A model generated the notes under the pieces. That model was given only the letters and a program-made list of their open reading frames with translations, was not told where the DNA came from and ran no database searches. 64,000 nucleotides of DNA from an uncultured virus (IMG/VR IMGVR_UViG_3300027686_000002) (Duplodnaviria > Heunggongvirae > Uroviricota > Caudoviricetes): IMG/VR virus record IMGVR_UViG_3300027686_000002; one strand, 5' to 3'. A program made the translations under genes and the position numbers. Of the stretch, positions 1 to 64,000 are shown one piece after another; position 1 is the first letter of the stretch, and each line of letters begins with the position of its first letter.

Positions 1-2
1 GA

Positions 3-638
3 ATGACTAAGAAAATTGTAGGTATATGTGGTCTTATAGGACACGGTAAAGATACAGCGGCAGGCTTTCTAATTGAAGAAGGATTTGCACGAGTTAGTTT
101 TGCAGGAGTATTAAAAGATGCATGTGCTAATATTTTTGGTTGGGATAGAATACTGCTAGAAGGTAATACACCTGAAAGCAGAGTTTGGCGTGAGACAGTT
201 GATGACTGGTGGGCTAAACGCTTAGACATTCCTAACTTTACTCCACGTTGGGCATTGCAACACGTAGGTACTGATGTACTAAGAACACACTTCCACCCAG
301 ACATTTGGGTAGCGGCATGTGAACGACAAATTGAACAAACTGACAGAAACGTTGTTATATCAGACTGTAGATTCTTTAATGAGCTAAAGGCTATAAAACG
401 CTTAGGTGGGCACACAGCGGTTGTATGGCGCTCAGAGAACCCAGATTGGTGGGCAACAGCAGTAGGTGTTAACACAGCAAATACACCCATTCCAGCAGAT
501 AACAGTATGTCTATAGTATTTCCAGAAGTACACAAAAGTGAATGGAGCTGGGCAGGCTGGAAGTTTGATAAACAGATAGCCAACACTACTTCACTAGTTG
601 ATCTAAAGGAACAAACACTCAACCATTTTGTAAGATAA
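3..638 (+). CDS. Deoxynucleoside monophosphate kinase (T4 gp1-like)
   Basis: P-loop GLIGHGKDT, SFAGVLKD, TPRWALQHVGTDVLR, VVISDCRFFNE motifs typical of phage dNMP kinases. Confidence 0.85.
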   Translation: MTKKIVGICGLIGHGKDTAAGFLIEEGFARVSFAGVLKDACANIFGWDRILLEGNTPESRVWRETVDDWWAKRLDIPNFTPRWALQHVGTDVLRTHFHPDIWVAACERQIEQTDRNVVISDCRFFNELKAIKRLGGHTAVVWRSENPDWWATAVGVNTANTPIPADNSMSIVFPEVHKSEWSWAGWKFDKQIANTTSLVDLKEQTLNHFVR

Positions 639-641
639 ATA
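636..641 (+). promoter_or_regulatory. T4-type late promoter core TAAATA (representative; also at 2882, 5458, 5904, 8500, 10441, 12027, 23085, 26383, 29291, 31294, 34569, 35052, 41349, 41607, 44308, 45550, 49092, 59592, 60320 and, on the minus strand, 23053-23058 and 52971-52976)
   Basis: TAAATA recurs just upstream of virion and accessory genes, in the correct orientation for both minus-strand units; full T4 consensus TATAAATA at 29289-29296. Confidence 0.7.
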
Positions 642-670
642 ATGTTGTAGACAAATTACAAGGACAACAT

Positions 671-2101
671 ATGTTTAATGATGATTGGTGGAACGCCAAA
701 GTAGAAACTAAAGAATTATGTGTAGGTTGGTTATATAACGACCGCATAAGCAACTCCCTCCTCAACGGAATATCCCAAAATATAGCTGAATACGACTCTG
801 TCGAATTTGGGCTTTTCTGTGATCAGCAATTCGTGGATGAAAAAATATCAGGATTATTAACACAAGCATATAATGCAGGCTATTCAAAGATAGTTGTATT
901 TAAGCAAGGAACAGTACACAAATATTTTGAGAGAGTATTCCCTGAATTTTATGAAAAACATCTTGACTCAAAATTTATAGGACATATACTAGATAAGGGA
1001 GACGAGTACTTTTGGATTCATCCACAATGCTTTTTAATTGACTTAGATTGGTGGGCAGAAGCAGGCATGCCAGAATGGGGAGACGAACATGATAGCGGGC
1101 CTTGGGAAACAACAAAGCCAATACGCAGTACACAGAATCATCATGACAAGTATACTCCTTATTGGGTTAAACCAGGATCCGAACCAGCTACATATACACA
1201 TAAAAATGGCGGGTGGAATTTAGTAAAAGCACTTTTAGATGATAACCAAACTATTCATTCTTGGGATCTCTCATTACGTCAATCTAAGGAATATTTGTAT
1301 GCAGAGGTTCGTGATGATGCTTGGAGAAATATATTCTATCTACATGAACAGATGGATACGCAAATATTCTTTGTTGGTAATACTGAAATACCCGACACTG
1401 AAACAAATAATATTGGTGACAAGGACCAAAAGTTTACTAAAGTAGTTGCACCGTCAGCTGGTATAAGTCCTATGTTGTATGCAAAGAATCTTAGATTACC
1501 ACCAGGCAGTACAATTATTATATACGATATTAGTACATTTGCTTTAGACTGTATGCAACAATTAATAACAGAATGGGATGGAACAAACTACACTGAATAC
1601 ATGAATAAAATGATGGATAGTAAATGCAGTTACTATTCTAGGAAAGACGAATTATTTAGAGGACAGCAACAACTACAGGATACACAAAAACTACTTGATT
1701 CAATGCCTGAATGGCAAGAATGGTGGAGAGATACATTTAGCACATTTAACATTCAATATGAACAAACAAATTTAATGAATCCTAATAGGTATACATCATT
1801 TGCAAAATGGTCTGCTAATTATTCAGCTAAAGGATTGACGTATGTTCATTTAAGTAACATCTTTCATTATTACCCAACAGCGGTTTATTATAGCTTAGAA
1901 CAACGTGTAATAATGTACAATGAGCTATTTGCTAAACTGAAGTTTTACTCTAACAATAATATTGTTGCTAAGTGTACAAGTCCATTGTTAACACAAGATC
2001 AGATCGCAGGACCAATTAAATTTGTAGAAAATCATACATCAATAGATTTTGAAAATCTACCAAGTAATACATTAGGAAAGATGTTCAAATGGAACAAATA
2101 G
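671..2101 (+). CDS. Hypothetical enzyme, possible GT-A-like N-domain fused to a SAM-dependent methyltransferase-like domain; paralog of 50573..51649
   Basis: Rossmann-like VVAPSAGISP..IIYDIS..YVHLSNIFHY; clear sequence match to 50573..51649; fold assignment is inference. Confidence 0.4.
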   Translation: MFNDDWWNAKVETKELCVGWLYNDRISNSLLNGISQNIAEYDSVEFGLFCDQQFVDEKISGLLTQAYNAGYSKIVVFKQGTVHKYFERVFPEFYEKHLDSKFIGHILDKGDEYFWIHPQCFLIDLDWWAEAGMPEWGDEHDSGPWETTKPIRSTQNHHDKYTPYWVKPGSEPATYTHKNGGWNLVKALLDDNQTIHSWDLSLRQSKEYLYAEVRDDAWRNIFYLHEQMDTQIFFVGNTEIPDTETNNIGDKDQKFTKVVAPSAGISPMLYAKNLRLPPGSTIIIYDISTFALDCMQQLITEWDGTNYTEYMNKMMDSKCSYYSRKDELFRGQQQLQDTQKLLDSMPEWQEWWRDTFSTFNIQYEQTNLMNPNRYTSFAKWSANYSAKGLTYVHLSNIFHYYPTAVYYSLEQRVIMYNELFAKLKFYSNNNIVAKCTSPLLTQDQIAGPIKFVENHTSIDFENLPSNTLGKMFKWNK

Positions 2102-2844
2102 ATAACGTAACTAATTTTATCAATGAATGTAAAAAGCATTCTCACTACGAAAATTTAAATAATCCAGGTGACCAGTTTTTAAATTGGAGAGAACACCGAG
2201 GTACAATGATACAGTACTGTAAATGGATTATGAATGAATCAAATTGTCCTAGTTTAGTTACTAATATAGAAGTACCACATGAAGCAATGGCAGCTGAAGC
2301 TGAAAAAGTTTTAGACAGATATGTTGAGCACCGAGGTGATATGCATCCAGGCTGGAGTAGCATTTGTGTACATGGACAAACAGCAGAAAGAACACAACCA
2401 GCTGATCATTACATAAGAGAAGGAATAGACACAGAAGAAAATAGTGCCCCATATGGTTGGACAGACATAGCAGAACATTGTCCAGTAACAGTAGACTGGC
2501 TAAAGAATGCCTGGCCGTTTAAAGAGTATCAACGATGTAGATTCATGTTATTAGAACCGGGTGGTTATATTCAACCACATCAGGACTTTGATAGAAGAAG
2601 CATGGCTGCATTTAACGTATCATTAAGTAATCCACCAGGAGTGGACTTTGCATTAGAAGAAGCAGGACTTGTACCATGGGAACCTGGTGAAGCTAGAGGA
2701 ATTGATATAGGAAGAAGGCATAGTGTTATAAACAACGGTACAGAAAACAGAATTCACATGATTGTTCATGGTAAATGGGGTGATGGATTTGAACATATGA
2801 TATGTGCAAGTTTTGATCAGCTATTAGCCACCATTAACAGCTAA
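2089..2844 (+). CDS. Aspartyl/asparaginyl beta-hydroxylase-type 2OG-Fe(II) oxygenase
   Basis: RFMLLEPGGYIQPHQD (HxD) ... HSVINNGTENRIHMIV (distal His, 2OG Arg). Confidence 0.8.
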   Translation: MEQIDNVTNFINECKKHSHYENLNNPGDQFLNWREHRGTMIQYCKWIMNESNCPSLVTNIEVPHEAMAAEAEKVLDRYVEHRGDMHPGWSSICVHGQTAERTQPADHYIREGIDTEENSAPYGWTDIAEHCPVTVDWLKNAWPFKEYQRCRFMLLEPGGYIQPHQDFDRRSMAAFNVSLSNPPGVDFALEEAGLVPWEPGEARGIDIGRRHSVINNGTENRIHMIVHGKWGDGFEHMICASFDQLLATINS

Positions 2845-2938
2845 GTTAACTCTGTAAACCCCCCTTTTAAGCATTTTGCGGTAAATACTAGTATAACAAA
2901 ATTTAGATATATTCTAAACACACTAAAGGAGCTATAAC

Positions 2939-5386
2939 ATGGCAAATCTTGTTTCACCTGGCGTACAGGTAACAGTAACAGACGAATCAGTATACGGACC
3001 AGCGGGTGCGGGCACTGTTCCAATGTTGTTTATTGCTACAGGACAGGACAAGGTTGATCCAACCCTAACTGAAACCGACGGCAAAGCAAAATACACAAAA
3101 TCAGTAAATGCTAAGAAACCTATTCTAGTAACATCACAACGTGAACTAACACAATACTTTGGAAATGTAGATTTCCGTAAAGTAAGTGGTACAGTATCAC
3201 AAGGTGACGAAACAAACGAATATGGACTACTAGCGGCATACAGCTTTCTCGGTCAAAGTTCAGCGGCATATATTGTTCGTGCAGACGTTGACTTAACAGC
3301 ATTACGTCCACTATCAGCAGAGCCAACAGGCGACCCTGCTAACAACACATATTGGACCAGCCCTACAACATCAAGTTGGGGTATATACGAATACGTAGGA
3401 TCAGCTTGGGTTGAAAAACTTCCAACAGTAGAAATTGTTTCTTCTGCAGGCTCAGCAACGGCAACAGTTGTTAATGGAAATTACTTAGTTGAAGTAGTAA
3501 ACAGTAACACTGAAACAGCGGCTTATTATTACAAAGGTGTATCAGGTGCTTGGGACCTACTAGACAATGGCTTCGCAAGCGAAGTAGATTGGTCAGCACA
3601 CTACACTGTTCCAGCTTCACCTACAGCAGGCGATGTTTGGATTAAAACTACTTCTCCAGGAGGCGGCATAAACGTAGATATTAAATTATTTACAACAGTA
3701 GCCGGCGCATTTATGAAGAAGAGTGCAGTATACTCACAAAACGGAACACCAGCAGGAACAACATCAGACATATTTGCTGATGGTACTTCTGCAACAGCAC
3801 GTACATTCTCAGATGGCGACATTTGGTTAGACCACGATGCAGTAAATGGTACAAGTGGTAAAATTGCAATCAAACGTTACGACAGTGTCGGAACTGATTG
3901 GGACGATATCGAATTAGACGGTGGTGGAACTGGTGGATTTATTTCTACTGTTTTATCTACACAGCCAACAGGCACTCCAGTTAATAACACAGTATGGTTT
4001 GATCCAGATGTTAATGATCTTGCAATTTATGAAGTTGCTAGTGATTCAGGAACACAAAAATGGAAAAAAGTATCTGATATACAGTATGTAACATCAGCAC
4101 CTACTACAAATAAAGCAGGTGGTTCTTTAGCAGCCGGCGCTTATTGGATTGACACTGATGCAACAGGTTATCCTGTAATTTACAGACATAACGGTACAGC
4201 ATGGGTAGTTAAAAACAAAGCAGATCAAAGTACAGCGGCAGGTGTTGTATTTGGTGATATTACTGCTAACGCAACAGCTAATGATACGTTTGAAGCAACT
4301 CTATTAGCAGGTGCTCCAAATCCATTAGTATATCCAGTTGGAATGACAGGTATTAACATGTGTCGTTCAGCAAGTACTGTTCGTGTATACAACACAGCAC
4401 TAACTACAGCATGGAAATGGCGTAACAAAGCAAGCAATGCAGCCGATGGTTCAGGATCATTTGGTAGACTAGCACAGCGTAAAGTTGTAACAGTAGCAAT
4501 GCAAGCGGCAGCAGGCGCAACAGAACTACGTGAAGATACAGTTCAATTTAGACTAATTGCAGCTCCTGGTTACCCAGAGTTATATGACGAAATGATTACA
4601 TTGAACGCTGATAAAGATGAAACAGCCTTTATTATCGCAGATGCTCCATTCCGTTTAAATCAAACAGAAGCAATTACTTGGATAGCAGGTACAGCGGCAA
4701 CAGAGAATGGTGAAAAAGGATTAACTTCTAAAAACACTTACTCAGCAGTTTACTATCCACACGCATTAACAACTAACCATGTAACTGGTGATAGTGTTGT
4801 TGCTCCGGCATCACACATTGCACTATATACATTTGCTTACAGTGATAATGCATCATACCAATGGTTTGCACCAGCAGGCTTAACACGTGGTGTTGTACAA
4901 AATGCATCTAACGTTGGTTACTTAAACAGCGAGAACGAATTTGTTAAACTAGCTTTAACACAAGGTTCACGTGATGCAATGTACGAAGCTAAAATGAATC
5001 CAATCGCAAGATTCCCGGCAGAGGGTGTTGTAGTGTTTGGACAAAAATCATTACATACAGGTGCTTCAGCATTAGATAGAGTTAACGTTGCAAGACTTAC
5101 AGCTTATCTAAGAGAGCGTTTCTCAGTTATTTCAAGACCGTTCTTATTTGAACCAAATGATGCTGGAACACGTTTAAATGCTAAACAAGTATTTGATGGC
5201 TTCTTAGCTAACATTTTACAACAACGTGGTATTTACGACTTTGCAGTTGTGTGTGATACAACAAACAACACAGCCGCACGTATTGATGCAAACGAATTCT
5301 ACATTGACGTGGCAATTGAGCCAACTAAGTCAGCAGAGTTTATTTACATTCCAATTAGAATTGTAAACACAGGCGAATTAAGCTAA
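2939..5386 (+). CDS. Contractile tail sheath protein (T4 gp18-like)
   Basis: N-terminal LVSPGVQVTVTD; C-terminal WFAPAGLTRG, FGQKSL, LDRVNVARL, FLFEPND, IEPTKSAEFIYI. Confidence 0.95.
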   Translation: MANLVSPGVQVTVTDESVYGPAGAGTVPMLFIATGQDKVDPTLTETDGKAKYTKSVNAKKPILVTSQRELTQYFGNVDFRKVSGTVSQGDETNEYGLLAAYSFLGQSSAAYIVRADVDLTALRPLSAEPTGDPANNTYWTSPTTSSWGIYEYVGSAWVEKLPTVEIVSSAGSATATVVNGNYLVEVVNSNTETAAYYYKGVSGAWDLLDNGFASEVDWSAHYTVPASPTAGDVWIKTTSPGGGINVDIKLFTTVAGAFMKKSAVYSQNGTPAGTTSDIFADGTSATARTFSDGDIWLDHDAVNGTSGKIAIKRYDSVGTDWDDIELDGGGTGGFISTVLSTQPTGTPVNNTVWFDPDVNDLAIYEVASDSGTQKWKKVSDIQYVTSAPTTNKAGGSLAAGAYWIDTDATGYPVIYRHNGTAWVVKNKADQSTAAGVVFGDITANATANDTFEATLLAGAPNPLVYPVGMTGINMCRSASTVRVYNTALTTAWKWRNKASNAADGSGSFGRLAQRKVVTVAMQAAAGATELREDTVQFRLIAAPGYPELYDEMITLNADKDETAFIIADAPFRLNQTEAITWIAGTAATENGEKGLTSKNTYSAVYYPHALTTNHVTGDSVVAPASHIALYTFAYSDNASYQWFAPAGLTRGVVQNASNVGYLNSENEFVKLALTQGSRDAMYEAKMNPIARFPAEGVVVFGQKSLHTGASALDRVNVARLTAYLRERFSVISRPFLFEPNDAGTRLNAKQVFDGFLANILQQRGIYDFAVVCDTTNNTAARIDANEFYIDVAIEPTKSAEFIYIPIRIVNTGELS

Positions 5387-5401
5387 TAGCTTAAAATTAT
5401 T

Positions 5402-5441
5402 AAAAAGGCTACTGTATAAATGATTATAGTAGCCTTTTTTT
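5402..5441 (+). terminator. Intrinsic terminator (potentially bidirectional) after tail sheath
   Basis: AAAAAGGCTACTGTA-loop-TATAGTAGCCTTTTTTT. Confidence 0.85.
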
Positions 5442-5529
5442 ATGACTATACTTTGCATAAATACAGTTGCACATTGCAATGCATATAGTTCCTTGAAGGA
5501 ACTTAAAGACATTTAAGAGGATAAACCAT

Positions 5530-5838
5530 ATGGCTAATAAAATTAGACAAGCCCCAGGTAACTGGGCATCGGTTGACGAGTTCAAAGCTTCGGCAGAACA
5601 TACAGCAATCGCAAACGCTATCACAGGATTCACTCCTGGTGATATTGATGTAACTATGGGATACATATTAGAAGGTAATAAGATCTGGATCAATTATAAT
5701 TTTGATACTGACGCTAAGTTGTTAGAATTTAAAACATATTTGAATACAACAGACTCAATAGCAGGATTTGGACAAAGTCTAAGAGATTTAGAATTGGCCG
5801 ACGATAAATTTGCTACAATCACTGGTTGGACTGTATAA
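5530..5838 (+). CDS. Hypothetical 102-aa protein, paralog of 52633..52944
   Basis: Own TAAATA promoter, GAGG RBS and terminator; aligns by eye end-to-end with 52633..52944. Confidence 0.7.
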   Translation: MANKIRQAPGNWASVDEFKASAEHTAIANAITGFTPGDIDVTMGYILEGNKIWINYNFDTDAKLLEFKTYLNTTDSIAGFGQSLRDLELADDKFATITGWTV

Positions 5839-5853
5839 TACATGGTAATAGTG

Positions 5854-5889
5854 AAGATGGGTTGCTTTATTTGAGTGACCTATCTTTTT
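5854..5889 (+). terminator. Intrinsic terminator
   Basis: AAGATGGGTTGCT / AGTGACCTATCTT stem (with G-U pairs) followed by T-run. Confidence 0.65.
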
Positions 5890-5959
5890 GAGTGAAGAAG
5901 TGATAAATACAATATAACAAGAAGATACTACCATAGTAAGTATTATAGGAGAAAAACAA

Positions 5960-6568
5960 ATGGCTGTAATTACAAATTTCGGAGTTCCAACAGATAGCTC
6001 GGCAGGTACTACACTTATGCCCAAGCTACAATATCGTTTTAGAGTACGATTTGAAGATCTAGGCGGACCCGGTGGAACAGACGAAGTAACACAAAACGTG
6101 ATTAGTACTGGTAGACCAGCATTAACTCATGAAGAAGTTGTTGTTGATTCATACAACTCAAAGATTTACCTAGCAGGTAAGCACACATGGGATCCAATTA
6201 CAATTGTATTCCGTGATGATATGTCATCAAGAGTAATTAAGAAACTTGGCGCTCAGTTGAATAGACAAGTTGATCATGCTGATCAATCAAGTTCTATCTC
6301 TGGTAACGCATATAAGTTTGGTGTACAAATTGAAACACTTGACGGCGCTAACGGTGCAACTAAACCATCAGTGTTTGATAATTGGACACTACAAGGTTGT
6401 TTCATTACTAACGTACAATATGGCGACTTAAACTATGCTGATTCAAGTATGGTACAAGTTACATTGTCAATACGTTTTGATAATGCAATTCACCTTATTG
6501 ATGGAAGTGATGTACTAAGTGCAATAGCTACAGATGCAGATAGAACAAAAACTGGCGCGACTAAGTAA
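5960..6568 (+). CDS. Tail tube protein (T4 gp19-like)
   Basis: YRFRVRF, YLAGKHTWDPITIVFRDD, WTLQGCFITNVQYGDLNY, TLSIRFDNA; follows sheath. Confidence 0.85.
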   Translation: MAVITNFGVPTDSSAGTTLMPKLQYRFRVRFEDLGGPGGTDEVTQNVISTGRPALTHEEVVVDSYNSKIYLAGKHTWDPITIVFRDDMSSRVIKKLGAQLNRQVDHADQSSSISGNAYKFGVQIETLDGANGATKPSVFDNWTLQGCFITNVQYGDLNYADSSMVQVTLSIRFDNAIHLIDGSDVLSAIATDADRTKTGATK

Positions 6569-6586
6569 CATAGTTAGGAACTAACC

Positions 6587-7516
6587 ATGACGATTGGGAA
6601 CGCAGGATATAAAATCTATAGCCAGGCTCTTAGAACTGGCGTAATAGACGCGATACCTCGAAATAAGTTTAACTTTACTGTTACTCTTACTCGTACCGGT
6701 GTAACGGAGGCCTTAAAGCTAGAACGTATCGCTAATATTCAGATGCCGACATTTACACTTAGAACACAAACGTTAAACAAGTACAATAATAAAAGTATTA
6801 TTCAAACAGGAATAGATTATACTCCTATAACACTAACAGCATACGATACAAAGGATGCTGTATTTGAAACATTCCTAAAGGACTACGCAAGATATTACTT
6901 TGCTGGTCCTATGAATGATGAAGATTATGCTACTTGGTTAACTAGTCCAAAAGGATTAGAACTACGCGAAGAAAAGACATACATTAAGTCTATAAAAATA
7001 TTACGACATGATCCAGATAACAAGGAAGCAAAGTTAGAGAGTGAAATTGAAATCTTTAACGCATATATTCAAAACATTGATACTGATACACTAGACTATT
7101 CAGATAGTGGTGCATCAATTATTAGAGTAACATTTGGATATGAAGGTTATAGGGTACTAAGTTCAAACACTGTAATGCCACCAGATCATGTTAACAATCC
7201 AAACCTAGCTAATGAATTTGGCACTGGTCCAAACATATCAGCAACCGTAGTAACTGAAGAACAGGCCAGATTTGGGATGTATACAGTCGTTCCAGATGAA
7301 ACTGGTAATGCTACTGGAAAGTCAGCAGGAAATGCAGAAAACAATACAGCTGAAGATGAAGCTCAATTTACAAGAAATAAAGGTGCAGTTACTTCAAATC
7401 AACCAGAATTAGAAAGATGGGATGGAAATCTTAAAACAGGTGAAAAAGTTAGAAATATTAATGGCGTATCTTACAAAGTACCAGCACCTGTAGTAAAGAA
7501 AACTGGTGTACAGTAA
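6587..7516 (+). CDS. Tail-tube-like baseplate protein (gp48/gp54-like)
   Basis: Tube-fold motifs QMPTFTL..YTPITLTAYD..DTLDYSDSG..VTFGYE; synteny with tube gene. Confidence 0.6.
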   Translation: MTIGNAGYKIYSQALRTGVIDAIPRNKFNFTVTLTRTGVTEALKLERIANIQMPTFTLRTQTLNKYNNKSIIQTGIDYTPITLTAYDTKDAVFETFLKDYARYYFAGPMNDEDYATWLTSPKGLELREEKTYIKSIKILRHDPDNKEAKLESEIEIFNAYIQNIDTDTLDYSDSGASIIRVTFGYEGYRVLSSNTVMPPDHVNNPNLANEFGTGPNISATVVTEEQARFGMYTVVPDETGNATGKSAGNAENNTAEDEAQFTRNKGAVTSNQPELERWDGNLKTGEKVRNINGVSYKVPAPVVKKTGVQ

Positions 7517-7960
7517 GTGCCAAAATTTCACCAAGGCAGTTTCACTCCAAATAATCCTGCTAAATACTTAGGTAAACGAGTTCCTTACTTTAGAAGTGGA
7601 TGGGAACTTGCAGTATTTAGAATGTGCGACAATCATCCAGCTATATTAGGTTGGGGAAGTGAAACACACAGAATTCCTTATAAGAACCCTCTTACAGGAA
7701 AAGCTAGTACATATGTACCTGATTTATTAATTGTTTATAAAGACAAACAAGGAAAGAATCATGCAGAGATAGTTGAAGTCAAGCCTGCTAGTCAAACATT
7801 AGGCGAAGCTAGAACACCATCGCAGAAAGCGGCAGCAGTTGTTAATCATGCAAAATGGGCTTCGGCACATGCATATGCAAAATCAAAAGGACTAGGGTTT
7901 AGAGTAATAACTGAACATCAGATATTTAATAAACCTAAAGGTTCAAAAAAGAAGAAATAG
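7517..7960 (+). CDS. Head completion nuclease (T4 gp4-like, TnsA-type PD-(D/E)xK)
   Basis: PNNPAKYLG, RSGWE, WGSE, YVPD, VEVKP, NHAKWASA, FRVITE; GTG start. Confidence 0.85.
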   Translation: MPKFHQGSFTPNNPAKYLGKRVPYFRSGWELAVFRMCDNHPAILGWGSETHRIPYKNPLTGKASTYVPDLLIVYKDKQGKNHAEIVEVKPASQTLGEARTPSQKAAAVVNHAKWASAHAYAKSKGLGFRVITEHQIFNKPKGSKKKK

Positions 7961-7963
7961 AAT

Positions 7964-8506
7964 ATGACAAAAAAATTAGAAGAAGAATTAAACTTACCCG
8001 ATTTAGATCACTTGCTTGATGAAGAAGAAGCAGTTGAGCCTACAATAGATGATATTCAACATGATATAGCAATGTATCAAGGAGAAATGAGTATGGTGGA
8101 ACGTGCTTCGGCAGCGTTACCTATTGTAGTAGGATTAGAACAATTGGATAGAGAAATGGACGAGTATGCAGCCAAAGCAATGGCTACATTTGATGATTTA
8201 GTTGATCTAGGCAAAAACGTAGAAGATAGACATGCGGCTCCGATATTTGATAGTGCAAGTAAGATGATTAGTGCGGCTTTACAAGCTAAACAAGCTAAAA
8301 TGGACAAGAAATTGAAAATGGTTGAACTACAAATGCGTCAAGCTAGACTTGAAAAAGACAGCGAAAAGATAGATGCATATGTAGCACAGAAGAATAGCGA
8401 ATTAGGTTTAGATGAAGATCAAGGCGCCTCTGAAGCAAGGATTGTTGGTAATAGAACACAGTTGCTCGCAGAAATTATGGATAAGTTGCCTGAAATAGAT
8501 AAATAG
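7964..8506 (+). CDS. Probable terminase small subunit (gp16-like)
   Basis: Helical LVDLGKNVEDRHAAPIFDSASKMI core and C-terminal IVGNRTQLLAEI resemble gp16; upstream of large terminase. Confidence 0.55.
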   Translation: MTKKLEEELNLPDLDHLLDEEEAVEPTIDDIQHDIAMYQGEMSMVERASAALPIVVGLEQLDREMDEYAAKAMATFDDLVDLGKNVEDRHAAPIFDSASKMISAALQAKQAKMDKKLKMVELQMRQARLEKDSEKIDAYVAQKNSELGLDEDQGASEARIVGNRTQLLAEIMDKLPEIDK

Positions 8507-8529
8507 TATTAATGGGAGAGATAACTGTA

Positions 8530-9021
8530 ATGAAATCTTATACTGAATATTTGACAGAGAATAAAAAGTCTTGGAAGTTCAAAGTGAAAACAATACACGA
8601 ACTTACTGACGAACAATGTGATCGCATAGAGAAGCACCTCGGTAAATACGACTCTAAAGGACTCGGTGCTGCACGGAAAACAATTTTGCAAAGTACGCCA
8701 CGTGATTTTCCACAACATAGAGGATATGAAGTATTTACATATGACTTTGACACTAACTTAATTGCTAGTGGATGGGAACTTGCAAATGGAATCCGCAATA
8801 TGTTAGGATTAGCAGATGGCACTTTTAAAATTAAAGGCGAAAACGAACCCGATGATAACATCGAGGCTGACGGAACAGAAGTTAAAAGTATATTGGAAGA
8901 TCCTGATTATGACGAAGCTAATAAAGTAGAATCAAAGGATCATTATGGTGATGAGTACAACACCAGTTTCATTAAAGAGTTATTAAAACTTAAAAAACAA
9001 AAGGAAAAAGGCGATGAGTGA
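8530..9021 (+). CDS. Putative head-internal protein
   Basis: GGGAGA RBS favours ATG 8530; N-terminus MKSYTEYLTE resembles the T4 internal-protein capsid-targeting leader. Confidence 0.5.
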   Translation: MKSYTEYLTENKKSWKFKVKTIHELTDEQCDRIEKHLGKYDSKGLGAARKTILQSTPRDFPQHRGYEVFTYDFDTNLIASGWELANGIRNMLGLADGTFKIKGENEPDDNIEADGTEVKSILEDPDYDEANKVESKDHYGDEYNTSFIKELLKLKKQKEKGDE

Positions 9022-10366
9022 TTTAGATAGAATTTTAAAACTTGCTGGCCATGGCACAAGCAGAGCTCAAAGCCAGTCAAGCGATAGAGAAATAACACCA
9101 GAAGCAGTAGGCGATACAGCAGAAGGCGTTTGGGCATTATGCGACGAATTAGATTGTAGCGACCATCCAGTATTTAACGAATTAGTTCGTTATTTAGATG
9201 GCGACACACTTCAAGACTTTGTAGCAGACTTTAGACGTCATAACGAAATGCCAGAAAACCCAGAAATGGAATCTGTTGATCCTGAAGATGAAGATGAAAA
9301 TGATGATTTGTTTAAAGATGACGAGTTTACTGACATGGATGATGAAGATGAAGAAGAATTAAAAAAGCATTTTAATGAAGAGCCAAACGAAGGCAATGCT
9401 TTCTCAGGCGCACAAGTTGGTAAGCACAAAGGCGAAAAGTTTAAAGTAGCTGGTAAAGAATACACAAAAGAAGAAGACATGGTAGAAGGCACTTGGGCAG
9501 TTCCAGAAACTCCTGAGCAAATTGAAAAGCTAAAAGAAATAATGTCACAACCTTTACCTTGCGGTGAAGACGGTGATGGTGCTGCAGATGTAATGTACGG
9601 CATTTTAGGTGACGACGAATTATTTGATGAGTTTCATCAAATGTCAGTAGACTTAGGTCCTGACACAGATTGTAGACCAGCTATTCAAGCTAGACTTGTT
9701 GAACTAGGACTTATGGATCAACCAGAAGCAGAAGAAATGACAGAAGCATCTGGCGTATGTGAAGCATGCGGATGTCAAATTGACAATCCTAAACCAGGTT
9801 GCGAATGTACACATGATTCACATGATGCAGCTGGATCACATTGGGTAGCAGAATCAATATCTGATGAAGCTAAAGAGAAAGCACAGGACAGAGCAAAAAA
9901 CTACGAATCACCACGCGGTGAGAAGAAGAAGAAAGTTTCTGTAGCAAAGGCACCATGGGATAAAGAAGATTTAGATGAAGCACAAAGTCCAGCACAGAAA
10001 GCAGCGTTTGCAAAAATGCTAGCTTCTAAAGGTGGAAAAAAAGCAGATGATGCTGATGAAGATGAATCTAAAGATAAAGAAGATTTAGAAGAGTCTCCAA
10101 CAATGGACACTACACAGTTAATTACACTTATGAAGAACTCAGGTTTATCAGAAGAGAAAATTAAAACAAAATTAGACGAATGGGCAAATACCCCAGATGG
10201 AGCTGCTGAAGAAGCAGAAACATCACATGGTGACCCATATGAATATGCACAGAGTGTAAATTTAAGTCTTAAACGTTACTTAGATGCAGAAGACATGAAA
10301 GTAGGCTTAAAAGAGCATACAGTTGATGGTATCAAAGAAGCATATAACAAAGCAAAAAATAAATAA
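9014..10366 (+). CDS. Highly acidic, low-complexity prohead core/scaffold-like protein
   Basis: D/E-rich, multiple [ILMV]-x-E sites (MVE, MTE, VAE, LDE, LEE, LKE), N-terminal DRILKLAG motif. Confidence 0.5.
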   Translation: MSDLDRILKLAGHGTSRAQSQSSDREITPEAVGDTAEGVWALCDELDCSDHPVFNELVRYLDGDTLQDFVADFRRHNEMPENPEMESVDPEDEDENDDLFKDDEFTDMDDEDEEELKKHFNEEPNEGNAFSGAQVGKHKGEKFKVAGKEYTKEEDMVEGTWAVPETPEQIEKLKEIMSQPLPCGEDGDGAADVMYGILGDDELFDEFHQMSVDLGPDTDCRPAIQARLVELGLMDQPEAEEMTEASGVCEACGCQIDNPKPGCECTHDSHDAAGSHWVAESISDEAKEKAQDRAKNYESPRGEKKKKVSVAKAPWDKEDLDEAQSPAQKAAFAKMLASKGGKKADDADEDESKDKEDLEESPTMDTTQLITLMKNSGLSEEKIKTKLDEWANTPDGAAEEAETSHGDPYEYAQSVNLSLKRYLDAEDMKVGLKEHTVDGIKEAYNKAKNK

Positions 10367-10384
10367 AGACATCCCTCCCGAAAT

Positions 10385-10413
10385 AATAGCGTAACTTAGG
10401 TTACGCTATTTTT
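10385..10413 (+). terminator. Intrinsic terminator
   Basis: AATAGCGTAAC-TTAG-GTTACGCTATT-TTT. Confidence 0.8.
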
Positions 10414-10451
10414 CTTTATTAACTGCATAGTTTATTAAGGTAAATAGTAGT

Positions 10452-12008
10452 ATGGCAGTAGATACAAAATTAACTAAAACCCCTTATACAAAAGAAAAGT
10501 ATACAGAACAGCAAATACATGAACTTGCATTATGCTCGCAGTCTCCTAAACATTTTATGAAGGAACACTGTTATATTCAGCATCCTACAAAAGGACGTAT
10601 GAAATTTGCTCTATACGACTTCCAAGAAGAACTAGTAGACACATACCACAATAATAGATACAGCATTAGTATGCTTGCACGTCAAACAGGTAAATCAACT
10701 TGTGCGGCAGGATATTTACTTTGGTATGCTATGTTTAATCCAGACCAAACAATTCTTATTGCGGCACACAAATATTCAGGTGCTAGTGAAATTATGCAAC
10801 GTATTAGATTTGCGTACGAAACACTACCTGATTTCATTAGAGCTGGTGTTACTGCATATAACAAAGGATCGTTGGAATTTGATAACGGATCACGCATTGT
10901 AGCACAGAGTACAACAGAAAATACTGGACGTGGTTTGTCTATATCATTAGCATACTTAGACGAGTTTGCATTTGTGCGTCCTAACATTGCTAAAGAGTTT
11001 TGGACATCACTTTCGCCTACATTGGCAACAGGTGGTAAATGTATTATTACAAGTACACCAAACATGGACGATGATCAATTTGCACAAATTTGGAGAGATG
11101 CTAATAAGAATGCAGATGAGTATGGAAATGCAACAGCTCAAGGCATAAACGGATTTGCACACTACCTAGCATCATGGGAAGTACATCCAGATAGAGATGA
11201 AGACTGGGCAAATATAGAGCGTGGAAAAATTGGTGAAGAAAGATTTAGACGTGAACATAACTGTGAATTTATTGCGTTTGATGAGACACTAATTGATAGT
11301 ATTAAACTTAGTAATATGGAAGCACGTGATGCTTATGCAAAAGCAGGACAAGTTCGTTGGTATGCACCAGTAGCTAAAGGCAAGTTATATGTAATAGGAT
11401 TAGATCCTAGTTTAGGTACAGGAGGCGACAATGCAGCCATTGAAGTATACAGTATGCCAGGAATGAAACAGGTAGCTGAGTGGATGCACAATAGAACTAC
11501 AGTACAAGGTCAGATTAAAATTCTACGAGAAATATCACAATATATAGAAAGTGAAACGGGCGGCGACTGTGAAATATACTACAGTATGGAAAACAATACA
11601 TTAGGCGAAGCGGCATTAGTAGTTGTAGAAGAAACAGGAGAAGAGAACTTTCCTGGTACATTCCTAAGTGAAACAAGACAACATGGAAATGCTAAAAGAT
11701 ACAGACGAGGCTTTACTACTACACACAAAAGTAAAATTGCGGCATGTTCAAAATTAAAACATTGGATAGAAACAGAAAAAATAGAGATAGCAAGTAAACC
11801 ATTGCTACGTGAATTAAAAACATTTATTGCCAGAGGAAACAGCTATGCAGCCAAAGATGGCGAAACTGATGACTTAGTAATGGCATTAGCATTAATAGTA
11901 AGAATGAGCATGGAAGTATCAAAGTACGAAGAAAGTGCATTTGAATACTTAAATGAAGACTTTGACGACGAAGACGGAATGGAACCCATGCCGTTTAGCT
12001 TGTTATAG
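10452..12008 (+). CDS. terL: Terminase large subunit (T4 gp17-like)
   Basis: LYDFQ adenine motif, ARQTGKS Walker A, YLDEFAF Walker B, ITSTP, GLDPS and DDLVMA nuclease motifs. Confidence 0.95.
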   Translation: MAVDTKLTKTPYTKEKYTEQQIHELALCSQSPKHFMKEHCYIQHPTKGRMKFALYDFQEELVDTYHNNRYSISMLARQTGKSTCAAGYLLWYAMFNPDQTILIAAHKYSGASEIMQRIRFAYETLPDFIRAGVTAYNKGSLEFDNGSRIVAQSTTENTGRGLSISLAYLDEFAFVRPNIAKEFWTSLSPTLATGGKCIITSTPNMDDDQFAQIWRDANKNADEYGNATAQGINGFAHYLASWEVHPDRDEDWANIERGKIGEERFRREHNCEFIAFDETLIDSIKLSNMEARDAYAKAGQVRWYAPVAKGKLYVIGLDPSLGTGGDNAAIEVYSMPGMKQVAEWMHNRTTVQGQIKILREISQYIESETGGDCEIYYSMENNTLGEAALVVVEETGEENFPGTFLSETRQHGNAKRYRRGFTTTHKSKIAACSKLKHWIETEKIEIASKPLLRELKTFIARGNSYAAKDGETDDLVMALALIVRMSMEVSKYEESAFEYLNEDFDDEDGMEPMPFSLL

Positions 12009-12050
12009 TAAAAAAACATAATTAGATAAATACATTAAAGGAATACTACT

Positions 12051-13328
12051 ATGGAATTATCAACCGAAATCTTTAACATCTTAAAAGGTGCAAACATTAA
12101 ATTAAAAATGTTTGACTTTGGAGGAAACAAAACTTTAGACGCACAGAACTCAGCAAGGCTCTATGCATATGATGAAGATTTTCTAGTCACTATACGTATA
12201 GAAAATGACGAAGTTGAGGTTTTAGTTCAAGCAGGAGCGGATTTTAGCTTTAATAAGCATAAAGATTTATTAAGTAGTATCAAGAAAGCAGGACATAACG
12301 CTATGGCAGAATATACAATAAGAAAGTTTGATAAGAAAATAGTACCAAAAGATTTCGCACATGATACAGTATCAGAAGGATATGCACGTGCAACAGGTTC
12401 TATGAAAACAAGCTACATACAGTTACCCGAGTCAACTAGACTTGTAATTAAACACAGTAAGAGTGTTAATGAAGAAGTACGCGGTTCACGCTCACGTAAC
12501 ATACAAGCTATGTTTATTGAGAATTCAGCAGGCGAGAGATTCCGTTTCCCACACAAATATTTAAGTGGTGCTAAAGCTATGGCCAAGCACGTAAGTATGG
12601 GCGGAACACCATATGATGAGCTAGGTGAATCAATTTTAAGCATATGTAATGAAGTAACACAATGTAACCAGTTTTTACGTCATGTACGTTCAAACAAGCT
12701 AGTTACTGAAGCTAATCAAGACATTGTTGAAACAGTTAAAGCAAAACTAACAGAATTAAAGCATACAGTTAACAGTCTACAAACTGTTAAAGGATATGAT
12801 GGATATGCAGTAAAACCACAAGAAATCGTAGAAAATAGCGATTCAGAGGTTGACATCTCAGATAAGTTCATGTATAATACATTTAAGAATACAGATATGG
12901 ACGCTGTATTAGAAACCGTAGCACGAATTATAAAGGAGAAAGATAGCATGACAGACCTAACTAAGCAATATTTTGATCGTTTAATGGAAATGATTAAAGG
13001 TAAGGAAGATTTTAAGCTAACAATTGATCCAAATGATCCAGAACATCCTGATAATGAAGATCCAGTAAAATACTCAGGTGGAATGGGTGCAATGGCAAAA
13101 CTAAGCAGTATGTTATCATACCTTGCTATGTGTAGTAAGAATGATGAAGCATTTAACATATTATCACATATTGGCTCAGAGCTACATAACTTGCCTCAAA
13201 AACATGTTATTTTGCTTGCTAAGATATGTAAGTACTTGGATTCAAACTACAATGCAGAACCCCAAGCACAACCAGCTGAATCACTAGATGAGTCAGTACT
13301 AAACGAATTACGTAGAAAGGTTGCATAA
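12051..13328 (+). CDS. Conserved hypothetical protein, probably virion/head-associated
   Basis: Late promoter at 12027, AAGGA RBS, many x-x-E sites (VSE, VNE, VTE, LDE, LNE). Confidence 0.5.
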   Translation: MELSTEIFNILKGANIKLKMFDFGGNKTLDAQNSARLYAYDEDFLVTIRIENDEVEVLVQAGADFSFNKHKDLLSSIKKAGHNAMAEYTIRKFDKKIVPKDFAHDTVSEGYARATGSMKTSYIQLPESTRLVIKHSKSVNEEVRGSRSRNIQAMFIENSAGERFRFPHKYLSGAKAMAKHVSMGGTPYDELGESILSICNEVTQCNQFLRHVRSNKLVTEANQDIVETVKAKLTELKHTVNSLQTVKGYDGYAVKPQEIVENSDSEVDISDKFMYNTFKNTDMDAVLETVARIIKEKDSMTDLTKQYFDRLMEMIKGKEDFKLTIDPNDPEHPDNEDPVKYSGGMGAMAKLSSMLSYLAMCSKNDEAFNILSHIGSELHNLPQKHVILLAKICKYLDSNYNAEPQAQPAESLDESVLNELRRKVA

Positions 13329-13356
13329 TTATTTGCAATCTTTTTTGTAAAAACAC

Positions 13357-13385
13357 TTGACAGTAGGTGTAAGATATTATATACT
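13357..13385 (+). promoter_or_regulatory. Sigma70-type promoter for the gp32-uvsX-uvsY operon
   Basis: TTGACA-17 nt-TATACT. Confidence 0.8.
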
Positions 13386-13494
13386 GTAAAGGCTAACAAA
13401 GGCAAAACAAGTAACTAACGAGAGGTTAGTTGCTAAACAAAGTGGAACGATACTGTTCCGCTACAAATAAAGGCTAAAATAGGAGAAACTAATA

Positions 13495-14553
13495 ATGGCA
13501 TCTTTAGCAGACATCCGTGCAAAATTACAGGCACAAGATAAAAAGAGTTCAGGCTCTAGTAATAGCGGCGGCGACAACGCAATATTCGCACACTGGAACA
13601 TTCCAGAAGGCACTTCAGCCACGTTGCGATTCCTCCCAGACGCAGACGAAGACAACACTTTCTTTTGGAAAGAACGTCAAATGATTCGTCTACAGTTTCC
13701 AGGAGTAAAAGGTGGAGACGAAAATAAACCAGTAACAGTACAAGTTCCTTGTGTGGAAATGTGGGGCGATCAATGTCCTGTACACGCAGAAATTCGTCCT
13801 TGGTTTAAAGATCCATCTATGGAAGACATGGGTCGTAAGTATTGGAAAAAGCGTTCGTATATTTTCCAAGGCTTTGTACCACAAAGTGAAATGCAGGAAG
13901 ACTCAGTACCTGAGAATCCTATTAGGCGTTTCGTAATCTCACCACAGATCTATAAGATCATTAGTTCAGCACTGATGGATCCTGAGTTTCAGGAAATTCC
14001 AACAGACTATGAAGCTGGTACTGATTTCACAATTAAGAAATCTACCAAGGGTCAATATGCTGACTACTCAACATCGAATTGGGCTCGTAGGGAGCGTAGT
14101 TTAGATCAAGCAGAACGTGATGCAATTGCAACACATGGCTTGTATAATCTAAATGATTATCTTCCTAAGAAGCCAGATGCTGAAGCACTAAATGCTATCT
14201 TCGAAATGTTTGAAGCTAGTGTTGATGGGCAATTGTACGATCCAGCACGTTTTGCAACGTTCTATCGTCCATATGGAGTTGATGCACCTGCACAAGGTAC
14301 AGCACCAGCACCAGCACCCGCTCCGGCAGCACCAATTGCTCCAACAGCACCAATTGCTCCTGCACCAATAGTAGAAGCAGTTCCTACAGCACCTGCACCA
14401 GTTGCACCTGTAGCGGCACCAGTAGCGCCTCCGGCGGCAGTAGCAACTCCAGAACCAGCAATGGCAATGGCAGCAGCGGCACCCGAAGTAACTACTACTG
14501 ATGCACCGAGTGCCCAGGACATTTTGGCAGCAATTCGTAACCGAAAGCAATAA
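13495..14553 (+). CDS. Single-stranded DNA-binding protein (T4 gp32-like) with Pro/Ala-rich C-terminal linker
   Basis: ATLRFLPD, CPV, YWKKRSY, GTDFTIKK..YADYSTS core; upstream of uvsX. Confidence 0.9.
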   Translation: MASLADIRAKLQAQDKKSSGSSNSGGDNAIFAHWNIPEGTSATLRFLPDADEDNTFFWKERQMIRLQFPGVKGGDENKPVTVQVPCVEMWGDQCPVHAEIRPWFKDPSMEDMGRKYWKKRSYIFQGFVPQSEMQEDSVPENPIRRFVISPQIYKIISSALMDPEFQEIPTDYEAGTDFTIKKSTKGQYADYSTSNWARRERSLDQAERDAIATHGLYNLNDYLPKKPDAEALNAIFEMFEASVDGQLYDPARFATFYRPYGVDAPAQGTAPAPAPAPAAPIAPTAPIAPAPIVEAVPTAPAPVAPVAAPVAPPAAVATPEPAMAMAAAAPEVTTTDAPSAQDILAAIRNRKQ

Positions 14554-14624
14554 GCTAAAATAAACATTATGAATGTACAGTGGCATAATAGTTGCTGTAC
14601 ATTTATTAATTAAAGGAGAAAACT

Positions 14625-15734
14625 ATGGCGAGACCATTTGACGTAAGTAAATTCCGTAAAGCTATTACAAAAAGCGTACCAGGACTAAGTGTTGGATTCA
14701 ACGACCCTGATACATGGATTAGTACCGGAAATTACACACTAAACAAACTTATCAGTGGAGAGTTTACTAAAGGAATTCCACTAGGTAAAGTAACAGTACT
14801 TGCAGGCGAAAGTGGTGCAGGTAAATCATATATTGCCGCAGGCAATGTAGTAAAGGCGGCGCAGGATCAAGGCATTTTTGTTATCTTAATTGACTCAGAA
14901 AACGCACTTGATGAGAAATGGCTACATGCACTTGATGTAGACACTACACCTGATAAACTACTAAAACTAAACATGTCAATGATTGATGACGTTGCTAAAA
15001 CAGTTAGTGACTTTATGAAAGACTACAAAGCAGAATACGCTGATAAGGCCGATGAAGAACGTCCTAAAGTGTTATTTGTAGTTGATTCACTGGGTATGCT
15101 ACTAACACCTACTGATGTTGATCAGTTTCAAAAAGGTGATATGAAAGGTGACATGGGTCGTAAACCTAAAGCACTTACATCATTAGTACGTAACACAGTT
15201 AATATGTTTGGACAATACAACGTAGGGCTATTAGCAACTAATCACACTTATGCATCACAAGATATGTTTGACCCAGATGACAAGATCTCAGGCGGACAGG
15301 GCTTTATATATGCATCAAGTATTGTTATTGCTATGCGTAAACTAAAACTTAAAACAGACGCAGACGGAAATAAAACTTCTCAAGTACATGGTATTCGTGC
15401 CGCTTGTAAAGTAATGAAAACACGTTATTCTAAGCCGTTTGAAAGTGTGCAAGTTGAAATCCCATACGAAACAGGTATGTCACCATACAGTGGCTTAACT
15501 GACTTTTTTGAAGCTAAAGAATTGCTAAAGAAAAGTGGAAACAGTTTAGAGTACATTAGCCCGGTAACTGGCGAAGTAATTAAAATGTTCCGTAAGCCTT
15601 GGAATCTTAACAAAGATGGAGCACTTGACTTAGTCATGTCAGAGTATGATGATGAAAGAGTTGATGCCCCAATTGAAGAAGACGATTTAATTGAACACAA
15701 TGAAACCGAGGAGGTTGTAAATGAATCTATCTGA
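14625..15734 (+). CDS. uvsX: RecA-like recombinase
   Basis: ISTGNYTLN, GESGAGKS Walker A, IDSENAL, VVDSLG, ISGGQG, KTRYSKPF. Confidence 0.95.
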   Translation: MARPFDVSKFRKAITKSVPGLSVGFNDPDTWISTGNYTLNKLISGEFTKGIPLGKVTVLAGESGAGKSYIAAGNVVKAAQDQGIFVILIDSENALDEKWLHALDVDTTPDKLLKLNMSMIDDVAKTVSDFMKDYKAEYADKADEERPKVLFVVDSLGMLLTPTDVDQFQKGDMKGDMGRKPKALTSLVRNTVNMFGQYNVGLLATNHTYASQDMFDPDDKISGGQGFIYASSIVIAMRKLKLKTDADGNKTSQVHGIRAACKVMKTRYSKPFESVQVEIPYETGMSPYSGLTDFFEAKELLKKSGNSLEYISPVTGEVIKMFRKPWNLNKDGALDLVMSEYDDERVDAPIEEDDLIEHNETEEVVNESI

Positions 15735-15990
15735 TGGAGATTTTGAGTTTATTTTTAACATGTACGACGAAGCTACGCACTTTATTCACGATAAGGATAA
15801 GCCCGAGTTTGCATCTAAAGTCATTCTACAACTAGCTGATTATGGGTTTGATATTAAGCCTGCAATTAAAGAGATCTCTGATCATTGTGAGTTTTTAGGC
15901 GATGCTATGGATTCTTGGTTAGAAGCAGAAGAAGAGGATGAACCTATCTTTGACGAGTATAATGAAGACGATGAAAGTGAAGACTACTAA
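15721..15990 (+). CDS. Hypothetical acidic protein
   Basis: GGAGG RBS, overlaps uvsX stop and uvsY start. Confidence 0.65.
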   Translation: MNLSDGDFEFIFNMYDEATHFIHDKDKPEFASKVILQLADYGFDIKPAIKEISDHCEFLGDAMDSWLEAEEEDEPIFDEYNEDDESEDY

Positions 15991-16448
15991 TGAGTGCTTG
16001 GTATCGTAAAGTTACACAGAACCTGGGAGAGATAGTTTCGGCTATCTCTTTCTTCGAACAACAAATCGAAGAAGGCAGGTTTGAATGTAGTATGAAAGGT
16101 GTGCTTGAGCGTCAAAGCAGAGACATGCCCGGTATCGTTGAGTATCGCTTTAATCAACTACAAGAAGTTGAAGCGATACTTGAATTCCTTCACACAGAAA
16201 TGCGTAAACTTAGATCACGCACATTTCGCAAGTTTTTAGAAAATTACAATAAAGCACTTAGTTCACGTGATGCAGAGAAGTATGTAGATGGTGAACAAGA
16301 AGTAGTAGACATGCAGTATTTGATTAACGACTTTAGCTTAGTACGTAACAAGTACATTGGTATTATTAAAGCATTAGAAGCTAAAGGCTTTCAGATTAAT
16401 AATATTGTTAAATTACGAGCAGCCGGATTAGAAGACATTTCATTATAG
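15990..16448 (+). CDS. uvsY: Recombination mediator (UvsY-like)
   Basis: Coiled coil ending IKALEAKGFQINNIVKLRAAG, as in UvsY; operon with uvsX. Confidence 0.8.
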   Translation: MSAWYRKVTQNLGEIVSAISFFEQQIEEGRFECSMKGVLERQSRDMPGIVEYRFNQLQEVEAILEFLHTEMRKLRSRTFRKFLENYNKALSSRDAEKYVDGEQEVVDMQYLINDFSLVRNKYIGIIKALEAKGFQINNIVKLRAAGLEDISL

Positions 16449-16461
16449 TCTAAATTAAAGG

Positions 16462-16490
16462 TTGACAAGTAAGATATCTTACCGTATAAT
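16462..16490 (+). promoter_or_regulatory. Early sigma70 promoter with palindromic operator in spacer
   Basis: TTGACA-AGTAAGATATCTTACCG-TATAAT; perfect 14-bp palindrome GTAAGATATCTTAC. Confidence 0.9.
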
Positions 16491-16521
16491 GTATATATAA
16501 GTCAGAAACGGAGTATATGAT

Positions 16522-17229
16522 ATGAAAAAAGTTCCTTACCCTTCAGTTACAGTACATGATGTAATGTGTGTAGCTATCAAAGTACACGAAAAGCAAGGTT
16601 TTATCCGCAGTGGTCAAGGGTATATTGACACAACTACCGATTCTGAAACAGAAGTAAGAATTGAGGACAATAAGTCTGAAATTGGAAAAATTCTATCTTC
16701 AAAGGCAAGAACTACAGCAATTGTAAATGAGTACTCATCAAAGGGTACAGACTTAGTTGATCACATTAACGGCAAACTTATGATTAAGAAGATGACTAAT
16801 AATCTTAACAACTTTGAAGCTAATGTTGTTAAAGCATTGTCAGAAGCTGATGTAAGTAAGTTTTCTGTTAGTATTATTGCTAGCTTGCCACATAGTGTTA
16901 CAGTTGATAAAAAACGTGAAGTAGTAGCTGATAAAATGGTTTCTTTGAAGCACAGTAGCCAATACTTTGGTGAGAAGTCTAAACGTTACGATCTTGCTGT
17001 AGAAGTGCTAGATGTTAAATTTATACAATCTAGTAACATTTACATGATATCTGCATGTTACATGGGTAAAGACATTATTAAGTTTTGGTGGAGAGATCAA
17101 CCAGATATTAGCGACATTGTTGCTGATAGAGTTATTAAGATACGAGGCACAGTTAAGAACCATGAAGTGTCAAAGTACTCAGATTCTAAAGAAACTATGT
17201 TAAACCGGGTAAAAATCCTAGCATTATAG
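16522..17229 (+). CDS. Hypothetical early protein with probable C-terminal OB-fold
   Basis: YFGEKSKRYDLAVEV...KIRGTVKNH...ETMLNRVK beta pattern; GGAG RBS. Confidence 0.5.
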   Translation: MKKVPYPSVTVHDVMCVAIKVHEKQGFIRSGQGYIDTTTDSETEVRIEDNKSEIGKILSSKARTTAIVNEYSSKGTDLVDHINGKLMIKKMTNNLNNFEANVVKALSEADVSKFSVSIIASLPHSVTVDKKREVVADKMVSLKHSSQYFGEKSKRYDLAVEVLDVKFIQSSNIYMISACYMGKDIIKFWWRDQPDISDIVADRVIKIRGTVKNHEVSKYSDSKETMLNRVKILAL

Positions 17230-17243
17230 GGGTTTATTAAAGG

Positions 17244-17272
17244 TTGACATATTCCCCGATTAATAGTATTAT
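17244..17272 (+). promoter_or_regulatory. Sigma70 promoter without operator palindrome
   Basis: TTGACA-17 nt-TATTAT. Confidence 0.7.
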
Positions 17273-17325
17273 ATACTTAACTTAACAGACAAACAGTTTG
17301 TTACAAACTAAAAGGAAGTAATAAT

Positions 17326-17586
17326 ATGAAAAATAAAAAAGCAGTAGGAACTAAGTTCTTTAAAGAAGGAACACAAAACCAACAAATCCTAGCAAGATTC
17401 TGGGGTACTGGTAAAACGTTTACTATGGACAGTCTAAGAGATAAATTAGACATCGCATCTCCGGGTGCTAGACTATCTGAATTAAGAGACATGGGCTTTA
17501 ATGTTAGAGCTACAGCTATTTCAGAAGGTAACGTTGGCAGATCTGCTAACGAGTACACTATATCTAAAAAAAGAGTAGCAGTATAA
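17326..17586 (+). CDS. Small winged helix-turn-helix DNA-binding protein
   Basis: QQILARF..TFTMDSLRDKLDIASPGARLSELRDMGFNV..EYTI helix-helix-wing pattern; basic termini. Confidence 0.7.
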   Translation: MKNKKAVGTKFFKEGTQNQQILARFWGTGKTFTMDSLRDKLDIASPGARLSELRDMGFNVRATAISEGNVGRSANEYTISKKRVAV

Positions 17587-17676
17587 TACTTACAACAATT
17601 GGGCCGTCCTTTTGGACTGGCCCAATCGTATGAATAAACTAATCAAAAAAAGATTAAAATAATTGCAATATACCGG

Positions 17677-17705
17677 TTGACAAGTAAGACTTCTTACTGT
17701 ATACT
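17677..17705 (+). promoter_or_regulatory. Early sigma70 promoter with palindromic operator
   Basis: TTGACA-AGTAAGACTTCTTACTG-TATACT. Confidence 0.9.
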
Positions 17706-17757
17706 TAGTATATAAAGTTAGTTAATTGAAGTAAACAAAAGAACAGGAGTTCAAAAT

Positions 17758-18636
17758 ATGTCGAAAACAATGCAACTTAAGAAAGCTCGTAAAGATCGTA
17801 AAGGCGAGACAATTATTGAAGTACTTCCAAATAACGTTGTAGACAATCCCAAAGAAACAGACGCTCAGATTATTGAACGTATGCGTGAACGTTTCCAAAT
17901 ACTAGACGATATGACACAAGCATCAATTGATGGTGTTGTACGTGGTATGGTTGTAACGGGTCCTCCAGGAGTTGGTAAGTCATATGGTGTTGAACAAGTT
18001 CTAGAAAAGAATAGTTTGTTTGATGTCCTTGCTAACAATAAATTACGTTTTGAAGTTATTAAAGGTGCTAGTAGTGCAATTGGTTTGTACAAAGTACTTT
18101 ACAATAATGCAGACAAAAACAGTGTTCTTGTGTTAGATGATTGTGATACAGTATTGTATGATGAGACATCGCTTAACTTGCTAAAGGCAGCACTTGACTC
18201 ATGTAAGAAGCGTAAGCTATGCTGGAATACAGATAGTGCATTACTACGTAGGGAAGGTATTCCAGATACTTTTGAATTCCAAGGTAGTGTAATTTTTATT
18301 ACTAACCTTAAGTTTGATAATGTACGTGGTAAAATTAAAGATCACTTAGCGGCAATCATGTCACGTTGTCATTACTTAGATCTTACAATGGATACTACAC
18401 GTGAAAAAGTATTACGTTGTAAGCAGATTGTTGCAGATGGCATGCTTAATGAGTATGACTTTACAGCAGAAGAAGAAACAGACATAATGGACTTTATGAT
18501 TAGTAACAAAGAAAAGATGCGTGAAATATCATTGCGTATGGTTACTAAATTAGCAGACTTGAAAAAGAGCTTCGGTTCTGAGAAGTGGAAACGTACTGCA
18601 GAAGTTACATGTATGCGTAGGGTTGCTGTTGTATAG
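17758..18636 (+). CDS. AAA+ ATPase of unknown function
   Basis: GPPGVGKS Walker A, LVLDDCD Walker B, IFITN sensor-1, AIMSRC arginine finger. Confidence 0.85.
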   Translation: MSKTMQLKKARKDRKGETIIEVLPNNVVDNPKETDAQIIERMRERFQILDDMTQASIDGVVRGMVVTGPPGVGKSYGVEQVLEKNSLFDVLANNKLRFEVIKGASSAIGLYKVLYNNADKNSVLVLDDCDTVLYDETSLNLLKAALDSCKKRKLCWNTDSALLRREGIPDTFEFQGSVIFITNLKFDNVRGKIKDHLAAIMSRCHYLDLTMDTTREKVLRCKQIVADGMLNEYDFTAEEETDIMDFMISNKEKMREISLRMVTKLADLKKSFGSEKWKRTAEVTCMRRVAVV

Positions 18637-18648
18637 CTTCTAAATTAG

Positions 18649-18671
18649 AAAAGCCCTTCGGGGCTTTTTTT
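18649..18671 (+). terminator. Intrinsic terminator with UUCG tetraloop
   Basis: AAAAGCCC-TTCG-GGGCTTTTTTT. Confidence 0.9.
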
Positions 18672-18682
18672 GTGACTACCAC

Positions 18683-18711
18683 TTGACTTTCCTTAACAAT
18701 TAGTGTATTAT
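18683..18711 (+). promoter_or_regulatory. Sigma70 promoter, probable leaderless transcript of uvsW
   Basis: TTGACT-17 nt-TATTAT; ATG begins 7 nt after the last base of the -10. Confidence 0.7.
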
Positions 18712-18717
18712 AATAGT

Positions 18718-20169
18718 ATGAAATGTAAAATCGTATTAAAAGATGAAGTGAACTGCAAGATCGAAGGTCTTGACGTTAACACTCGAAGAAAATGTGAGAA
18801 GGAATTAAAGTTCTTTCTTCCATACGCATTCCACGTGCCAGCATATAAGTTGGGTAGATGGGATGGATGTCAAAGTTACTTTACAGTAGGTGGTGTAACA
18901 TATACTAACTTACTTGACAAAGTGCTTCCCATTATAATGAATGAAGGTTATGACATTGACATTGAAGACTTAAGAACAAAATATGAACTTGATTTTAATG
19001 TAGTAGATGAATCAACATTTCAACATAAACTGTGGCCTGAAAAACACCAAATGGTAGGACAGCCAGTTACACTACGTGATTATCAGATTGAGATTGTAAA
19101 CAAGTATTTAGAAACTCCACATTGCTTGCAAGAAATTGCAACAGGTGCAGGTAAAACTCTTATTACAGCGGCACTTAGTGAACGTGTAGAAAAGTATGGA
19201 AGGTCAATTGTTATTGTACCAAACAAAGACTTGGTAAAACAAACAGCGGCAGATTATGAGAACTTAGGATTAGATGTTGGCGTGTATTACGGTGACAAAA
19301 AAGAACTAGGCAAAACACATACAATTTGTACGTGGCAGAGTTTGAATAGTATTAAGAAAAGATTTAGAGAAGGACAAAGCGAATTAAGTTTAGCAGAGTT
19401 TGCAGAAGACGTAGTATGTGTGATTGTAGACGAAGTTCATCAAGCTAAAGCAGACGTATTAAAAGAACTATTGACTAAGGAGTTTGCAAAGATTCCTTTA
19501 AGGTGGGGACTAACAGGAACTATACCAAAGGCAGAACATGAAAAGGTTTGCTTACAAGCATGTCTAGGTGAAGTAACTAACAAGCTAAGTGCAAGCACGT
19601 TGCAGGAGATGGATGTATTAAGTCAATGTCATGTTAACGTAGTGCAAATGAAAGAGTTTGCAGTCTACAATAATTATCAAAGTGAGTTAAGTTATTTAAC
19701 TACAGACAAAGCACGTATAAAACATATTAGTGGACTAATTGATAAGATTAGTAAAAGCGGAAACACACTAGTATTAGTAGATCGTATCAAGGGTGGACAA
19801 ATGATTTGTGAAAACCTTCCACATGCAAACTTTGTAAGTGGTGAGATGAAAACTACAACACGTAAAGATCATTATGATGAGATTAATGAAGGAACAAACC
19901 AAATTGTTGTAGCAACATACGGAGTTGCGGCAGTTGGTATTAACATTCCACGTATTTTTAACTTAGTACTAATAGAGCCCGGTAAGAGTTTTGTTAGAGT
20001 AATACAAAGTATTGGACGTGGAATACGTAAAGCTGAAGATAAAGACAATGTTCAAATATGGGACATTACAAGTACAGCAAAATTTAGTAAAAAACACTTA
20101 ACCGAGCGTAAGAAGTTTTATAAAGAAGCCAATTATCCATTCTCTATAGAAAAAGTAGAATGGCAATAA
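18718..20169 (+). CDS. uvsW: SF2 DNA helicase (UvsW-like)
   Basis: LRDYQ, ATGAGKT, VDEVH, GLTGT, GINIP, QSIGRGIR; ATG 18718 preferred to GTG 18703. Confidence 0.9.
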   Translation: MKCKIVLKDEVNCKIEGLDVNTRRKCEKELKFFLPYAFHVPAYKLGRWDGCQSYFTVGGVTYTNLLDKVLPIIMNEGYDIDIEDLRTKYELDFNVVDESTFQHKLWPEKHQMVGQPVTLRDYQIEIVNKYLETPHCLQEIATGAGKTLITAALSERVEKYGRSIVIVPNKDLVKQTAADYENLGLDVGVYYGDKKELGKTHTICTWQSLNSIKKRFREGQSELSLAEFAEDVVCVIVDEVHQAKADVLKELLTKEFAKIPLRWGLTGTIPKAEHEKVCLQACLGEVTNKLSASTLQEMDVLSQCHVNVVQMKEFAVYNNYQSELSYLTTDKARIKHISGLIDKISKSGNTLVLVDRIKGGQMICENLPHANFVSGEMKTTTRKDHYDEINEGTNQIVVATYGVAAVGINIPRIFNLVLIEPGKSFVRVIQSIGRGIRKAEDKDNVQIWDITSTAKFSKKHLTERKKFYKEANYPFSIEKVEWQ

Positions 20170-20188
20170 GCCACACAGGAAATAAAAT

Positions 20189-20689
20189 ATGAAAATTTTA
20201 ACAGTAGAAAACAATACTTACGAACTGGATGAGATTCCAGATCAGGTAGAAGACTTACGATACAGCATTTTAGACTATAGCAACCCAGGACACATTGATT
20301 ACTATTTTATTCCATTAGTGTTCCTAGAAAGTTTTTATGCACCAGCCGCAGTATTAAAAATTGGTGATTACTCAATTACAATGCCATTAGATTGGAGCAT
20401 AGTTATTTGTGATCCATCAGTTGGTGATCCAGAAGTTGTAAGTTTAATGAGTTTGAATGACAGGGGCTTTAGTGTGTTTGCATTTAATCCTATTACAGGA
20501 TTTACACCTAAGTACTTGGACATATCAATAACTAATATTTACACAGATGTAAAATGGTATGCACCTAAGCTAAAGTTTGGACATTTATTAAATGTTCCAT
20601 TGCATGACGGAGCAAATCCACCCTGTGTACTGTTTGTAAAGGAATCAAACAAGTTACCTGAAGTACTTGACATTAGTGAGCTTTGGTAG
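20189..20689 (+). CDS. Hypothetical beta-rich protein, possibly a degenerate Hint-like fold
   Basis: AGGA RBS; AVLKIGDYSITMPLDWSIVI resembles intein block B without TxxH. Confidence 0.45.
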   Translation: MKILTVENNTYELDEIPDQVEDLRYSILDYSNPGHIDYYFIPLVFLESFYAPAAVLKIGDYSITMPLDWSIVICDPSVGDPEVVSLMSLNDRGFSVFAFNPITGFTPKYLDISITNIYTDVKWYAPKLKFGHLLNVPLHDGANPPCVLFVKESNKLPEVLDISELW

Positions 20690-20695
20690 TAAACT

Positions 20696-20917
20696 ATGAA
20701 GACTAGGATACATGTTAATCAGCACGTTGTTAAACGTAATGCTAAGACAGGTGAAAGAGAACCTGTATTAACATGCAAGACTTCTAAGAGTAATACATAT
20801 GGACATGAAGTGTCTATTAAAGGTGATTCGAAAGTTATATACAGTCCAGACAAACCACTATCATGTGGTGCTAAAGTTTGGATAGAAACTGAAGGAGAAG
20901 TAGTAATTGTCAAATAA
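20696..20917 (+). CDS. Small phage hypothetical protein
   Basis: IHVNQHVVKRN..YSPDKPLSCGAKVWIET; tightly packed in the operon. Confidence 0.65.
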   Translation: MKTRIHVNQHVVKRNAKTGEREPVLTCKTSKSNTYGHEVSIKGDSKVIYSPDKPLSCGAKVWIETEGEVVIVK

Positions 20918-21365
20918 ACTAAACATTAAAGAAGAGATGCGAGGTATTGATACCAAGGATAGAGGTTGGTATGACAGTCTTACTGAAGAAGAAAAGAAAA
21001 AGCTAGGCATATGGCTACTAATGCGTTATACTAGTAGTTGTGGTGATAAGATGTTTACTGAGCATTACTTAGAGTGGACTAACGAAGTAGTAAATGTACA
21101 CTTTAACAAGCTACGTAAGCACCCACAGTTGCAACATCAGCTAATGCAGTTAGTTGGACTAGGGAAGACTACATTCCATCCTTGGATTGCACCTGGAAAA
21201 GCAATGAAACAAAGTAAGATACAGAAGTGGGTTATAGAAAACTATAATCATCTGAATGACGATGAAGTAGAAATTTTTATTAGTACTAAAACTAAAGATG
21301 ACTTCAAGGAGTTGTTTGAAGAGTATGGGTACGATAAGAAGCAAATTAAAGAGCTGTTAAAATAA
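20907..21365 (+). CDS. Clamp-loader small-subunit-like protein (gp62-like)
   Basis: Helical pattern IWLLMRYTSS..NEVVN..QHQLM..FHPWIAPGK; TTG start. Confidence 0.4.
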   Translation: MSNKLNIKEEMRGIDTKDRGWYDSLTEEEKKKLGIWLLMRYTSSCGDKMFTEHYLEWTNEVVNVHFNKLRKHPQLQHQLMQLVGLGKTTFHPWIAPGKAMKQSKIQKWVIENYNHLNDDEVEIFISTKTKDDFKELFEEYGYDKKQIKELLK

Positions 21366-22037
21366 ATGTTTAAATGTGAATACTGTTCTAAAACATTCAA
21401 GAAAGAGAATACACTAGTTGTTCATTTATGTGAACAGAAGCGTAGGCACATGCAAAAAGACGAAAAGCATGTACAACTTGGTTTTAGAGGTTATCAGTTA
21501 TTCTATAAAATAGGAACAAATGCAAAGAATGAAAAAAGCTACCAGGAGTTTGCAAAAAGTCAATATTATATTGCGTTCTGTAAGTATGGTTATTATTGTA
21601 GGGACATTGGTATTGATGATGTACCGTCTTACACAACTTGGCTATTAAAGAATTCAATAAGATTAGACCATTGGTGTAGAGATAAGCACTTTGCGGCTTG
21701 GATGAAAGAACGACAAAACAACGAATCGTGTGAAAGAGGTGTTGAGCGTACTGTATTGTTTTTACAGAAGTGGGCAGAAGAAAACAACACAACATATAAT
21801 ACATACTTTCATACAATAGCACCAGCACTTGCAGTATTTCATATATGCAGTGGCAAAATTAGTCCGTGGGTATTGTTTACAAGTACAGCGGCACAAGATT
21901 TAATTGATAACATGAGTGGCGAACAACTAAAAATGATAACAGATTATTTAGATGTTGATTATTGGCAACGTAGAATGAATGTCAATCCACAGGATGGTAG
22001 ATTTGTAACAGAAATTATGGAGCAAATGAAAATATGA
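21366..22037 (+). CDS. Zinc-finger protein (N-terminal CxxC-x12-HxC)
   Basis: FKCEYCSKTFKKENTLVVHLCE; C-terminal SGKISPWVL. Confidence 0.6.
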   Translation: MFKCEYCSKTFKKENTLVVHLCEQKRRHMQKDEKHVQLGFRGYQLFYKIGTNAKNEKSYQEFAKSQYYIAFCKYGYYCRDIGIDDVPSYTTWLLKNSIRLDHWCRDKHFAAWMKERQNNESCERGVERTVLFLQKWAEENNTTYNTYFHTIAPALAVFHICSGKISPWVLFTSTAAQDLIDNMSGEQLKMITDYLDVDYWQRRMNVNPQDGRFVTEIMEQMKI

Positions 22038-22115
22038 TATGGTCATTGATTTATATATTAGCATGTTTTGTATTACCAGTATATATGTTATATAAAATGG
22101 ATAAGGAAGACCCAA

Positions 22116-22700
22116 ATGATAGTTAACACAGATATTGACATTGATGTAGCTAATAGAGATAAGCTATTAAACCTTATTAACGGCACACCTGCAATGATTG
22201 CTCGCGAACATAAGCAAGTAAAACATAACACTGGTGTGTACTTCCATGAAATACCAAGTAATCCTTTTAATGGACTTAGCACAATAGATCATAAAGAAGC
22301 AGAGTCTATGGGTTACTTTAAAATTGATGTTATTAACGTTGGATTATATAAATCTATTGATACTAAGAAGAAGCTAGATGATTTGCTTGCAATGGATCCT
22401 ATGTGGGAGTTACTAGAACATCGAGAAGTAGTAGAACAATGTTTCCACATACATAAGCACTTTGATATTATTAATACAATGAAGCCTACTAGTGTAGAAC
22501 AGCTAGCGGCAGTGCTTGCAGTAATCAGACCGGCGAAGCGTCACTTACTTAATAAGGGTTGGGACGCTATTAACGCTGATGTATGGGTTAAACCTAGCAC
22601 AGATGAATACTTTTTTAAAAAAGCACATGCTCACGCATATGCAGTTGCTATAGTATTGCAATTAAATATGTTAGCTAGTGGTTTTTCTTTACAAGGTTAA
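22116..22700 (+). CDS. Miniature DnaE-like (family C polymerase) catalytic core, 194 aa
   Basis: DIDID, KHNTGVYF, GYFKIDVI, LAVIRPAK and YFFKKAHAHAYA match DnaE motifs in order; AAGGA RBS before ATG 22116. Confidence 0.75.
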   Translation: MIVNTDIDIDVANRDKLLNLINGTPAMIAREHKQVKHNTGVYFHEIPSNPFNGLSTIDHKEAESMGYFKIDVINVGLYKSIDTKKKLDDLLAMDPMWELLEHREVVEQCFHIHKHFDIINTMKPTSVEQLAAVLAVIRPAKRHLLNKGWDAINADVWVKPSTDEYFFKKAHAHAYAVAIVLQLNMLASGFSLQG

Positions 22701-23046
22701 TACTACGTCTTTTAATCCGCTTGGTGATGCTGTTGCTTAGTCTTACTTCTGGTCCTACAATAACTTCCATTTGTTTTACATTAAAACTTTGAATTGCGTA
22801 TTGGTAATTCCATCTATTAAGTAATGCAATGTTGATGGGTAATTTTCTATTCGTTTCCCACCACCATTCTTCGCCTAATTCCAAGAACTTAATTCTCTCT
22901 TGGGTATCAGTTAAGCGATCGTACACATATAAGCTAGCAACATGGTTATCTATATTTTGGATAATCCCAAGGTATTCGTTTCCGGCATATGCTATGACAG
23001 TTAAGAATGGATATTCGTCTAATAGTTTCTGATGTTTTGTTTGCAT
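22675..23046 (-). CDS. Conserved hypothetical protein
   Basis: Natural-looking sequence (WWWETNRKLPINI) with its own TAAATA on the minus strand, 6 nt upstream of ATG. Confidence 0.75.
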   Translation of the reverse strand: MQTKHQKLLDEYPFLTVIAYAGNEYLGIIQNIDNHVASLYVYDRLTDTQERIKFLELGEEWWWETNRKLPINIALLNRWNYQYAIQSFNVKQMEVIVGPEVRLSNSITKRIKRRSINLVKKNH

Positions 23047-23109
23047 TACTTCTATTTATGCTTTCAAAATCCGAACAATTTTGATAAATACAATACAGGA
23101 GTCTAACAC

Positions 23110-23943
23110 ATGTCAAATTACGGAACAACATACAATATTAATCAAGTAGGTGATCTTTACACCTTACAAGACCACGGTTCATCGCCAGGGCTTGGCAAGT
23201 ACGCAAGTGCAAAAGGTACCTCAGTAAACAGTCCGGTTAACTATAGATTTTTAAAACTATTTCGAGGATTTGATACTGAGTTTTTCTTCTTTATAAAGAA
23301 CCAAGATCGCAAGCCAATTATGTTACACGGCACTACTATGCAAGTATCCTTAATTGATCGTAATGATAGATCTACTGTAGTTAGTAAAAAAGCTATTATA
23401 ACAGACTACGATGCAGGTAGTGTTAAAGTAATAATTACAAGTGGAGAGAGTTCTTTATTCTCACAAGGATTTTATGATCTAGTGTTTAGTTACACTACTG
23501 ATCAAGGTTTAGTTGTTCCTATGTTTGCAGACTTAAACATGCGACCTAACTACACTGTTGAAGTAACAGAAGATGGTGATGCATTACCATTAACAACACA
23601 AATTAATTCATCCTTTACAACTTCAGTTGTAGGCGTAGACACATACTATTACAGTAGTGCCATGAAAGCCACAGGATACTATAACAAACCAAACGGATTA
23701 ATTACACTAGCAGTATATGGCACAGGCTATACAGGTAATTTTTGGGTGCAAGGCTCATTAAATGACAATCCAGGCGAAAGCGACTGGTTTAACATAATAT
23801 TAGGCTCGTACACCGAAGAATTTTACCCATATACTAATCACACTGGAATAGATCCATGGACATTCCGTACAAACGTAAAATTAATCAGAACAAAACACAC
23901 ATCACCAACAGGAACACTTGACAAAGTAGTAATAAGAGTGTAA
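23110..23943 (+). CDS. Probable virion structural protein (Ig/BppU-like beta domains)
   Basis: Late promoter, AGGAG RBS, Thr/Gly/aromatic beta-rich sequence. Confidence 0.5.
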   Translation: MSNYGTTYNINQVGDLYTLQDHGSSPGLGKYASAKGTSVNSPVNYRFLKLFRGFDTEFFFFIKNQDRKPIMLHGTTMQVSLIDRNDRSTVVSKKAIITDYDAGSVKVIITSGESSLFSQGFYDLVFSYTTDQGLVVPMFADLNMRPNYTVEVTEDGDALPLTTQINSSFTTSVVGVDTYYYSSAMKATGYYNKPNGLITLAVYGTGYTGNFWVQGSLNDNPGESDWFNIILGSYTEEFYPYTNHTGIDPWTFRTNVKLIRTKHTSPTGTLDKVVIRV

Positions 23944-23946
23944 TAT
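23918..23946 (+). promoter_or_regulatory. Sigma70 promoter, probable leaderless primase transcript
   Basis: TTGACA-17 nt-TAATAT; ATG begins 7 nt after the -10. Confidence 0.65.
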
Positions 23947-23952
23947 ACATGT

Positions 23953-24966
23953 ATGACTTTGATGAACGACTACGTAAGAACTCTGGTACCGGCTAACTGG
24001 CGATCAAGCCCTAGTGGATGGATATCTGGCAATTGCCCAATGTGTACTAGAAATGGTCAAGCACGACCTGATACTAAAGGCAGAGGTGGATTCTTATTTG
24101 ACGTAGAAAAGTTTCAATATAATTGCTTTAATTGCACATTTAAAACTGGATGGGCACCACAGGGCAAAGTAACATCTAGATTAAAACAATTACTAACTAC
24201 ATTAGGTGCAGATGAGAATGATATTAATCGTATTCAACTTGAATTGTTACGTGAACAAGATGTAGCAACTTTATTAATAAAAACAGAGAAACGTAAAAAC
24301 TTAATTATTGATTGGGACTTAAAAGAGCTGCCAGAAGATACTAAACCATTTATGCTACATGACGAGCCTACAGCAGATTGGTCGGAAGCAGTAGAATATT
24401 TAACTAGACGTGGGTTTGATGTAACTGATCCTAGATTCATGTATAGTAATAGTAAAACAAATGGTAGAGTCAACAAGCGTTTCATATTACCATTTACATA
24501 TAAAAATAAAGTAGTAGGATACACAGCAAGATGGGCAGGAGATAGTATTCCAGATGGTATGCCCAAGTACTACAATCAGCAACCTAAGAAAGACTTTGTG
24601 TATGGGTTAGATAGACAGACTCCAGACAAGCATGTTGTTATTGTAACTGAAGGACAACTTGATGCAATAGTAACTGATGGGTGTGCAATAGGTAGTAATA
24701 ATATAAATGATGAACAAGCAGATATACTACACAGCTTACAGAAACATATTATAATATTACCAGACGCAGATGATGCAGGAAAGTTAATGTGTAAGGCAGC
24801 AATAAAGCATGGGTGGAGTGTAGCATTTCCAGAATGGAAAGATTGCAAAGATGCCGCAGATGCCTTGACAAAATACGGAAGATTGTATACAATAAAGAGT
24901 ATATTAAATAGTGCAGAAAGTAATGCAACTAAAATTGAATTAATTATGAGAAAGTATTGCAAATGA
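23953..24966 (+). CDS. DNA primase (T4 gp61-like)
   Basis: Zn ribbon CPMC..CFNC; TOPRIM VTEGQLD, PDADDAG, KDAAD. Confidence 0.9.
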   Translation: MTLMNDYVRTLVPANWRSSPSGWISGNCPMCTRNGQARPDTKGRGGFLFDVEKFQYNCFNCTFKTGWAPQGKVTSRLKQLLTTLGADENDINRIQLELLREQDVATLLIKTEKRKNLIIDWDLKELPEDTKPFMLHDEPTADWSEAVEYLTRRGFDVTDPRFMYSNSKTNGRVNKRFILPFTYKNKVVGYTARWAGDSIPDGMPKYYNQQPKKDFVYGLDRQTPDKHVVIVTEGQLDAIVTDGCAIGSNNINDEQADILHSLQKHIIILPDADDAGKLMCKAAIKHGWSVAFPEWKDCKDAADALTKYGRLYTIKSILNSAESNATKIELIMRKYCK

Positions 24967-26381
24967 TGAAAAAAGATGAAAATGTACAAGCAAAAGAATA
25001 TGGCATAGACTTACAACGATTATTTGTTGAGTTTTTATCTCAGGACCAAGACTTATTCGCTAGAGTAAATGGAATACTTGATCCTTTGTATTTTGATAGA
25101 GAACTACGCAAGGGTGTTGAGTTTATACAAGAACATTCTATGGGATATAGTGCGTTACCTACATTGGAGCAAATTGTAGCTACAACAGGGCTAGAGTTAC
25201 AGCCACTAAAAGATGTAGATGACAGACACAAGAAATGGTTTATAGATGAGTTTGAAGTATTTTGTAGACATAAAGCATTAGAAGGTGCAATCTTAACAAG
25301 TGCAGACTTGTTAGAAAAAGGTGACTACGGACCAGTAGAACGTATGATTAAAGATGCAGTCAATATTGGACTTGCTAAACATATGGGTACAGACTATTGG
25401 GAAGATCCAGCGGCACGTATTGAACGTGTACGTAATCAACGTGGTGGCACAAGCACAGGTTGGAAAGATATTGATAACAAACTATATGGTGGATTTAACA
25501 GAGGCGAATTAAATATATTTGCAGCTCCATCGGGTGGTGGTAAGAGTTTGTTCTTACAGAACTTAGCACTGAATTGGTCAATTGCAGGATTGAATGTAGT
25601 ATATATTACACTAGAGCTTAGTGAAGAATTATCTAGTATGCGATTAGACAGTATGATTACTGGCATGGACACAAGATCAGTATTTAAGAACGCCGCTGAC
25701 GTAGATTTAAAAGTACGTATGCAAGGTAAGAAAGCAGGTAAGCTACAGATTGTACAATTGCCAAATGGTATTACAATTAATGCTATTACAAGTTATATTA
25801 GAGAATTTGAAATTAAAAGTGATGTCAAAATAGATGCAGTATGTATTGATTACTTGGATCTAATGATGCCAGCACAAAATAAAGTAAATCCAAGTGATTT
25901 GTTTATTAAAGATAAATTTGTATCAGAAGAATTACGTAACTTTGCAGTAGAATATGATTATTTGTTTGCAACAGCATCTCAGTTAAACAGAGCGGCAGTA
26001 GAGGAAGTAGAATTTGATCACTCCCACATTGCAGGTGGTATAAGTAAGATTCAAACAGCAGACAACGTTATTGGTATATTTACAAGCCAAGCAATGCGTG
26101 AACGTGGGCGTTACCAAGTACAGTTTATGAAGACACGTAGTAGTAGTGGTGTTGGACAAAAAGTAGACTTAAAATTTGATATTGCAGGATTGCGTATTGA
26201 GGATCTAGACGAAGATGATCAAGGAACTACAATGAATCAACCTAGTGCTATGTTTGAGAAAATTAAAGCACAAAACAAAGTATCACATCAAGAAAAGAAT
26301 ATTGCTGAAAATAGTGTTGTGGAGAACACAATACAGGGCCACGACAAATTACGTTCTATGCTCAAAAGAAGTAATAGTTAG
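24963..26381 (+). CDS. Replicative DnaB-like helicase (T4 gp41-like)
   Basis: APSGGGKS Walker A, ITLELSE, IDYLDLM, TASQLNR, MKTR. Confidence 0.92.
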   Translation: MMKKDENVQAKEYGIDLQRLFVEFLSQDQDLFARVNGILDPLYFDRELRKGVEFIQEHSMGYSALPTLEQIVATTGLELQPLKDVDDRHKKWFIDEFEVFCRHKALEGAILTSADLLEKGDYGPVERMIKDAVNIGLAKHMGTDYWEDPAARIERVRNQRGGTSTGWKDIDNKLYGGFNRGELNIFAAPSGGGKSLFLQNLALNWSIAGLNVVYITLELSEELSSMRLDSMITGMDTRSVFKNAADVDLKVRMQGKKAGKLQIVQLPNGITINAITSYIREFEIKSDVKIDAVCIDYLDLMMPAQNKVNPSDLFIKDKFVSEELRNFAVEYDYLFATASQLNRAAVEEVEFDHSHIAGGISKIQTADNVIGIFTSQAMRERGRYQVQFMKTRSSSGVGQKVDLKFDIAGLRIEDLDEDDQGTTMNQPSAMFEKIKAQNKVSHQEKNIAENSVVENTIQGHDKLRSMLKRSNS

Positions 26382-26429
26382 ATAAATACTACAATAAAGT
26401 AAGAAGTAAATTATTACTGGAGAAGAAAC

Positions 26430-26681
26430 ATGACACAGAAACGAACTCGTAGCTTATTAGAAGAAATAAATCTTTTAGCTCCAAAAAAGTCTAAAGATGC
26501 AATCTTAGAAAGTAGAGGTTCCAACGCCATAAGTAGTGTTATAAATGTATTAGATTTAATTGAGAATCATTACGATGCAGACGTAGCACAAGACTTGACA
26601 AAGCGTATCATGTTAAGTATAAAGAATAGAGACCCAGAACGATTCAATCGTGGGGTTAGGAAAATTAGAGGACCGAAATGA
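26430..26681 (+). CDS. Hypothetical late protein
   Basis: Late promoter 26383, GGAG RBS. Confidence 0.65.
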   Translation: MTQKRTRSLLEEINLLAPKKSKDAILESRGSNAISSVINVLDLIENHYDADVAQDLTKRIMLSIKNRDPERFNRGVRKIRGPK

Positions 26682-27889
26682 AAATAAGTGATATTGAACA
26701 TATAGTAGGAACAAAGAAACGCCTAAACAGAGACAGCCGCAAACGCAGGTTAGTTCAGAAAGATCTTTATACTCCAAATTTAACTAAATTAGCAGAAGAT
26801 GCCGGCGGTGCTAGAATTCAGCACTTAGAAGATCTTATTCTATGGGACGGTAGTCAAGGTGCTAAAAAAGCAATTGCAACATTACATCAAGTAGAACAAC
26901 AACCAAATACAGTTACTATTAAATGGGACGGCTCACCAGCTGTTATGTTTGGAAGAAATGAAAAAGGTGAATTTGTACTTACTGATAAAAGTGGATTTAG
27001 TGCAAAAGGTTATGACGGAAAAGCAACTAGTGCTAAAGGTCTAAATCAAATGTTAAGCAACCGCCCAGGTGCAAAAAACCCAGATGCTAAAAAAGCAAAT
27101 GACTATAAAAAGTTTATAGGAGCGATGACTAACATATGGGATAAAGTAGAAAGTTGTGTACCAGATAACTTTAGAGGATATGTGATGGGTGATTTACTTT
27201 GGTTAACAAAGCCACAAGTAACAGACAACAAATATGTATTCACACCTAACACAACAACGTATTCAGTAAAAGCAGACAGTGAAGTTGGTAAGAAGATTAC
27301 TGACAGTGAAGTTGGTGTAGTAATACACATGGCAGTTGGCTTAGATGGCGAAAAAAGCAATGTTGATATGACACAATTTCAACAAGGCGCAACATACATT
27401 ATGCCACCTGTAATGGTAACAAAATCTCCAGGTGTGGACATTCCAGCAATAGACGAATTAGAAAATTACTTAGACAAAAATGCACAAGCAATAGATAAAT
27501 TGTTTGCAGTACCACCAGAATTAAAAATGGCAGACTTTGGCAAGATACTTTATGCTTACATCAACAACAGTGTTAAAGCAGGCAACCTAAATGATCTTGG
27601 AAGTACTTTCCAAAAGTTTGTTGATGGTAGTAAGTTATCAGAACCAAAGAAAGCACGTTTAATGGATTACATAAATAGTAACATAGACGGATTTAATGCA
27701 ACATTTAATTTTATTAAAGGCATTCAAAAAGTAAAGAATATAGTTATTAAAACACTAGATGCACAAGACGCAGATGTTGAAGCTAGCACTTCAGGTCAAA
27801 GAGGCGGTGAAGGGTATGTAGTGGACAAGGATGTTAAACTAGTTAACAGAGCAGGATTTACAGCCGCAAATATGGCACAGGAAAGATAA
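26678..27889 (+). CDS. Ligase-type nucleotidyltransferase-fold protein with probable N-terminal propeptide
   Basis: TIKWDGSP (motif I KxDG), MGDLLW, GEGYVV, VKLVNR; leader ends at LAE. Confidence 0.6.
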   Translation: MKISDIEHIVGTKKRLNRDSRKRRLVQKDLYTPNLTKLAEDAGGARIQHLEDLILWDGSQGAKKAIATLHQVEQQPNTVTIKWDGSPAVMFGRNEKGEFVLTDKSGFSAKGYDGKATSAKGLNQMLSNRPGAKNPDAKKANDYKKFIGAMTNIWDKVESCVPDNFRGYVMGDLLWLTKPQVTDNKYVFTPNTTTYSVKADSEVGKKITDSEVGVVIHMAVGLDGEKSNVDMTQFQQGATYIMPPVMVTKSPGVDIPAIDELENYLDKNAQAIDKLFAVPPELKMADFGKILYAYINNSVKAGNLNDLGSTFQKFVDGSKLSEPKKARLMDYINSNIDGFNATFNFIKGIQKVKNIVIKTLDAQDADVEASTSGQRGGEGYVVDKDVKLVNRAGFTAANMAQER

Positions 27890-27894
27890 TTAAA

Positions 27895-28095
27895 ATGTCG
27901 GCATTAAAACCAAAAGATGAAGTAGGGAAATTAGAAGTATCATTAAGGGTACTTGGTAATGAACTAATAGGTTTAAAAATGACAGTAGACGATTTTAAGA
28001 TTAAGTGGTTAGTATACGGAGTTATTACACTCGTAGCACTAGCCTGGGCAGGCGGAACGTTTGGACCCATGCTAATGGACACATTTAGCGATTAA
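27895..28095 (+). CDS. Small membrane protein
   Basis: One hydrophobic segment WLVYGVITLVALAWAG. Confidence 0.6.
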   Translation: MSALKPKDEVGKLEVSLRVLGNELIGLKMTVDDFKIKWLVYGVITLVALAWAGGTFGPMLMDTFSD

Positions 28096-28105
28096 GGAAA
28101 ATATT

Positions 28106-28834
28106 ATGAATGAAATAGAAGAACAGTACGGAGAAACAAACCCACTAAAAGAGTTGAAGTTTATTCAATCATTGGGTGAAGCACGTATGTTTAAAACAAG
28201 AACACAAATTCAGCGCCAAGGTGCTAGAAGTATTACTGACCATTTATTTGTTAGTATGTTAAGCCTTTACGCTATGTCAAACGATTATAAGTTTGCACCA
28301 GAAGCAACAAAGTATGTTAAGCGTACTACTGCATTTGGTGGATTTAATAGAGCTAGTCCAAGTGGAACAGATTTGTATCAAACAATTTTCTCATTGAAAA
28401 AACCAGAAGGACTAAATGATGATCCTAAAGACAAATTACTTTTAAACAAAGTAAGAGTTGATGATCGTAGAATTAGAGCCTTTTTAAAGCAAATGGAATA
28501 TGGTAAGTTAAACCCAGGTTCCGTACAAGCATTTTTCTATAAACTAGAAAAAGACTTAGCTATCCAAGATCCAAAATTAAAAGCGGCAAGACGCTTAGTA
28601 GGTAGTTGGGACAACTTAACTACAAATCAACAACAGTTAGCAGCCACACAATTAAACAAGCATTTTAGACTTAATGCTAGACGCAGTGATTTGTTTCCAA
28701 TGTTTGGAAAATATGCAAATGACAAGAACTTGTTAATTGGCAGAGACGATAAGAAGTCAATAGGCGCTAGAGTAGCACGTGGTGCAGCAGCATTTGCGGC
28801 AGGTTACACTGCTGGCAAAATGACTGGTATGTAA
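28106..28834 (+). CDS. Hypothetical protein, probably head-associated
   Basis: Acidic leader ending LGE followed by basic body; AAGGA RBS. Confidence 0.55.
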   Translation: MNEIEEQYGETNPLKELKFIQSLGEARMFKTRTQIQRQGARSITDHLFVSMLSLYAMSNDYKFAPEATKYVKRTTAFGGFNRASPSGTDLYQTIFSLKKPEGLNDDPKDKLLLNKVRVDDRRIRAFLKQMEYGKLNPGSVQAFFYKLEKDLAIQDPKLKAARRLVGSWDNLTTNQQQLAATQLNKHFRLNARRSDLFPMFGKYANDKNLLIGRDDKKSIGARVARGAAAFAAGYTAGKMTGM

Positions 28835-28837
28835 GAT

Positions 28838-29293
28838 ATGGGCACAAGTAGACCTAACGAGGTTTTAACTGGATCCACTGATTTTTATACAATATGCACG
28901 TTAGTTGATATTACGGATACTGGAGTACTCACACCTAAAGATGATGCTAATGGGTACTTTGAAGCACAGAACTTAAATACTTTTATACAATGCATAAGTT
29001 TGCGTTCGCAACCTGTACTAAGTAGTGTAAGTAAGCTAGACGCAGTAGACTTATCGGATTACGAGTTTGGATCAAACTTTACTGGAATCCATGATGTTTG
29101 GGTGTTTAAGTTTGCAAGTGATACAGCAGATGCATGGAGAAGAGATACAAACCCTACATACGAACTAACAGAAGACTTTAACAAAACACCAATACACACA
29201 ATATTAGAAGAAACAGCGAACATTAATCCAGAGCAAATAGACACAAAGACAAATAATAAAAATACGTACTTTAAGTTCAGCGAAAACGTATAA
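28838..29293 (+). CDS. Hypothetical protein
   Basis: Operon packing; YTICTLVDITDTG start. Confidence 0.6.
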   Translation: MGTSRPNEVLTGSTDFYTICTLVDITDTGVLTPKDDANGYFEAQNLNTFIQCISLRSQPVLSSVSKLDAVDLSDYEFGSNFTGIHDVWVFKFASDTADAWRRDTNPTYELTEDFNKTPIHTILEETANINPEQIDTKTNNKNTYFKFSENV

Positions 29294-29373
29294 ATAGTAA
29301 TGTAAGTAACACGATTGTTGCTTTTTTAAATCAGCTCTTTTAAAGACGCTGCTAAAGATTGCGAGAGCAAAAT

Positions 29374-29658
29374 ATGGCAATGCAACAGTCAAGACTTGAG
29401 CGTGAAAATCTAGAGGCACATGTAGACTTATGTGCGGAGAGATATCGCGTGTTAGAAGAAAAATTAATCAGATTAGAGTCCAAAGTTGACGCTTTGGCAT
29501 CTGCTATGAATAAGGTAGCAGAGAAACAGACAGCGGCAACACTTGGTAGCAACAAGCTAGTAATTGGAGCAGCTGCAACAGTTATCGCCGGCTTGCTTTC
29601 AACAGTAGTATTGCTATTGTTAAATCTAAATACGGTCACGCCGTTAGTAGGTGGTTAA
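29374..29658 (+). CDS. Coiled-coil plus C-terminal transmembrane protein (holin/XhlA-like architecture)
   Basis: HVDLCAERY coiled coil then VIGAAATVIAGLLSTVVLLLL; TATAAATA promoter upstream. Confidence 0.5.
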   Translation: MAMQQSRLERENLEAHVDLCAERYRVLEEKLIRLESKVDALASAMNKVAEKQTAATLGSNKLVIGAAATVIAGLLSTVVLLLLNLNTVTPLVGG

Positions 29659-29946
29659 ATGTTACTTAACGAGTCATACAACACAATCGTTTCAGAAGCT
29701 AAAGTAGTTTTTGCTAAACGAGGAAATAGTGTAGCTAGAAAATTTAGATGCACAGTAGGACCACGTAAGGGACGAGTAGTAGCAAACCCAGGTCAATGTG
29801 CTGCTCCTATAAATCTTAAGAAAAGGTTTATATTAAAAAGAACAAAAAACGCTAAAGGTGCTAGAATGAACAAGAAGGCACAGAGGACTAAAAGATTAAG
29901 TCCTGCAAGTCGTATTGTAGCAAGATTAAATAAGGCTAGAGGATAA
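29659..29946 (+). CDS. Very basic small protein with short acidic leader
   Basis: MLLNESYNTIVSE then K/R-rich sequence with no further D/E. Confidence 0.65.
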   Translation: MLLNESYNTIVSEAKVVFAKRGNSVARKFRCTVGPRKGRVVANPGQCAAPINLKKRFILKRTKNAKGARMNKKAQRTKRLSPASRIVARLNKARG

Positions 29947-29950
29947 TAAC

Positions 29951-30463
29951 ATGGATGTAATAAACAACAGCACAATTGATACTGTAATAGATTTTGCAAA
30001 CGTAAAGTTTGGAATGGAGCTAACATCAGAAGATATTGTTGAACAATTAAAAGCGTTATCATTTTCACAAACTTTAAAACTATTGAGCTCAATGAAAAAT
30101 GATGAACCAGAAGAGTTCTCAGAAATTATAGATTTAAGTGCAATGAACGAAGCCGGATATGGCGGAGCAGGCACAGCGAATCCAAGTAGAGCTACTATTA
30201 GAGCTGGATCTGGAGACGTAGAAAATAGACGTGCTAACAACATAGCACAAGATCAAAACAGAGATTCAAGAACCCCAAACCGTACAGTAGCAGGCGCAAG
30301 TAAAACTGCCACTGGACAAGGTGCAAATAGAGCATCACCAAATGATGATCCAGATGATGTCCAACGTGGACAAAATGCACAACAAGGTGCAGAAAATGCC
30401 AACCAGGCAGCATATAATGCACAAGAAATTGAACGATTAAAACAACTAGCAGGCGCCAGATAA
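29951..30463 (+). CDS. Hypothetical head-associated protein
   Basis: Acidic helical N-half, low-complexity C-half, ends EIERLKQLAG. Confidence 0.55.
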   Translation: MDVINNSTIDTVIDFANVKFGMELTSEDIVEQLKALSFSQTLKLLSSMKNDEPEEFSEIIDLSAMNEAGYGGAGTANPSRATIRAGSGDVENRRANNIAQDQNRDSRTPNRTVAGASKTATGQGANRASPNDDPDDVQRGQNAQQGAENANQAAYNAQEIERLKQLAGAR

Positions 30464-30673
30464 ATGAAAACAATTGAAACGCCAGGCGGAATCCCAACAT
30501 TCTTATCACTAAGAGAAAACGAAATGTACGAAAACTTATTAGAACGTATATGTAAAACGGACCTATCTGAACGTGATAATTACTTAATTCAAAGTTTAGT
30601 TAACAAGAACATTGTTAGAAAAATAGTAGAGAATAATAAAGTATATTATGAACGAATGAAAGGGAGTCTATAA
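30464..30673 (+). CDS. Small hypothetical protein (possible winged helix)
   Basis: LSERDNYLIQSLVNKNIVRKI..KVYY; coupled to neighbours. Confidence 0.55.
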   Translation: MKTIETPGGIPTFLSLRENEMYENLLERICKTDLSERDNYLIQSLVNKNIVRKIVENNKVYYERMKGSL

Positions 30674-31290
30674 TGCCAACACCAGAAGTACAAGACATGA
30701 TGTCAATACTATCCAAGCTGAACGAAGTAGAAGCTATGGAAGTTTCACCTGCAACAAAAGCACAAAACTTAAAGAATGCACCTAAGCCAACTATACTAGC
30801 AAGCGTTAGTAAAGATGCAGTAGGAATGCTATCAATTCTAGAAAAGTTTGAGAAGGCTACAACATCAGCTACTAAACAAGTTATTACTGAATCAAAGCAT
30901 GACGTATCTTTACTAAGTGCTTCAAAAGTCAATGATACTGTAGCAGTAGGCAGGTATGAAGTTGTACTTGAAAAGGCAACAGTAGTGCCGGGTATAAAGA
31001 AAACATTTTATAATATCAAAGAAGGTAACGAAACGTTATATAGTCAAGTAGCATTGTTTGAAACTGCTATGGGTATCGTTAAAGGTTTACTATTTGGTAA
31101 TACAATCAATATTGATAAGTTATTAGACTTAGATAATAGATATGCTAGTAACTTAGCGGAAGCGGCAATGTTTAGGGTTAAAACCAAGACTCTTAAAGAA
31201 GGTTATAAACTTGATATTGCAATTACAAAACAACAGGCAGCGGTGTCGAAGATGAGTAGTTTGAAAAAACAAATCAAATCGGCCCTTTGA
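30673..31290 (+). CDS. Hypothetical protein
   Basis: GGGAG RBS, translational coupling. Confidence 0.6.
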   Translation: MPTPEVQDMMSILSKLNEVEAMEVSPATKAQNLKNAPKPTILASVSKDAVGMLSILEKFEKATTSATKQVITESKHDVSLLSASKVNDTVAVGRYEVVLEKATVVPGIKKTFYNIKEGNETLYSQVALFETAMGIVKGLLFGNTINIDKLLDLDNRYASNLAEAAMFRVKTKTLKEGYKLDIAITKQQAAVSKMSSLKKQIKSAL

Positions 31291-31333
31291 GCATAAATAC
31301 ATTATATAACAAAAACCTAGTGGGGTAAAAAAT

Positions 31334-32116
31334 ATGGAATTAAAACATTTAGAAGGAACTAGACTAACCAAGTTAGATAAAGTTCTAAACGAAGTATTCG
31401 GTATGAAATTTGACTTTGCGGCAGGAAATGCCAAATTAGCAAAGGTTAAAGTAGCAACTGAAACTAAAATTACAAAGCTACGTGAAAGTGGCATTGAAGT
31501 AAGTGACAAGCGATATCAGAAGTTATTGCTAGTACTAGAAGGTATAAACACAGCTATGAAAACAAACATTTTAAAAGAAGACGAACTAGCTTCAGCTGAA
31601 GTCCTACTAGCCGCAAAACAAATGGCAGACGATCTACAGAAAATGGCTGAAAATTTAGCTAGTATGCAAGTAGAAGAGTTAATGAGCATTACCAATGCAA
31701 TGAAAGAAGAAGTTGGCGTAGCAGAAGCAGATGCATTTACAGCATCAGCAGAAGCAGCAATTGGTTCAGCTTTGGAAGCAGTTAAGGCAGCAAACGCACA
31801 GGTTGCAGACGCTGTATTAGTAGCTCAAGGCCAAGCACCAGAAACAGACATGGGTATGGATGATGGAATGGACGCAGACATGGATGCTACAATGGAACCA
31901 GAAATGGGACTAGACGCACCGATGGATGTTGACGCAGAAGCACCAATGGATGACTTTGAAGGCGCAGACGCGGCAAGTGCAGAATCAGACGTAGATGGAA
32001 GAGAAATGAAAGAAGATTCATATCTAACTGCATTACGTATGGTAAAAGAAGCACAGGCAGACGGCAAAGTTAATAAAGAAATTTTAAAGCAAGCATTTGC
32101 GGTTTTAAAGAAGTAG
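31334..32116 (+). CDS. Scaffold/prohead-core-like protein
   Basis: Late promoter; Ala-rich coiled coil, M/D-rich acidic linker, LRE/LKE/MKE sites. Confidence 0.5.
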   Translation: MELKHLEGTRLTKLDKVLNEVFGMKFDFAAGNAKLAKVKVATETKITKLRESGIEVSDKRYQKLLLVLEGINTAMKTNILKEDELASAEVLLAAKQMADDLQKMAENLASMQVEELMSITNAMKEEVGVAEADAFTASAEAAIGSALEAVKAANAQVADAVLVAQGQAPETDMGMDDGMDADMDATMEPEMGLDAPMDVDAEAPMDDFEGADAASAESDVDGREMKEDSYLTALRMVKEAQADGKVNKEILKQAFAVLKK

Positions 32117-32117
32117 T

Positions 32118-32444
32118 ATGAGATACGCTGACCTAATGGAAATCTCTTCGGTAGACTCTAAAGTAATAGATCTCTTATCGATATTAAGCAGCGAAGGTGT
32201 TGAAAGTATACCTATAGATGCATTAGTTAAAGAACTTGTATCTATGGGCATTGATGCAGACGATCAGAGTTTGTTCGATGAATTACAGAATTTGCCTATC
32301 GTTAACAACATTAAAGATGGCGTAGTTTATTTTAACACAGCGAGTATGGGTGCGTCTAACCTTAACAAGGTGGATCCAGAAAAAGGTAATAAACAAGTTA
32401 AGGCGATGGCTAAGAAGCAAGTAGATAAAGAGTTAAACAAATGA
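32118..32444 (+). CDS. Hypothetical protein with MRYADLME leader
   Basis: Operon packing. Confidence 0.55.
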   Translation: MRYADLMEISSVDSKVIDLLSILSSEGVESIPIDALVKELVSMGIDADDQSLFDELQNLPIVNNIKDGVVYFNTASMGASNLNKVDPEKGNKQVKAMAKKQVDKELNK

Positions 32445-33055
32445 GTGTAGGATTGAACGCAGCACAGGCAAGGGCAAAAGCATCACAAGATATGATTGTG
32501 TTTAATGAAACACAGGCTATCATGAAGCAAGTAATCACTGAAAGTTCTTCAGGCAATTTCGAAGCGTATGTAGATGATACTACAACAATGACACTGTCAA
32601 CTCCAAGTGCAAATAAAATTGGAACAATAAACACACCAACTGTCTCTAATGGAGACACTGTTATTATAAATGCACAGACAATCACACTAGGTACTACAGG
32701 AACCTCACTTAATGCAGTAGTTAGTGATATTAATGATGCAGGAGTAGCTGGAATTACAGCTAGTAAAGATGCAGGATATTTGGTATTAACTATAGAAGCA
32801 TCAGCAAACGCATGGAATTATATAATTGGTGCAGGCACAGCAAATACTTCACTAGGTATTACTGCTGGCACGTACAGTATAACACATCCAACTAGTGTTA
32901 GCTATTTTAATGTATGGCAAGGTACTGCAATTGACAGAGGATTGCAAAACCAAATGGAATCAGTAATTAAGCATTTTCAAAACTTAGGTTATAAGTTAGA
33001 GAGACTTACTAATTCTACTACTAGTAATACATTGAAATGGTACATTTACTGGTAA
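32441..33055 (+). CDS. Probable virion structural protein
   Basis: Thr/Gly-rich beta domain (GDTVIINAQTITL..INDAGVAGITAS). Confidence 0.5.
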   Translation: MSVGLNAAQARAKASQDMIVFNETQAIMKQVITESSSGNFEAYVDDTTTMTLSTPSANKIGTINTPTVSNGDTVIINAQTITLGTTGTSLNAVVSDINDAGVAGITASKDAGYLVLTIEASANAWNYIIGAGTANTSLGITAGTYSITHPTSVSYFNVWQGTAIDRGLQNQMESVIKHFQNLGYKLERLTNSTTSNTLKWYIYW

Positions 33056-33065
33056 GGAGTTACTA

Positions 33066-33869
33066 TTGAAAATAGCCTTTATAGGTGATAGCTTCTCAGC
33101 TTATCATCAAGATGGACAGTATAAAAATAGCTGGACATATCAACTTTCCCAACAATTCCCACAACACGAATATCATAATTATGCTTGCGGCGGCAGAGGA
33201 TATGACTATTATCAATGGTGTTTACTTGATGCAAAAATACAACATGATGTAGACCTTATTTTTACTAATAGAACATTTAATCATAGAGTAGGTAAGCTAT
33301 GGGGCAATCAAACGTTTAGGTTTGAAATTGATAAAATTGGTCAAGATAAACATATGTACTTTGCTAATACAGGAGCCGAATATAACAATAGAAGATATGA
33401 AGGTTTTGAAATATCTGATAACTACACATGTTGGAACCCAAATAAAGAAATATGGTATAGTGCTGGATTACACGAAAGAGTTAATATTATGTCTAATCCT
33501 AAAAAAGTACATCCTATGGAAGCCGGGTTTCTATTTGGATTGCAAGATGAGAGCAGTTCAGAGCATAAGCAAAGTTATAATGATCAATGGTACGATAATA
33601 TGCATAATTTGTACAACTTTAAGCATATAATAAAACTTGAATTATTGCATATGTCCGGTAATTTGCCCAGTGCGACAAAAGCAATGTATGCCGCACATGG
33701 AATTAACAAAGGTGGTTTAAAACCTTTTAAAGAAGAACAACTAGAATGTTTTAAAGCAGGATTAATAGTATCTCCAACAGATGATCACTGGAGTAGACAA
33801 GGTAACATGTGGGCATTAAAAAATTATATATTAACTAAAGAAACCATTGACATCCTCTCAGAAGTATAG
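33066..33869 (+). CDS. SGNH/GDSL-like hydrolase family protein
   Basis: IAFIGDSFS block I, NYACGGRG block II, DDHWS block V; TTG start after AAGGAG. Confidence 0.65.
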   Translation: MKIAFIGDSFSAYHQDGQYKNSWTYQLSQQFPQHEYHNYACGGRGYDYYQWCLLDAKIQHDVDLIFTNRTFNHRVGKLWGNQTFRFEIDKIGQDKHMYFANTGAEYNNRRYEGFEISDNYTCWNPNKEIWYSAGLHERVNIMSNPKKVHPMEAGFLFGLQDESSSEHKQSYNDQWYDNMHNLYNFKHIIKLELLHMSGNLPSATKAMYAAHGINKGGLKPFKEEQLECFKAGLIVSPTDDHWSRQGNMWALKNYILTKETIDILSEV

Positions 33870-33875
33870 TATTAT
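33847..33875 (+). promoter_or_regulatory. Sigma70 promoter, probable leaderless exonuclease transcript
   Basis: TTGACA-17 nt-TATTAT; ATG begins 7 nt after the -10. Confidence 0.7.
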
Positions 33876-33881
33876 ATATAC

Positions 33882-34571
33882 ATGCTTAAATTAACTAATC
33901 CCTATCCGTATAAAGAATTAACTCGTAAGAGCGTAGATGGCCAAAGACTGTATGAAAACCCATGGGGTGATCCAGTTCCGAGTGTTACTACCATCCTTAG
34001 TGCTACACAACCAGCAGAGAAGCGTAAAGCTCTTGCAAACTGGCGTAAACGTGTAGGAACAGAAGAAGCTCAACGTGTAACTACAACCGCCGCTAATCGT
34101 GGAACGGTTATGCACAACATCCTAGAACATTGGGCACTTGGACAGTATGACACATACAATCCAGGAAATAACATTGTTCATAGACAAGCTAAGAAAATGG
34201 CAGATGTTGTTATTGAAAATATTGAACCAGATATCCAAGAAATATGGGGTACTGAAGTTATGCTTTGTTTGCCACAGCTATATGCTGGTACTACTGACTT
34301 AGTTGGTATGTATAAAGGTAAGCAAACTATCATGGACTTTAAACAAACTAATAAACCTAAAAAACGTGAATGGATCGATGATTATTTCATGCAAGGAGCT
34401 GCATATGCATTAGCACATAACGAAATGTTTGAAACAAAGATTGAGAACATTGCAATCTTTATGTGTAGTGGAGATTTAGAGTTTCAACTGTTTGAATCAG
34501 ACGCCGCAGAGTTTAAAGATTGGGAAATTAAATGGTCGAAACGAGTAGCTCAGTTCTACAACGTATCATAA
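33882..34571 (+). CDS. PD-(D/E)xK exonuclease
   Basis: PSVTTIL, RGTVMH, E..YAGTTD..IMDFK, Q..AYA. Confidence 0.85.
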   Translation: MLKLTNPYPYKELTRKSVDGQRLYENPWGDPVPSVTTILSATQPAEKRKALANWRKRVGTEEAQRVTTTAANRGTVMHNILEHWALGQYDTYNPGNNIVHRQAKKMADVVIENIEPDIQEIWGTEVMLCLPQLYAGTTDLVGMYKGKQTIMDFKQTNKPKKREWIDDYFMQGAAYALAHNEMFETKIENIAIFMCSGDLEFQLFESDAAEFKDWEIKWSKRVAQFYNVS

Positions 34572-34595
34572 ATATATACAAGTAAAGTACAACAA

Positions 34596-35030
34596 ATGAA
34601 AGACACATGGCAACTATCTTTGAAAGAACGACTCAAGCGATGGCGTCTTTTGAGATCAGAAGTTAAAGAACTACCAAGCACTAGCGAGAAGGTTACAAAG
34701 GTTTTAGATTTTTGGAAATCAACACCGGTAAGTGCAAGAGCAATGGACCCATACGATAATAGCACATGGCTTAGTCCTTGGGAACTATTAGAAGAGAATG
34801 TATATGACGACAATAGTATTTCGTTAATGATGGCATATACTCTACAGTACAGCAACACACCTACTAGATTGTTGCTTGTACAAGATGTGGATAATAGTGA
34901 AATAAAGTTAATAGTTTTAGTTGACAATAAGTATGTAATCAACTATAATTATAACACAATAGATACGTTAGATTCAATTGGCAATGTAAATATTTTAGAA
35001 GATATTGACGTTACACAGTTAACCAAATAG
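34596..35030 (+). CDS. Hypothetical protein (transglutaminase-like pattern lacking Cys)
   Basis: WLSPWELLEENVYDDNSISLMMAYTL; no Cys in the protein. Confidence 0.45.
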   Translation: MKDTWQLSLKERLKRWRLLRSEVKELPSTSEKVTKVLDFWKSTPVSARAMDPYDNSTWLSPWELLEENVYDDNSISLMMAYTLQYSNTPTRLLLVQDVDNSEIKLIVLVDNKYVINYNYNTIDTLDSIGNVNILEDIDVTQLTK

Positions 35031-35102
35031 TTATTAGATATAAACACAAGTTAAATACAATACTGTTTGATACAGAACAAAAACAACATATGGACGAGAT
35101 AA

Positions 35103-37406
35103 ATGAGTAAAAATATTATTATAGCAAAAAGAGACGGTTCAAAGGAAGAATTAGATTTAGAAAAAATGCATAAAGTAGTTTTTTATGCATGTGAAGGTGT
35201 TACAGGAGTTAGTGCTAGTGAAGTCGAAATTAAGAGCCACATATCTTTTTATAATGGTATTGAAACAAAAGACGTACAAGAAACATTAATTAAGTCTGCT
35301 GCAGATCTTATCTCAGAAGAGACACCTAATTATCAATGGGTAGCAGGACGTTTAATTAATTATCATTTGCGAAAAATAGTATACAACTCATTTGAACCAG
35401 ACCACTTGCGTGATATAGCTCGTAAGAATGTTGATCTAGGCATATACGACGAAGCATTTTTTACTTTTTATAATGACGAAGAAGTTGAACAACTAAACAC
35501 ATTTATTAAACATGATCGAGATGAAAATATTGCTTATGTTGGAATGGAACAGTTTAGAGGAAAGTACCTAGCACAAAATCGTGCTACTGGAATGATTTAC
35601 GAAACACCGCAAGTTGCATATATGATGATATCAGCAACGTTGTTTAGTACATATCCAAAAGAAACACGTATGAAATATGTAAAGGATTTTTATGATGCTA
35701 TTAGCAACTTTGATATCAGTTTACCTACTCCTATCATGGCTGGGTTACGCACTCCACAAAGGCAGTTTTCAAGTTGTGTCCTTATCGAAACTGACGATAG
35801 CCTCGATAGTATTAATTCTACTGTTAGTAGCATTGTCAAGTACGTAAGTCAAAAAGCAGGCATTGGTATTGGCGCAGGAAGTATTCGTTCTATTGGTTCA
35901 CCTATTAGACGTGGAGATGCTACACATACAGGCGTTATTCCGTTCTACAAATTATTTCAAAGTGCAGTAAAGTCATGTAGCCAAGGTGGTGTACGTGGTG
36001 GGGCGGCTACATTGTATTATCCAATTTGGCACTTAGAAGCAGAAGAATTACTTGTGTTAAAAAACAATAAAGGTACAGAAGACAATCGTGTTCGTCATAT
36101 GGATTACGGTGTACAGTTTAACAAGTTAATGTACGAACGTTTAATGACTGGCGGAGATATTACTTTATTCTCACCTAGTGACGTTCCTGGCCTATACGAA
36201 GCCTTTTTTAACGATCAAGAAAAATTTAAAGAATTATACGAAGAAGCAGAGCGTACAGTTACTAGGAAGAAGACTCTAAGAGCTTCGGACGTTTTTGGTA
36301 CGTTTATGGAAGAACGTAAAAACACAGGACGCATTTACTTACAAAATGTTGATCATGCAAATACACATGGAGCATTTGATGAGCAGGTTGCACCTATTAA
36401 ACAAAGTAACTTATGTTGTGAAATTAACTTACCAACTAAGCCTTTAAAGCATTTCCATGACGAAGAAGGCGAAATTAGCCTTTGTACATTAAGTGCTATT
36501 AATTGGGGTAACATTAAGTCACCTAAAGACTTTGAACGTGTATGTAACTTAGCAGTTAGAGCATTAGATGAGTTATTAGATTATCAGAACTATCCCGTTA
36601 TTGCCGCCGAACTAAGTACTATGAAACGTAGACCACTTGGTGTTGGTATTATTAACTTTGCGTTCTGGTTAGCTAAGAATGACTTAAACTATCAAGACAT
36701 TGACTCAGCAGGATTAGCAAAGATAGATGAATGGACAGAAGCATGGAGTTATTACTTAATTAAAGCAAGTGCAGACTTAGCTATTGAAAAAGGTAATATT
36801 ACCGGCGTTATGGAAACTAAGTATGGACTAGGTATTACACCTAACATGACATACAAAAAAGAGGTAGATGAATTAGTGCCTCATAAAGAACGTCAAGATT
36901 GGAAAGGACTACGCAAGCAACTAAAAGAAACAGGTATACGTAATTCTACTTTAATGGCGCTTATGCCAGCTGAAACTTCAGCACAAATTAGTAACAGCAC
37001 AAACGGAATAGAGCCACCACGTGCATTCGTTAGTGTAAAGCAAAGTAAACACGGAGTACTCAAACAAGTAGTTCCAGGTTATCCACGCTTAAAGAACAAA
37101 TATGACCTACTGTGGACGCAACGTAGCCCAGAAGGTTATTTAAAGATTATGGCTGTATTACAAAAGTATATTGATCAAGGTATCAGCGTTAATACAAGCT
37201 ATAACCCAGAATTTTATGAAGATGAAAAAATACCAATGTCTACAATGCTACAGCATCTAGTTATGTTTTATAAGTATGGCGGAAAGCAATTATACTATTT
37301 TAATACATATGATGGCCAAGGCGAGATAGACGTAACAAGTGAAAATTTAGAAGACTTACCGCAAGGCATCATCGATGATGACGATTGCGATAGTTGTGTA
37401 ATTTAA
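35103..37406 (+). CDS. nrdA: Ribonucleotide reductase class Ia alpha subunit
   Basis: ATP-cone (KRDG), PTPIMAG, QFSSCVL, SNLCCEI, MPAETS, LYY, C-terminal CDSC. Confidence 0.97.
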   Translation: MSKNIIIAKRDGSKEELDLEKMHKVVFYACEGVTGVSASEVEIKSHISFYNGIETKDVQETLIKSAADLISEETPNYQWVAGRLINYHLRKIVYNSFEPDHLRDIARKNVDLGIYDEAFFTFYNDEEVEQLNTFIKHDRDENIAYVGMEQFRGKYLAQNRATGMIYETPQVAYMMISATLFSTYPKETRMKYVKDFYDAISNFDISLPTPIMAGLRTPQRQFSSCVLIETDDSLDSINSTVSSIVKYVSQKAGIGIGAGSIRSIGSPIRRGDATHTGVIPFYKLFQSAVKSCSQGGVRGGAATLYYPIWHLEAEELLVLKNNKGTEDNRVRHMDYGVQFNKLMYERLMTGGDITLFSPSDVPGLYEAFFNDQEKFKELYEEAERTVTRKKTLRASDVFGTFMEERKNTGRIYLQNVDHANTHGAFDEQVAPIKQSNLCCEINLPTKPLKHFHDEEGEISLCTLSAINWGNIKSPKDFERVCNLAVRALDELLDYQNYPVIAAELSTMKRRPLGVGIINFAFWLAKNDLNYQDIDSAGLAKIDEWTEAWSYYLIKASADLAIEKGNITGVMETKYGLGITPNMTYKKEVDELVPHKERQDWKGLRKQLKETGIRNSTLMALMPAETSAQISNSTNGIEPPRAFVSVKQSKHGVLKQVVPGYPRLKNKYDLLWTQRSPEGYLKIMAVLQKYIDQGISVNTSYNPEFYEDEKIPMSTMLQHLVMFYKYGGKQLYYFNTYDGQGEIDVTSENLEDLPQGIIDDDDCDSCVI

Positions 37407-37424
37407 AAGAGAAGATGAGAGATA

Positions 37425-38552
37425 ATGTCAATACTAAATGTAAAAAATGAAAAATACCACACAGAAGCGAATGCGTTTCTAGATGGAGATCTTGGGTTTC
37501 AGCGATATGATACTGTTAAGTATAAACAGTTTGATAAACTAACTGAAAAACAATTAGGTTTCTTTTGGCGCCCAGAAGAAGTAGATGTTAGTAAGGATTC
37601 AAAAGATTTTAAAGATCTTACTGATCACGAACAACATATCTTTACGGCTAACCTTAAAAGACAGATCCTATTAGATAGCGTACAAGGACGAGCACCAGTA
37701 GAAGCATTTGCTCCTATTGTTAGTTTACCAGAACTTGAAAACTGGATTATCACGTGGACGTTTAGTGAAACAATTCACTCACGTAGTTACACACATATTA
37801 TTCGTAATATCTATTCAAACCCAACTAAAGTGTTTGACGAATTAGCAGACAGTAAAGAGATTGTTGAATGTGCAGACGACATTAGTAAGTACTACAATGA
37901 TCTTATTGATTATGCAAAATGGTACCATCTACTAGGCGTAGGTACACATACAGTAAATGGCAAGAAGATTGTTATTGACATGTACGAGCTGAAGAAGAAA
38001 GTTTGGCTATGTGTTAATAGTGTTAATGTTCTTGAAGGTATTAGATTCTATGTTAGTTTTGCTTGCTCGTGGGCATTTGCAGAACTTAAGAAAATGGAAG
38101 GTAATGCTAAAATTATTAAGTTCATTGCACGTGATGAAAATGTACACTTAGCAAGTACACAGTATTTGTTGTCAAAAGTGTTAACTAAAGAAGATCCAGA
38201 TTTTGAAAAAATAAGAAAAGAATGCGAGCCAGAAGTTATTCAAATGTTTGTGGACGCAGTAGAGCAAGAAAAAGAATGGGCAGATTACCTGTTCAAAGAC
38301 GGATCAATGATTGGCTTAAATGCACAGCTACTACATTCATATATTGAATGGATTTGTTGTAAGCGTATGGTTGCATTGGGTATGAAATGTCCGTATACAA
38401 CTTCACAGTCTAATCCACTTCCGTGGACAGCAAAATGGATTAGTGGAGCAGAAGTACAAGTAGCACCACAAGAAACAGAGATTAGTTCTTATATAGTCGG
38501 CGGTGTGAAAAAAGACGTATCCGACGATACGTTCTCAGGAATGAGTTTATAA
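37425..38552 (+). CDS. nrdB: Ribonucleotide reductase class Ia beta subunit
   Basis: FFWRPEEVD, LLDSVQGR, ETIHSRSY, LEGIRFYVSF, RDENVH, APQETEISSY. Confidence 0.97.
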   Translation: MSILNVKNEKYHTEANAFLDGDLGFQRYDTVKYKQFDKLTEKQLGFFWRPEEVDVSKDSKDFKDLTDHEQHIFTANLKRQILLDSVQGRAPVEAFAPIVSLPELENWIITWTFSETIHSRSYTHIIRNIYSNPTKVFDELADSKEIVECADDISKYYNDLIDYAKWYHLLGVGTHTVNGKKIVIDMYELKKKVWLCVNSVNVLEGIRFYVSFACSWAFAELKKMEGNAKIIKFIARDENVHLASTQYLLSKVLTKEDPDFEKIRKECEPEVIQMFVDAVEQEKEWADYLFKDGSMIGLNAQLLHSYIEWICCKRMVALGMKCPYTTSQSNPLPWTAKWISGAEVQVAPQETEISSYIVGGVKKDVSDDTFSGMSL

Positions 38553-38567
38553 CAAAGCGATAGCACA

Positions 38568-38825
38568 ATGATTACAATTTACGGAAAAACAGCGTGTCCA
38601 TATTGCGTACAAGCAAAGGCACTTTGCGAAAAACGTGGATATGAATACGAGTATAAACAGCTAGGCACAGATTTTGAAAGGGAACTAATGACAGAAAAGT
38701 TTCCAACAGCAAGAACGTTCCCACAAATAGTTATTGGCGAACTCAATATAGGTGGCTACGATCAACTACTACAATATATCGAAGATACCGGATACAACGG
38801 TACTGGATACACAATAGGAAACTAA
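38568..38825 (+). CDS. Dithiol glutaredoxin
   Basis: CPYC, TFPQI, IGGYD; downstream of nrdAB. Confidence 0.92.
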   Translation: MITIYGKTACPYCVQAKALCEKRGYEYEYKQLGTDFERELMTEKFPTARTFPQIVIGELNIGGYDQLLQYIEDTGYNGTGYTIGN

Positions 38826-38826
38826 T

Positions 38827-39129
38827 ATGTTAATAGACGTACAATACAAGAAGAATGATATAGTAAGTTTAAAACTTACTTCAGGTGAAGAAATGGTCGC
38901 AAGACTAGAAGCGGAAACAGAAACAGAAATTACAATAGTAAAGCCTTACATGCTAATAGCAAATCCAGACGGACAAGTAGGCCTTGCACCATTTATGTTT
39001 ACTGTAACTCCAGATGCGAAGTTTAAACTAAAGATAAATAATGTTATATGCATAGTTAAAACAGCAAAAGATGCTGCAGATATGTATATTAAACAAAGTA
39101 CAGGAATAGCAATTGCCACAGGTTCATAG
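38827..39129 (+). CDS. Sm-like-fold hypothetical protein
   Basis: IVSLKLTSGEEMVARL..ITIVKP..GLAPF pattern. Confidence 0.55.
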   Translation: MLIDVQYKKNDIVSLKLTSGEEMVARLEAETETEITIVKPYMLIANPDGQVGLAPFMFTVTPDAKFKLKINNVICIVKTAKDAADMYIKQSTGIAIATGS

Positions 39130-39397
39130 AAACGGAGACGCTAGATTATGTGGTGCAACTACAAATGCACAAGCACATATGAATGTCTACATAAACACTC
39201 AACCAATTAGTGTTGATGGAGATCCAAATAGCCATGGCGGTGGAAGCCTTGGTGCTAGATGTAAAAACTTTTATGTAGGTGGAAAGCTAGTAGTACTAAA
39301 TGGTAACCCAGCAGGCGCAGACGTGTTCTGTCCAATTCCACCACATTGTGGTCCAGACGCTAGTTCTGGAAGTCCAGACGTATACATAGGATTATAA
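39113..39397 (+). CDS. PAAR-like tail spike tip protein
   Basis: HRNGD..CGA, VYINTQP..GD..SH, PPHC..ASSGSPDVYIG. Confidence 0.8.
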   Translation: MPQVHRNGDARLCGATTNAQAHMNVYINTQPISVDGDPNSHGGGSLGARCKNFYVGGKLVVLNGNPAGADVFCPIPPHCGPDASSGSPDVYIGL

Positions 39398-39398
39398 T

Positions 39399-40772
39399 AT
39401 GAGCAATGATTTCGTTGAAGGTATAAAGGATGCTAGTGATTATATAAACGGCACATCTGTAGATATTCCTACAGGTAAAGTTACAGTCAACGCAAATGAT
39501 GGTAGTATAACAGCTCAAACACAAGCATACAGCTTGAAAGAAATCATATGTAGCCTTTTAGCAGGAAACGGCATTAAATTGCCTAACTTACAAATATGTT
39601 TAAAAATTAACTTAGGTAGATTAATACCTGAGATTCCAGCAGGCTTAGAAGACTTAAAAGCTAAACTAGAAGAAGCAGAAGCCGCATTAGACGAATTTAT
39701 TGCACATACAAATATTGACAATGCACTAGGTAGACTTAATGCCGCAGTAGCAGAATTTGCCGCTATTGCAAACATGATTAACTTCTGTGGAACACCAGTA
39801 GTACCACGTGCTATACCAAACGTCTTACGAGATGCAATGGGTAGTTTTACAGGTGCAGGAAAAGGTATACTTGACACACTTGGCACAATGGCAAGTAGCG
39901 ACATTGGTGGGTGTATAGGCGGAGATGGTAAATTTAATCCAGACCTATTTACTGGTGGATTGTTAGGAAAGCTAGGAGCTCAAATTGGAGCGTTATCTAG
40001 TTTACCAGATGCAATTAAGCAAGATATTATGAATGACCTAAATGGGTTTACTTCAGATATGAAAAATTTAATAGAATTTGAAAATAACTTTGCAGGAGCT
40101 TCGTCAAATGGCGGTAGCTTATTTTCACCAACAAATAGAGTAAATGCAAACGTTGGCGTAGCAGTTGATATGGATAATATGACACTAGCAAAAAGTCAGC
40201 AGTATGCAAGTAACTTACAATCATTATATAATGGATTAAAAGCATACGAAGTAGATGCAAATGGTAATAACATTTTTGATTATTTACTAGAACCAGAGAT
40301 GATTGCAAAATTAAACAATGATGGAAGCACGACTGTTCCATTATCAGAAAGAGATCCTATATACGATCATTGTAATAGGGTTATTGGGTATACAGAGCGT
40401 AGTACACAAACAGTACAAGAAACTAGTGTAGGAAGTCCTGTATCAGCAAACACCCAACCAGGCTTAGTAGGATTAGCAGAAAGTGGAACAATAGTAACTA
40501 GTACACCAGCTACTACATCAGTACTTGATGGAACATCATCTGTCAGTAGTACTAGTCGTATGGGAACAGGTGCAAAAGGCACAACAGGTGCTACAGGTGC
40601 TCAAGGCCCAGCAGGTGCTGCAATTGCTGAAAATCAACCTACAAGTAATAGACCAGCAAACCCAGCATTAGGACAAATTATCTTTAATACAACTACAAAT
40701 ATGTTTGAAGGTTGGAATGGTACAATATGGGTAACAATAGTATCAGCAGTATCATTAGAAATAACACCGTAA
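39399..40772 (+). CDS. Probable virion protein with short collagen-like stretch and fibre-type C-terminal motif
   Basis: GAKGTTGATGAQGPAGAA; RPANPALGQIIFNTTTNMFEGWNG. Confidence 0.55.
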   Translation: MSNDFVEGIKDASDYINGTSVDIPTGKVTVNANDGSITAQTQAYSLKEIICSLLAGNGIKLPNLQICLKINLGRLIPEIPAGLEDLKAKLEEAEAALDEFIAHTNIDNALGRLNAAVAEFAAIANMINFCGTPVVPRAIPNVLRDAMGSFTGAGKGILDTLGTMASSDIGGCIGGDGKFNPDLFTGGLLGKLGAQIGALSSLPDAIKQDIMNDLNGFTSDMKNLIEFENNFAGASSNGGSLFSPTNRVNANVGVAVDMDNMTLAKSQQYASNLQSLYNGLKAYEVDANGNNIFDYLLEPEMIAKLNNDGSTTVPLSERDPIYDHCNRVIGYTERSTQTVQETSVGSPVSANTQPGLVGLAESGTIVTSTPATTSVLDGTSSVSSTSRMGTGAKGTTGATGAQGPAGAAIAENQPTSNRPANPALGQIIFNTTTNMFEGWNGTIWVTIVSAVSLEITP

Positions 40773-40793
40773 TAGCGTTAATAACGCTATTTT
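40771..40793 (+). terminator. Intrinsic terminator
   Basis: AATAGCGTT-AAT-AACGCTATT-TT; stem resembles that at 10385. Confidence 0.7.
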
Positions 40794-40824
40794 ACACAAA
40801 TCCACAAAAAACAAGACATTTCGG

Positions 40825-40853
40825 TTGACAAATGTAACTCTTACTAGTATAGT
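40825..40853 (+). promoter_or_regulatory. Sigma70 promoter with partial operator half-site
   Basis: TTGACA-AATGTAACTCTTACTAG-TATAGT; contains TCTTACT. Confidence 0.7.
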
Positions 40854-40905
40854 AGTAGTTAATAAGAACTTAACTTAGAAAAAGTGAATATTATGGAAAA
40901 AAGTA

Positions 40906-41187
40906 ATGAGAGCAACTAAATATGACGATGGCATAAAGAGGATTAAAGCTAAAATTGAAGTCCCAATGAGTGAGGACGATGTTAGTAACTTTATTCTTAG
41001 TGCCCTTACAAGTAACGTAGTTGATTTATCAGCAGTGCAACGCCTTAACAAGCGTGAACTGTTACAGCTAGCAAAAGAAGAAGTTCGCATAAATGGAACT
41101 GAAGCTATTGTATCAGAATCTGTAGATAATGACACGAAAGTTATAGTAAGGAACTATGTCAAGCAAATGTTTCCGGAATTGCAATAA
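40906..41187 (+). CDS. Hypothetical protein
   Basis: Downstream of promoter; coupled to next ORF. Confidence 0.6.
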   Translation: MRATKYDDGIKRIKAKIEVPMSEDDVSNFILSALTSNVVDLSAVQRLNKRELLQLAKEEVRINGTEAIVSESVDNDTKVIVRNYVKQMFPELQ

Positions 41188-41351
41188 TGAAAGATGATGT
41201 ACTTGATTATCTGTTTGATATAACAGAGAATATGGATATACATGCCCATGCAAGTGAGTCTTTTTATGATCCTTTATCAGATATGGAACCCAAAATTGGT
41301 GTAGACGTATTAATAAAGGTGGCTGCAATTAACGAGAACATTCAGCACTAA
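41187..41351 (+). CDS. Small hypothetical protein, 54 aa (not in ORF track)
   Basis: TAATG overlap; MKDDVLDYLFDITENMDIHAHASESFYDPLSDMEPKIGVDVLIKVAAINENIQH. Confidence 0.5.
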   Translation: MKDDVLDYLFDITENMDIHAHASESFYDPLSDMEPKIGVDVLIKVAAINENIQH

Positions 41352-41371
41352 ATAACACGTAAGCGAATTAT

Positions 41372-41447
41372 GCCGATGTAGCTCAGCTGGTAGAGCAATT
41401 GATTTGTAATCAATAGGTCCCGAGTTCGACTCTTGGTATCGGCACCA
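41372..41447 (+). tRNA. tRNA-Thr(UGU)
   Basis: Cloverleaf, ATTGA-TTTGTAA-TCAAT anticodon arm, TTCGA, encoded CCA. Confidence 0.95.
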
Positions 41448-41458
41448 TTACATACTAT

Positions 41459-41541
41459 GCCCCGATGGTGGAATTGGTAGACACGCTAGTCTTAGGAACT
41501 AGTGCGAAAGCGTGAGAGTTCGAGTCTCTCTTGGGGCACCA
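41459..41541 (+). tRNA. tRNA-Leu(UAG)
   Basis: CTAGT-CTTAGGA-ACTAG arm, long variable arm, TTCGA, CCA. Confidence 0.95.
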
Positions 41542-41645
41542 AAATACTAGAACTAATTAATAGGCTAATAGGAATGCCGGCTGAGAAAAGCAATAGACAA
41601 CGGACATAAATACACATAGTAATAAGTTAGGAAAGGATTACTGTA

Positions 41646-41843
41646 ATGGAAGATACAATAAAGCAAGCACTTGAACTTCATGCCAGAGGCCAAATTGCGA
41701 AACATAAAGCCAACGTACTAATTTACTTAAAGAATCCTGTAGGCATTGGAGAACATCCAGGTGTCATAGACGCAGTTGAAGAAGAGATTCAAGCAATTGC
41801 AAAATATCACGATCAACTTGAAGTACTAAGTACGTACTTCTAA
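41646..41843 (+). CDS. Small conserved phage protein
   Basis: KHKANVLIYLKNPVGIGEHP motif; late promoter and AAGGA RBS. Confidence 0.7.
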   Translation: MEDTIKQALELHARGQIAKHKANVLIYLKNPVGIGEHPGVIDAVEEEIQAIAKYHDQLEVLSTYF

Positions 41844-41849
41844 ATTATC

Positions 41850-41925
41850 GGGGCTGTAGCTCACCTGGGAGAGCGCCTGCTTTGCAAGCAGGAGGTAGTC
41901 GGTTCGAGTCCGTCCAGCTCCACCA
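41850..41925 (+). tRNA. tRNA-Ala(UGC)
   Basis: GGGGCTG acceptor with G3:U70, CCTGC-TTTGCAA-GCAGG arm, CCA. Confidence 0.95.
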
Positions 41926-41944
41926 ATTTTAATAGTGGAAATAA

Positions 41945-42850
41945 ATGAAAACTGTAATATATCAAAACAATCTAGGAAGTGCATCAGGAATTCACTGGTG
42001 GCTTGCTAATGAAACTAATGTAGGACCGCAGCTGTATTCATTTACTGATGCGTATTTGCGTCCGGCAGGAGATCACGTTGGTGGCATTGTAATTGAAGAT
42101 AGTAGTGCAGAATTACACAGTACACATAAAGAATCACTGTTAATATTAGATACAACTACTGCAACCGGCGAGTTAGATGTATTAGCTCCTTTTACAAACG
42201 TAGCTGATACTAACCACACTGAAAAACATGATATGTTTTTATGGAGTAACTTTGGTGGTAACTTACTTGATACAACACAGGTTATTAAAGCAGATAAAAC
42301 TATTTTAGTAGATAACACTCCTGAAGAACAACTATTCTTTTATATTAGTCAATACGCATTTTCGTGGATTGATTCAATAGAAGACTTAGATGAACAAACA
42401 ACAGAGTGGGTAAACGATCACCCAGAATCGTCAATTTTTAACGACATTTGGTTAAATAAGCATAAGGAAGTCTTCCATAAGGCATTTACTGATGGAACAC
42501 TCAAGTACATGTGGCAATTAAACTTTGCACATCATGACTTGGCAAACAATTTAAAGAGTGGCGGAACTGATACACAGATCCCTGATGCAGATGATCATGG
42601 AAGACTGTTTGAAGTTAAACGCAACGATATAGCAGAGCAGTCAATGACAGATACTTTATTTGAATATTCAAATAGAGAAATAGATCATATAGTAGTAGGT
42701 GATGATTGGTTTAAGGATAAAGGAGACAGTATTTTAAGTTACCTTGATATGTTAAACACATTTAGACTTAAGAAATTCTATTTAGATTATCACAAAATGT
42801 ACATGCGAAAAAAAGTATTGTACGAAGATAAATTTTCAAAACATTTATAG
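41945..42850 (+). CDS. Hypothetical protein (sulfotransferase-like family inferred), paralog of 44660..45571
   Basis: Shared IHWWLA, GPQ.Y, WSN, FYISQYAF, DG.L.YMWQLNFAH.DL, RLFE motifs. Confidence 0.6.
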   Translation: MKTVIYQNNLGSASGIHWWLANETNVGPQLYSFTDAYLRPAGDHVGGIVIEDSSAELHSTHKESLLILDTTTATGELDVLAPFTNVADTNHTEKHDMFLWSNFGGNLLDTTQVIKADKTILVDNTPEEQLFFYISQYAFSWIDSIEDLDEQTTEWVNDHPESSIFNDIWLNKHKEVFHKAFTDGTLKYMWQLNFAHHDLANNLKSGGTDTQIPDADDHGRLFEVKRNDIAEQSMTDTLFEYSNREIDHIVVGDDWFKDKGDSILSYLDMLNTFRLKKFYLDYHKMYMRKKVLYEDKFSKHL

Positions 42851-42861
42851 GAGTATAGGCT

Positions 42862-43275
42862 ATGGCTTATTCAGACAAGGTGATGGACCATTATGAGAAC
42901 CCACGAAACGTAGGTAAATTTAATGCTGAAGAAAGTAACATTGGTACAGGTATGGTAGGAGCTCCAGCGTGTGGAGACGTAATGCGTTTACAAATCAAAG
43001 TAGATGAAAATGGTATTATTGAAGATGCTAAATTCAAAACTTATGGTTGCGGTAGTGCTATTGCTAGTAGTAGTTTATTAACTACAATGGTAAAAGGTAT
43101 GACGTTAGATAAAGCAGGCTCAATAAAGAACATGGATATTGCACATGAACTTGCATTACCTCCAGTTAAGATACATTGCAGTGTACTAGCCGAAGATGCA
43201 ATTAAATCTGCTATTGCAGATTATCAAGGCAAAAACCCAGTACCTGAGGGTGCTAGCTACTACGAAATTAAGTAG
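42862..43275 (+). CDS. iscU: Fe-S cluster scaffold protein IscU
   Basis: YSDKVMDHYENPRNVG, GAPACGDVM, GCGSAIASSS, LPPVKIHC. Confidence 0.97.
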   Translation: MAYSDKVMDHYENPRNVGKFNAEESNIGTGMVGAPACGDVMRLQIKVDENGIIEDAKFKTYGCGSAIASSSLLTTMVKGMTLDKAGSIKNMDIAHELALPPVKIHCSVLAEDAIKSAIADYQGKNPVPEGASYYEIK

Positions 43276-43289
43276 ATAACTAATATAGT

Positions 43290-43377
43290 GGAGGGTTGGC
43301 AGAGTGGTCGATCGCGTTGGTCTTGAAAACCAATGAACTGCAAGGTTCCGAGAGTTCGAATCTCTCACCCTCCGCCA
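43290..43377 (+). tRNA. tRNA-Ser(UGA)
   Basis: TTGGT-CTTGAAA-ACCAA arm, long variable arm, TTCGAA, CCA. Confidence 0.95.
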
Positions 43378-43396
43378 GTAACATTAAGGAAGTTAA

Positions 43397-43438
43397 ATGA
43401 ATACAGTAGATAAAATAACAACAACTAGTTGGATATGA
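43397..43438 (+). pseudogene. Duplicated 5' remnant of grxD (13-codon mini-ORF MNTVDKITTTSWI)
   Basis: 43395-43418 matches 44335-44358 at 23/24 nt; AAGGAAG RBS; TGA overlaps the ATG of the next gene. Confidence 0.6.
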
Positions 43439-44310
43439 CCATAAAAAGAATTTTTACATACGGTTGTAGTTTTGGAAGATGGCGCTGGCCTTGTTGGCCT
43501 GATATGATTCAGAAAAACTTTGGTGACGAATACAAATATATAAAAAACTCTAATGCTGGCTTAGGCAATCAAGGTATATTCTGCATGATGCTTGAAGATG
43601 ATTTGCATTTTAAATTTACAGAAGACGATATTATATTAGTAGGTTGGTCTGCATGGGCAAGGGAAGATAGACTCCAAGAAAACGGTTTCTGGGAATGTTA
43701 TGGTAACCTACTAACTTCTCTTAATCCTTCTGATAAGTATGGTGAAGAATATATAAAAAAATACTGGTCAATGTCAAACGACATAATGAGAAACACTTCG
43801 GCAATTATAGCCGCAAGTAAGATGTTTAATATTACACATCAACATCATATTTTTGATTATGATAATTTAGAAGATAATAACGCACAGAGTAAAACATATA
43901 AACTTATGAACAAATTAAATTGGAAAACTGAACCTGCTTCCAGTAGATATAACTTTAACCAGCATTGGGCAAACTTACCTGAAAAAGAATTATTCAATGA
44001 CAATAAAGGATATGAGCATAATTCACGGTTTAGTGGTCGTGTAATAGATAATCATCCTGATATTATTGCACAACTTGAACACACAACCGCAGTACTTGAA
44101 AAAATAGGTCTAACAATGAAACAAGAGACCATAGATTTTTATACACAAGAATACCAACGAGTAATTGACTACATTGATAATAGTGACCCAATTAAAAGAG
44201 AATTATTACAAGACGGCAATTGGAATTGTTTTTCCGAAACATTTAAAATTGTGTTTCCAGAAATAGACGCACATTCGACTGGCCCATTTTCCCAGAAGAT
44301 TATAAGATAA
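43435..44310 (+). CDS. SGNH-like hydrolase family protein
   Basis: IFTYGCSFG, NAGLGNQ, VGWSAWARED, DNHPD. Confidence 0.6.
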   Translation: MTIKRIFTYGCSFGRWRWPCWPDMIQKNFGDEYKYIKNSNAGLGNQGIFCMMLEDDLHFKFTEDDIILVGWSAWAREDRLQENGFWECYGNLLTSLNPSDKYGEEYIKKYWSMSNDIMRNTSAIIAASKMFNITHQHHIFDYDNLEDNNAQSKTYKLMNKLNWKTEPASSRYNFNQHWANLPEKELFNDNKGYEHNSRFSGRVIDNHPDIIAQLEHTTAVLEKIGLTMKQETIDFYTQEYQRVIDYIDNSDPIKRELLQDGNWNCFSETFKIVFPEIDAHSTGPFSQKIIR

Positions 44311-44336
44311 ATAACTGCATAACGAGAGTAGAAAAA

Positions 44337-44657
44337 ATGAATATAGTAGATAAAATAAAAGAACAAATTAATGGCAATGCTATTGTACTTTACATGAAAG
44401 GCAATCCTACGTTTCCAGCTTGTGGATTTTCAGCAAAAACAGTACAAAACTTACAAAACTGTAATGAGGAGTTTGCATATGTTGATATATTACAAGATGC
44501 TGAAATAAGGCAAGGCATAAAAGACTTTAGTGATTGGCCTACAATACCTCAAGTATATGTAAACGGTGAATTTATAGGCGGCTGTGATATTGTAAATGAC
44601 ATGGCACAATCGGGCGAACTAGCCGAACTGATAAGTACTACTATAACTAGAAAGTAA
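44337..44657 (+). CDS. grxD: Monothiol CGFS glutaredoxin (Grx4)
   Basis: YMKG.P..PACGFS, WPTIPQVYVNGEFIGGCDI. Confidence 0.95.
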   Translation: MNIVDKIKEQINGNAIVLYMKGNPTFPACGFSAKTVQNLQNCNEEFAYVDILQDAEIRQGIKDFSDWPTIPQVYVNGEFIGGCDIVNDMAQSGELAELISTTITRK

Positions 44658-44659
44658 AT

Positions 44660-45571
44660 ATGATAGGAATATACCAACACGTTAATGCACACGCACCAGC
44701 AATTCACTGGTGGCTTGCTAGCGACCCACGCTTTGGACCCCAAATATACGAAGGCAGAAACCCAAATCCAGATAACTTAGCAATTGGTAATATAGTTTCA
44801 GAATTACGTGCCGATTCTGCTATTGATACACAACTATATAATTCCCATCAAGAATCACTTAGAATGATGGAAAACAAAAGAGAAAATAATGGTAGTGTAG
44901 ATTGTCTTACAGATTATTTTAAATTTAATAACAAATTTGAATACCCAGTATGGAGTAATTACTTTGGTTGTTGTGATAACCCACAATTTGCTCCACAATG
45001 CGAAAAACTTATTGTTGCAAAAGCTACAACAAAACAAAGTGCAATGTTTTACATAAGTCAATATGCATTTAATAGAATGCCTGCAGATAGAATCGATGTC
45101 CATACTAAGATTTGGTGGGAAGATCATATGCTAATGGCTGGAAAAGAAATTGGAAAATGGAAAGAAGTTTGGTATAGAGACTATCATCAGCAATGTATTC
45201 AAGATGCAACAGATGGTAAGCTACAGTACATGTGGCAATTAAATTTTGCTCATTGGGATTTATACCATGCACAACTTGACGGCAACAATAGTTTTAAATT
45301 AGACTATTCGTTTCATAGACTGTTTGAACGAAAGCATGAAACTACAGATGAAATAGCACAAGACTTATCATTGTCGTACATAAAGAATTATAATAGAGAT
45401 CATTTAGTAATTGATGTTGAATGGTTTAAGAAAACAGACAAAATACTTGATTATTTAGGCGTAAGCAATAGTCAAATATTAAAAGATACAGCAAAATTGT
45501 ATCACACTAGGTACTATGCAGTTAAGCATGCGTACAAAAAACTTTATAATAAATACTACAAAGGAGAATAA
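44660..45571 (+). CDS. Hypothetical protein, paralog of 41945..42850
   Basis: Same conserved blocks as 41945..42850. Confidence 0.6.
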   Translation: MIGIYQHVNAHAPAIHWWLASDPRFGPQIYEGRNPNPDNLAIGNIVSELRADSAIDTQLYNSHQESLRMMENKRENNGSVDCLTDYFKFNNKFEYPVWSNYFGCCDNPQFAPQCEKLIVAKATTKQSAMFYISQYAFNRMPADRIDVHTKIWWEDHMLMAGKEIGKWKEVWYRDYHQQCIQDATDGKLQYMWQLNFAHWDLYHAQLDGNNSFKLDYSFHRLFERKHETTDEIAQDLSLSYIKNYNRDHLVIDVEWFKKTDKILDYLGVSNSQILKDTAKLYHTRYYAVKHAYKKLYNKYYKGE

Positions 45572-45573
45572 TT

Positions 45574-46023
45574 ATGAAAAAGATATTAGTAACAATGTTT
45601 GCCGCACTCACACTTCTACTTACAGCAGGACAAGCTACTGCAAAAGAAGTGAACATGGTGATTTATGATTTTGAAGTTACACGAGTTATAGATGGAGACA
45701 CAGTAGCATTTAAAGCAGACTTTTTACCAGAGCCACTTAAACAAGAACTAAGTATTCGTGTTTACGGCGTAGATACTCCTGAGAAAAGTTGGAGAGCTGA
45801 ATGTACAGAAGAAGCTGGTTGGGGAGAGCTTGCAAGTAAATTTACTAAAAGCAAACTTAACGGTGCAACTAAAATACAAGTAGCAATCTATAAGTGGGAC
45901 AAATATGGCGGGCGTGTATTAGGTGATATTATTATTGATGGCAAAAGTTTACGACACATGCTAATTGATAATGGATTTGCCAGAGAATACTACGGCGACA
46001 AAAAAGAATCTTGGTGTAAGTAA
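45574..46023 (+). CDS. Thermonuclease (SNase-like) with signal peptide
   Basis: MKKILVTMFAALTLLLTAGQATA signal; RVIDGDT, IRVYGVDTPE, DKYGGRVLG. Confidence 0.85.
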   Translation: MKKILVTMFAALTLLLTAGQATAKEVNMVIYDFEVTRVIDGDTVAFKADFLPEPLKQELSIRVYGVDTPEKSWRAECTEEAGWGELASKFTKSKLNGATKIQVAIYKWDKYGGRVLGDIIIDGKSLRHMLIDNGFAREYYGDKKESWCK

Positions 46024-46028
46024 AACGG

Positions 46029-46057
46029 TTGACAAGTTAACCTACTTATACTAAAAT
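46029..46057 (+). promoter_or_regulatory. Sigma70 promoter for tRNA-Glu
   Basis: TTGACA-17 nt-TAAAAT, ending 9 nt before the tRNA 5' end. Confidence 0.75.
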
Positions 46058-46065
46058 AGCAACAT

Positions 46066-46140
46066 GCACCCTTCGTCTATCGGTTAGGACACACGGTTTT
46101 CATCCGTGCAAGAGGAGTTCGATTCTCCTAGGGTGTACCA
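46066..46140 (+). tRNA. tRNA-Glu(UUC)
   Basis: GCACCCT/AGGGTGT acceptor, CACGG-TTTTCAT-CCGTG arm, TTCGA, CCA. Confidence 0.93.
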
Positions 46141-46153
46141 AATTGAGGAATTA

Positions 46154-46876
46154 ATGCAAAATATTGAATGTCACGTATGTACGCATACACAAGGATTTTA
46201 TGGAAACACATTTCTATGGTTTTTTAACCTACATGAAGGATTTGCAGAAGCTCCGCTAAGACCTCGGCACACAGTAAAAGAACTACAGCCGGGTGGTGAT
46301 TACGAAACTAAAGCTGATGAGTACGAAACAGCTAGACCAGAGATTGGTTTCTTTCACTTTAGACCTGATGATTATCATAGGTGGTTTTTAAGTGACATGG
46401 ATTGGAACACACACGTATCAAATGTGTTAAAAGAACAAGCAGATACAAAGTGGCGATCAAAGACAGCAATTAGTAAGTTATTAGTAAAGCCGCAAGTACA
46501 TGCACCAAAGCAAATACTTGCCAAGACTAAAGAACTGTTTCTAAATGCACCAATAAGTACAGTATATAACCTAACTACTGATAAGGACAATATTAAATTC
46601 TTTGAACACATAACAGATAGGTTAATAGTTCTTAACACATCAATAGAACCGTATGAAGAAGTGTTAAACAACACAATAAGACAAAAAGAACTAAACGATA
46701 CAGCGTTAGAAACAATTAGAGAAACACACTCGGTACTTGATGTGGATGTTGATAAATTGTTTTTTAAATATGACGAAGAGGAATACCAGAAAGTATTAAC
46801 AGTGTTAGGAACAGTGCCTATTGCTAACTGGAAGAAAAAACTAGACTATGCAAAGGAGATTATAGGTGAAAAGTAA
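46154..46876 (+). CDS. Hypothetical protein (sulfotransferase-like family inferred), tandem paralog of 46866..47606
   Basis: ECH...H.....GN.FL.F...HEGF and DV.K..F..DE.EY shared; ATG 46154 with GAGG RBS (track start lies inside the tRNA). Confidence 0.6.
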   Translation: MQNIECHVCTHTQGFYGNTFLWFFNLHEGFAEAPLRPRHTVKELQPGGDYETKADEYETARPEIGFFHFRPDDYHRWFLSDMDWNTHVSNVLKEQADTKWRSKTAISKLLVKPQVHAPKQILAKTKELFLNAPISTVYNLTTDKDNIKFFEHITDRLIVLNTSIEPYEEVLNNTIRQKELNDTALETIRETHSVLDVDVDKLFFKYDEEEYQKVLTVLGTVPIANWKKKLDYAKEIIGEK

Positions 46877-47606
46877 AGATGTAGAATGCCATTTATTAAT
46901 GCACACAGCATGTATGAGTGGAAATTTCTTTTTATATTTTATGGGACAGCATGAAGGATTTTTAAGTGGTAAAAAATGGAATAGAAATACACGTATAGAT
47001 AAATTTTGGGGTGAGAAATCACCAGAGCCATTACACTTATCAATTGAACGACACAATCTATGGCAAGGTGCATTAGGCGAAGCTGAAAATAGCCCACACC
47101 AAAACACTTCAGTTGTAGCATGGGACGAACACGTTAGATGGTCGTATCTTATGGCAAGTAAATTAAAAGATAATGAAACAGTTCGCACGTTCACTAAGCT
47201 ATCCGTTAAACCAAACTTGTTGCATAATGTTAAGCATGCAATGAAAGAACATGTAGTTGAGCAACTAATTGAAACAGTAACTCCTGAATGTTTATACTTA
47301 CTTTGTGTTTCTAAACCAGACCACTATGATAAGTTCTTAGCAAGAGCAGAAAAATTAAGACCGTATGATGATCCAGGGTTAAATGACAGATACTTGTTTG
47401 ATAACTTACTAGGACAACGTGAACATATACCAGATTTAGAAAAGCTAGTTCCTAAAGTAGTGGAAATAGACGTAGGCAAAATACTATTTGATTTAGATGA
47501 AGATGAATACAACAATTGGTGTGTGCATTTAAAGTCTCCAGCACTCGAAGGTTGGAAGGACTTGGTCAAAGAATATACAGACACATTTTTTACAGAGAAC
47601 AAATAA
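46866..47606 (+). CDS. Hypothetical protein, tandem paralog of 46154..46876
   Basis: Shared blocks as above; GTG start after AGGAG. Confidence 0.6.
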   Translation: MKSKDVECHLLMHTACMSGNFFLYFMGQHEGFLSGKKWNRNTRIDKFWGEKSPEPLHLSIERHNLWQGALGEAENSPHQNTSVVAWDEHVRWSYLMASKLKDNETVRTFTKLSVKPNLLHNVKHAMKEHVVEQLIETVTPECLYLLCVSKPDHYDKFLARAEKLRPYDDPGLNDRYLFDNLLGQREHIPDLEKLVPKVVEIDVGKILFDLDEDEYNNWCVHLKSPALEGWKDLVKEYTDTFFTENK

Positions 47607-47608
47607 CA

Positions 47609-48391
47609 ATGGCAATAATTAAAGAAACAGTACTAGAAGTAACACATTACACTGATACCTTATTTCATTTTGTAACCACACGAGCGCCTCACGTTAGATT
47701 CCGTGATGGTGAGTTTTTAATGATTGGACTAGATAATTGGTCTGAGAAGTTACAAAAAAGTAAACCAATAATGAGAGCTTACAGTGTAGCAAGCCCTAAC
47801 CATCAAGACACACTAGAGTTCTACAGTATTAAAGTACAAGACGGACCGTTAACAAGCAGGCTACAGCACATTAAACCAGGCGACGAGTTTCTAGTAAATG
47901 ACAAACCAGTTGGCACCTTAGTACATGCTAACTTAAACCCTGGCCGTAACTTATATCTATTAGCTACAGGAACAGGCATTGCTCCGTTTATGAGTATTAT
48001 ACGTGGAATTGATACATACGAATATTATGATAATGTTATTTTAGTATGGGGCACTAGGATTGCAAAGGAACTTGCATTTAGAGAGCTACTTGAAGGACTA
48101 AATGACGATGAAATATTTAGTGAAGTAACTGAAGGCAAACTAAAATGTTACTTTACATGTACACGTGAAACATATGAAAACGAAGGCCGTGTTACAACAG
48201 CAATGTATGAAAACAAAGTACAAGACAAATTAGGACTACCAGAACTTTCACCATTACACGATAGAGTAATGATTTGCGGATCTATGGAAATGAATATTGA
48301 ACTTAAAGAATATTTAGAAGAGATGGGATTCACAGAAGGCACAAATAAGACGCCGGGAGAGTTTGTAATAGAAAGAGCATTCGTAGGATGA
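47609..48391 (+). CDS. fpr: Ferredoxin(flavodoxin)-NADP+ reductase, bacterial type
   Basis: MRAYSVAS, YSIKVQDGPLTSRLQHI, ATGTGIAPF, RVMICGS, ERAFV; start re-assigned to ATG 47609. Confidence 0.93.
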   Translation: MAIIKETVLEVTHYTDTLFHFVTTRAPHVRFRDGEFLMIGLDNWSEKLQKSKPIMRAYSVASPNHQDTLEFYSIKVQDGPLTSRLQHIKPGDEFLVNDKPVGTLVHANLNPGRNLYLLATGTGIAPFMSIIRGIDTYEYYDNVILVWGTRIAKELAFRELLEGLNDDEIFSEVTEGKLKCYFTCTRETYENEGRVTTAMYENKVQDKLGLPELSPLHDRVMICGSMEMNIELKEYLEEMGFTEGTNKTPGEFVIERAFVG

Positions 48392-49098
48392 GAACAGCAG
48401 AACAAAAAAAGTTAATTACAGATAGATATACAACAGCAGAATTACACAAGGACGTAGTGAATCAAGGATTTATTGATTACTTACTTAATCAGTATCATAA
48501 TTCAAAACAAATTGTAAAATATAAAGAAGCAGGATCTAAGGGTCCTGTTGTTATGAACTATAGCCCAGATAGACAAGAGTATGAAGCATGGTTTACTCCT
48601 GTACAAAACTTTGTAGATCATTTAATTGGTGAAGACAATATGGTATGGGGCAGTAACATATTTAAAGTTGAAAAACCTCACATAGTACATAATGATGATT
48701 ACCACGAAAAGATATACGATATCTTTAAGACAGTAGTTATTCCATTAGAAATATCCAAGCCAACTAGCTTTATTGTATTTGATCAATATTACTTAGATGG
48801 TCCTATTAAGTGCTTTAGGGGATATCCAAAAGTTCCAGAAAGCTTCTATAATAAAAGTTTAACAGACTACAGTAACATAGAAGGTTTTACGGACATTCCA
48901 TTCAATAAAGAAATATACAACGAGTATCTTACACACATACCTTATGAAGCATTACATGGTCTTACAGTTGAAGCAATTGTACGTTGGCAACCTGGTGATG
49001 CAATAACATTTGATATGGGTAAGCTACATAGTGCAGTTAATTTTAATGCACAAGGTATAGACTACAAGATCGGATACAGTATTTTTACTGGTAAATAG
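48388..49098 (+). CDS. 2OG-Fe(II) oxygenase-like protein
   Basis: PHIVHND (HxD), TVVIPL, WQPGDAITFDMGKLHSA; related to 51644..52645. Confidence 0.65.
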   Translation: MRTAEQKKLITDRYTTAELHKDVVNQGFIDYLLNQYHNSKQIVKYKEAGSKGPVVMNYSPDRQEYEAWFTPVQNFVDHLIGEDNMVWGSNIFKVEKPHIVHNDDYHEKIYDIFKTVVIPLEISKPTSFIVFDQYYLDGPIKCFRGYPKVPESFYNKSLTDYSNIEGFTDIPFNKEIYNEYLTHIPYEALHGLTVEAIVRWQPGDAITFDMGKLHSAVNFNAQGIDYKIGYSIFTGK

Positions 49099-49102
49099 TG
49101 TT

Positions 49103-49176
49103 GTAGACAAAGCATAGTTTGGCCCAACGGATTTCACCGTTTCAGGACACAGCTATAGGACTTATGATTCGTCTGC
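49103..49176 (+). ncRNA. Structured 5' leader or small RNA (long imperfect hairpin)
   Basis: GTAGACAAAGCATAG pairs with TTATGATTCGTCTGC (13/15), inner AACGG-ATTTCA-CCGTT; begins at the expected start site of the TAAATA promoter. Confidence 0.4.
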
Positions 49177-49201
49177 TTATTTGAAATTAGAGAGGTAAAA
49201 T

Positions 49202-49459
49202 ATGACTCTAATAGGACATAACAGTAAGGGTGATGCTGATAAGAAATTAATTATTGATATCACGGACATATACGATCAACGAGATAGAAAGCGGAAAGAG
49301 CTTAGATTTTATACTACAGAGTTAGATAATTTAATGGCTAAGCTAGGAAGAATTCAACAAGAAGTTGGCGTAACAGAAACTATTATTAGATTAATAGAAA
49401 ACGAACAAATCCTGGATTTGCAAGAAGCAATAAGGGAAAAAAGAAAATACAAGGATTAA
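49202..49459 (+). CDS. Small coiled-coil protein with IGHNS N-terminal motif
   Basis: AGAGGT RBS; heptad pattern. Confidence 0.65.
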   Translation: MTLIGHNSKGDADKKLIIDITDIYDQRDRKRKELRFYTTELDNLMAKLGRIQQEVGVTETIIRLIENEQILDLQEAIREKRKYKD

Positions 49460-49460
49460 A

Positions 49461-50213
49461 ATGAACACATTATACTTAGTTTGCAGTCATAGTTGCATGA
49501 GCCAAATGGAGATTCCATATTTGCTCAACAACAGTCCTATGTTACACGGTACAAGCCAAGCTGGTGAGCATTGGGCATCATATGAACTAGATGGTCAAGA
49601 GATTGATCACGAACCAGGCATGCTAGGCAAAATTCGTGTACATGATGATTATTGGAATATTTCAGAAAGCGATAGACAGTGGTACAATTATGAGGTCCGG
49701 AATGCCATGTCTATTACTACTGAACAGTTAGACGGACTTTTACACTTAATAGAAGATAAGAGCATAGCAGTATTATTACATGCTCAAAATTACGAAGACA
49801 TATGGAAATGGAGCAGAGGTAAAACTGCACTATTAATCAGGACTGAAATGGATGAATGGGACGGTAACATTGTTAACTGGGCATCCAGAGAGTACAACAC
49901 GCTAATGGAAGACGATCGCAATGCAAACTATAGTGCAGATGATCATAGTTGGCCAGGTACCGATGTCATTGTAGATAAGTTTATAAGTAAGAAAGCATAT
50001 AACAATGAAATTGATGAATGTGAAAACGATCGCATTATAAAGCAAAGCCAATGGCTAACTTTAGATGGGTTGCAAACATTATGGGATACTGTAGAAATTG
50101 AGTCTCCAGACAAAGACTGGATAGCACGATACTACGAAGACTATAATAATCACCAAGACATTAATTTAGAATTAGCTAAGGAAATAACAGATGCCTACAA
50201 TAAAAGACAGTAA
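49461..50213 (+). CDS. Hypothetical protein (sulfotransferase-like family inferred)
   Basis: N-terminal LYLVCSHSCMS..YLLN pattern resembling 46866 N-terminus. Confidence 0.5.
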   Translation: MNTLYLVCSHSCMSQMEIPYLLNNSPMLHGTSQAGEHWASYELDGQEIDHEPGMLGKIRVHDDYWNISESDRQWYNYEVRNAMSITTEQLDGLLHLIEDKSIAVLLHAQNYEDIWKWSRGKTALLIRTEMDEWDGNIVNWASREYNTLMEDDRNANYSADDHSWPGTDVIVDKFISKKAYNNEIDECENDRIIKQSQWLTLDGLQTLWDTVEIESPDKDWIARYYEDYNNHQDINLELAKEITDAYNKRQ

Positions 50214-50571
50214 CAACGTAGTACTATTCAGTGATCCATTAAAGATATATCTTTTTAAAGATGATAAAACAGTTAAGGTATCATTTAAAGTGACTGATTA
50301 TATAGTCACAAATAGAGAGTTTAAACAAGAAGACTTTGAATACATTTTAGAAAATTGGAAAATTGGAGAAGGTGTACAGGGTTTAGAAATGAAGCATGAT
50401 GGAAAAGTTTGGTGGTATCACAGTGCGTTTGGACCACGCCCAGAATGTATTGATGCTAACATGGTATGCATTAACTTTAGTAGATTTAGCTTTAGAATCT
50501 CAGAACAAGAAATGCAACGAATCTCAGATAATTACTATCATCAAAAATCCAATGTAATGCATTGGGACTAA
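50191..50571 (+). CDS. Hypothetical protein
   Basis: AAGGA RBS, overlapping operon. Confidence 0.6.
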   Translation: MPTIKDSNNVVLFSDPLKIYLFKDDKTVKVSFKVTDYIVTNREFKQEDFEYILENWKIGEGVQGLEMKHDGKVWWYHSAFGPRPECIDANMVCINFSRFSFRISEQEMQRISDNYYHQKSNVMHWD

Positions 50572-50572
50572 C

Positions 50573-51649
50573 ATGGATAAATTTAATAAAGATAATAAAA
50601 AAATAGCAGTAGGCTGGTTATTGGCAGATAATGTTAATACACTTGTTACTGGTTTTTCTCAGAATTTATTAGAATACTATTATGTAGTTGTAGACAAATA
50701 CAATGCACAACAGTACATACACAATGACATAGAAGTAATGGTAGAACAATCAAAGCTAGATGGCTTTGAACAAATACTCATTATAAAGCAAGGCATTGTG
50801 TTTACTAATATTGACGAGTACTTTAATTCTGTAAATTCAACTGCACCTATGATTATAGCAGGTGGTGATACTATATTAGATTTTAATAAAGCAACACCAG
50901 ATATGTTCTCACACCTAATATTAAGAATTCTTAATACACAAGTTACATTCGTAGCAAACACAGACAACCCAAATATTGCAGAACACTACATGCCAGATTT
51001 AGGCGATATACAATTCACTAAATTAGTAACAAGTGCAGGTGGATTAAATCCCATACTGTATCCTTGGTCATTGGGCATGGAAGCAAGTTGTACAGTAGAA
51101 GTTAGAGATGTAAGCAATATTGCTTTAATAAATGCTAAACGTTGGGTAACTGAATGGGATGGAATAGACTCTAAAACCTTCTCATTAATGCTGAAGAATG
51201 CTTCAACTATTGATGGTGATACTATCCAAACACGTGGATATAAAATGGCTGATCAAATGCAAGCACAAGTGGATAATCAACTAGGTTTTAAGGATTGGCA
51301 TGCAGATGCATTTAAGCATATTGGGTATTCATATCATATACATGATTTCTTTAATCCTACTGACAATGCAAGGCTGTTAGACTCCATACAAAGCAACGTA
51401 GGCAACGTTTACGTTCATTTAAGCAACATTTATCACTATCAAGCTACTGCATTCTACTTTGGGCTAAACGCCCGTGTAAGCATGCGTAATGAGCTTCTAA
51501 ACAGCATAAAAAGCCGGAACCTTGGTAGCAAAGTAATGATAACTTTAATGGATCCACAGATGAATCAACCACCAAAAGCTATGTGGGTAGATGACATTGA
51601 AATACAAGAAGTACTACCTAAATTTAAAGTGTTTCCTTGGCAGTTATAG
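50573..51649 (+). CDS. Methyltransferase-like protein, shortened paralog of 671..2101
   Basis: AVGWL, KQG, FVANT, FTKLVTSAGGLNP, DVS..AL, TEWDG, YVHLSNIYHY shared. Confidence 0.55.
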   Translation: MDKFNKDNKKIAVGWLLADNVNTLVTGFSQNLLEYYYVVVDKYNAQQYIHNDIEVMVEQSKLDGFEQILIIKQGIVFTNIDEYFNSVNSTAPMIIAGGDTILDFNKATPDMFSHLILRILNTQVTFVANTDNPNIAEHYMPDLGDIQFTKLVTSAGGLNPILYPWSLGMEASCTVEVRDVSNIALINAKRWVTEWDGIDSKTFSLMLKNASTIDGDTIQTRGYKMADQMQAQVDNQLGFKDWHADAFKHIGYSYHIHDFFNPTDNARLLDSIQSNVGNVYVHLSNIYHYQATAFYFGLNARVSMRNELLNSIKSRNLGSKVMITLMDPQMNQPPKAMWVDDIEIQEVLPKFKVFPWQL

Positions 51650-52645
51650 CATAGTAGACATATAAGCGTAGCACATACGACTTTCGTTATGTAGCTTATG
51701 TTGGTAGAAATGATTGAATGGTTTTGTCTTATGAAAACGCTTTGAATCCCAGGATATAAGTTTTCCAGGTTCCCCAAAATACAGTATCTTTTCTAATGAT
51801 GTTCCATATCCTTCTTCTTGATTGAATACACGTGTGTGGTCTTCTACATGTTCCATAATACGTGCATAATCTTCATCACTCATTGGAGCATCTGTAAAGT
51901 TACGTATATGCTCGCCAAATCTTGTTGGCTCGTCACCTTTACCAAAACAAATTATTCTCTTTTTAGGCGCAGGCCCTACACTCCATGTACCTTCAATTTC
52001 AGCACCATAATTTAAGTATACGCTATATGGATACCATTGATTAAAAGTAACTGTACCAGCAGTTGGTCCAGCATCAATGTTAATCAATCCTTGGTGACCA
52101 GCACATGGAGTTGCTTTATTTGGTTTATATTGTTTAGGATTTAAGTCTTCCCATTTCTCAGGTCTATTTTGACTTTTTAAAGGAGTATCCACTCCGTCAG
52201 TATGAATTTCAAAAGGCTTGTTAAAATTAAATATTGATGTTGTCCAAATCCAACCTGGATCTCTTCCTAACTTAGTTAAGTTAGTGTGTACAGCATCACG
52301 CATTTCTTTTATTATGTTAAAGTCATTTTGATACTTCTTTTTAAACTGTCTGTATACTTCGTTGTCTGCAGATCTAAACAATCCACTTTTGGCACGGTTT
52401 ACTGCATTAAGATAATCAAAGCAAATAAAACTTGCAGTCTCTTCTCCAGCTACATCAAAACTTGCCCAAATATCATTAATTTTTAAACGAGCAGGATCCA
52501 TGTGTGCAATCTCTTCAGCAAACTTTGGTGTTATATAATTGTAAAAATCCTTAAGACCTGTTATTAGTGCAGGATCTACAAAATTATCATGTTCTACTGA
52601 TTCGTATAATTCATCTTTGTAAAAATAATCACTCATTCCACCCAT
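51644..52645 (-). CDS. 2OG-Fe(II) oxygenase-like protein
   Basis: PFEIHTD (HxD), GLINID, PGKLISWDSKRFHKT, distal R. Confidence 0.65.
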   Translation of the reverse strand: MGGMSDYFYKDELYESVEHDNFVDPALITGLKDFYNYITPKFAEEIAHMDPARLKINDIWASFDVAGEETASFICFDYLNAVNRAKSGLFRSADNEVYRQFKKKYQNDFNIIKEMRDAVHTNLTKLGRDPGWIWTTSIFNFNKPFEIHTDGVDTPLKSQNRPEKWEDLNPKQYKPNKATPCAGHQGLINIDAGPTAGTVTFNQWYPYSVYLNYGAEIEGTWSVGPAPKKRIICFGKGDEPTRFGEHIRNFTDAPMSDEDYARIMEHVEDHTRVFNQEEGYGTSLEKILYFGEPGKLISWDSKRFHKTKPFNHFYQHKLHNESRMCYAYMSTML

Positions 52646-52944
52646 CCATCAGCAGTAATGCTAGCATCATCAATTCCTGACTCTCCTAACCTAATTCCTT
52701 TTTCCCATGTTCTGTTTTCAGACACATGATTTGCAAATGCTCTTTTTTGTTCTTCATCTTCAAATCCCATCATACAAATAACTTGTTCGCCAACAATTTG
52801 ATATTGTACTGTTGGTGTATTTGTCCAATTTGTATTGTCAAATGATGCTTGTTTGCTTGATATTCTTTGTCCTTCTGAACCAGCTTTAAATCCAGCTAAA
52901 TCAGCAAAAGGTCCTATAAAAACCTTAGTATGATATATATTCAT
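52633..52944 (-). CDS. Hypothetical 103-aa protein, paralog of 5530..5838
   Basis: Minus-strand TAAATA at 52971-52976 and AAGGAG RBS. Confidence 0.7.
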   Translation of the reverse strand: MNIYHTKVFIGPFADLAGFKAGSEGQRISSKQASFDNTNWTNTPTVQYQIVGEQVICMMGFEDEEQKRAFANHVSENRTWEKGIRLGESGIDDASITADGWVE

Positions 52945-52999
52945 ATGATTAATCTCCTTACGATTAGTAATATTTATCTAAGAAAAATTAAATTAATTT

Positions 53000-53028
53000 A
53001 AAAACCCTTGTTTTATATGGGTTTTTTT
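53000..53028 (+). terminator. Terminator of repeated terminator-promoter cassette
   Basis: AAAAACCC-loop-GGGTTTTTTT; near copy at 56534. Confidence 0.75.
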
Positions 53029-53041
53029 AGCTAACTAAAGG

Positions 53042-53070
53042 TTGACAAGTAAGACATCTTGCCGTATAAT
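53042..53070 (+). promoter_or_regulatory. Early sigma70 promoter with operator
   Basis: TTGACA-AGTAAGACATCTTGCCG-TATAAT. Confidence 0.92.
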
Positions 53071-53107
53071 TAGTATATAAGTTAAACAAACAACGGAGTT
53101 GAATTAC

Positions 53108-53515
53108 ATGGCATATATTACATCAGAAGACGTAAAAGCAGTAAGAAACGCATTAAAAGCTGAATTTGGTAACAAGTTCAAATTTGGTGTTACTAAGCAA
53201 CATCATTCAAGCGTAAACATTGTTGTTAAAGCAGGCCCTGCACCACTTGATACTTATGAGATGAAGAATCAAAGAGGCGATATGATGGCTAGCAATGGTA
53301 ACTTTCAAGTAAATCATTATCATACACATATGTATGGTGAATTCCAAGGTTTCTTTGATAGGCTTTCAGAAATTGCACATACTGCACCAGGTTTAGCAGG
53401 TGGCAGAAAATGGTATGATGATAGTGATGCAATGACAGATTATTTCAGTACTGCATACTACGTTAATATTGAAGTTGGAAAATACGACAAGCCTTACATT
53501 AACACAAGTAAATAA
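53108..53515 (+). CDS. Early hypothetical protein (LPD-type phage domain inferred)
   Basis: VRNALKAEFG.KFKFGV....SSVNI, DSDAMTDYF..AYY; GGAG RBS. Confidence 0.55.
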   Translation: MAYITSEDVKAVRNALKAEFGNKFKFGVTKQHHSSVNIVVKAGPAPLDTYEMKNQRGDMMASNGNFQVNHYHTHMYGEFQGFFDRLSEIAHTAPGLAGGRKWYDDSDAMTDYFSTAYYVNIEVGKYDKPYINTSK

Positions 53516-53526
53516 AGGAGATAAAA

Positions 53527-53742
53527 ATGGGAATGAGTAATTATATTTTAGATAACGAAGACAAATTTTGGAACCTAGCAGACGAAACTATTATCGACTG
53601 TGAAGTGTTTGAACAATTTGTTAGTGCAATGAAGCCACAGCAAGATTTACTTCAAGGTTCACCTAGTATGCCAGAAAATGAAGTAGACTTTGAAAACATG
53701 CTAAGTGAAGCATGGTCACAAAAGCAACGTAAATTCGCCTAA
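53527..53742 (+). CDS. Early hypothetical protein
   Basis: AAGGAG RBS. Confidence 0.7.
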   Translation: MGMSNYILDNEDKFWNLADETIIDCEVFEQFVSAMKPQQDLLQGSPSMPENEVDFENMLSEAWSQKQRKFA

Positions 53743-53743
53743 T

Positions 53744-54103
53744 ATGATAGAACATAAAAAAGACAACCCACACAAGGAAATAGGTAAACAAAAGTTTAGA
53801 GTTAAAACCTATTACACTGCATGGGTTGAATATGACGTAATTGCTGATAACAAAGACGAAGCTATGGATAAAGTAATAGAGCATGGTGGAATTGAAAAAA
53901 TTAATTGGCAAGACGGTTGTTTGGGAGATGCAGAAGTTTATGCATGTGATCACAATTTTGTAGAACATGATGATACTGTTAAAGTAGCAGAATGTGTTCC
54001 ATACGAAGATAGCGATATTGATACAGGCGAAGATGTGCTAGACTATGATGATCCAGACTGGACTACTGATGAATTTAGATGGAAAATAGAGGTTGACAAG
54101 TAA
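53744..54103 (+). CDS. Early acidic hypothetical protein
   Basis: ATG 53744; last codons and stop lie inside the next promoter repeat. Confidence 0.65.
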   Translation: MIEHKKDNPHKEIGKQKFRVKTYYTAWVEYDVIADNKDEAMDKVIEHGGIEKINWQDGCLGDAEVYACDHNFVEHDDTVKVAECVPYEDSDIDTGEDVLDYDDPDWTTDEFRWKIEVDK

Positions 54104-54121
54104 GACGTCTTACTGTATACT
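54093..54121 (+). promoter_or_regulatory. Early sigma70 promoter with perfect 16-bp palindromic operator
   Basis: TTGACA-AGTAAGACGTCTTACTG-TATACT. Confidence 0.92.
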
Positions 54122-54146
54122 GTAAGTATATTAATTAAAAAGGAAT

Positions 54147-54731
54147 ATGAATATGTTTAAATTTTTATGGAAATTAATTAAATGGTCATTTGTTATAATT
54201 GTAGTTTTAATTGTTATTGCTTTTTTAATTCCAACTGATCCCGAAGCTGAAGCAAAACGTACACAAGCCCGTATTGAAAATTGCCAGACATTGATTTGGG
54301 GCGTTGGTAGTTGTGACGAAGATGGATATGAAACACAAGAATCTAAGGATCAGACAGCACTTATTGAGAGTGAGAAAAAAGCAAAAGCAGATGCAATAGC
54401 GACAAAAGCAAAAGCAAAAGCAGATGCTATAATAGCGGCACAAAAAGCAGAATCATCTCGTATAGACAACAAATTAACAGATGGTAGACTTATGTGTAAA
54501 AATTCCGTAAGAAAACTAGCCAAGTACCCAACTAAAGTAGACTACGATGGCTGGACATCAGGAGACATGGTTGAAAACTTTAATAAAGGTAGCCAGTATC
54601 CAGACCGTTTTTGGATTAACTTTGAAGGTGAATGGATGAATGGCTTTGGAAATATGGTACCGTTTACTGCTCATTGCAAACTTGATATGAATTCAACTGC
54701 TGGTAAAATAGTTGATATGTGGATTAAATAA
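54147..54731 (+). CDS. Early membrane-anchored protein
   Basis: N-terminal TM (FVIIVVLIVIAFLI), Ala/Lys helix, C-terminal globular domain with Cys pair. Confidence 0.7.
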   Translation: MNMFKFLWKLIKWSFVIIVVLIVIAFLIPTDPEAEAKRTQARIENCQTLIWGVGSCDEDGYETQESKDQTALIESEKKAKADAIATKAKAKADAIIAAQKAESSRIDNKLTDGRLMCKNSVRKLAKYPTKVDYDGWTSGDMVENFNKGSQYPDRFWINFEGEWMNGFGNMVPFTAHCKLDMNSTAGKIVDMWIK

Positions 54732-54734
54732 AGG

Positions 54735-54763
54735 TTGACAAGCAAGACATCTTGCTGTATAAT
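54735..54763 (+). promoter_or_regulatory. Early sigma70 promoter with operator (compensatory variant)
   Basis: TTGACA-AGCAAGACATCTTGCTG-TATAAT. Confidence 0.92.
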
Positions 54764-54808
54764 ACATAGTATAAGTTAATTAAATAACAACAACAAGGAG
54801 AAACATAT

Positions 54809-55147
54809 ATGTACGAAGTAGCAGAAATTAAGGCAATTGTGGAAAAAGCAAAAGCGGCAGCTCACACTGCATCACTAAAATACTTAAATGAAAACCTAAA
54901 GGGTGAAGATACTTATCCTTGTGGATTTGCTTGGGTTACTATTAACGGTATTAAAGGTAATACTAAGTTTGGAATGAACATGAAAAAAGCCGGTCTTGAG
55001 CAAGATTATACTAAGGCTTGGAAAATTTGGAACCCTGGTACAGTTAACGTGCAAAACGTTGATGTTAAAGAAGCTGGTGCAGACGCGGCAGCTAAGGTGT
55101 TTGAATCATTTGGATTTAAAGCATACTCAAACAGTAGGTTAGATTAA
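54809..55147 (+). CDS. Early conserved phage hypothetical protein
   Basis: YPCGFAWV..QNVDVKEAGA..SRLD; AAGGAG RBS. Confidence 0.7.
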   Translation: MYEVAEIKAIVEKAKAAAHTASLKYLNENLKGEDTYPCGFAWVTINGIKGNTKFGMNMKKAGLEQDYTKAWKIWNPGTVNVQNVDVKEAGADAAAKVFESFGFKAYSNSRLD

Positions 55148-55148
55148 T

Positions 55149-55295
55149 ATGGATGATGCAACAATCGCATTGTACGAACGCAGAATAGATAGTTGCGTTC
55201 GTGCTTCAAAGGCCGCAGAAAAGGGAACGTGGGCACACACCTTTTGGATGCAAACTGCTTCAGCTATTTTGAGAAAACTTCGTAGAAACTCTTAA
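55149..55295 (+). CDS. Small early protein, 48 aa (not in ORF track)
   Basis: MDDATIALYERRIDSCVRASKAAEKGTWAHTFWMQTASAILRKLRRNS fills the gap to the next promoter. Confidence 0.55.
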   Translation: MDDATIALYERRIDSCVRASKAAEKGTWAHTFWMQTASAILRKLRRNS

Positions 55296-55303
55296 AATAA
55301 AGG

Positions 55304-55332
55304 TTGACAAGCAAGACATCTTGCCGTATAAT
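55304..55332 (+). promoter_or_regulatory. Early sigma70 promoter with operator
   Basis: TTGACA-AGCAAGACATCTTGCCG-TATAAT. Confidence 0.92.
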
Positions 55333-55378
55333 AATAGTATAAAGTAAGAATTTAATAACAAAGCCTGGAGGCATATAT

Positions 55379-56509
55379 ATGTTAGAAAATATTGTAAAAC
55401 TTGATACTCTGTTTAAAAGAGATACAAAAAGTAAAGTTCGCATGTGGGAAGTTGAATATGGACAAGGTCCTAGGCTACTTGCAGGAACACGTACTATCAG
55501 TGGTTTAGTTGATGGTGCCAAAGTTACAAGCGAATGGAATATGAGTGCTCCCAAGAACGTTGGTAGAGCAAACGAAACAACCGCATTAAGCCAAGCACAA
55601 GCCGAAGCCCAATCTTTATGGGATAAACGTATTGAGAAAGAGTACTTTACAAATGTTGACAGCATTGACTCTTATGAACAATTTAAGCCAATGCTTGCAC
55701 ATGATTATACAAAGCGTCCACAAGACAAAGGTTGGAGTCAGCCTAAGTTAGATGGTATTCGTTGTGTAGTTAATAGTAACGGAATGTGGACACGTAGTGG
55801 TAAAGCTATTACAAGTTGCCCACACATTTGGGAATCTTTAAAAGGTTACATGGCAGAGCATCCAGGTCATATATTAGATGGTGAACTTTATAACCATGAA
55901 CTTAAAGCAGATTTTAATAAAATTATCTCACTTGTTCGTAAAACAAAAAGCACAGAAAAAGATATGGCTGAAGCTGAAACACTAGTGCAGTATCATGTTT
56001 ATGATATGTTTAATACAACAGCACCAGATATGAATTTTGTTAATCGTGTTAAGCAAGCATATTGGGCTAAAAACGATTATGTTCATATTGTAAAAACTGA
56101 CTTTGCAAACAGCCAAGAAGAGCTTGATATATTGTACAGTGAATACACAGAGCAAGGTTACGAAGGCCAAATGGTACGTAACGACACAGCATATGAAAGC
56201 AAACGTAGTAAGAACTTACTGAAACGTAAAGAGTTCATTACTGAAGAATTCAAAGTTCTACAAGTACTTGAAGGCCAAGGAAATTGGAGCGGATATGCTA
56301 AACGTTTTATACTTGAACTAGCAGACGGTAGACAGTTTGGTAGTGGAGTACGTGGACAGCAAGCACAGTTGGCAGAACTGTGGGCGGCTGGCAAAACAGC
56401 TAAAGGCATGCCCAATTGGGCCACTTGTAGATACTTTGAACTAACACCAGATGGAGTTCCACGTTTTCCAGTTATTGTGGACTACGGATACGGTGTACGT
56501 ACTGATTAA
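55379..56509 (+). CDS. ATP-dependent DNA ligase
   Basis: KPMLAH, QPKLDGIRC, LDGELY, YHVYD, YEGQMVR, KRS..LLKRK, PRFP. Confidence 0.92.
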   Translation: MLENIVKLDTLFKRDTKSKVRMWEVEYGQGPRLLAGTRTISGLVDGAKVTSEWNMSAPKNVGRANETTALSQAQAEAQSLWDKRIEKEYFTNVDSIDSYEQFKPMLAHDYTKRPQDKGWSQPKLDGIRCVVNSNGMWTRSGKAITSCPHIWESLKGYMAEHPGHILDGELYNHELKADFNKIISLVRKTKSTEKDMAEAETLVQYHVYDMFNTTAPDMNFVNRVKQAYWAKNDYVHIVKTDFANSQEELDILYSEYTEQGYEGQMVRNDTAYESKRSKNLLKRKEFITEEFKVLQVLEGQGNWSGYAKRFILELADGRQFGSGVRGQQAQLAELWAAGKTAKGMPNWATCRYFELTPDGVPRFPVIVDYGYGVRTD

Positions 56510-56533
56510 CTATAAATTAATTTAAATTAAATT

Positions 56534-56561
56534 AAAAACCCTTGTATTTTAAGGGTTTTTT
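56534..56561 (+). terminator. Terminator of repeated terminator-promoter cassette
   Basis: AAAAACCCTTG-TATTT-TAAGGGTTTTTT. Confidence 0.8.
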
Positions 56562-56575
56562 CTTTACGATTCCGG

Positions 56576-56604
56576 TTGACAAGTAAGACGTCTTGCCGTA
56601 TAAT
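56576..56604 (+). promoter_or_regulatory. Early sigma70 promoter with operator
   Basis: TTGACA-AGTAAGACGTCTTGCCG-TATAAT. Confidence 0.92.
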
Positions 56605-56639
56605 TAGTATATAAGTTAAACAAAACAAAGGATATAAAA

Positions 56640-56972
56640 ATGCAAAATGAAATAAACACATTGTTAGCAAGTATCAAGCAAGATTATATTAGATGGACTA
56701 CCCAAGATGGTAAGAAAGAGCTTACAGGCTATAACAAAGACCAAGTAGACAATTGGGATTCGTTGATGGAAGTTAAAGAAGGTAAAAAGTATATTAAGAT
56801 TATCAGAGACAGGGGTGTTTGGGGTTTTGTTGTTAAGGAAGACGGTCCTAAATTTAAAAAAGGTGATATACTAAAAGCCGCAGGTTATAATGCACCAGCT
56901 ACTAACGCCGCAAGGGGTAACATTTTTGAAGAATTTAGTGTTGCTTGGACCGGTCCACATTACTTAAAATAA
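56640..56972 (+). CDS. Early conserved phage hypothetical protein
   Basis: GKKYIKI..VWGFV..GDILKAAG.NAPA.N.ARGNI motif. Confidence 0.7.
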   Translation: MQNEINTLLASIKQDYIRWTTQDGKKELTGYNKDQVDNWDSLMEVKEGKKYIKIIRDRGVWGFVVKEDGPKFKKGDILKAAGYNAPATNAARGNIFEEFSVAWTGPHYLK

Positions 56973-56983
56973 GGGAATATAAA

Positions 56984-57388
56984 TTGACACCAGTACTTTA
57001 CATACTAATGAGAAATGACCTTGCTTCGCTTAATGCGGGCAAGGCGATGGCACAGGCTAGCCATGCTAGTAATGCATTTCTCTTCAACTTAGTAAATGAT
57101 CCATCAAAAGCTGACTATAAGGATTTAGTTGAAGAATGGATATCCACTACAACACAAGGCTTTGGCACTGTTTTTGTTCTAGCAGTTAATGAAGAACAAT
57201 TAAATAAGGCTATTGATCTTGCAGATGCAGATGGATTTGCAACTAACATAATTACTGATCCAACTTACCCAATCAAAGACGGTGACGTTACGCACCATTT
57301 ACCACTAGACACTTGTGGATATATATTTGGTGATCATGAAGATCCAATGTTGAGATTGATAACACAGGATTTAGAATTATATCCATAA
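56984..57388 (+). CDS. Peptidyl-tRNA hydrolase 2 (PTH2)-like protein
   Basis: YILMRNDL...AGKAMAQASHA, W......TVFVLAV, I.D; TTG start after AAGGGA. Confidence 0.75.
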   Translation: MTPVLYILMRNDLASLNAGKAMAQASHASNAFLFNLVNDPSKADYKDLVEEWISTTTQGFGTVFVLAVNEEQLNKAIDLADADGFATNIITDPTYPIKDGDVTHHLPLDTCGYIFGDHEDPMLRLITQDLELYP

Positions 57389-57394
57389 TAGGAC

Positions 57395-57423
57395 TTGACA
57401 ACCAAAGCGTCTTACCCTATACT
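57395..57423 (+). promoter_or_regulatory. Early sigma70 promoter with right operator half-site only
   Basis: TTGACA-ACCAAAGCGTCTTACCC-TATACT. Confidence 0.8.
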
Positions 57424-57455
57424 GTATATATAACTTAATTAAAAAGGAAAACGAT

Positions 57456-57965
57456 ATGACACTCATTCAAAAAGCAGATCTTTTCGCAAGTGTAGCACAT
57501 GCCGCAATTGGACAGAAACGCAAGTACAGCAATGATGACTATATCGTTCATCCTCGTAGAGTAGCAAAAACTGTTGAAACTGTTGGCGGCTCAGATGAGA
57601 TGATTGCCGCGGCTTTGCTACATGATGTTATTGAAGATACTGCAATTACAGGTCCAATGATAATGTCAGCATTTGGAGCGACTGTATTTAAACTTGTATT
57701 GGAGTTAACTGACACTAGTAAGCCAGAAGATGGAAATCGTGCAGTACGCAAAGGAATTGACGCCACACGCTTAGGGTTTGCAAGCAAAGATGCACAGATA
57801 ATTAAACTTGCAGACTTAATTGATAACAGTAATGATATTGAAGCAAATGATCCAAGTTTCTCAAAAGTGTTTCTTAAAGAAAAAGCACACTTACTTGATG
57901 TAATGGATAAGGTTCATGATCATGAGTTATATGTAACCGCACGTAAAAACTTAGGAGGTAAATAG
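57456..57965 (+). CDS. Standalone HD hydrolase of the (p)ppGpp hydrolase / Mesh1 type
   Basis: AH..QKRK....YIVHP..VA, AALLHDVIEDT, FG..V..LV.ELTD, IKLADLIDN. Confidence 0.85.
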   Translation: MTLIQKADLFASVAHAAIGQKRKYSNDDYIVHPRRVAKTVETVGGSDEMIAAALLHDVIEDTAITGPMIMSAFGATVFKLVLELTDTSKPEDGNRAVRKGIDATRLGFASKDAQIIKLADLIDNSNDIEANDPSFSKVFLKEKAHLLDVMDKVHDHELYVTARKNLGGK

Positions 57966-57969
57966 TTAT

Positions 57970-58170
57970 ATGGAATTAGATTTTATCATAGTAATGGGTG
58001 TGTTCACAATGTGTTGTGCATACTTTAACTGGAAAAGTGGATACCGTAATGGTGTAGCCGAAGGCATGGAACTAACATTAAAGATGTTAGAAGACGGCGG
58101 ATACATTAAGATCGTAAATGATGAGATTACAGCAATTGCGAAAGTCTCTGAAATACGAAATGACGCATAA
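57970..58170 (+). CDS. Small membrane protein
   Basis: N-terminal hydrophobic helix; GGAGG RBS. Confidence 0.6.
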   Translation: MELDFIIVMGVFTMCCAYFNWKSGYRNGVAEGMELTLKMLEDGGYIKIVNDEITAIAKVSEIRNDA

Positions 58171-58993
58171 TTTATTCACATACGAAACACTTGATGAGTT
58201 TCAGCAACAAGGTAAATGGCCTATTGCTGATTCTCTACTACTTTCTACGAAATACAAAGACAGATGGGAAATAGCAGAACGTTTATTTGATGATGTTAAT
58301 GAAGACTTCTTTATTAGACTTAACAAACAAGACGAATACAGTATAACAAAGTCTGTAGACCCAGAAATTCCACACAAGAGTTATTCCTTTCATCAATCAG
58401 GATCAGTGTTCAGTTACGACAACGACTTTATGGCAGGCCCAACAGACTGGGCATTAGATACACAGCACCCTAAAGAAGTAGTAGAACGTAGTAAGGTTTA
58501 CATATACGATTGGACAGCAGATAATGTTAAAGAAAGTTCTCCAGAGTTTGATTACTTTGTAGAGATGCATAAAGATTTTAAACCAGTACTAGATCATTAT
58601 TTAAATGAGTGCTATTCAGACCAACAAGAATTAATAGAAAAAACTCTTTACAAATTAATGATAATACGTTATACTAATCCTAGTGCTACCAAACACAACT
58701 TAGTAGAACATCGCAAATGGAATACAGAACGATTTGGAGATGGACACTTTGATGAAACATTAGGAGGTTTGCACTTAGGTGAAAATTATTCTGAATTTAC
58801 AGCAAGAAATGAAACAACAAACGAATGGGAAATTATTACTGAATTAACTGAAGATAAGAAAATGTGGATGCATGGAGAACATGCACAACAAAGTGGCTGG
58901 ATTCCTACTACACATGGAATGTCACATAATCCACAACCAGATCTTAAGGACCGTTACAGTATAATTTTTGATTTACAAGCAAGATACAAATAG
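58160..58993 (+). CDS. 2OG-Fe(II) oxygenase-like protein (IPNS-like pattern)
   Basis: [16 protein letters not shown] (HxD), PTTHGM, RYSIIF (RxS). Confidence 0.7.
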
Positions 58994-59001
58994 GAGATAT
59001 T

Positions 59002-59589
59002 ATGATAATACCAACAGTAATTGAATCAACAGGACGCGGCGAACGTGCATACGATATTTACAGTCGTTTGCTTAAAGATCGAATTGTAATGCTTAATGGC
59101 GAAGTTAACGACCATACTGCAAATTTAGTAGTTGCACAGATGTTATTTTTAGAATCACAAAATAGTAGTGAAGATATTAATTTCTATATTAATAGCCCAG
59201 GTGGTGCAGTTACAGCAGGCCTAGGAATTTACGATACTATGCAGTTTATTAAATCTCCAGTAAGTACAATTGTTATGGGCCAAGCATGTAGCATGGGTTC
59301 GTTCCTTGCTAACGCAGGCGAGCCAGGTAAGCGTTTAGTATTACCTAACAGTCGTACAATGATTCATCAGCCAAGCGGTGGTGCAGGTGGACAAGCAACT
59401 GATATGCAGATTCAAGTAAATGAGATTATTAAGATAAAAGAAAGTCTTACACGCATTTATGAGAAGCATAATAGTAAGGGCAAAACATACGAAGTACTTG
59501 CAGAAGCTATGGAGCGTGATAACTTTATGTCCGCACAAGAAGCTGTAGACTTTGGTTTGGCCGATAAAGTTATAGAACGTAAAGTTTAA
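59002..59589 (+). CDS. clpP: ATP-dependent Clp protease proteolytic subunit
   Basis: [25 protein letters not shown] (Ser), MIHQP (His), ERDNFM (Asp). Confidence 0.97.
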
Positions 59590-59602
59590 GATAAATAATA
59601 GT

Positions 59603-60295
59603 ATGAAGATACACGACATACTAGAATCAGAACAAATAGACGAAGGTCCAAACGACCCACATATATTCAAGGCAGTATTCCTAGCCGGCGGACCCGGCAG
59701 TGGAAAGAGCTTTGTTGCAAACGATATGTTGGGAGGTTCGGGACTAAAGACTATTAATAGCGATATGGTCTATGAATACATGGCTCAAAAGAAACAATTG
59801 GATTTAAGAGATCCTGAGCAAGTAGCTAGTCCAGATGGTCAAGAGATACGAAACCATTCAAAAACGTTAGCTGATCGAAGAAAGAACATCTATCTAGACG
59901 GCCGCCTTGGAATTATTATAGACGGAACAGGAAAAGATGTGCAAAAGGTTGCAGACAGTATTAAGGTAATGAAAGACCTAGGATACGAGTCTATGATGAT
60001 ATTTGTTAATACAAGTCTAGAAATAGCACAGGAGCGTAACGACAAAAGGCAACGTAGATTGCCAACAGAGCTCGTTGCGAATATGTGGGGTACTGTACAA
60101 AATAATATAATGAAATTTCAACAATTATTTGGTGCGAGTGATTTCCATGTTGTTGACAACAGTGGAGGATTAGAAGATCCGTCAAGAAAAGAGAATTTTG
60201 GAAAAGTTTATAAAGAAATCCAAAAGTTTCTTAACAGACCACCAGCGTCAAGGATAGCGAAACAATGGTTAACTGACGTTAGAAGTAAACCATAG
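59603..60295 (+). CDS. Zeta-toxin-like P-loop kinase with probable propeptide
   Basis: AVFLAGGPGSGKS, INSD, IIDGTG, ERNDKRQR lid; leader MKIHDILESEQIDE. Confidence 0.7.
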   Translation: MKIHDILESEQIDEGPNDPHIFKAVFLAGGPGSGKSFVANDMLGGSGLKTINSDMVYEYMAQKKQLDLRDPEQVASPDGQEIRNHSKTLADRRKNIYLDGRLGIIIDGTGKDVQKVADSIKVMKDLGYESMMIFVNTSLEIAQERNDKRQRRLPTELVANMWGTVQNNIMKFQQLFGASDFHVVDNSGGLEDPSRKENFGKVYKEIQKFLNRPPASRIAKQWLTDVRSKP

Positions 60296-60372
60296 TTATA
60301 AGTTCCCTCGATACTAAAATAAATACTAAGCAGTTCAACATAGAATTGCTTATCAATATGTGAAAGAATTAT

Positions 60373-60726
60373 ATGTATACTTACAGTGCGAAATTAATAA
60401 GAGTAATTAACGGTGACACATTGGACCTAGATATCGACTTAGGTTTCGATCTGTCTACAAAGCAACGATTAAAACTCCATGGTGTAAATGCACCCGATTC
60501 TAGATCAATGGATATCGATATCAAACAAAAAGGTATTGATGCTAAACAAAGACTAATTGATCTATTGACTAAAGAGTTTAAAGTAACGACTATCCTCAAT
60601 AAGCGAGGAAAGTATGGAAGGATCTTAGGATTCATTTACGTAATTGATTCTAAGGGTAATGAAGTTAACGTAGGTGAAGTATTGGTCGAAGAAGGCCATG
60701 CGATACACTACAACACAGGAAAATAG
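60373..60726 (+). CDS. SNase-like nuclease without signal peptide
   Basis: RVINGDT, LHGVNAPD, GKYGRILG; some catalytic positions altered. Confidence 0.7.
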   Translation: MYTYSAKLIRVINGDTLDLDIDLGFDLSTKQRLKLHGVNAPDSRSMDIDIKQKGIDAKQRLIDLLTKEFKVTTILNKRGKYGRILGFIYVIDSKGNEVNVGEVLVEEGHAIHYNTGK

Positions 60727-60727
60727 T

Positions 60728-62413
60728 ATGAGGTATTTTGGTTATTGGACAATTTTAGTTGCACTATCAATAAGTGCTGTGGCGGCCTACTATAGCATAG
60801 TTGGTCTTGTGGCTATCTTTGCCAGTGCCATTATACCGATTATTATTATGGGTACCGTATTAGAAATCGGTAAGTTAACCTCAGCAGTGTGGTTACACTT
60901 GCATTGGCGAGAAGCTCCCATGCTTATTAAGACGTATCTCACTGTAGCCGTGCTTATGCTAATGCTTATTACAAGCATGGGTATATTTGGCTTTTTATCT
61001 AAAGCACACATAGAACAAACTAGCCGGGCTACTGAGAACGTTGCTCAAATAGAACGCATTGAAGAAAGTATCGTAAGACAAAAGTTTATTATTACTAAAG
61101 CAGATACTAGCATAGACAAACTTGAAAATACAGACAACAATAAAGACGAAGGTATTCAAGCAAAAATCAATGTAGAACAAGAAAGAATTAATTCAGCATA
61201 CGCAGGTGTGCAACCATCAATTGATGAACAGAATGCAATTATTACAGATCAAAAAAATAGCTTAGAAAAACAAACAGCACCGTTTACTAGACAGTTAGAA
61301 GAGATTGATAATCAACTAGCGTCAATAGAAACGTATATTGCTAATGAAGATATTAAAAAATTACAAGGACTAATAGGCGCATCACAGGATGGACGCTATG
61401 GAACTAAAACTGCTCAAGCAGTGAATGAATATAGAGCTGAAAAAGAAAAGAACAGACGCATGGTTTTATATCAGCTAAATAATATTAGAAGCCAGGAAGA
61501 TACAGTTACTAAGGAAGCTAGAATAGAGATTAAAAGACTTAGAGCCTTTGCAGAACAACAAATTGCAGACTCTAACGCATTAATAACTAGACTTAGAGCA
61601 AACTTGGGACAAGGACAGTTAGTAGATAGTACAGACCAGATTAATGCACAACGTACTATTATTACTACAGCAGAAGATGTCCTAGATACGTTATACACCG
61701 AGAAGTTTACATTAGAGGGCGATAGCAGATTATTAGAAGCAGAAGTAGGCCCTGTAAAGTATATTGCTGAATTAATATGGGGTGCAGATCCTACTCGAAA
61801 CATGTTGGACGATGCTGTTCGATTTGTTATATTAATGTTAGTACTAGTATTTGACCCACTAGCAATTGTGCTTGTAATATCAGGCATAACACTAGTAGAA
61901 AGGTTTCCACGTAAGAAGAAACCAAAGGTAATATATGAAGAAAAAGAACCAATTTCTGAAAACATTGAAACAGACGATAGCGTCGAAGAAAATGTTGAAG
62001 TCATTGAAGAAACAAACGAAGATCAATCCAGTGTTAGCGTTCAAGATGAGATACTTGAAGAAGACGTAATACACACGGACGGCGAAGGCAAAGAGTACAC
62101 AGTCGATGCACTTACAGGCAAGCGCCAATATCTTTTAGATGAATCACAGTATAGTTTAAACGACACAGCAAGATCAACTTTAAAAAAGGAAAAAAAAGAA
62201 CTGGTAAATAAAATAGTAGCAGAGATGCGAAGCACAGGCAGTTGGCCCGGAGCAGGTTACTTATCAGATGATGGCGTAATCAAGAAAAGAATAGAAGATA
62301 TATTTGCAGATGACGCATCGTTAGAGTTGAAAGAGTTAATGGCTAAGGCAGACTCAGCAGTGTTAAATGAAGTATACAAAGAAATCATAAAAGATACCAG
62401 AGATGAAAATTGA
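60728..62413 (+). CDS. Polytopic membrane protein with long coiled coil and peptidoglycan-binding-like motif
   Basis: Three N-terminal TMs, heptads, LQGLIGASQDGRYGTKTAQAV, further TM VFDPLAIVLV, acidic tail; ATG 60728. Confidence 0.6.
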   Translation: MRYFGYWTILVALSISAVAAYYSIVGLVAIFASAIIPIIIMGTVLEIGKLTSAVWLHLHWREAPMLIKTYLTVAVLMLMLITSMGIFGFLSKAHIEQTSRATENVAQIERIEESIVRQKFIITKADTSIDKLENTDNNKDEGIQAKINVEQERINSAYAGVQPSIDEQNAIITDQKNSLEKQTAPFTRQLEEIDNQLASIETYIANEDIKKLQGLIGASQDGRYGTKTAQAVNEYRAEKEKNRRMVLYQLNNIRSQEDTVTKEARIEIKRLRAFAEQQIADSNALITRLRANLGQGQLVDSTDQINAQRTIITTAEDVLDTLYTEKFTLEGDSRLLEAEVGPVKYIAELIWGADPTRNMLDDAVRFVILMLVLVFDPLAIVLVISGITLVERFPRKKKPKVIYEEKEPISENIETDDSVEENVEVIEETNEDQSSVSVQDEILEEDVIHTDGEGKEYTVDALTGKRQYLLDESQYSLNDTARSTLKKEKKELVNKIVAEMRSTGSWPGAGYLSDDGVIKKRIEDIFADDASLELKELMAKADSAVLNEVYKEIIKDTRDEN

Positions 62414-62852
62414 TAACGATAGTTACACAGTAACACCCCCAGATTTAATGATGACGGAACATGGGATTGGAATTCTAATCTCCTCAACTAATCACGAACT
62501 AGTAGATGACATTAAAGCAGTATTTGAACAATACATTGCTACAAGTGTTGTGTTTATGGTTCAAAATAATAAAACAAATGGAGGAACATTACCTTGGATG
62601 TGGAATGTTTCTAAAACATGTGACTTCATGATAATTGATGTTGACACTTGTGCATGGGAAGATATTATGGCAGCACTTTTGAAATCAAAAGAAGAACCAA
62701 ATACCGTCCTATTTTATAGTGATAAGTACAAGAGAAGGGAGACAGTTAAATTGATTAATGCAACAGGAACAAACTTAGTGGTTAGGTCAATAAAAGATAT
62801 AACAGCCTATATCCAAGTACAAATGAGCACAGAGTATCTAAATGAAATCTAG
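62403..62852 (+). CDS. Hypothetical protein
   Basis: Overlaps neighbours on both sides. Confidence 0.6.
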   Translation: MKIDNDSYTVTPPDLMMTEHGIGILISSTNHELVDDIKAVFEQYIATSVVFMVQNNKTNGGTLPWMWNVSKTCDFMIIDVDTCAWEDIMAALLKSKEEPNTVLFYSDKYKRRETVKLINATGTNLVVRSIKDITAYIQVQMSTEYLNEI

Positions 62853-64000
62853 TTCTTCGTTAGTTCAGTGCAATTTTTGTAGTAAAGATACAACACAGGT
62901 AAAGAAGCTACTAGCAGGTGAAAACCATACGCATATATGTAGTGATTGTGTTGAGCTTTGTTATGGCATAATCAAGAACGAAACTGTTAAGATAGAAAAC
63001 GCTATTCAAAAGAAAACTAAAAACGTTATACCCACTCCCAAAGGAATACACAAGCACTTAGACAAGTATGTTATTAGCCAATCACATGCTAAGAAAACAT
63101 TAAGTGTTGCAATGTATAATCATTATAAAAGAATTAGTAGTAAAACAAAATCAAGGTTACAAAAAAGCAACGTGCTTATTGCAGGTCCTACTGGAACTGG
63201 CAAAACATTAATGGCACAAACACTAGCTAGGTTTTTAGATGTTCCATTTGTAATTACAGATGCTACAGTTATCACAGAAAGCGGATATGCAGGTGATGAT
63301 GCAGAAGTATTAATACATAAATTATTTGCCGCAGCAGATTACGATATTGACAGATGCCAACGTGGTATTATATATGTAGATGAAATTGATAAGAAAGCCA
63401 AGCGAAATGACTATGTTAGCTTGAGTAGAGACGTTTCTGGAGAAGGAGTCCAACAGAGCCTTTTAAAGCTCATGGAAGGTACTATAGTAGCGGTTCCGAA
63501 CAAACCGACACATAACCCGGAGAAGGTCGAAATCGACACCACTAACATACTATTTGTAGTAGGTGGAGCCTTCGTTGGCCTACAAGATGTTGTGCTTGAT
63601 CGACTCGGTAAAGCAAAGATAGGTTTTAACGACTCTAACGATGCCGCAATTAAAGACTGGCAAAGGCACTTACAAACACGTGACTTAGTAAAATATGGAT
63701 TAATACCTGAGTTTATAGGTAGACTTCCTAGTGTTAATGTGTTAAACTTATTAAGTAAGCAAGATTTAGTAGAAATATTGACAGAACCAACAGATAGTAT
63801 TATTGATCAAATAAAAGATTTATTTTTACTTGACAAAATACAAATAGAGTTTACAATAAGTGCATTAGAAGAAGTTGCAACTGTTGCTATAAACGAAGAA
63901 ATGGGTGCTAGAGGTTTACGTAAGATTTTAGACGAAGCACTTTTAGACATCCAATATGAGTTACCTGAGATGTATGAACAAGGAGTTAGAAAAATTATTA
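62842..64000 (+). CDS. clpX: Clp protease ATPase subunit ClpX (runs off window end; not in ORF track)
   Basis: Hand translation: CNFC..ICSDCVELC Zn domain, KSNVLIAGPTGTGKT, DEIDK, RDVSGEGVQQSLLK, IGF loop, GLIPEFIGRLP, GARGLR. Confidence 0.95.
   Translation, partial: MKSSSSLVQCNFCSKDTTQVKKLLAGENHTHICSDCVELCYGIIKNETVKIENAIQKKTKNVIPTPKGIHKHLDKYVISQSHAKKTLSVAMYNHYKRISSKTKSRLQKSNVLIAGPTGTGKTLMAQTLARFLDVPFVITDATVITESGYAGDDAEVLIHKLFAAADYDIDRCQRGIIYVDEIDKKAKRNDYVSLSRDVSGEGVQQSLLKLMEGTIVAVPNKPTHNPEKVEIDTTNILFVVGGAFVGLQDVVLDRLGKAKIGFNDSNDAAIKDWQRHLQTRDLVKYGLIPEFIGRLPSVNVLNLLSKQDLVEILTEPTDSIIDQIKDLFLLDKIQIEFTISALEEVATVAINEEMGARGLRKILDEALLDIQYELPEMYEQGVRKII

Follow-up and report, generated by a model that had tools for sequence, protein, structure and literature searches.

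Seven strong sigma70 promoters of an uncultured phage carry the same short dyad in their core, and the dyad marks one class of promoters, occurs in a single clade and has arms under purifying selection. We favour, with moderate confidence, the reading that the dyad is an operator, at which a dimeric, sequence-specific and most probably phage-encoded protein blocks host RNA polymerase at this subset of strong promoters. The DNA analysed is a stretch of 64,000 nucleotides, hereinafter the window, from IMG/VR record IMGVR_UViG_3300027686_000002; we read its source as a lytic marine jumbo myovirus of about 360 kb. An earlier note on the window, made from the letters alone, had proposed a regulon of promoters with palindromic operators. 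Its central idea, an independent, operator-like element on part of the promoters, stands; its argument from symmetric base changes fails on wider data, its assignment of the genes to host takeover is unsupported, and the phage is not closely related to T4.

Seven promoters in the window share a dyad

The pattern TTGACAAGYAAGANNTCTTRCYGTATAMT has exactly seven matches in the window, all on the + strand (Table 1), and none in 100 dinucleotide shuffles (0 expected). These are the seven promoters listed in the earlier note, and each reads TTGACA-N17-TATAAT or TATACT. The copy at 54093 is indeed a perfect 16-bp palindrome, AGTAAGACGTCTTACT being identical on both strands, and the paired form GCAAGA..TCTTGC is present at 54735 and 55304. 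The sigma70 promoters at 17244, 18683, 23918, 33847 and 46029 lack the palindrome, as had been noted. A motif scan, which had been suggested as a check, finds the 12-bp core YAAGANNTCTTR eight times in the window against 0.29 expected. The promoters account for seven of these copies; the remaining one, at 50922, is within an ORF and is probably due to chance or unrelated.

Three further positions had been listed as remaining half-sites. The promoter at 57395 keeps the right arm and has a damaged left arm, and its variant arm recurs at more distant orthologous promoters. The site at 40825 has the right arm, out of register, while that at 13357 is a weak match (TAAGATATTATA) that may be chance.

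Table 1 Promoters, hairpins and related features of the window
Feature	Position	Strand	Remarks
Promoter, dyad AGTAAGA-TA-TCTTACC in spacer	16462..16490	+	Consensus sigma70; drives ORF 16522-17229 (235 aa, no assigned function)
Palindrome-free promoter of winged-helix gene, GG-TTGACA-N17-TATTAT	17244..17272	+	Internal neutral control for spacer evolution
86-aa winged-helix protein (Pfam HTH_39)	17326..17586	+	Only recognisable sequence-specific DNA-binding gene found
Promoter, dyad AGTAAGA-CT-TCTTACT	17677..17705	+	−10 TATACT; drives AAA ATPase gene 17758-18636
Sigma70-like promoter, right arm TCTTACT only	40825..40853	+	One base out of usual register
Extra 12-bp core within ATTAAGAATTCTTAAT	50922..50933	.	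Inside ORF 50573-51649, outside any promoter
Terminator-like, PeSL-like hairpin, ACCCTTG..ATGGGT and T-run	53001..53028	+	Directly upstream of promoter 53042
Consensus promoter, dyad AGTAAGA-CA-TCTTGCC	53042..53070	+	Drives 135-138 aa LPD29-like ORF (53099/53108-53515)
Promoter, perfect 16-bp palindrome	54093..54121	+	−10 TATACT; drives ORF 54147-54731 (194 aa)
Consensus promoter, dyad AGCAAGA-CA-TCTTGCT	54735..54763	+	Drives ORF 54809-55147 (112 aa)
Consensus promoter, dyad AGCAAGA-CA-TCTTGCC	55304..55332	+	Drives ATP-dependent DNA ligase gene 55379-56509
Terminator hairpin AAAAACCCTTGTATTTTAAGGGTTTTT, PeSL-like stem-loop	56534..56560	.	Upstream of promoter 56576
Consensus promoter, dyad AGTAAGA-CG-TCTTGCC	56576..56604	+	Drives ORF 56640-56972 (DUF7717-like) and PTH2-like ORF 56945-57388
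Promoter, decayed dyad ACCAAAG-CG-TCTTACC	57395..57423	+	Drives HD phosphohydrolase gene 57456-57965

The constrained unit is smaller than the whole 17-bp spacer, which had been taken as the operator. Specifically, it is a dyad of 12 to 16 bp, with a 12-bp core YAAGA-NN-TCTTR that can be extended to 16 bp, usually as AGYAAGA-NN-TCTTRCY. A conserved block also extends beyond the limits first noted, with GG before the −35 element and GTATA or GTTAA after the −10 element. In a scan of half-site arrangements, only the inverted order with N2 spacing is enriched over expectation (8 versus 0.6 in the window, and 15 versus 1.8, 9 versus 1.5 and 12 versus 1.5 in G002, G003 and G017). No enrichment is seen for spacings N1, N3 and N4 or for half-sites in everted order, and single half-sites are rarer than expected. 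The element has the dyad symmetry and conserved arms of an operator, with AAGA and TCTT invariant at orthologous promoters and the inverted N2 arrangement only.

The dyad is an independent element under selection

Across nine related sequences, the dyad is present in 53 of 237 near-consensus sigma70 promoters (at most one hexamer mismatch, 17-bp spacer), and 53 of 79 cores fall within promoters. Five more distant relatives (307 kb) have the core in none of 37 such promoters; the dyad is restricted to one clade. The 53 sites occupy four registers with respect to the hexamers, namely offset 2 (39 sites), 4 (6), 7 (7) and −2 (1). At offset 7 the core ends on the TA with which the −10 element begins, and at offset −2 the core overlaps the −35 element. 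Every register overlaps the −35 element, the spacer or the −10 element, as it would for an operator whose exact register is uncritical.

For the uvsY-orf235-wHTH-AAA region, we compared orthologous promoters in 23 distinct haplotypes. All 23 have an intact core at the AAA ATPase promoter, 19 of them at offset 2 and 4 at offset 7, the two registers occurring in different lineages; at the orf235 promoter the core is intact in 19 of 23. As the haplotypes are related, these counts do not represent independent events. The pairwise diversity of AAGA and TCTT is 0.0, that of the central NN 0.43–0.61. The palindrome-free wHTH promoter, which lies between the other two, has the core in none of these haplotypes, and its spacer shows a diversity of 0.47 per site. 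The invariant arms, the four registers and this neutral control in the same haplotypes indicate that the dyad is an independent element, with its arms under purifying selection. Since the whole cassette is conserved and not the dyad alone, part of the conservation could stem from recombination between copies. The registers, the invariant arms and the confinement to a subset of promoters fit the operator of a dimeric protein, as had been suggested, better than simple duplication.

The host phage and its other promoters

The phage has recombination and replication genes of T4 type, but, called T4-like in the earlier note, it is not a close relative of T4: its large terminase is closest to that of the Pseudomonas jumbo phage PA5oct, with 57% identity, and the phage is therefore not a member of the Tevenvirinae. 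The apparently lytic lifestyle is consistent with the lack of an integrase or resolvase in five relatives (774 kb), where neither resolvase PF00239 nor tyrosine recombinase PF00589 was found, with positive controls matching in 12 and 14 of 14 genomes. AsiA (PF09010) and MotCF (PF09158) have no match in the five relatives, but the control genomes were silent too, so that absence does not follow.

The description of the downstream genes as host-takeover genes finds no support. In the window they are mostly ORFans plus DNA ligase and AAA ATPase, and in relatives they include UvdE, a cell-wall hydrolase, S21 and a subtilase; ORF 54147-54731 has no homologue among the 13 relatives compared. Replication genes run from palindrome-free sigma70 promoters, and structural genes are preceded by a different motif, of ATAAATAC type. 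The T4 late promoter word TATAAATA was considered and rejected, having only one copy in the window.

A near-DNA search of cultured phages with a 6-kb query gave no match, nor did the 48-nt cassette at E values up to 1, where the low-complexity filter may hide short matches. Parts of 52900–58000 are found in four RNA-library runs from three studies, in which DNA carry-over is possible. The ends of the RNA-library contigs fall at repeated cassettes, as expected for assembly breaks, and carry no information on transcription start, strand or timing.

Position and likeness of the putative operator

With 17-bp spacers and consensus hexamers, the dyad promoters need no activator. Because no activator is needed and all registers overlap the core promoter, the positions of the dyad fit repression. 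A repressor dimer on the dyad would block host RNA polymerase at the marked promoters, presumably an early class; as each cassette is insulated by a terminator and is transcribed without the help of an activator, binding to the dyad would turn off all members of the class or gate them jointly.

Operators overlapping promoters are classical in phages lambda and P22; KorA binds 12-bp palindromes at several IncP-1 promoters, and phage P1 has dispersed C1 operators. The likeness to these systems lies in a short dyad over the core promoter, many promoters per replicon, conserved arms and a tolerant centre. However, those are temperate phages or plasmids with known repressors, whereas here we have an apparently lytic jumbo phage, insulated single-gene cassettes and a candidate binder only. 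In T4 the polymerase is the target of the early-to-middle switch (AsiA/MotA, ADP-ribosylation by Alt/Mod), and the −35 element gives way to a MotA box near −30. The task would be the same, a shift in how host sigma70 polymerase is used once the first minutes of infection are over. The sites are not MotA-dependent middle promoters, with a perfect TTGACA at all seven and a dyad on the DNA as the extra element. MerR-type operators, which have an over-long spacer of 19–20 bp needing activator-induced distortion, were likewise rejected, all sites having the optimal 17-bp spacer and consensus hexamers.

To our knowledge, the timing of early genes in large lytic phages outside the T-even group is largely uncharted, and for uncultured marine jumbo phages infection experiments are not yet possible. 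The dyad offers a concrete, sequence-defined and evolutionarily validated putative control element, which can be used as bait for its regulator. Since the promoters match the sigma70 consensus perfectly, a heterologous host can be used to test the element. As strong, insulated promoter units that might be repressible, the cassettes are also of practical interest as genetic parts.

A winged-helix protein is the only candidate binder

The HTH_39 winged-helix protein is the only candidate for the binder, and a weak one. Its gene occupies the slot between orf235 and AAA in five of five large palindrome-positive contigs that cover the slot, versus none of five negative contigs that cover it, and its own promoter is exempt from the dyad in all 23 haplotypes. 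A Pfam search of 192 and 99 small ORFs of two relatives yielded no other classical repressor. The co-occurrence of gene and palindrome is imperfect. The gene is missing from G012, a fragment that covers the slot and has six cores, and from the clade of L236, L241, L250 and L265-L271 (all fragments) despite their palindromic promoters; it was not found in five small palindrome-bearing contigs, each 4–19% complete. Searched with the winged-helix alignment, the sequences of solved structures gave nothing meaningful (best E 0.56). A fold search gave only weak matches (best E 0.049), the top ones being without exception winged-helix proteins and for the most part regulators of transcription or general transcription factors. 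The homodimer prediction, with a score of 0.00, gives no verdict and counts neither way. The 5-2-5 core would bring the two half-site centres rather close together for a helix-turn-helix dimer, a difficulty that disappears if the contacts are made by the outer bases of the 16-bp form.

A more specific version of the operator reading, which we regard as doubtful, is that a clade of virulent marine jumbo myoviruses, which have T4-type replication genes but no detectable AsiA/MotA, runs its early programme by a DNA-bound HTH_39 repressor and not by modification of the polymerase, with the dyad cassettes as swap joints. The HTH_39 protein would be made from the one cassette promoter without a dyad, accumulate, and then shut off all dyad-marked immediate-early cassettes at once. 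Because the cassettes are joints of accessory-gene swapping, a landing gene would automatically be enrolled in the regulon.

A rival for the binder, which we consider unlikely, is a co-opted host transcription factor, such as a metabolic or stress regulator, by which the class would be gated through cell physiology. Favouring it, Pfam and the small ORFs of two relatives disclosed no convincing phage-encoded binder, some relatives could have lost the dyad because their host differs, and AGACGTCT, the centre of many sites, equals the met-box consensus of E. coli MetJ. A scan of one genome from each of 185,579 prokaryote species yielded no copy of the exact promoter-operator unit, a result that lends a host regulator no support and counts against one, though not decisively. 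MetJ-family operators need two or more tandem 8-bp AGACGTCT boxes. Judged by these family features, a MetJ operator was rejected: there is a single central box, the centre is CG in only 19 of 76 sites, and the flanking octamers are unrelated.

Dyad cassettes resemble PeSLs

The dyad belongs to a cassette of about 60 bp, comprising an optional terminator hairpin, GG, TTGACA, the 17-bp spacer with the dyad, TATAAT or TATACT, a leader (GTATA or GTTAA), a Shine-Dalgarno sequence and a small gene, whose product in most cases has no Pfam family. GG precedes the −35 element in 46 of 48 dyad promoters versus 43 of 173 others. A terminator tail of GGG and a T-run lies upstream of 19 of 48 dyad sites (window and six relatives) versus 3 of 136 other promoters; in the window an upstream stem-loop is found at two of the seven sites (53042 and 56576), making it an enriched feature and not a universal one. 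In 48 of 48 dyad promoters an ORF starts 16–52 nt past the −10 element (median 33); a gene start at the 3' end is also a feature of PeSL cassettes.

PeSL (promoter-early stem-loop) cassettes of T4-type phages consist of a terminator stem-loop, a near-consensus sigma70 promoter like those found here, and a Shine-Dalgarno sequence with the start of a small ORFan; copies recombine with each other, giving mini-circles (Arbiol et al. 2010, PMC2839356; Comeau et al. 2014, PMC4122927). Dyad cassettes share with them the composite unit, with the stem-loop at part of the sites, the clustering in plastic regions and the role of joints of gain, loss and replacement between relatives. They differ in that the core promoter contains a dyad of 12–16 bp, which is selected in its own right and marks part of the promoters only, and in having the upstream hairpin at only 19 of 48 dyad sites. 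The main text of PMC2839356 contains neither 'spacer' nor 'palindrom', and the account of the cassettes in PMC4122927 describes only the upstream stem-loop and no conserved spacer dyad. A full-text literature search, with the supplementary promoter alignment of PA5oct outside its scope, found no conserved spacer dyad described for PeSL-type or jumbo-phage early promoters.

Plasticity of the PeSL kind is seen at two places. Among 80 loci, the content of the orf235-AAA slot varies between wHTH, a 116-aa ORF, a radical-SAM-like gene and nothing. The window, G002, G003, G017 and G018 differ by rearrangements of the ligase region, and in relatives the ligase gene lies within other cassettes, without a promoter to itself. 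This suggests a coupling of cassette exchange and regulation, in which an incoming gene inherits promoter, operator and terminator as one piece.

That relatives differ in the content and order of their cassettes precisely at the dyad promoters, with the slot varied and the ligase region rearranged, could instead mean that the dyad itself serves recombination, as a crossover or recognition site or as a homology patch for PeSL-like exchange, the promoters being mere cassette joints. A 2-bp variable centre between inverted arms does resemble the crossover sites of serine recombinases, and PeSLs are documented recombination joints (PMC2839356; PMC4122927). We nevertheless think this very unlikely: neither recombinase family was found in the five relatives (774 kb), whereas the positive controls matched, homologous recombination can proceed without a dyad and should not hold the arms invariant with a free centre, the confinement of register shifts to the stretch from −35 to −10 goes unexplained, and exchange of the wHTH cassette takes place in the same slot although it has no dyad.

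The arms do not act by base pairing

The earlier note had taken the symmetric double change at two promoters as a sign of a dimeric protein site; the wider data do not bear this out. In 76 de-replicated sites the outer pairs are T..A in 32, T..G in 16, C..A in 17 and C..G in 11, so that the outer Y and R vary independently (Fisher p = 0.63). The window alone, with T..A, C..G and T..G but no C..A, suggested an RNA hairpin with wobble pairing, a reading overturned by C..A in 17 of 76. Predicted hairpins are weak (RNA −3.4 to −7.1, DNA −0.7 to −4.5 kcal/mol). The frequency of C..A, the independence of Y and R and the weak hairpins together show that the dyad does not act by base pairing, and the four registers argue against contact with a fixed part of RNA polymerase, which would not tolerate such shifts.

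The activity of sigma70 promoters can depend on their spacer, the hexamers are best in the palindromic class and small hairpins can be drawn, yet an intrinsic DNA or RNA feature without a binder (a strength-tuning spacer, a cruciform or a hairpin in read-through transcripts) is hardly credible in view of the registers, the non-pairing C..A without covariation, low predicted stabilities with a loop of only 2–4 nt, the position of the dyad upstream of its own transcription start, and Rfam, which reports only five tRNAs in the window.

Variation is concentrated in the two central bases, as had been noted, but these are not free, 61 of 76 sites having a pyrimidine-purine step. The dyad centre thus prefers flexible YpR steps.

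Dyad promoters in the window and its relatives

The promoter pattern described in an earlier note, a consensus σ70 promoter whose spacer carries a palindromic dyad, has exactly seven matches on the plus strand of the window and is absent from 100 of 100 dinucleotide shuffles of the window. The dyad consists of a 12-bp core, YAAGA-NN-TCTTR, extendable to 16 bp; the copy at 54093 is indeed a perfect 16-bp palindrome. The minimal dyad YAAGANNTCTTR occurs eight times in the window, versus 0.29 expected. Alignment indicates that the flanks of the seven promoter copies are unrelated to one another. The conserved block exceeds the original description, including GG 5’ of the −35 element and a GTATA..GTTAA leader 3’ of the −10 element. 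A scan for all σ70-like sites found spacers unrelated to the dyad in the five promoters that had been listed as lacking it; of the three half-sites claimed, two retain the right arm only and the third is doubtful.

Features of the window discussed in the text
Feature	Position	Strand	Detail
Dyad promoter (−35), orf235	16462	+	centre TA
Dyad promoter (−35), AAA ATPase gene	17677	+	centre CT
Dyad promoter (−35)	53042	+	centre CA
Dyad promoter (−35)	54093	+	centre CG
Dyad promoter (−35)	54735	+	centre CA
Dyad promoter (−35)	55304	+	centre CA
Dyad promoter (−35)	56576	+	centre CG
Eighth YAAGANNTCTTR copy	50922		within an ORF
Dyad-free promoter, winged-helix gene	17244
Other dyad-free promoters	18683, 23918, 33847, 46029
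Half-sites, right arm	57395, 40825	+
Half-site, doubtful	13357
orf235	16522–17229		235 aa
Winged-helix gene	17326–17586		86 aa
Inverted repeats in winged-helix leader	17285–17310
AAA ATPase gene	17758–18636
GTAAGTATAG after −10	54122–54135		TATACT subclass
(G/A)ATAAATAC-like word	2900–2930, 5450–5470, 5905–5925, 12025–12040, 23075–23095, 26382–26392, 31291–31305, 35050–35065, 60320–60335		genes: sheath, tube, 12051, 23110, 26430, 31334, nrdA, 60373
Canonical T4 word TATAAATA	29289		only copy
tRNA genes	41372–46140		Thr-TGT, Leu-TAG, Ala-TGC, Ser-TGA, Glu-TTC
Multi-copy family member	50573–51649		family about 360–470 aa

A wider census confirms and extends the observation of dyad promoters. With GG included, the exact pattern matches at least 145 stretches of IMG/VR contigs, with 150 sites (95 distinct, flanks counted) among the matches listed; across genomes from 185,579 prokaryote species it has no match. 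Because the IMG/VR search had the dyad built in, whole related contigs were also scanned for TTGACA-N17-TATAMT alone and, separately, for the core at any location. The nine dyad-positive sequences (the window, G001 as its near-duplicate, and relatives G002–G006, G017 and G018) have 237 promoters with a 17-bp spacer and at most one hexamer mismatch, 53 of which contain the core. These 53 make up part of the 79 cores present; several further cores are within two-mismatch promoters. Specifically, the core starts at offset 2 (spacer position 3) in 39 of the 53, at offset 4 in six, at offset 7 in seven, where its final TA doubles as the TA that opens the −10 element, and at offset −2, overlapping the −35 element, in one. 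In the G017/G018 lineage, nearly all are at offset 7. None of 37 such promoters of five more distant relatives (G013–G016 and G021; 307 kb) contains the core. The inverted arrangement with 2-bp spacing is the only one enriched; 1-, 3- and 4-bp spacings and the everted order of arms are no commoner than in shuffles, and single half-sites are slightly under-represented. The dyad is therefore no word scattered over the whole genome.

A core copy in a conserved non-promoter context is present in four relatives (G001 89194, G006 64011, G017 51894 and G018 105649), about 30–40 nt upstream of a AAAAACCGCGG(TTTT) hairpin and apparently at the same orthologous place. The promoter model leaves this copy unexplained.

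Selection on the arms of the dyad

Eighty IMG/VR loci were fetched via the AAA ATPase protein (73–100% amino-acid identity), a choice made without reference to the dyad. Upstream of the AAA gene, 79 loci have 38 distinct promoter sequences, 25 of which contain an intact core (22 at offset 2 and three at offset 7); the remaining 13, from orthologues of 73–87% identity, have a decayed core or none. Thirty-nine loci have three consecutive promoters, those of orf235, the winged-helix gene and the AAA gene, and represent 23 distinct haplotypes. The core is present in 23/23 AAA promoters, 19/23 orf235 promoters and 0/23 winged-helix promoters, counts that are not independent events, and the neighbouring winged-helix promoter matters as a control because the haplotypes are related.

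Among the 23 haplotypes, the AAGA and TCTT arms have a pairwise diversity of 0.0, the central dinucleotide one of 0.43–0.61 and the 10 nt directly upstream of GG one of 0.37–0.57. The winged-helix promoter, built on the same GG-TTGACA..−10 frame in the same genomes, reaches 0.47 per site over its 17-bp spacer. Zero diversity of the arms next to a variable centre, upstream flank and control spacer argues that selection, rather than recent copying, maintains the arms. Copying would homogenise the centre too, and the centre varies among the paralogous copies of the window as well as among orthologues.

The dyad as a putative operator

We compiled 129 distinct core-bearing promoter sites from the window, G001–G006 and the pattern-ascertained loci L001–L145 (among the matches listed), of which 76 remain after de-replication by orthologous group and core sequence. 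The best-supported explanation, and to us a reasonably probable one, is that the dyad is an operator. Every register overlaps the −35 to −10 region of promoters that need no activator, and overlap with this region is the classical repressor position. Of the 76 sites, 61 have a pyrimidine-purine step at the centre, as would be expected if a bound protein bends the DNA there without contacting it. We infer the identity of the binder, the sign of regulation and its timing.

The four registers of the dyad speak against a fixed contact with RNA polymerase. The dyad hardly acts as a nucleic-acid structure instead of a protein site, because predicted hairpins are weak, the dyad sits upstream of its own promoter’s start site, Rfam reports only tRNAs, and the outer positions do not covary. 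Specifically, the symmetric double change suggested earlier is not borne out at the 76 sites: the outer Y..R positions are T..A in 32, T..G in 16, C..A in 17 and C..G in 11 (Fisher p = 0.63), so that C..A, a non-pairing combination, is common.

For the putative operator, Pfam scans of the window ORFs, 192 small ORFs of G002 and 99 G003-specific ones found a single sequence-specific DNA-binding domain, that of an HTH_39 winged-helix protein; the same scans also gave a cold-shock protein and an Hc1-like protein. The winged-helix gene has a dyad promoter on either side and is itself always served by a dyad-free one. All five large dyad-positive contigs that extend over the slot between orf235 and the AAA gene contain the gene there, and it also occurs in G005, G019 and G020; the 5/5 dyad-negative contigs that extend over the slot lack it. 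The protein model (mean pLDDT 74) adopts a winged-helix fold, and its nearest solved structures are winged-helix proteins, all matches being weak (best E 0.049); many of these neighbours are presumably dimeric repressors of the ArsR, MarR or PadR kind. However, G012 has no such gene in 98 kb despite six cores and a covered slot, one clade with dyad promoters has a different 116-aa gene in the slot, and 144 other protein families have the same profile of presence in positives and absence in negatives. On balance, we regard the winged-helix protein as a candidate, but rather unlikely, binder.

Immediately upstream of the Shine-Dalgarno sequence, the 5’ leader of the winged-helix gene contains inverted repeats that overlap each other (ACAAAC-A-GTTTGT-TA-CAAAC). 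The orthologous leaders of relatives have another sequence, again an inverted repeat (e.g. AATAAC..GTTATT), which suggests a possible covarying RNA hairpin or autoregulatory site.

Cassettes and promoter classes

The dyad class is a stereotyped unit. GG is present 5’ of the −35 element in 46/48 dyad promoters versus 43/173 other strong promoters, GTATA within 14 nt after the −10 element in 34/48 versus 21/173, and a GGG plus T-run terminator tail within 50 nt upstream in 19/48 versus 3/136; an ORF starts 16–52 nt after the −10 element in 48/48. The genes downstream give no support to the host-takeover role proposed earlier: they are mostly small ORFans, plus a DNA ligase, the AAA ATPase and a PTH2-like gene in the window, and UvdE, a cell-wall hydrolase, ribosomal protein S21 and a subtilase in relatives. 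Cassette content and order of the relatives diverge exactly at dyad-promoter joints. Apart from the upstream terminator tail, which is enriched rather than universal, the cassettes match the architecture and behaviour of promoter-early stem-loop (PeSL) cassettes of T4-type phages in the relevant parts of two papers (PMC2839356, PMC4122927), where the spacer dyad present in the window’s cassettes is not described. The system is a PeSL-type cassette with a promoter-overlapping predicted operator regulon in an uncultured, apparently lytic marine jumbo phage clade; both are known kinds, combined here, and the dyad element is a variant.

Dyad-free σ70 promoters precede replication genes (SSB, helicase, primase, exonuclease and NrdA), and structural genes have a ATAAATAC-type word upstream; thus, there are at least three promoter classes. 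The (G/A)ATAAATAC-like word lies 20–60 nt upstream of the starts of structural and some other genes and may represent a promoter class of T4-late type, separate from the two σ70 classes.

In the TATACT subclass, GTAAGTATAG follows the −10 element, in the same place in relatives; together with the −10 element and the dyad’s right arm, it makes a second near-palindrome, CTTACTGTA-TACTGTAAG. TAAGTA follows the −10 element in 15/48 dyad promoters versus 2/173 others. The GTAAGTATAG word may act as a third half-site or mark a start region that is conserved.

The phage genome

PHROG and Pfam scans indicate large myovirus gene content in the window (tail sheath, tail tube and terminase), together with T4-type SSB, UvsX and UvsY, helicase, primase, NrdAB and many accessory genes. 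The best match of the large terminase is Pseudomonas jumbo phage PA5oct, with at most 57% identity, and a search among cultured phages found no DNA similarity to the window. The nearest record among those compared, G001, has 84% of sampled words in common with the window; completeness ratings of this 90-kb contig (25%) and of a 205-kb relative (56%) suggest a genome size of about 360 kb. The DNA runs containing the region are marine metagenomes. No integrase or resolvase was found in five relatives (774 kb) by a search that did detect its positive controls, consistent with a lytic lifestyle.

A multi-copy family without Pfam or PHROG match has 2–6 copies per contig, in all dyad-positive relatives and in none of the five dyad-negative ones. 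The five tRNA genes of the window lie among small ORFs, and some tRNAs in relatives are directly behind σ70 promoters with decayed dyads (G002 near 128945, G003 near 180695). The relatives are unusually rich in host-like genes (loci L153–L156, L147–L151 of G002, and L162–L170 of G003), namely those for ClpP, ClpS, ClpX-like, DnaJ, Hsp20, ribosomal protein S21, translation factor IF3 and Fe-S cluster assembly (NifU/IscU, IscA-like and FeS_assembly_P), a cold-shock protein, an Hc1 histone-like protein, and radical SAM/SPASM and queuosine-type GTP cyclohydrolase I/PTPS enzymes.

Follow-up and report, generated by a model that had tools for sequence, protein, structure and literature searches.

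The 194-aa protein encoded at positions 22116 to 22700 of an uncultured virus sequence is probably the C-terminal half, the one that binds metal, of a minimal DNA polymerase III alpha that T4-related (group 2.2) jumbo phages encode in two genes. Below, the window is the whole stretch of DNA that was analyzed (64 kb), the C-unit is the 194-aa protein together with its homologs, and the N-unit is the product of the second gene. This two-gene family was already described in 2021, and the window adds another ortholog to it. What is new here is modest and consists of a structural map of the deletions relative to DnaE, an estimate of purifying selection, the C-before-N gene order observed in four of four cases, and three clusters of natural N+C fusions.

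The C-unit gene and its genomic setting

The coding sequence of the C-unit comprises 194 codons plus a stop, beginning with an ATG at position 22116 and ending with the stop codon at 22698 to 22700 of the plus strand. A Shine-Dalgarno-like sequence, AAGGAAG, is located on the same strand at 22103 to 22109, 6 nt 5' of the ATG. This sequence favors ATG 22116 as the start over an in-frame TTG at 22068. Homologs of the C-unit start 1 to 17 residues ahead of the DIDID motif.

An earlier note on this DNA had listed five motifs in the order in which they occur in DnaE, and all five were located in that order. The DIDID motif (residues 6 to 10) is encoded at 22131 to 22145, contains the first two catalytic carboxylates, D6 and D8, as well as D10, and corresponds to the PDFDVD strand of DnaE. 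It is followed by KHNTG (residues 36 to 40) and FKIDV (residues 68 to 72); in the latter, the codons of K69-I-D71 at 22320 to 22328 specify the third catalytic carboxylate. Two fingers motifs complete the set. IRPAK (residues 137 to 141), with the codons of R138-P139-A-K141 at 22527 to 22538, corresponds to ALFRPG of DnaE, and FKKAH (residues 167 to 171), with the codons of F167-K-K-A-H171 at 22614 to 22628, corresponds to FNKSH. All of these codons lie on the plus strand. The note had also described the segments between the motifs as cut to about 25 residues each. This applies to three of the four spacers, which are 24 to 25 residues long, but not to the remaining one, which is 50 residues long. 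No overprinted gene was detected in the C-unit ORF: open stretches in the alternative frames were no longer than expected by chance, being matched by 19 to 70% of 2,000 synonymous-codon shuffles.

The phage to which the window belongs is a T4-related jumbo myophage. Encoded in the window are tail sheath and tube proteins, a large terminase, a gp32-like single-stranded DNA-binding protein (SSB), UvsX, and UvsY, together with a UvsW-type helicase, primase, DnaB-type helicase, ribonucleotide reductase, and ATP-dependent ligase. A megablast search of phage records with positions 20000 to 24000 of the window returned no match.

Gene order around the C-unit was evaluated at 80 viral-contig loci that carry C-unit relatives with 61 to 100% identity. 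The upstream order was fixed as UvsW-type helicase, ORF 20189, sometimes ORF 20696, ORF 20907, the zinc-finger ORF 21366, and the C-unit, and the C-unit was followed by a convergent small ORF, a virion protein, primase, and DnaB. The convergent ORF was present at all 80 loci, ORF 21366 at 79, and ORF 20907 at 77, and at every one of the 80 loci the C-unit gene was situated within the replication gene block. The same arrangement is annotated in phages 121Q, Atu_ph07, and PA5oct, so that the synteny holds from the marine relatives to these three. The product of ORF 21366 is a C2H2 zinc-finger protein (phrog_11058). ORF 20907, which had been called gp62-like, matched only phrog_11758, a family whose function is not known, and sub-threshold Pfam entries, and the label is not supported. 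In atlas look-ups, the clusters found for the two neighboring ORFs were all viral hypothetical or C2H2 ones.

Family membership and conservation of the C-unit

The protein matches phrog_11778, annotated as "DNA polymerase," with an E value of 2.3e-62, residues 4 to 187 aligning with positions 6 to 192 of the 197-position profile. Used as a single sequence, it was assigned to no family in Pfam or NCBIfam, and a single-sequence search of the PDB yielded one irrelevant match at an E value of 0.64. The family is nonetheless large. Among 8,000 candidates of 106 to 340 aa that were scored, at least 7,925 are homologs of approximately 194 aa, and an exhaustive HMMER search gave 405 clusters at 50% identity. 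Among phage records, tblastn with the C-unit matched 96, 95 of which covered at least 80% of the query. The identities were all below 60%, the best being 47.8% (PA5oct-like phages), and all records among the tblastn matches listed are jumbo phages, including 121Q, RaK2-like phages, Atu_ph07, and SCTP-2.

Residue conservation was determined from an alignment, termed A2, of P0001 and 89 of the 150 representatives listed. It is composed of near-full-length rows of 179 to 219 aa; the omitted 61 consist mostly of fragments and include the longer sequences P0181 and P0185. D6, D8, K69, D71, and P139 are invariant in all 90 sequences, which confirms the earlier claim that the three catalytic aspartates are retained and shows that they are kept in homologs as well. 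Conservation is 89/90 for H37 and R138 and 88/90 for D10, G40, and H171. For the basic residues of the fingers, the values are 82/90 for K141, 83/90 for K168, and 71/90 for K169, with arginine in 16 sequences at the last position.

Selection on the C-unit gene was estimated by the pairwise Nei-Gojobori method, limited to pairs with 0.05 < dS < 1.5. The median dN/dS over 854 pairs was 0.130, close to the values of the neighboring DnaB (0.144) and primase (0.178) genes; that of the UvsW-type helicase gene was 0.085. None of the 81 orthologous sequences analyzed contained an internal stop codon. The C-unit gene is thus confirmed to be real, conserved, and under purifying selection.

A shortened derivative of the DnaE catalytic region

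The relation to bacterial polymerases emerges from profile and structure comparisons. Searching PDB sequences with the A2 profile gave 11 hits at E values of 10 or less, nine of which were Pol III alpha subunits (species: E. coli, Thermus, and M. tuberculosis), with a best E value of 4.9e-6. Family positions 54 to 140 aligned with residues 538 to 641 of E. coli alpha, and positions 152 to 180 aligned with residues 740 to 769. Counted along this alignment, K69 and D71 fall on K553 and D555, and the fingers motifs at positions 137 to 140 and 166 to 171 fall on residues 638 to 641 and 755 to 760. In E. coli alpha, the carboxylates that serve in catalysis are D401, D403, and D555, and the domain names used here (thumb, fingers, and so on) are those of that protein.

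An AlphaFold2 model of the 194-aa protein, built from A2, reached a mean pLDDT of 95.9 and a pTM of 0.88. The 16 best ranks of a Foldseek search with this model were all C-family polymerases, albeit with modest scores (best E value, 8.8e-4; query-normalized TM-score, 0.40 to 0.48). When the Foldseek list was realigned with VIA-align, 15 C-family entries had Z scores of 10.2 to 6.5 and root mean square deviations of 3.4 to 4.2 Å, and the next entry had a Z score of 3.7. A comparison independent of Foldseek, covering 48,161 representative chains, gave seven chains with a Z score of 5 or more, all of them C-family polymerases, the next chain scoring 4.3. With 188 to 193 of its 194 residues aligned to DnaE or PolC, the predicted structure matches the DnaE palm fold, as the earlier assignment to family C would have it. 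The matched ranges were 397 to 788 in E. coli alpha, 458 to 846 in the Thermus (Taq) enzyme, and 968 to 1303 in Geobacillus PolC.

Common to the C-unit and to DnaE and PolC (PDB 2hnh, 2hpi, 5lew, and 3f2b) are a Pol-beta-type palm bearing three carboxylates and, in identical order, the fingers motifs RP(G/A)K and F(N/K)KSH. The C-unit differs from these polymerases in what lies in between and beyond. Since the structural alignment extends from residue 397 to 788 of the E. coli protein, 194 residues stand for approximately 390 of DnaE. Approximately 133 residues separate the DxD strand from E. coli residue 538, a region that includes the DnaE thumb, compared with 44 residues in the C-unit; in the model, strands 24 to 30 and 33 to 42 form a simple hairpin that replaces the thumb. 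In the fingers, approximately 99 residues (E. coli 641 to 740) are reduced to about 12, so that about 87 are deleted. Everything beyond approximately E. coli residue 788, namely, the clamp-binding, helix-hairpin-helix (HhH), OB, and tau-binding regions, is absent from the C-unit, as is the PHP domain that DnaE possesses. The earlier statement that the PHP, clamp-binding, HhH, and OB domains are missing therefore stands: Pfam finds no domain in the protein, and the match to DnaE ends near residue 788. Taken together, the data support the view that the 194-aa protein derives from the catalytic region of DnaE by drastic shortening and holds the Mg2+-binding portion of the palm together with a reduced fingers (template-binding) subdomain.

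The missing half of the palm is encoded by a separate gene in relatives

The C-unit ORF begins 5 residues ahead of the DxD strand, and residue 1 of the model aligns near residue 397 of E. coli alpha. As it starts exactly at this strand, the C-unit lacks the preceding strand-GRGS-helix element. This is the N-terminal half of the palm, the NTP-binding element of the Pol-beta-type fold, and without it the C-unit has no complete active site by itself. In DnaE, this half is part of the same chain, whereas in the split family it is a separate polypeptide.

In relatives, the N-unit is encoded by a separate gene of approximately 170 codons with a PF07733 match, 29 to 117 kb away from the C-unit gene and on the same strand. 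In phage 121Q, gp56 is a 172-aa protein annotated as "DNA polymerase III alpha subunit," is encoded 31 kb downstream of the C-unit gene (gp16), and matches positions 16 to 95 of PF07733. A second, small PF07733 locus apart from the C-unit gene was found in both of the phages inspected for it (121Q and Atu_ph07). The N-unit family comprises 51 proteins, 50 of which match PF07733. Near the C-terminal end, its invariant motifs are G-x-GRGSS and E-F-L, and the proteins end 0 to 2 residues beyond EFLK, EFLR, or EFLH. The counterpart of this C-terminal segment in DnaE directly precedes the PDFDVD strand.

A tblastn search with the N-unit of G002 (205 kb), the closest of the large relative contigs, matched 119 phage records, including weak matches to full-length dnaE genes. 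The tallies of C-units and N-units by host genus were 34 and 34 for Escherichia, 11 and 11 for Pseudomonas, 11 and 10 for Klebsiella, 8 and 8 for Erwinia, 8 and 8 for Salmonella, 4 and 4 for Xanthomonas, and 4 and 4 for Yersinia. The C-unit gene was located upstream of the N-unit gene on one strand in all four linear records or contigs compared (121Q, Hallingskeid, Pseudomonas phage sp. 30-2, and G002). The distance between them is approximately 117 kb in G002, compared with 29 to 44 kb in 121Q, Hallingskeid, and a PA5oct-like phage. Split inteins were also considered and ruled out, as judged from the sequences, in which the ends of the N-units and the starts of the C-units leave no room for intein halves.

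Natural fusions of the two units

Fused N+C forms occur in three metagenomic clusters (P0185, P0323, and P0324; 375 to 376 aa), the three being found among 16 hits of 206 to 657 aa, and the two halves are arranged in DnaE order. P0185, of 375 aa, contains GVGRGSS at residues 146 to 152, KEFIK at 176 to 180, and DFDID at 191 to 195. A single PF07733 match spans its junction, with residues 97 to 207 aligning with model positions 12 to 121 at an E value of 4.8e-16. These fusions, along with the separately encoded GRGS half in relatives, run against the earlier argument that the gene is streamlined and not simply split.

The AlphaFold model of P0185 had a pLDDT of 93.3 and a pTM of 0.90, with low values only in the linker. 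It was built on an alignment, A5, in which the first 10 or so residues of 62 C-unit rows are misplaced. Compared with DnaE and PolC, the model scored Z values of 21.8 to 12.2 over 299 to 352 residues. The next structures were Pol-beta-type nucleotidyltransferases, the CCA-adding enzyme and Cid1, with Z scores of 3.9 or less; their matches cover approximately residues 102 to 279 of P0185, across the junction. No genomic locus of a fused form was found in the viral contigs or JGI metagenome contigs scanned with P0185.

The N-unit and the family B polymerase in the window and its relatives

Within the 64-kb window, tblastn with 121Q gp56 gave no match for an N-unit, and the GRGS motif was absent from all frames. 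Six-frame, stop-to-stop segments of at least 40 aa from the window were also searched with an N-unit HMM (hmmsearch --max), the best E value being 0.17. The N-unit was likewise not found in the nearest record, G001, which is 90 kb long and 25% complete. It was present in one of five large relative contigs, G002, all five being 34 to 60% complete. The C-unit of this 205-kb contig is located at approximately 150 kb and is 80% identical to that of the window. Its N-unit, of 168 aa, is encoded at positions 32,875 to 33,381 on the same strand as the C-unit and matches PF07733 at an E value of 1.1e-8.

Along the coding strand of G002, the C-unit is followed after approximately 97 kb by a family B polymerase and, a further 19 kb or so on, by the N-unit. 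In contig G003, the family B polymerase lies approximately 95 kb past the C-unit and approximately 10 kb short of the contig end. The N-unit was not found in G003 because its expected place falls beyond this end. By analogy with these contigs, we infer that the N-unit of the window phage should lie approximately 100 to 120 kb downstream, outside the window.

The family B polymerase frames of G002 and G003, two of the five relative contigs, are 897 and 899 aa long, and such a polymerase is also present in 121Q and Atu_ph07. None was found among the scanned ORFs of the window. The earlier proposal to look for a separate full replicase was thus borne out in the relatives, where the family B polymerase is present, but not among the ORFs of the window that were scanned.

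Relation to published systems

The description of a split, minimal Pol III alpha in group 2.2 jumbo phages is due to Iyer, Anantharaman, Krishnan, Burroughs, and Aravind (2021, Viruses 13:63; PMC7824862). According to their account, these phages also carry a family B polymerase. They suggest that the split enzyme may assist it in copying one of the strands or in repair, and that the split form may preserve, or serve as a model of, an ancestral Pol III alpha (PMC7824862). The published C-units include 121Q gp16, Atu_ph07 gp074, and PA5oct EST35_0220, which belong to phrog_11778, as does the protein studied here. They share with the window the size of the protein and the gene neighborhood, at identities of 36 to 48%, and in relatives the split system also includes an N-unit gene far from the C-unit gene, alongside a family B polymerase. 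The C-unit of the window stems from an uncultured lineage, its nearest counterparts in isolates being less than 48% identical, and it shows no essential difference from the published family.

Bacillus and Clostridium phages have full-length dnaE genes of the same superfamily, and the G002 N-unit matches them weakly, at an E value of about 1e-4. In the description of Iyer et al., host-like phage dnaE products are PHP-containing single-chain replicases, as opposed to the split minimal form that stands beside a family B polymerase (PMC7824862). The paper on phage MIJ3 reports, for the PA5oct lineage, a family B polymerase that is split and carries an intein (PMC6892783), and the annotations given for Sharanji include "DNA polymerase III DnaE" (PMC11895373). 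In a 2026 review of jumbo phages, a term search found no mention of "DNA polymerase" (PMC13282480). The main text of the PA5oct omics paper does not mention the C-unit gene, and a term search of two of its supplementary files was negative. A search of open-access PMC papers and bioRxiv preprints found no biochemical or experimental work on any family member and, apart from Iyer et al., no relevant follow-up.

Proposed mechanism and alternative explanations

We propose that the N-unit and the C-unit associate noncovalently; the lack of space for an intein half in either unit excludes protein splicing. Together, the two units would rebuild one Pol-beta-type nucleotidyltransferase site. In this arrangement, the N-unit would hold the triphosphate of the incoming dNTP and the C-unit would supply the two-metal center (D6, D8, and D71), while the basic fingers residues of the C-unit (R138, K141, K168/K169, and H171) may provide contacts to template and dNTP. 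The resulting heterodimer would be a small, probably distributive, non-proofreading DNA polymerase working beside the family B replicase. Its predicted distributive and non-proofreading character follows from the absence of a thumb, a clamp-binding motif, and HhH, OB, and PHP/exonuclease domains. Primer extension, gap filling, and repair are possible roles, and the fixed place of the C-unit gene, between the UvsW-type helicase and primase/DnaB, is in keeping with such roles.

We advance only tentatively, and short of calling it probable, the view that the two units assemble into an active heterodimeric C-family polymerase. At approximately 360 aa, the putative enzyme would be the smallest of its family and would act as a second polymerase in a family B replisome, with separate expression of the two units serving as a switch. 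The tasks predicted for such a second polymerase are the extension of RNA primers, gap filling on the lagging strand, and repair.

The principal alternative, which we regard as unlikely, is that the two-part protein is functional but does something other than templated DNA synthesis, perhaps as a nucleotidyltransferase that acts on a different substrate (in tailing, nucleotide signaling, or counter-defense) or as a mainly structural component of the replisome. The protein is devoid of the thumb, clamp-binding, HhH, and OB elements with which DnaE grips the primer-template, and the phages already possess a full family B polymerase. Pol-beta-type nucleotidyltransferases have many nonpolymerase roles, with the CCA-adding enzyme and Cid1 being the next structural matches, and the open-access PMC papers and bioRxiv preprints searched yielded no biochemical data. 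However, outside the metal site, conservation falls on the DnaE fingers motifs (R138, P139, K168/K169, and H171) and not on residues typical of other nucleotidyltransferase families, the fused model scores a Z value of about 20 with DnaE but 3.9 or less with other nucleotidyltransferases, and the gene resides in the replication block at 80 of 80 loci. These observations speak against the alternative.

Much further down in probability is the interpretation of the earlier note, that the 194-aa protein is a complete, self-sufficient mini C-family polymerase or nucleotidyltransferase, possibly aided by the products of ORFs 20907 and 21366. Although the three aspartates and the fingers motifs all reside in one polypeptide, the GRGS strand-helix element is missing and the model starts only at DnaE residue 397 or so. 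The strict synteny of the upstream genes (77/80 for ORF 20907 and 79/80 for ORF 21366) would be expected of helper proteins, but the two products, assigned to phrog_11758 and phrog_11058, show no polymerase-related family. The lack of an N-unit in the window is also in line with self-sufficiency; against this, the N-unit co-occurs with the C-unit across phage genera and in G002, and natural N+C fusions exist. We give practically no credence to the idea that the C-unit is a decaying, functionless fragment of a captured bacterial dnaE. It is about half as long as the equivalent DnaE region and yields no family in single-sequence searches, as a decaying gene might, but its length is steady at approximately 194 aa over thousands of homologs and its fold is confidently predicted. 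A dN/dS of 0.13, catalytic residues invariant in 90/90 sequences, the lack of internal stops in 81 sequences, and synteny from the marine relatives to 121Q, PA5oct, and Atu_ph07 are equally at odds with decay.

Biochemical work on the proposed heterodimer could make use of the three fusion clusters as single-chain constructs. Were the two-gene enzyme active, it would represent the minimal catalytic unit for the family of bacterial replicative polymerases, and a C-family and a B-family polymerase would be working within one phage replisome.

Arrangement of the two polymerase units

In all four linear records or contigs (the 205-kb viral contig G002 [L015/L091], 121Q, Hallingskeid, and Pseudomonas phage sp. 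30-2), the gene for the C-unit, the metal-binding half of the split minimal DNA polymerase III alpha, lies upstream of that for the N-unit, its PF07733 partner, on the same strand and at a distance of 29 to 117 kb. DnaE has the two units in the opposite order, as do the natural fusions P0185, P0323, and P0324, which are metagenomic single-chain N+C mini-Pol III alpha proteins of 375 to 376 aa with pairwise identities of 78 to 81%. With the unit genes in this reversed order, the fusions cannot have originated from simple read-through of neighboring genes. The contigs encoding them span 2.4 to 5.9 kb, and searches of viral contigs and of JGI metagenome contigs yielded no locus that carries them.

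Approximately 90 N-terminal residues of the N-units precede the PF07733 match (residues 1 to ~90 of the P0185 model); this segment lies outside the window. Structural alignments of the fused P0185 model obtained with VIA start at DnaE residues 10 to 15, within the PHP region; judged from this model, the segment may be a remnant of a PHP domain, or the alignment may be loose. Two other proteins, P0336 and P0337 (540 to 551 aa), comprise a PHP domain and PF07733 positions 2 to 233 with nothing beyond; their genes may have been called too short, or they may represent a further short form of DnaE.

Genes upstream of the C-unit gene

Immediately 5' of the C-unit gene, a zinc finger gene is present at 79 of the 80 relative loci (viral-contig loci with C-unit relatives at 61 to 100% identity). 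In the window (21366-22037, + strand), its product is 223 aa long and carries a C2H2 zinc finger at the N terminus (PF12171, E 9.5e-5; phrog_11058); the Atlas matches of this protein were exclusively viral "C2H2-type domain" clusters. The ORF at 20907-21365 (+) had been labeled gp62-like in the earlier note. This label was not borne out: instead of a clamp-loader family, only phrog_11758 (function unknown, E 3.4e-25), matched over the C-terminal part of its 263-position profile, and Pfam matches that were all subthreshold were obtained.

The interval between UvsY and the UvsW-type helicase contains an RNase_T/DnaQ-type exonuclease in 121Q (gp9; L002, 805-1623; PF00929, E 6.7e-15), annotated as "DNA polymerase exonuclease subunit," whereas in the window it contains an AAA-type ATPase (17758-18636, +; phrog_1250; PF13191, E 4.3e-7, below the cutoff). 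The scanned window ORFs yielded no DnaQ-type exonuclease.

Overlapping and convergent frames

Antisense open frames of 58 to 75 codons occur within the C-unit gene (22116-22700, +), and one of the alternative frames at this gene runs antisense from 22088 to 22282 (-). An overprinted gene was rejected, because open stretches equaled or exceeded the observed lengths in 19 to 70% of 2,000 synonymous-codon shuffles.

The 3' end of the C-unit gene overlaps by 26 nt with a convergent 123-aa ORF (22675-23046, -; phrog_11637, function unknown), whose sole Atlas match was a cluster of hypothetical viral proteins (score, 0.76). The ORF is kept at all 80 relative loci, with a dN/dS of 0.087, and the same tail-to-tail pairing is annotated in the jumbo phages 121Q (gp17), Atu_ph07 (gp073), and PA5oct (EST35_0221). 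It is possible that its product is functionally tied to the mini-polymerase.
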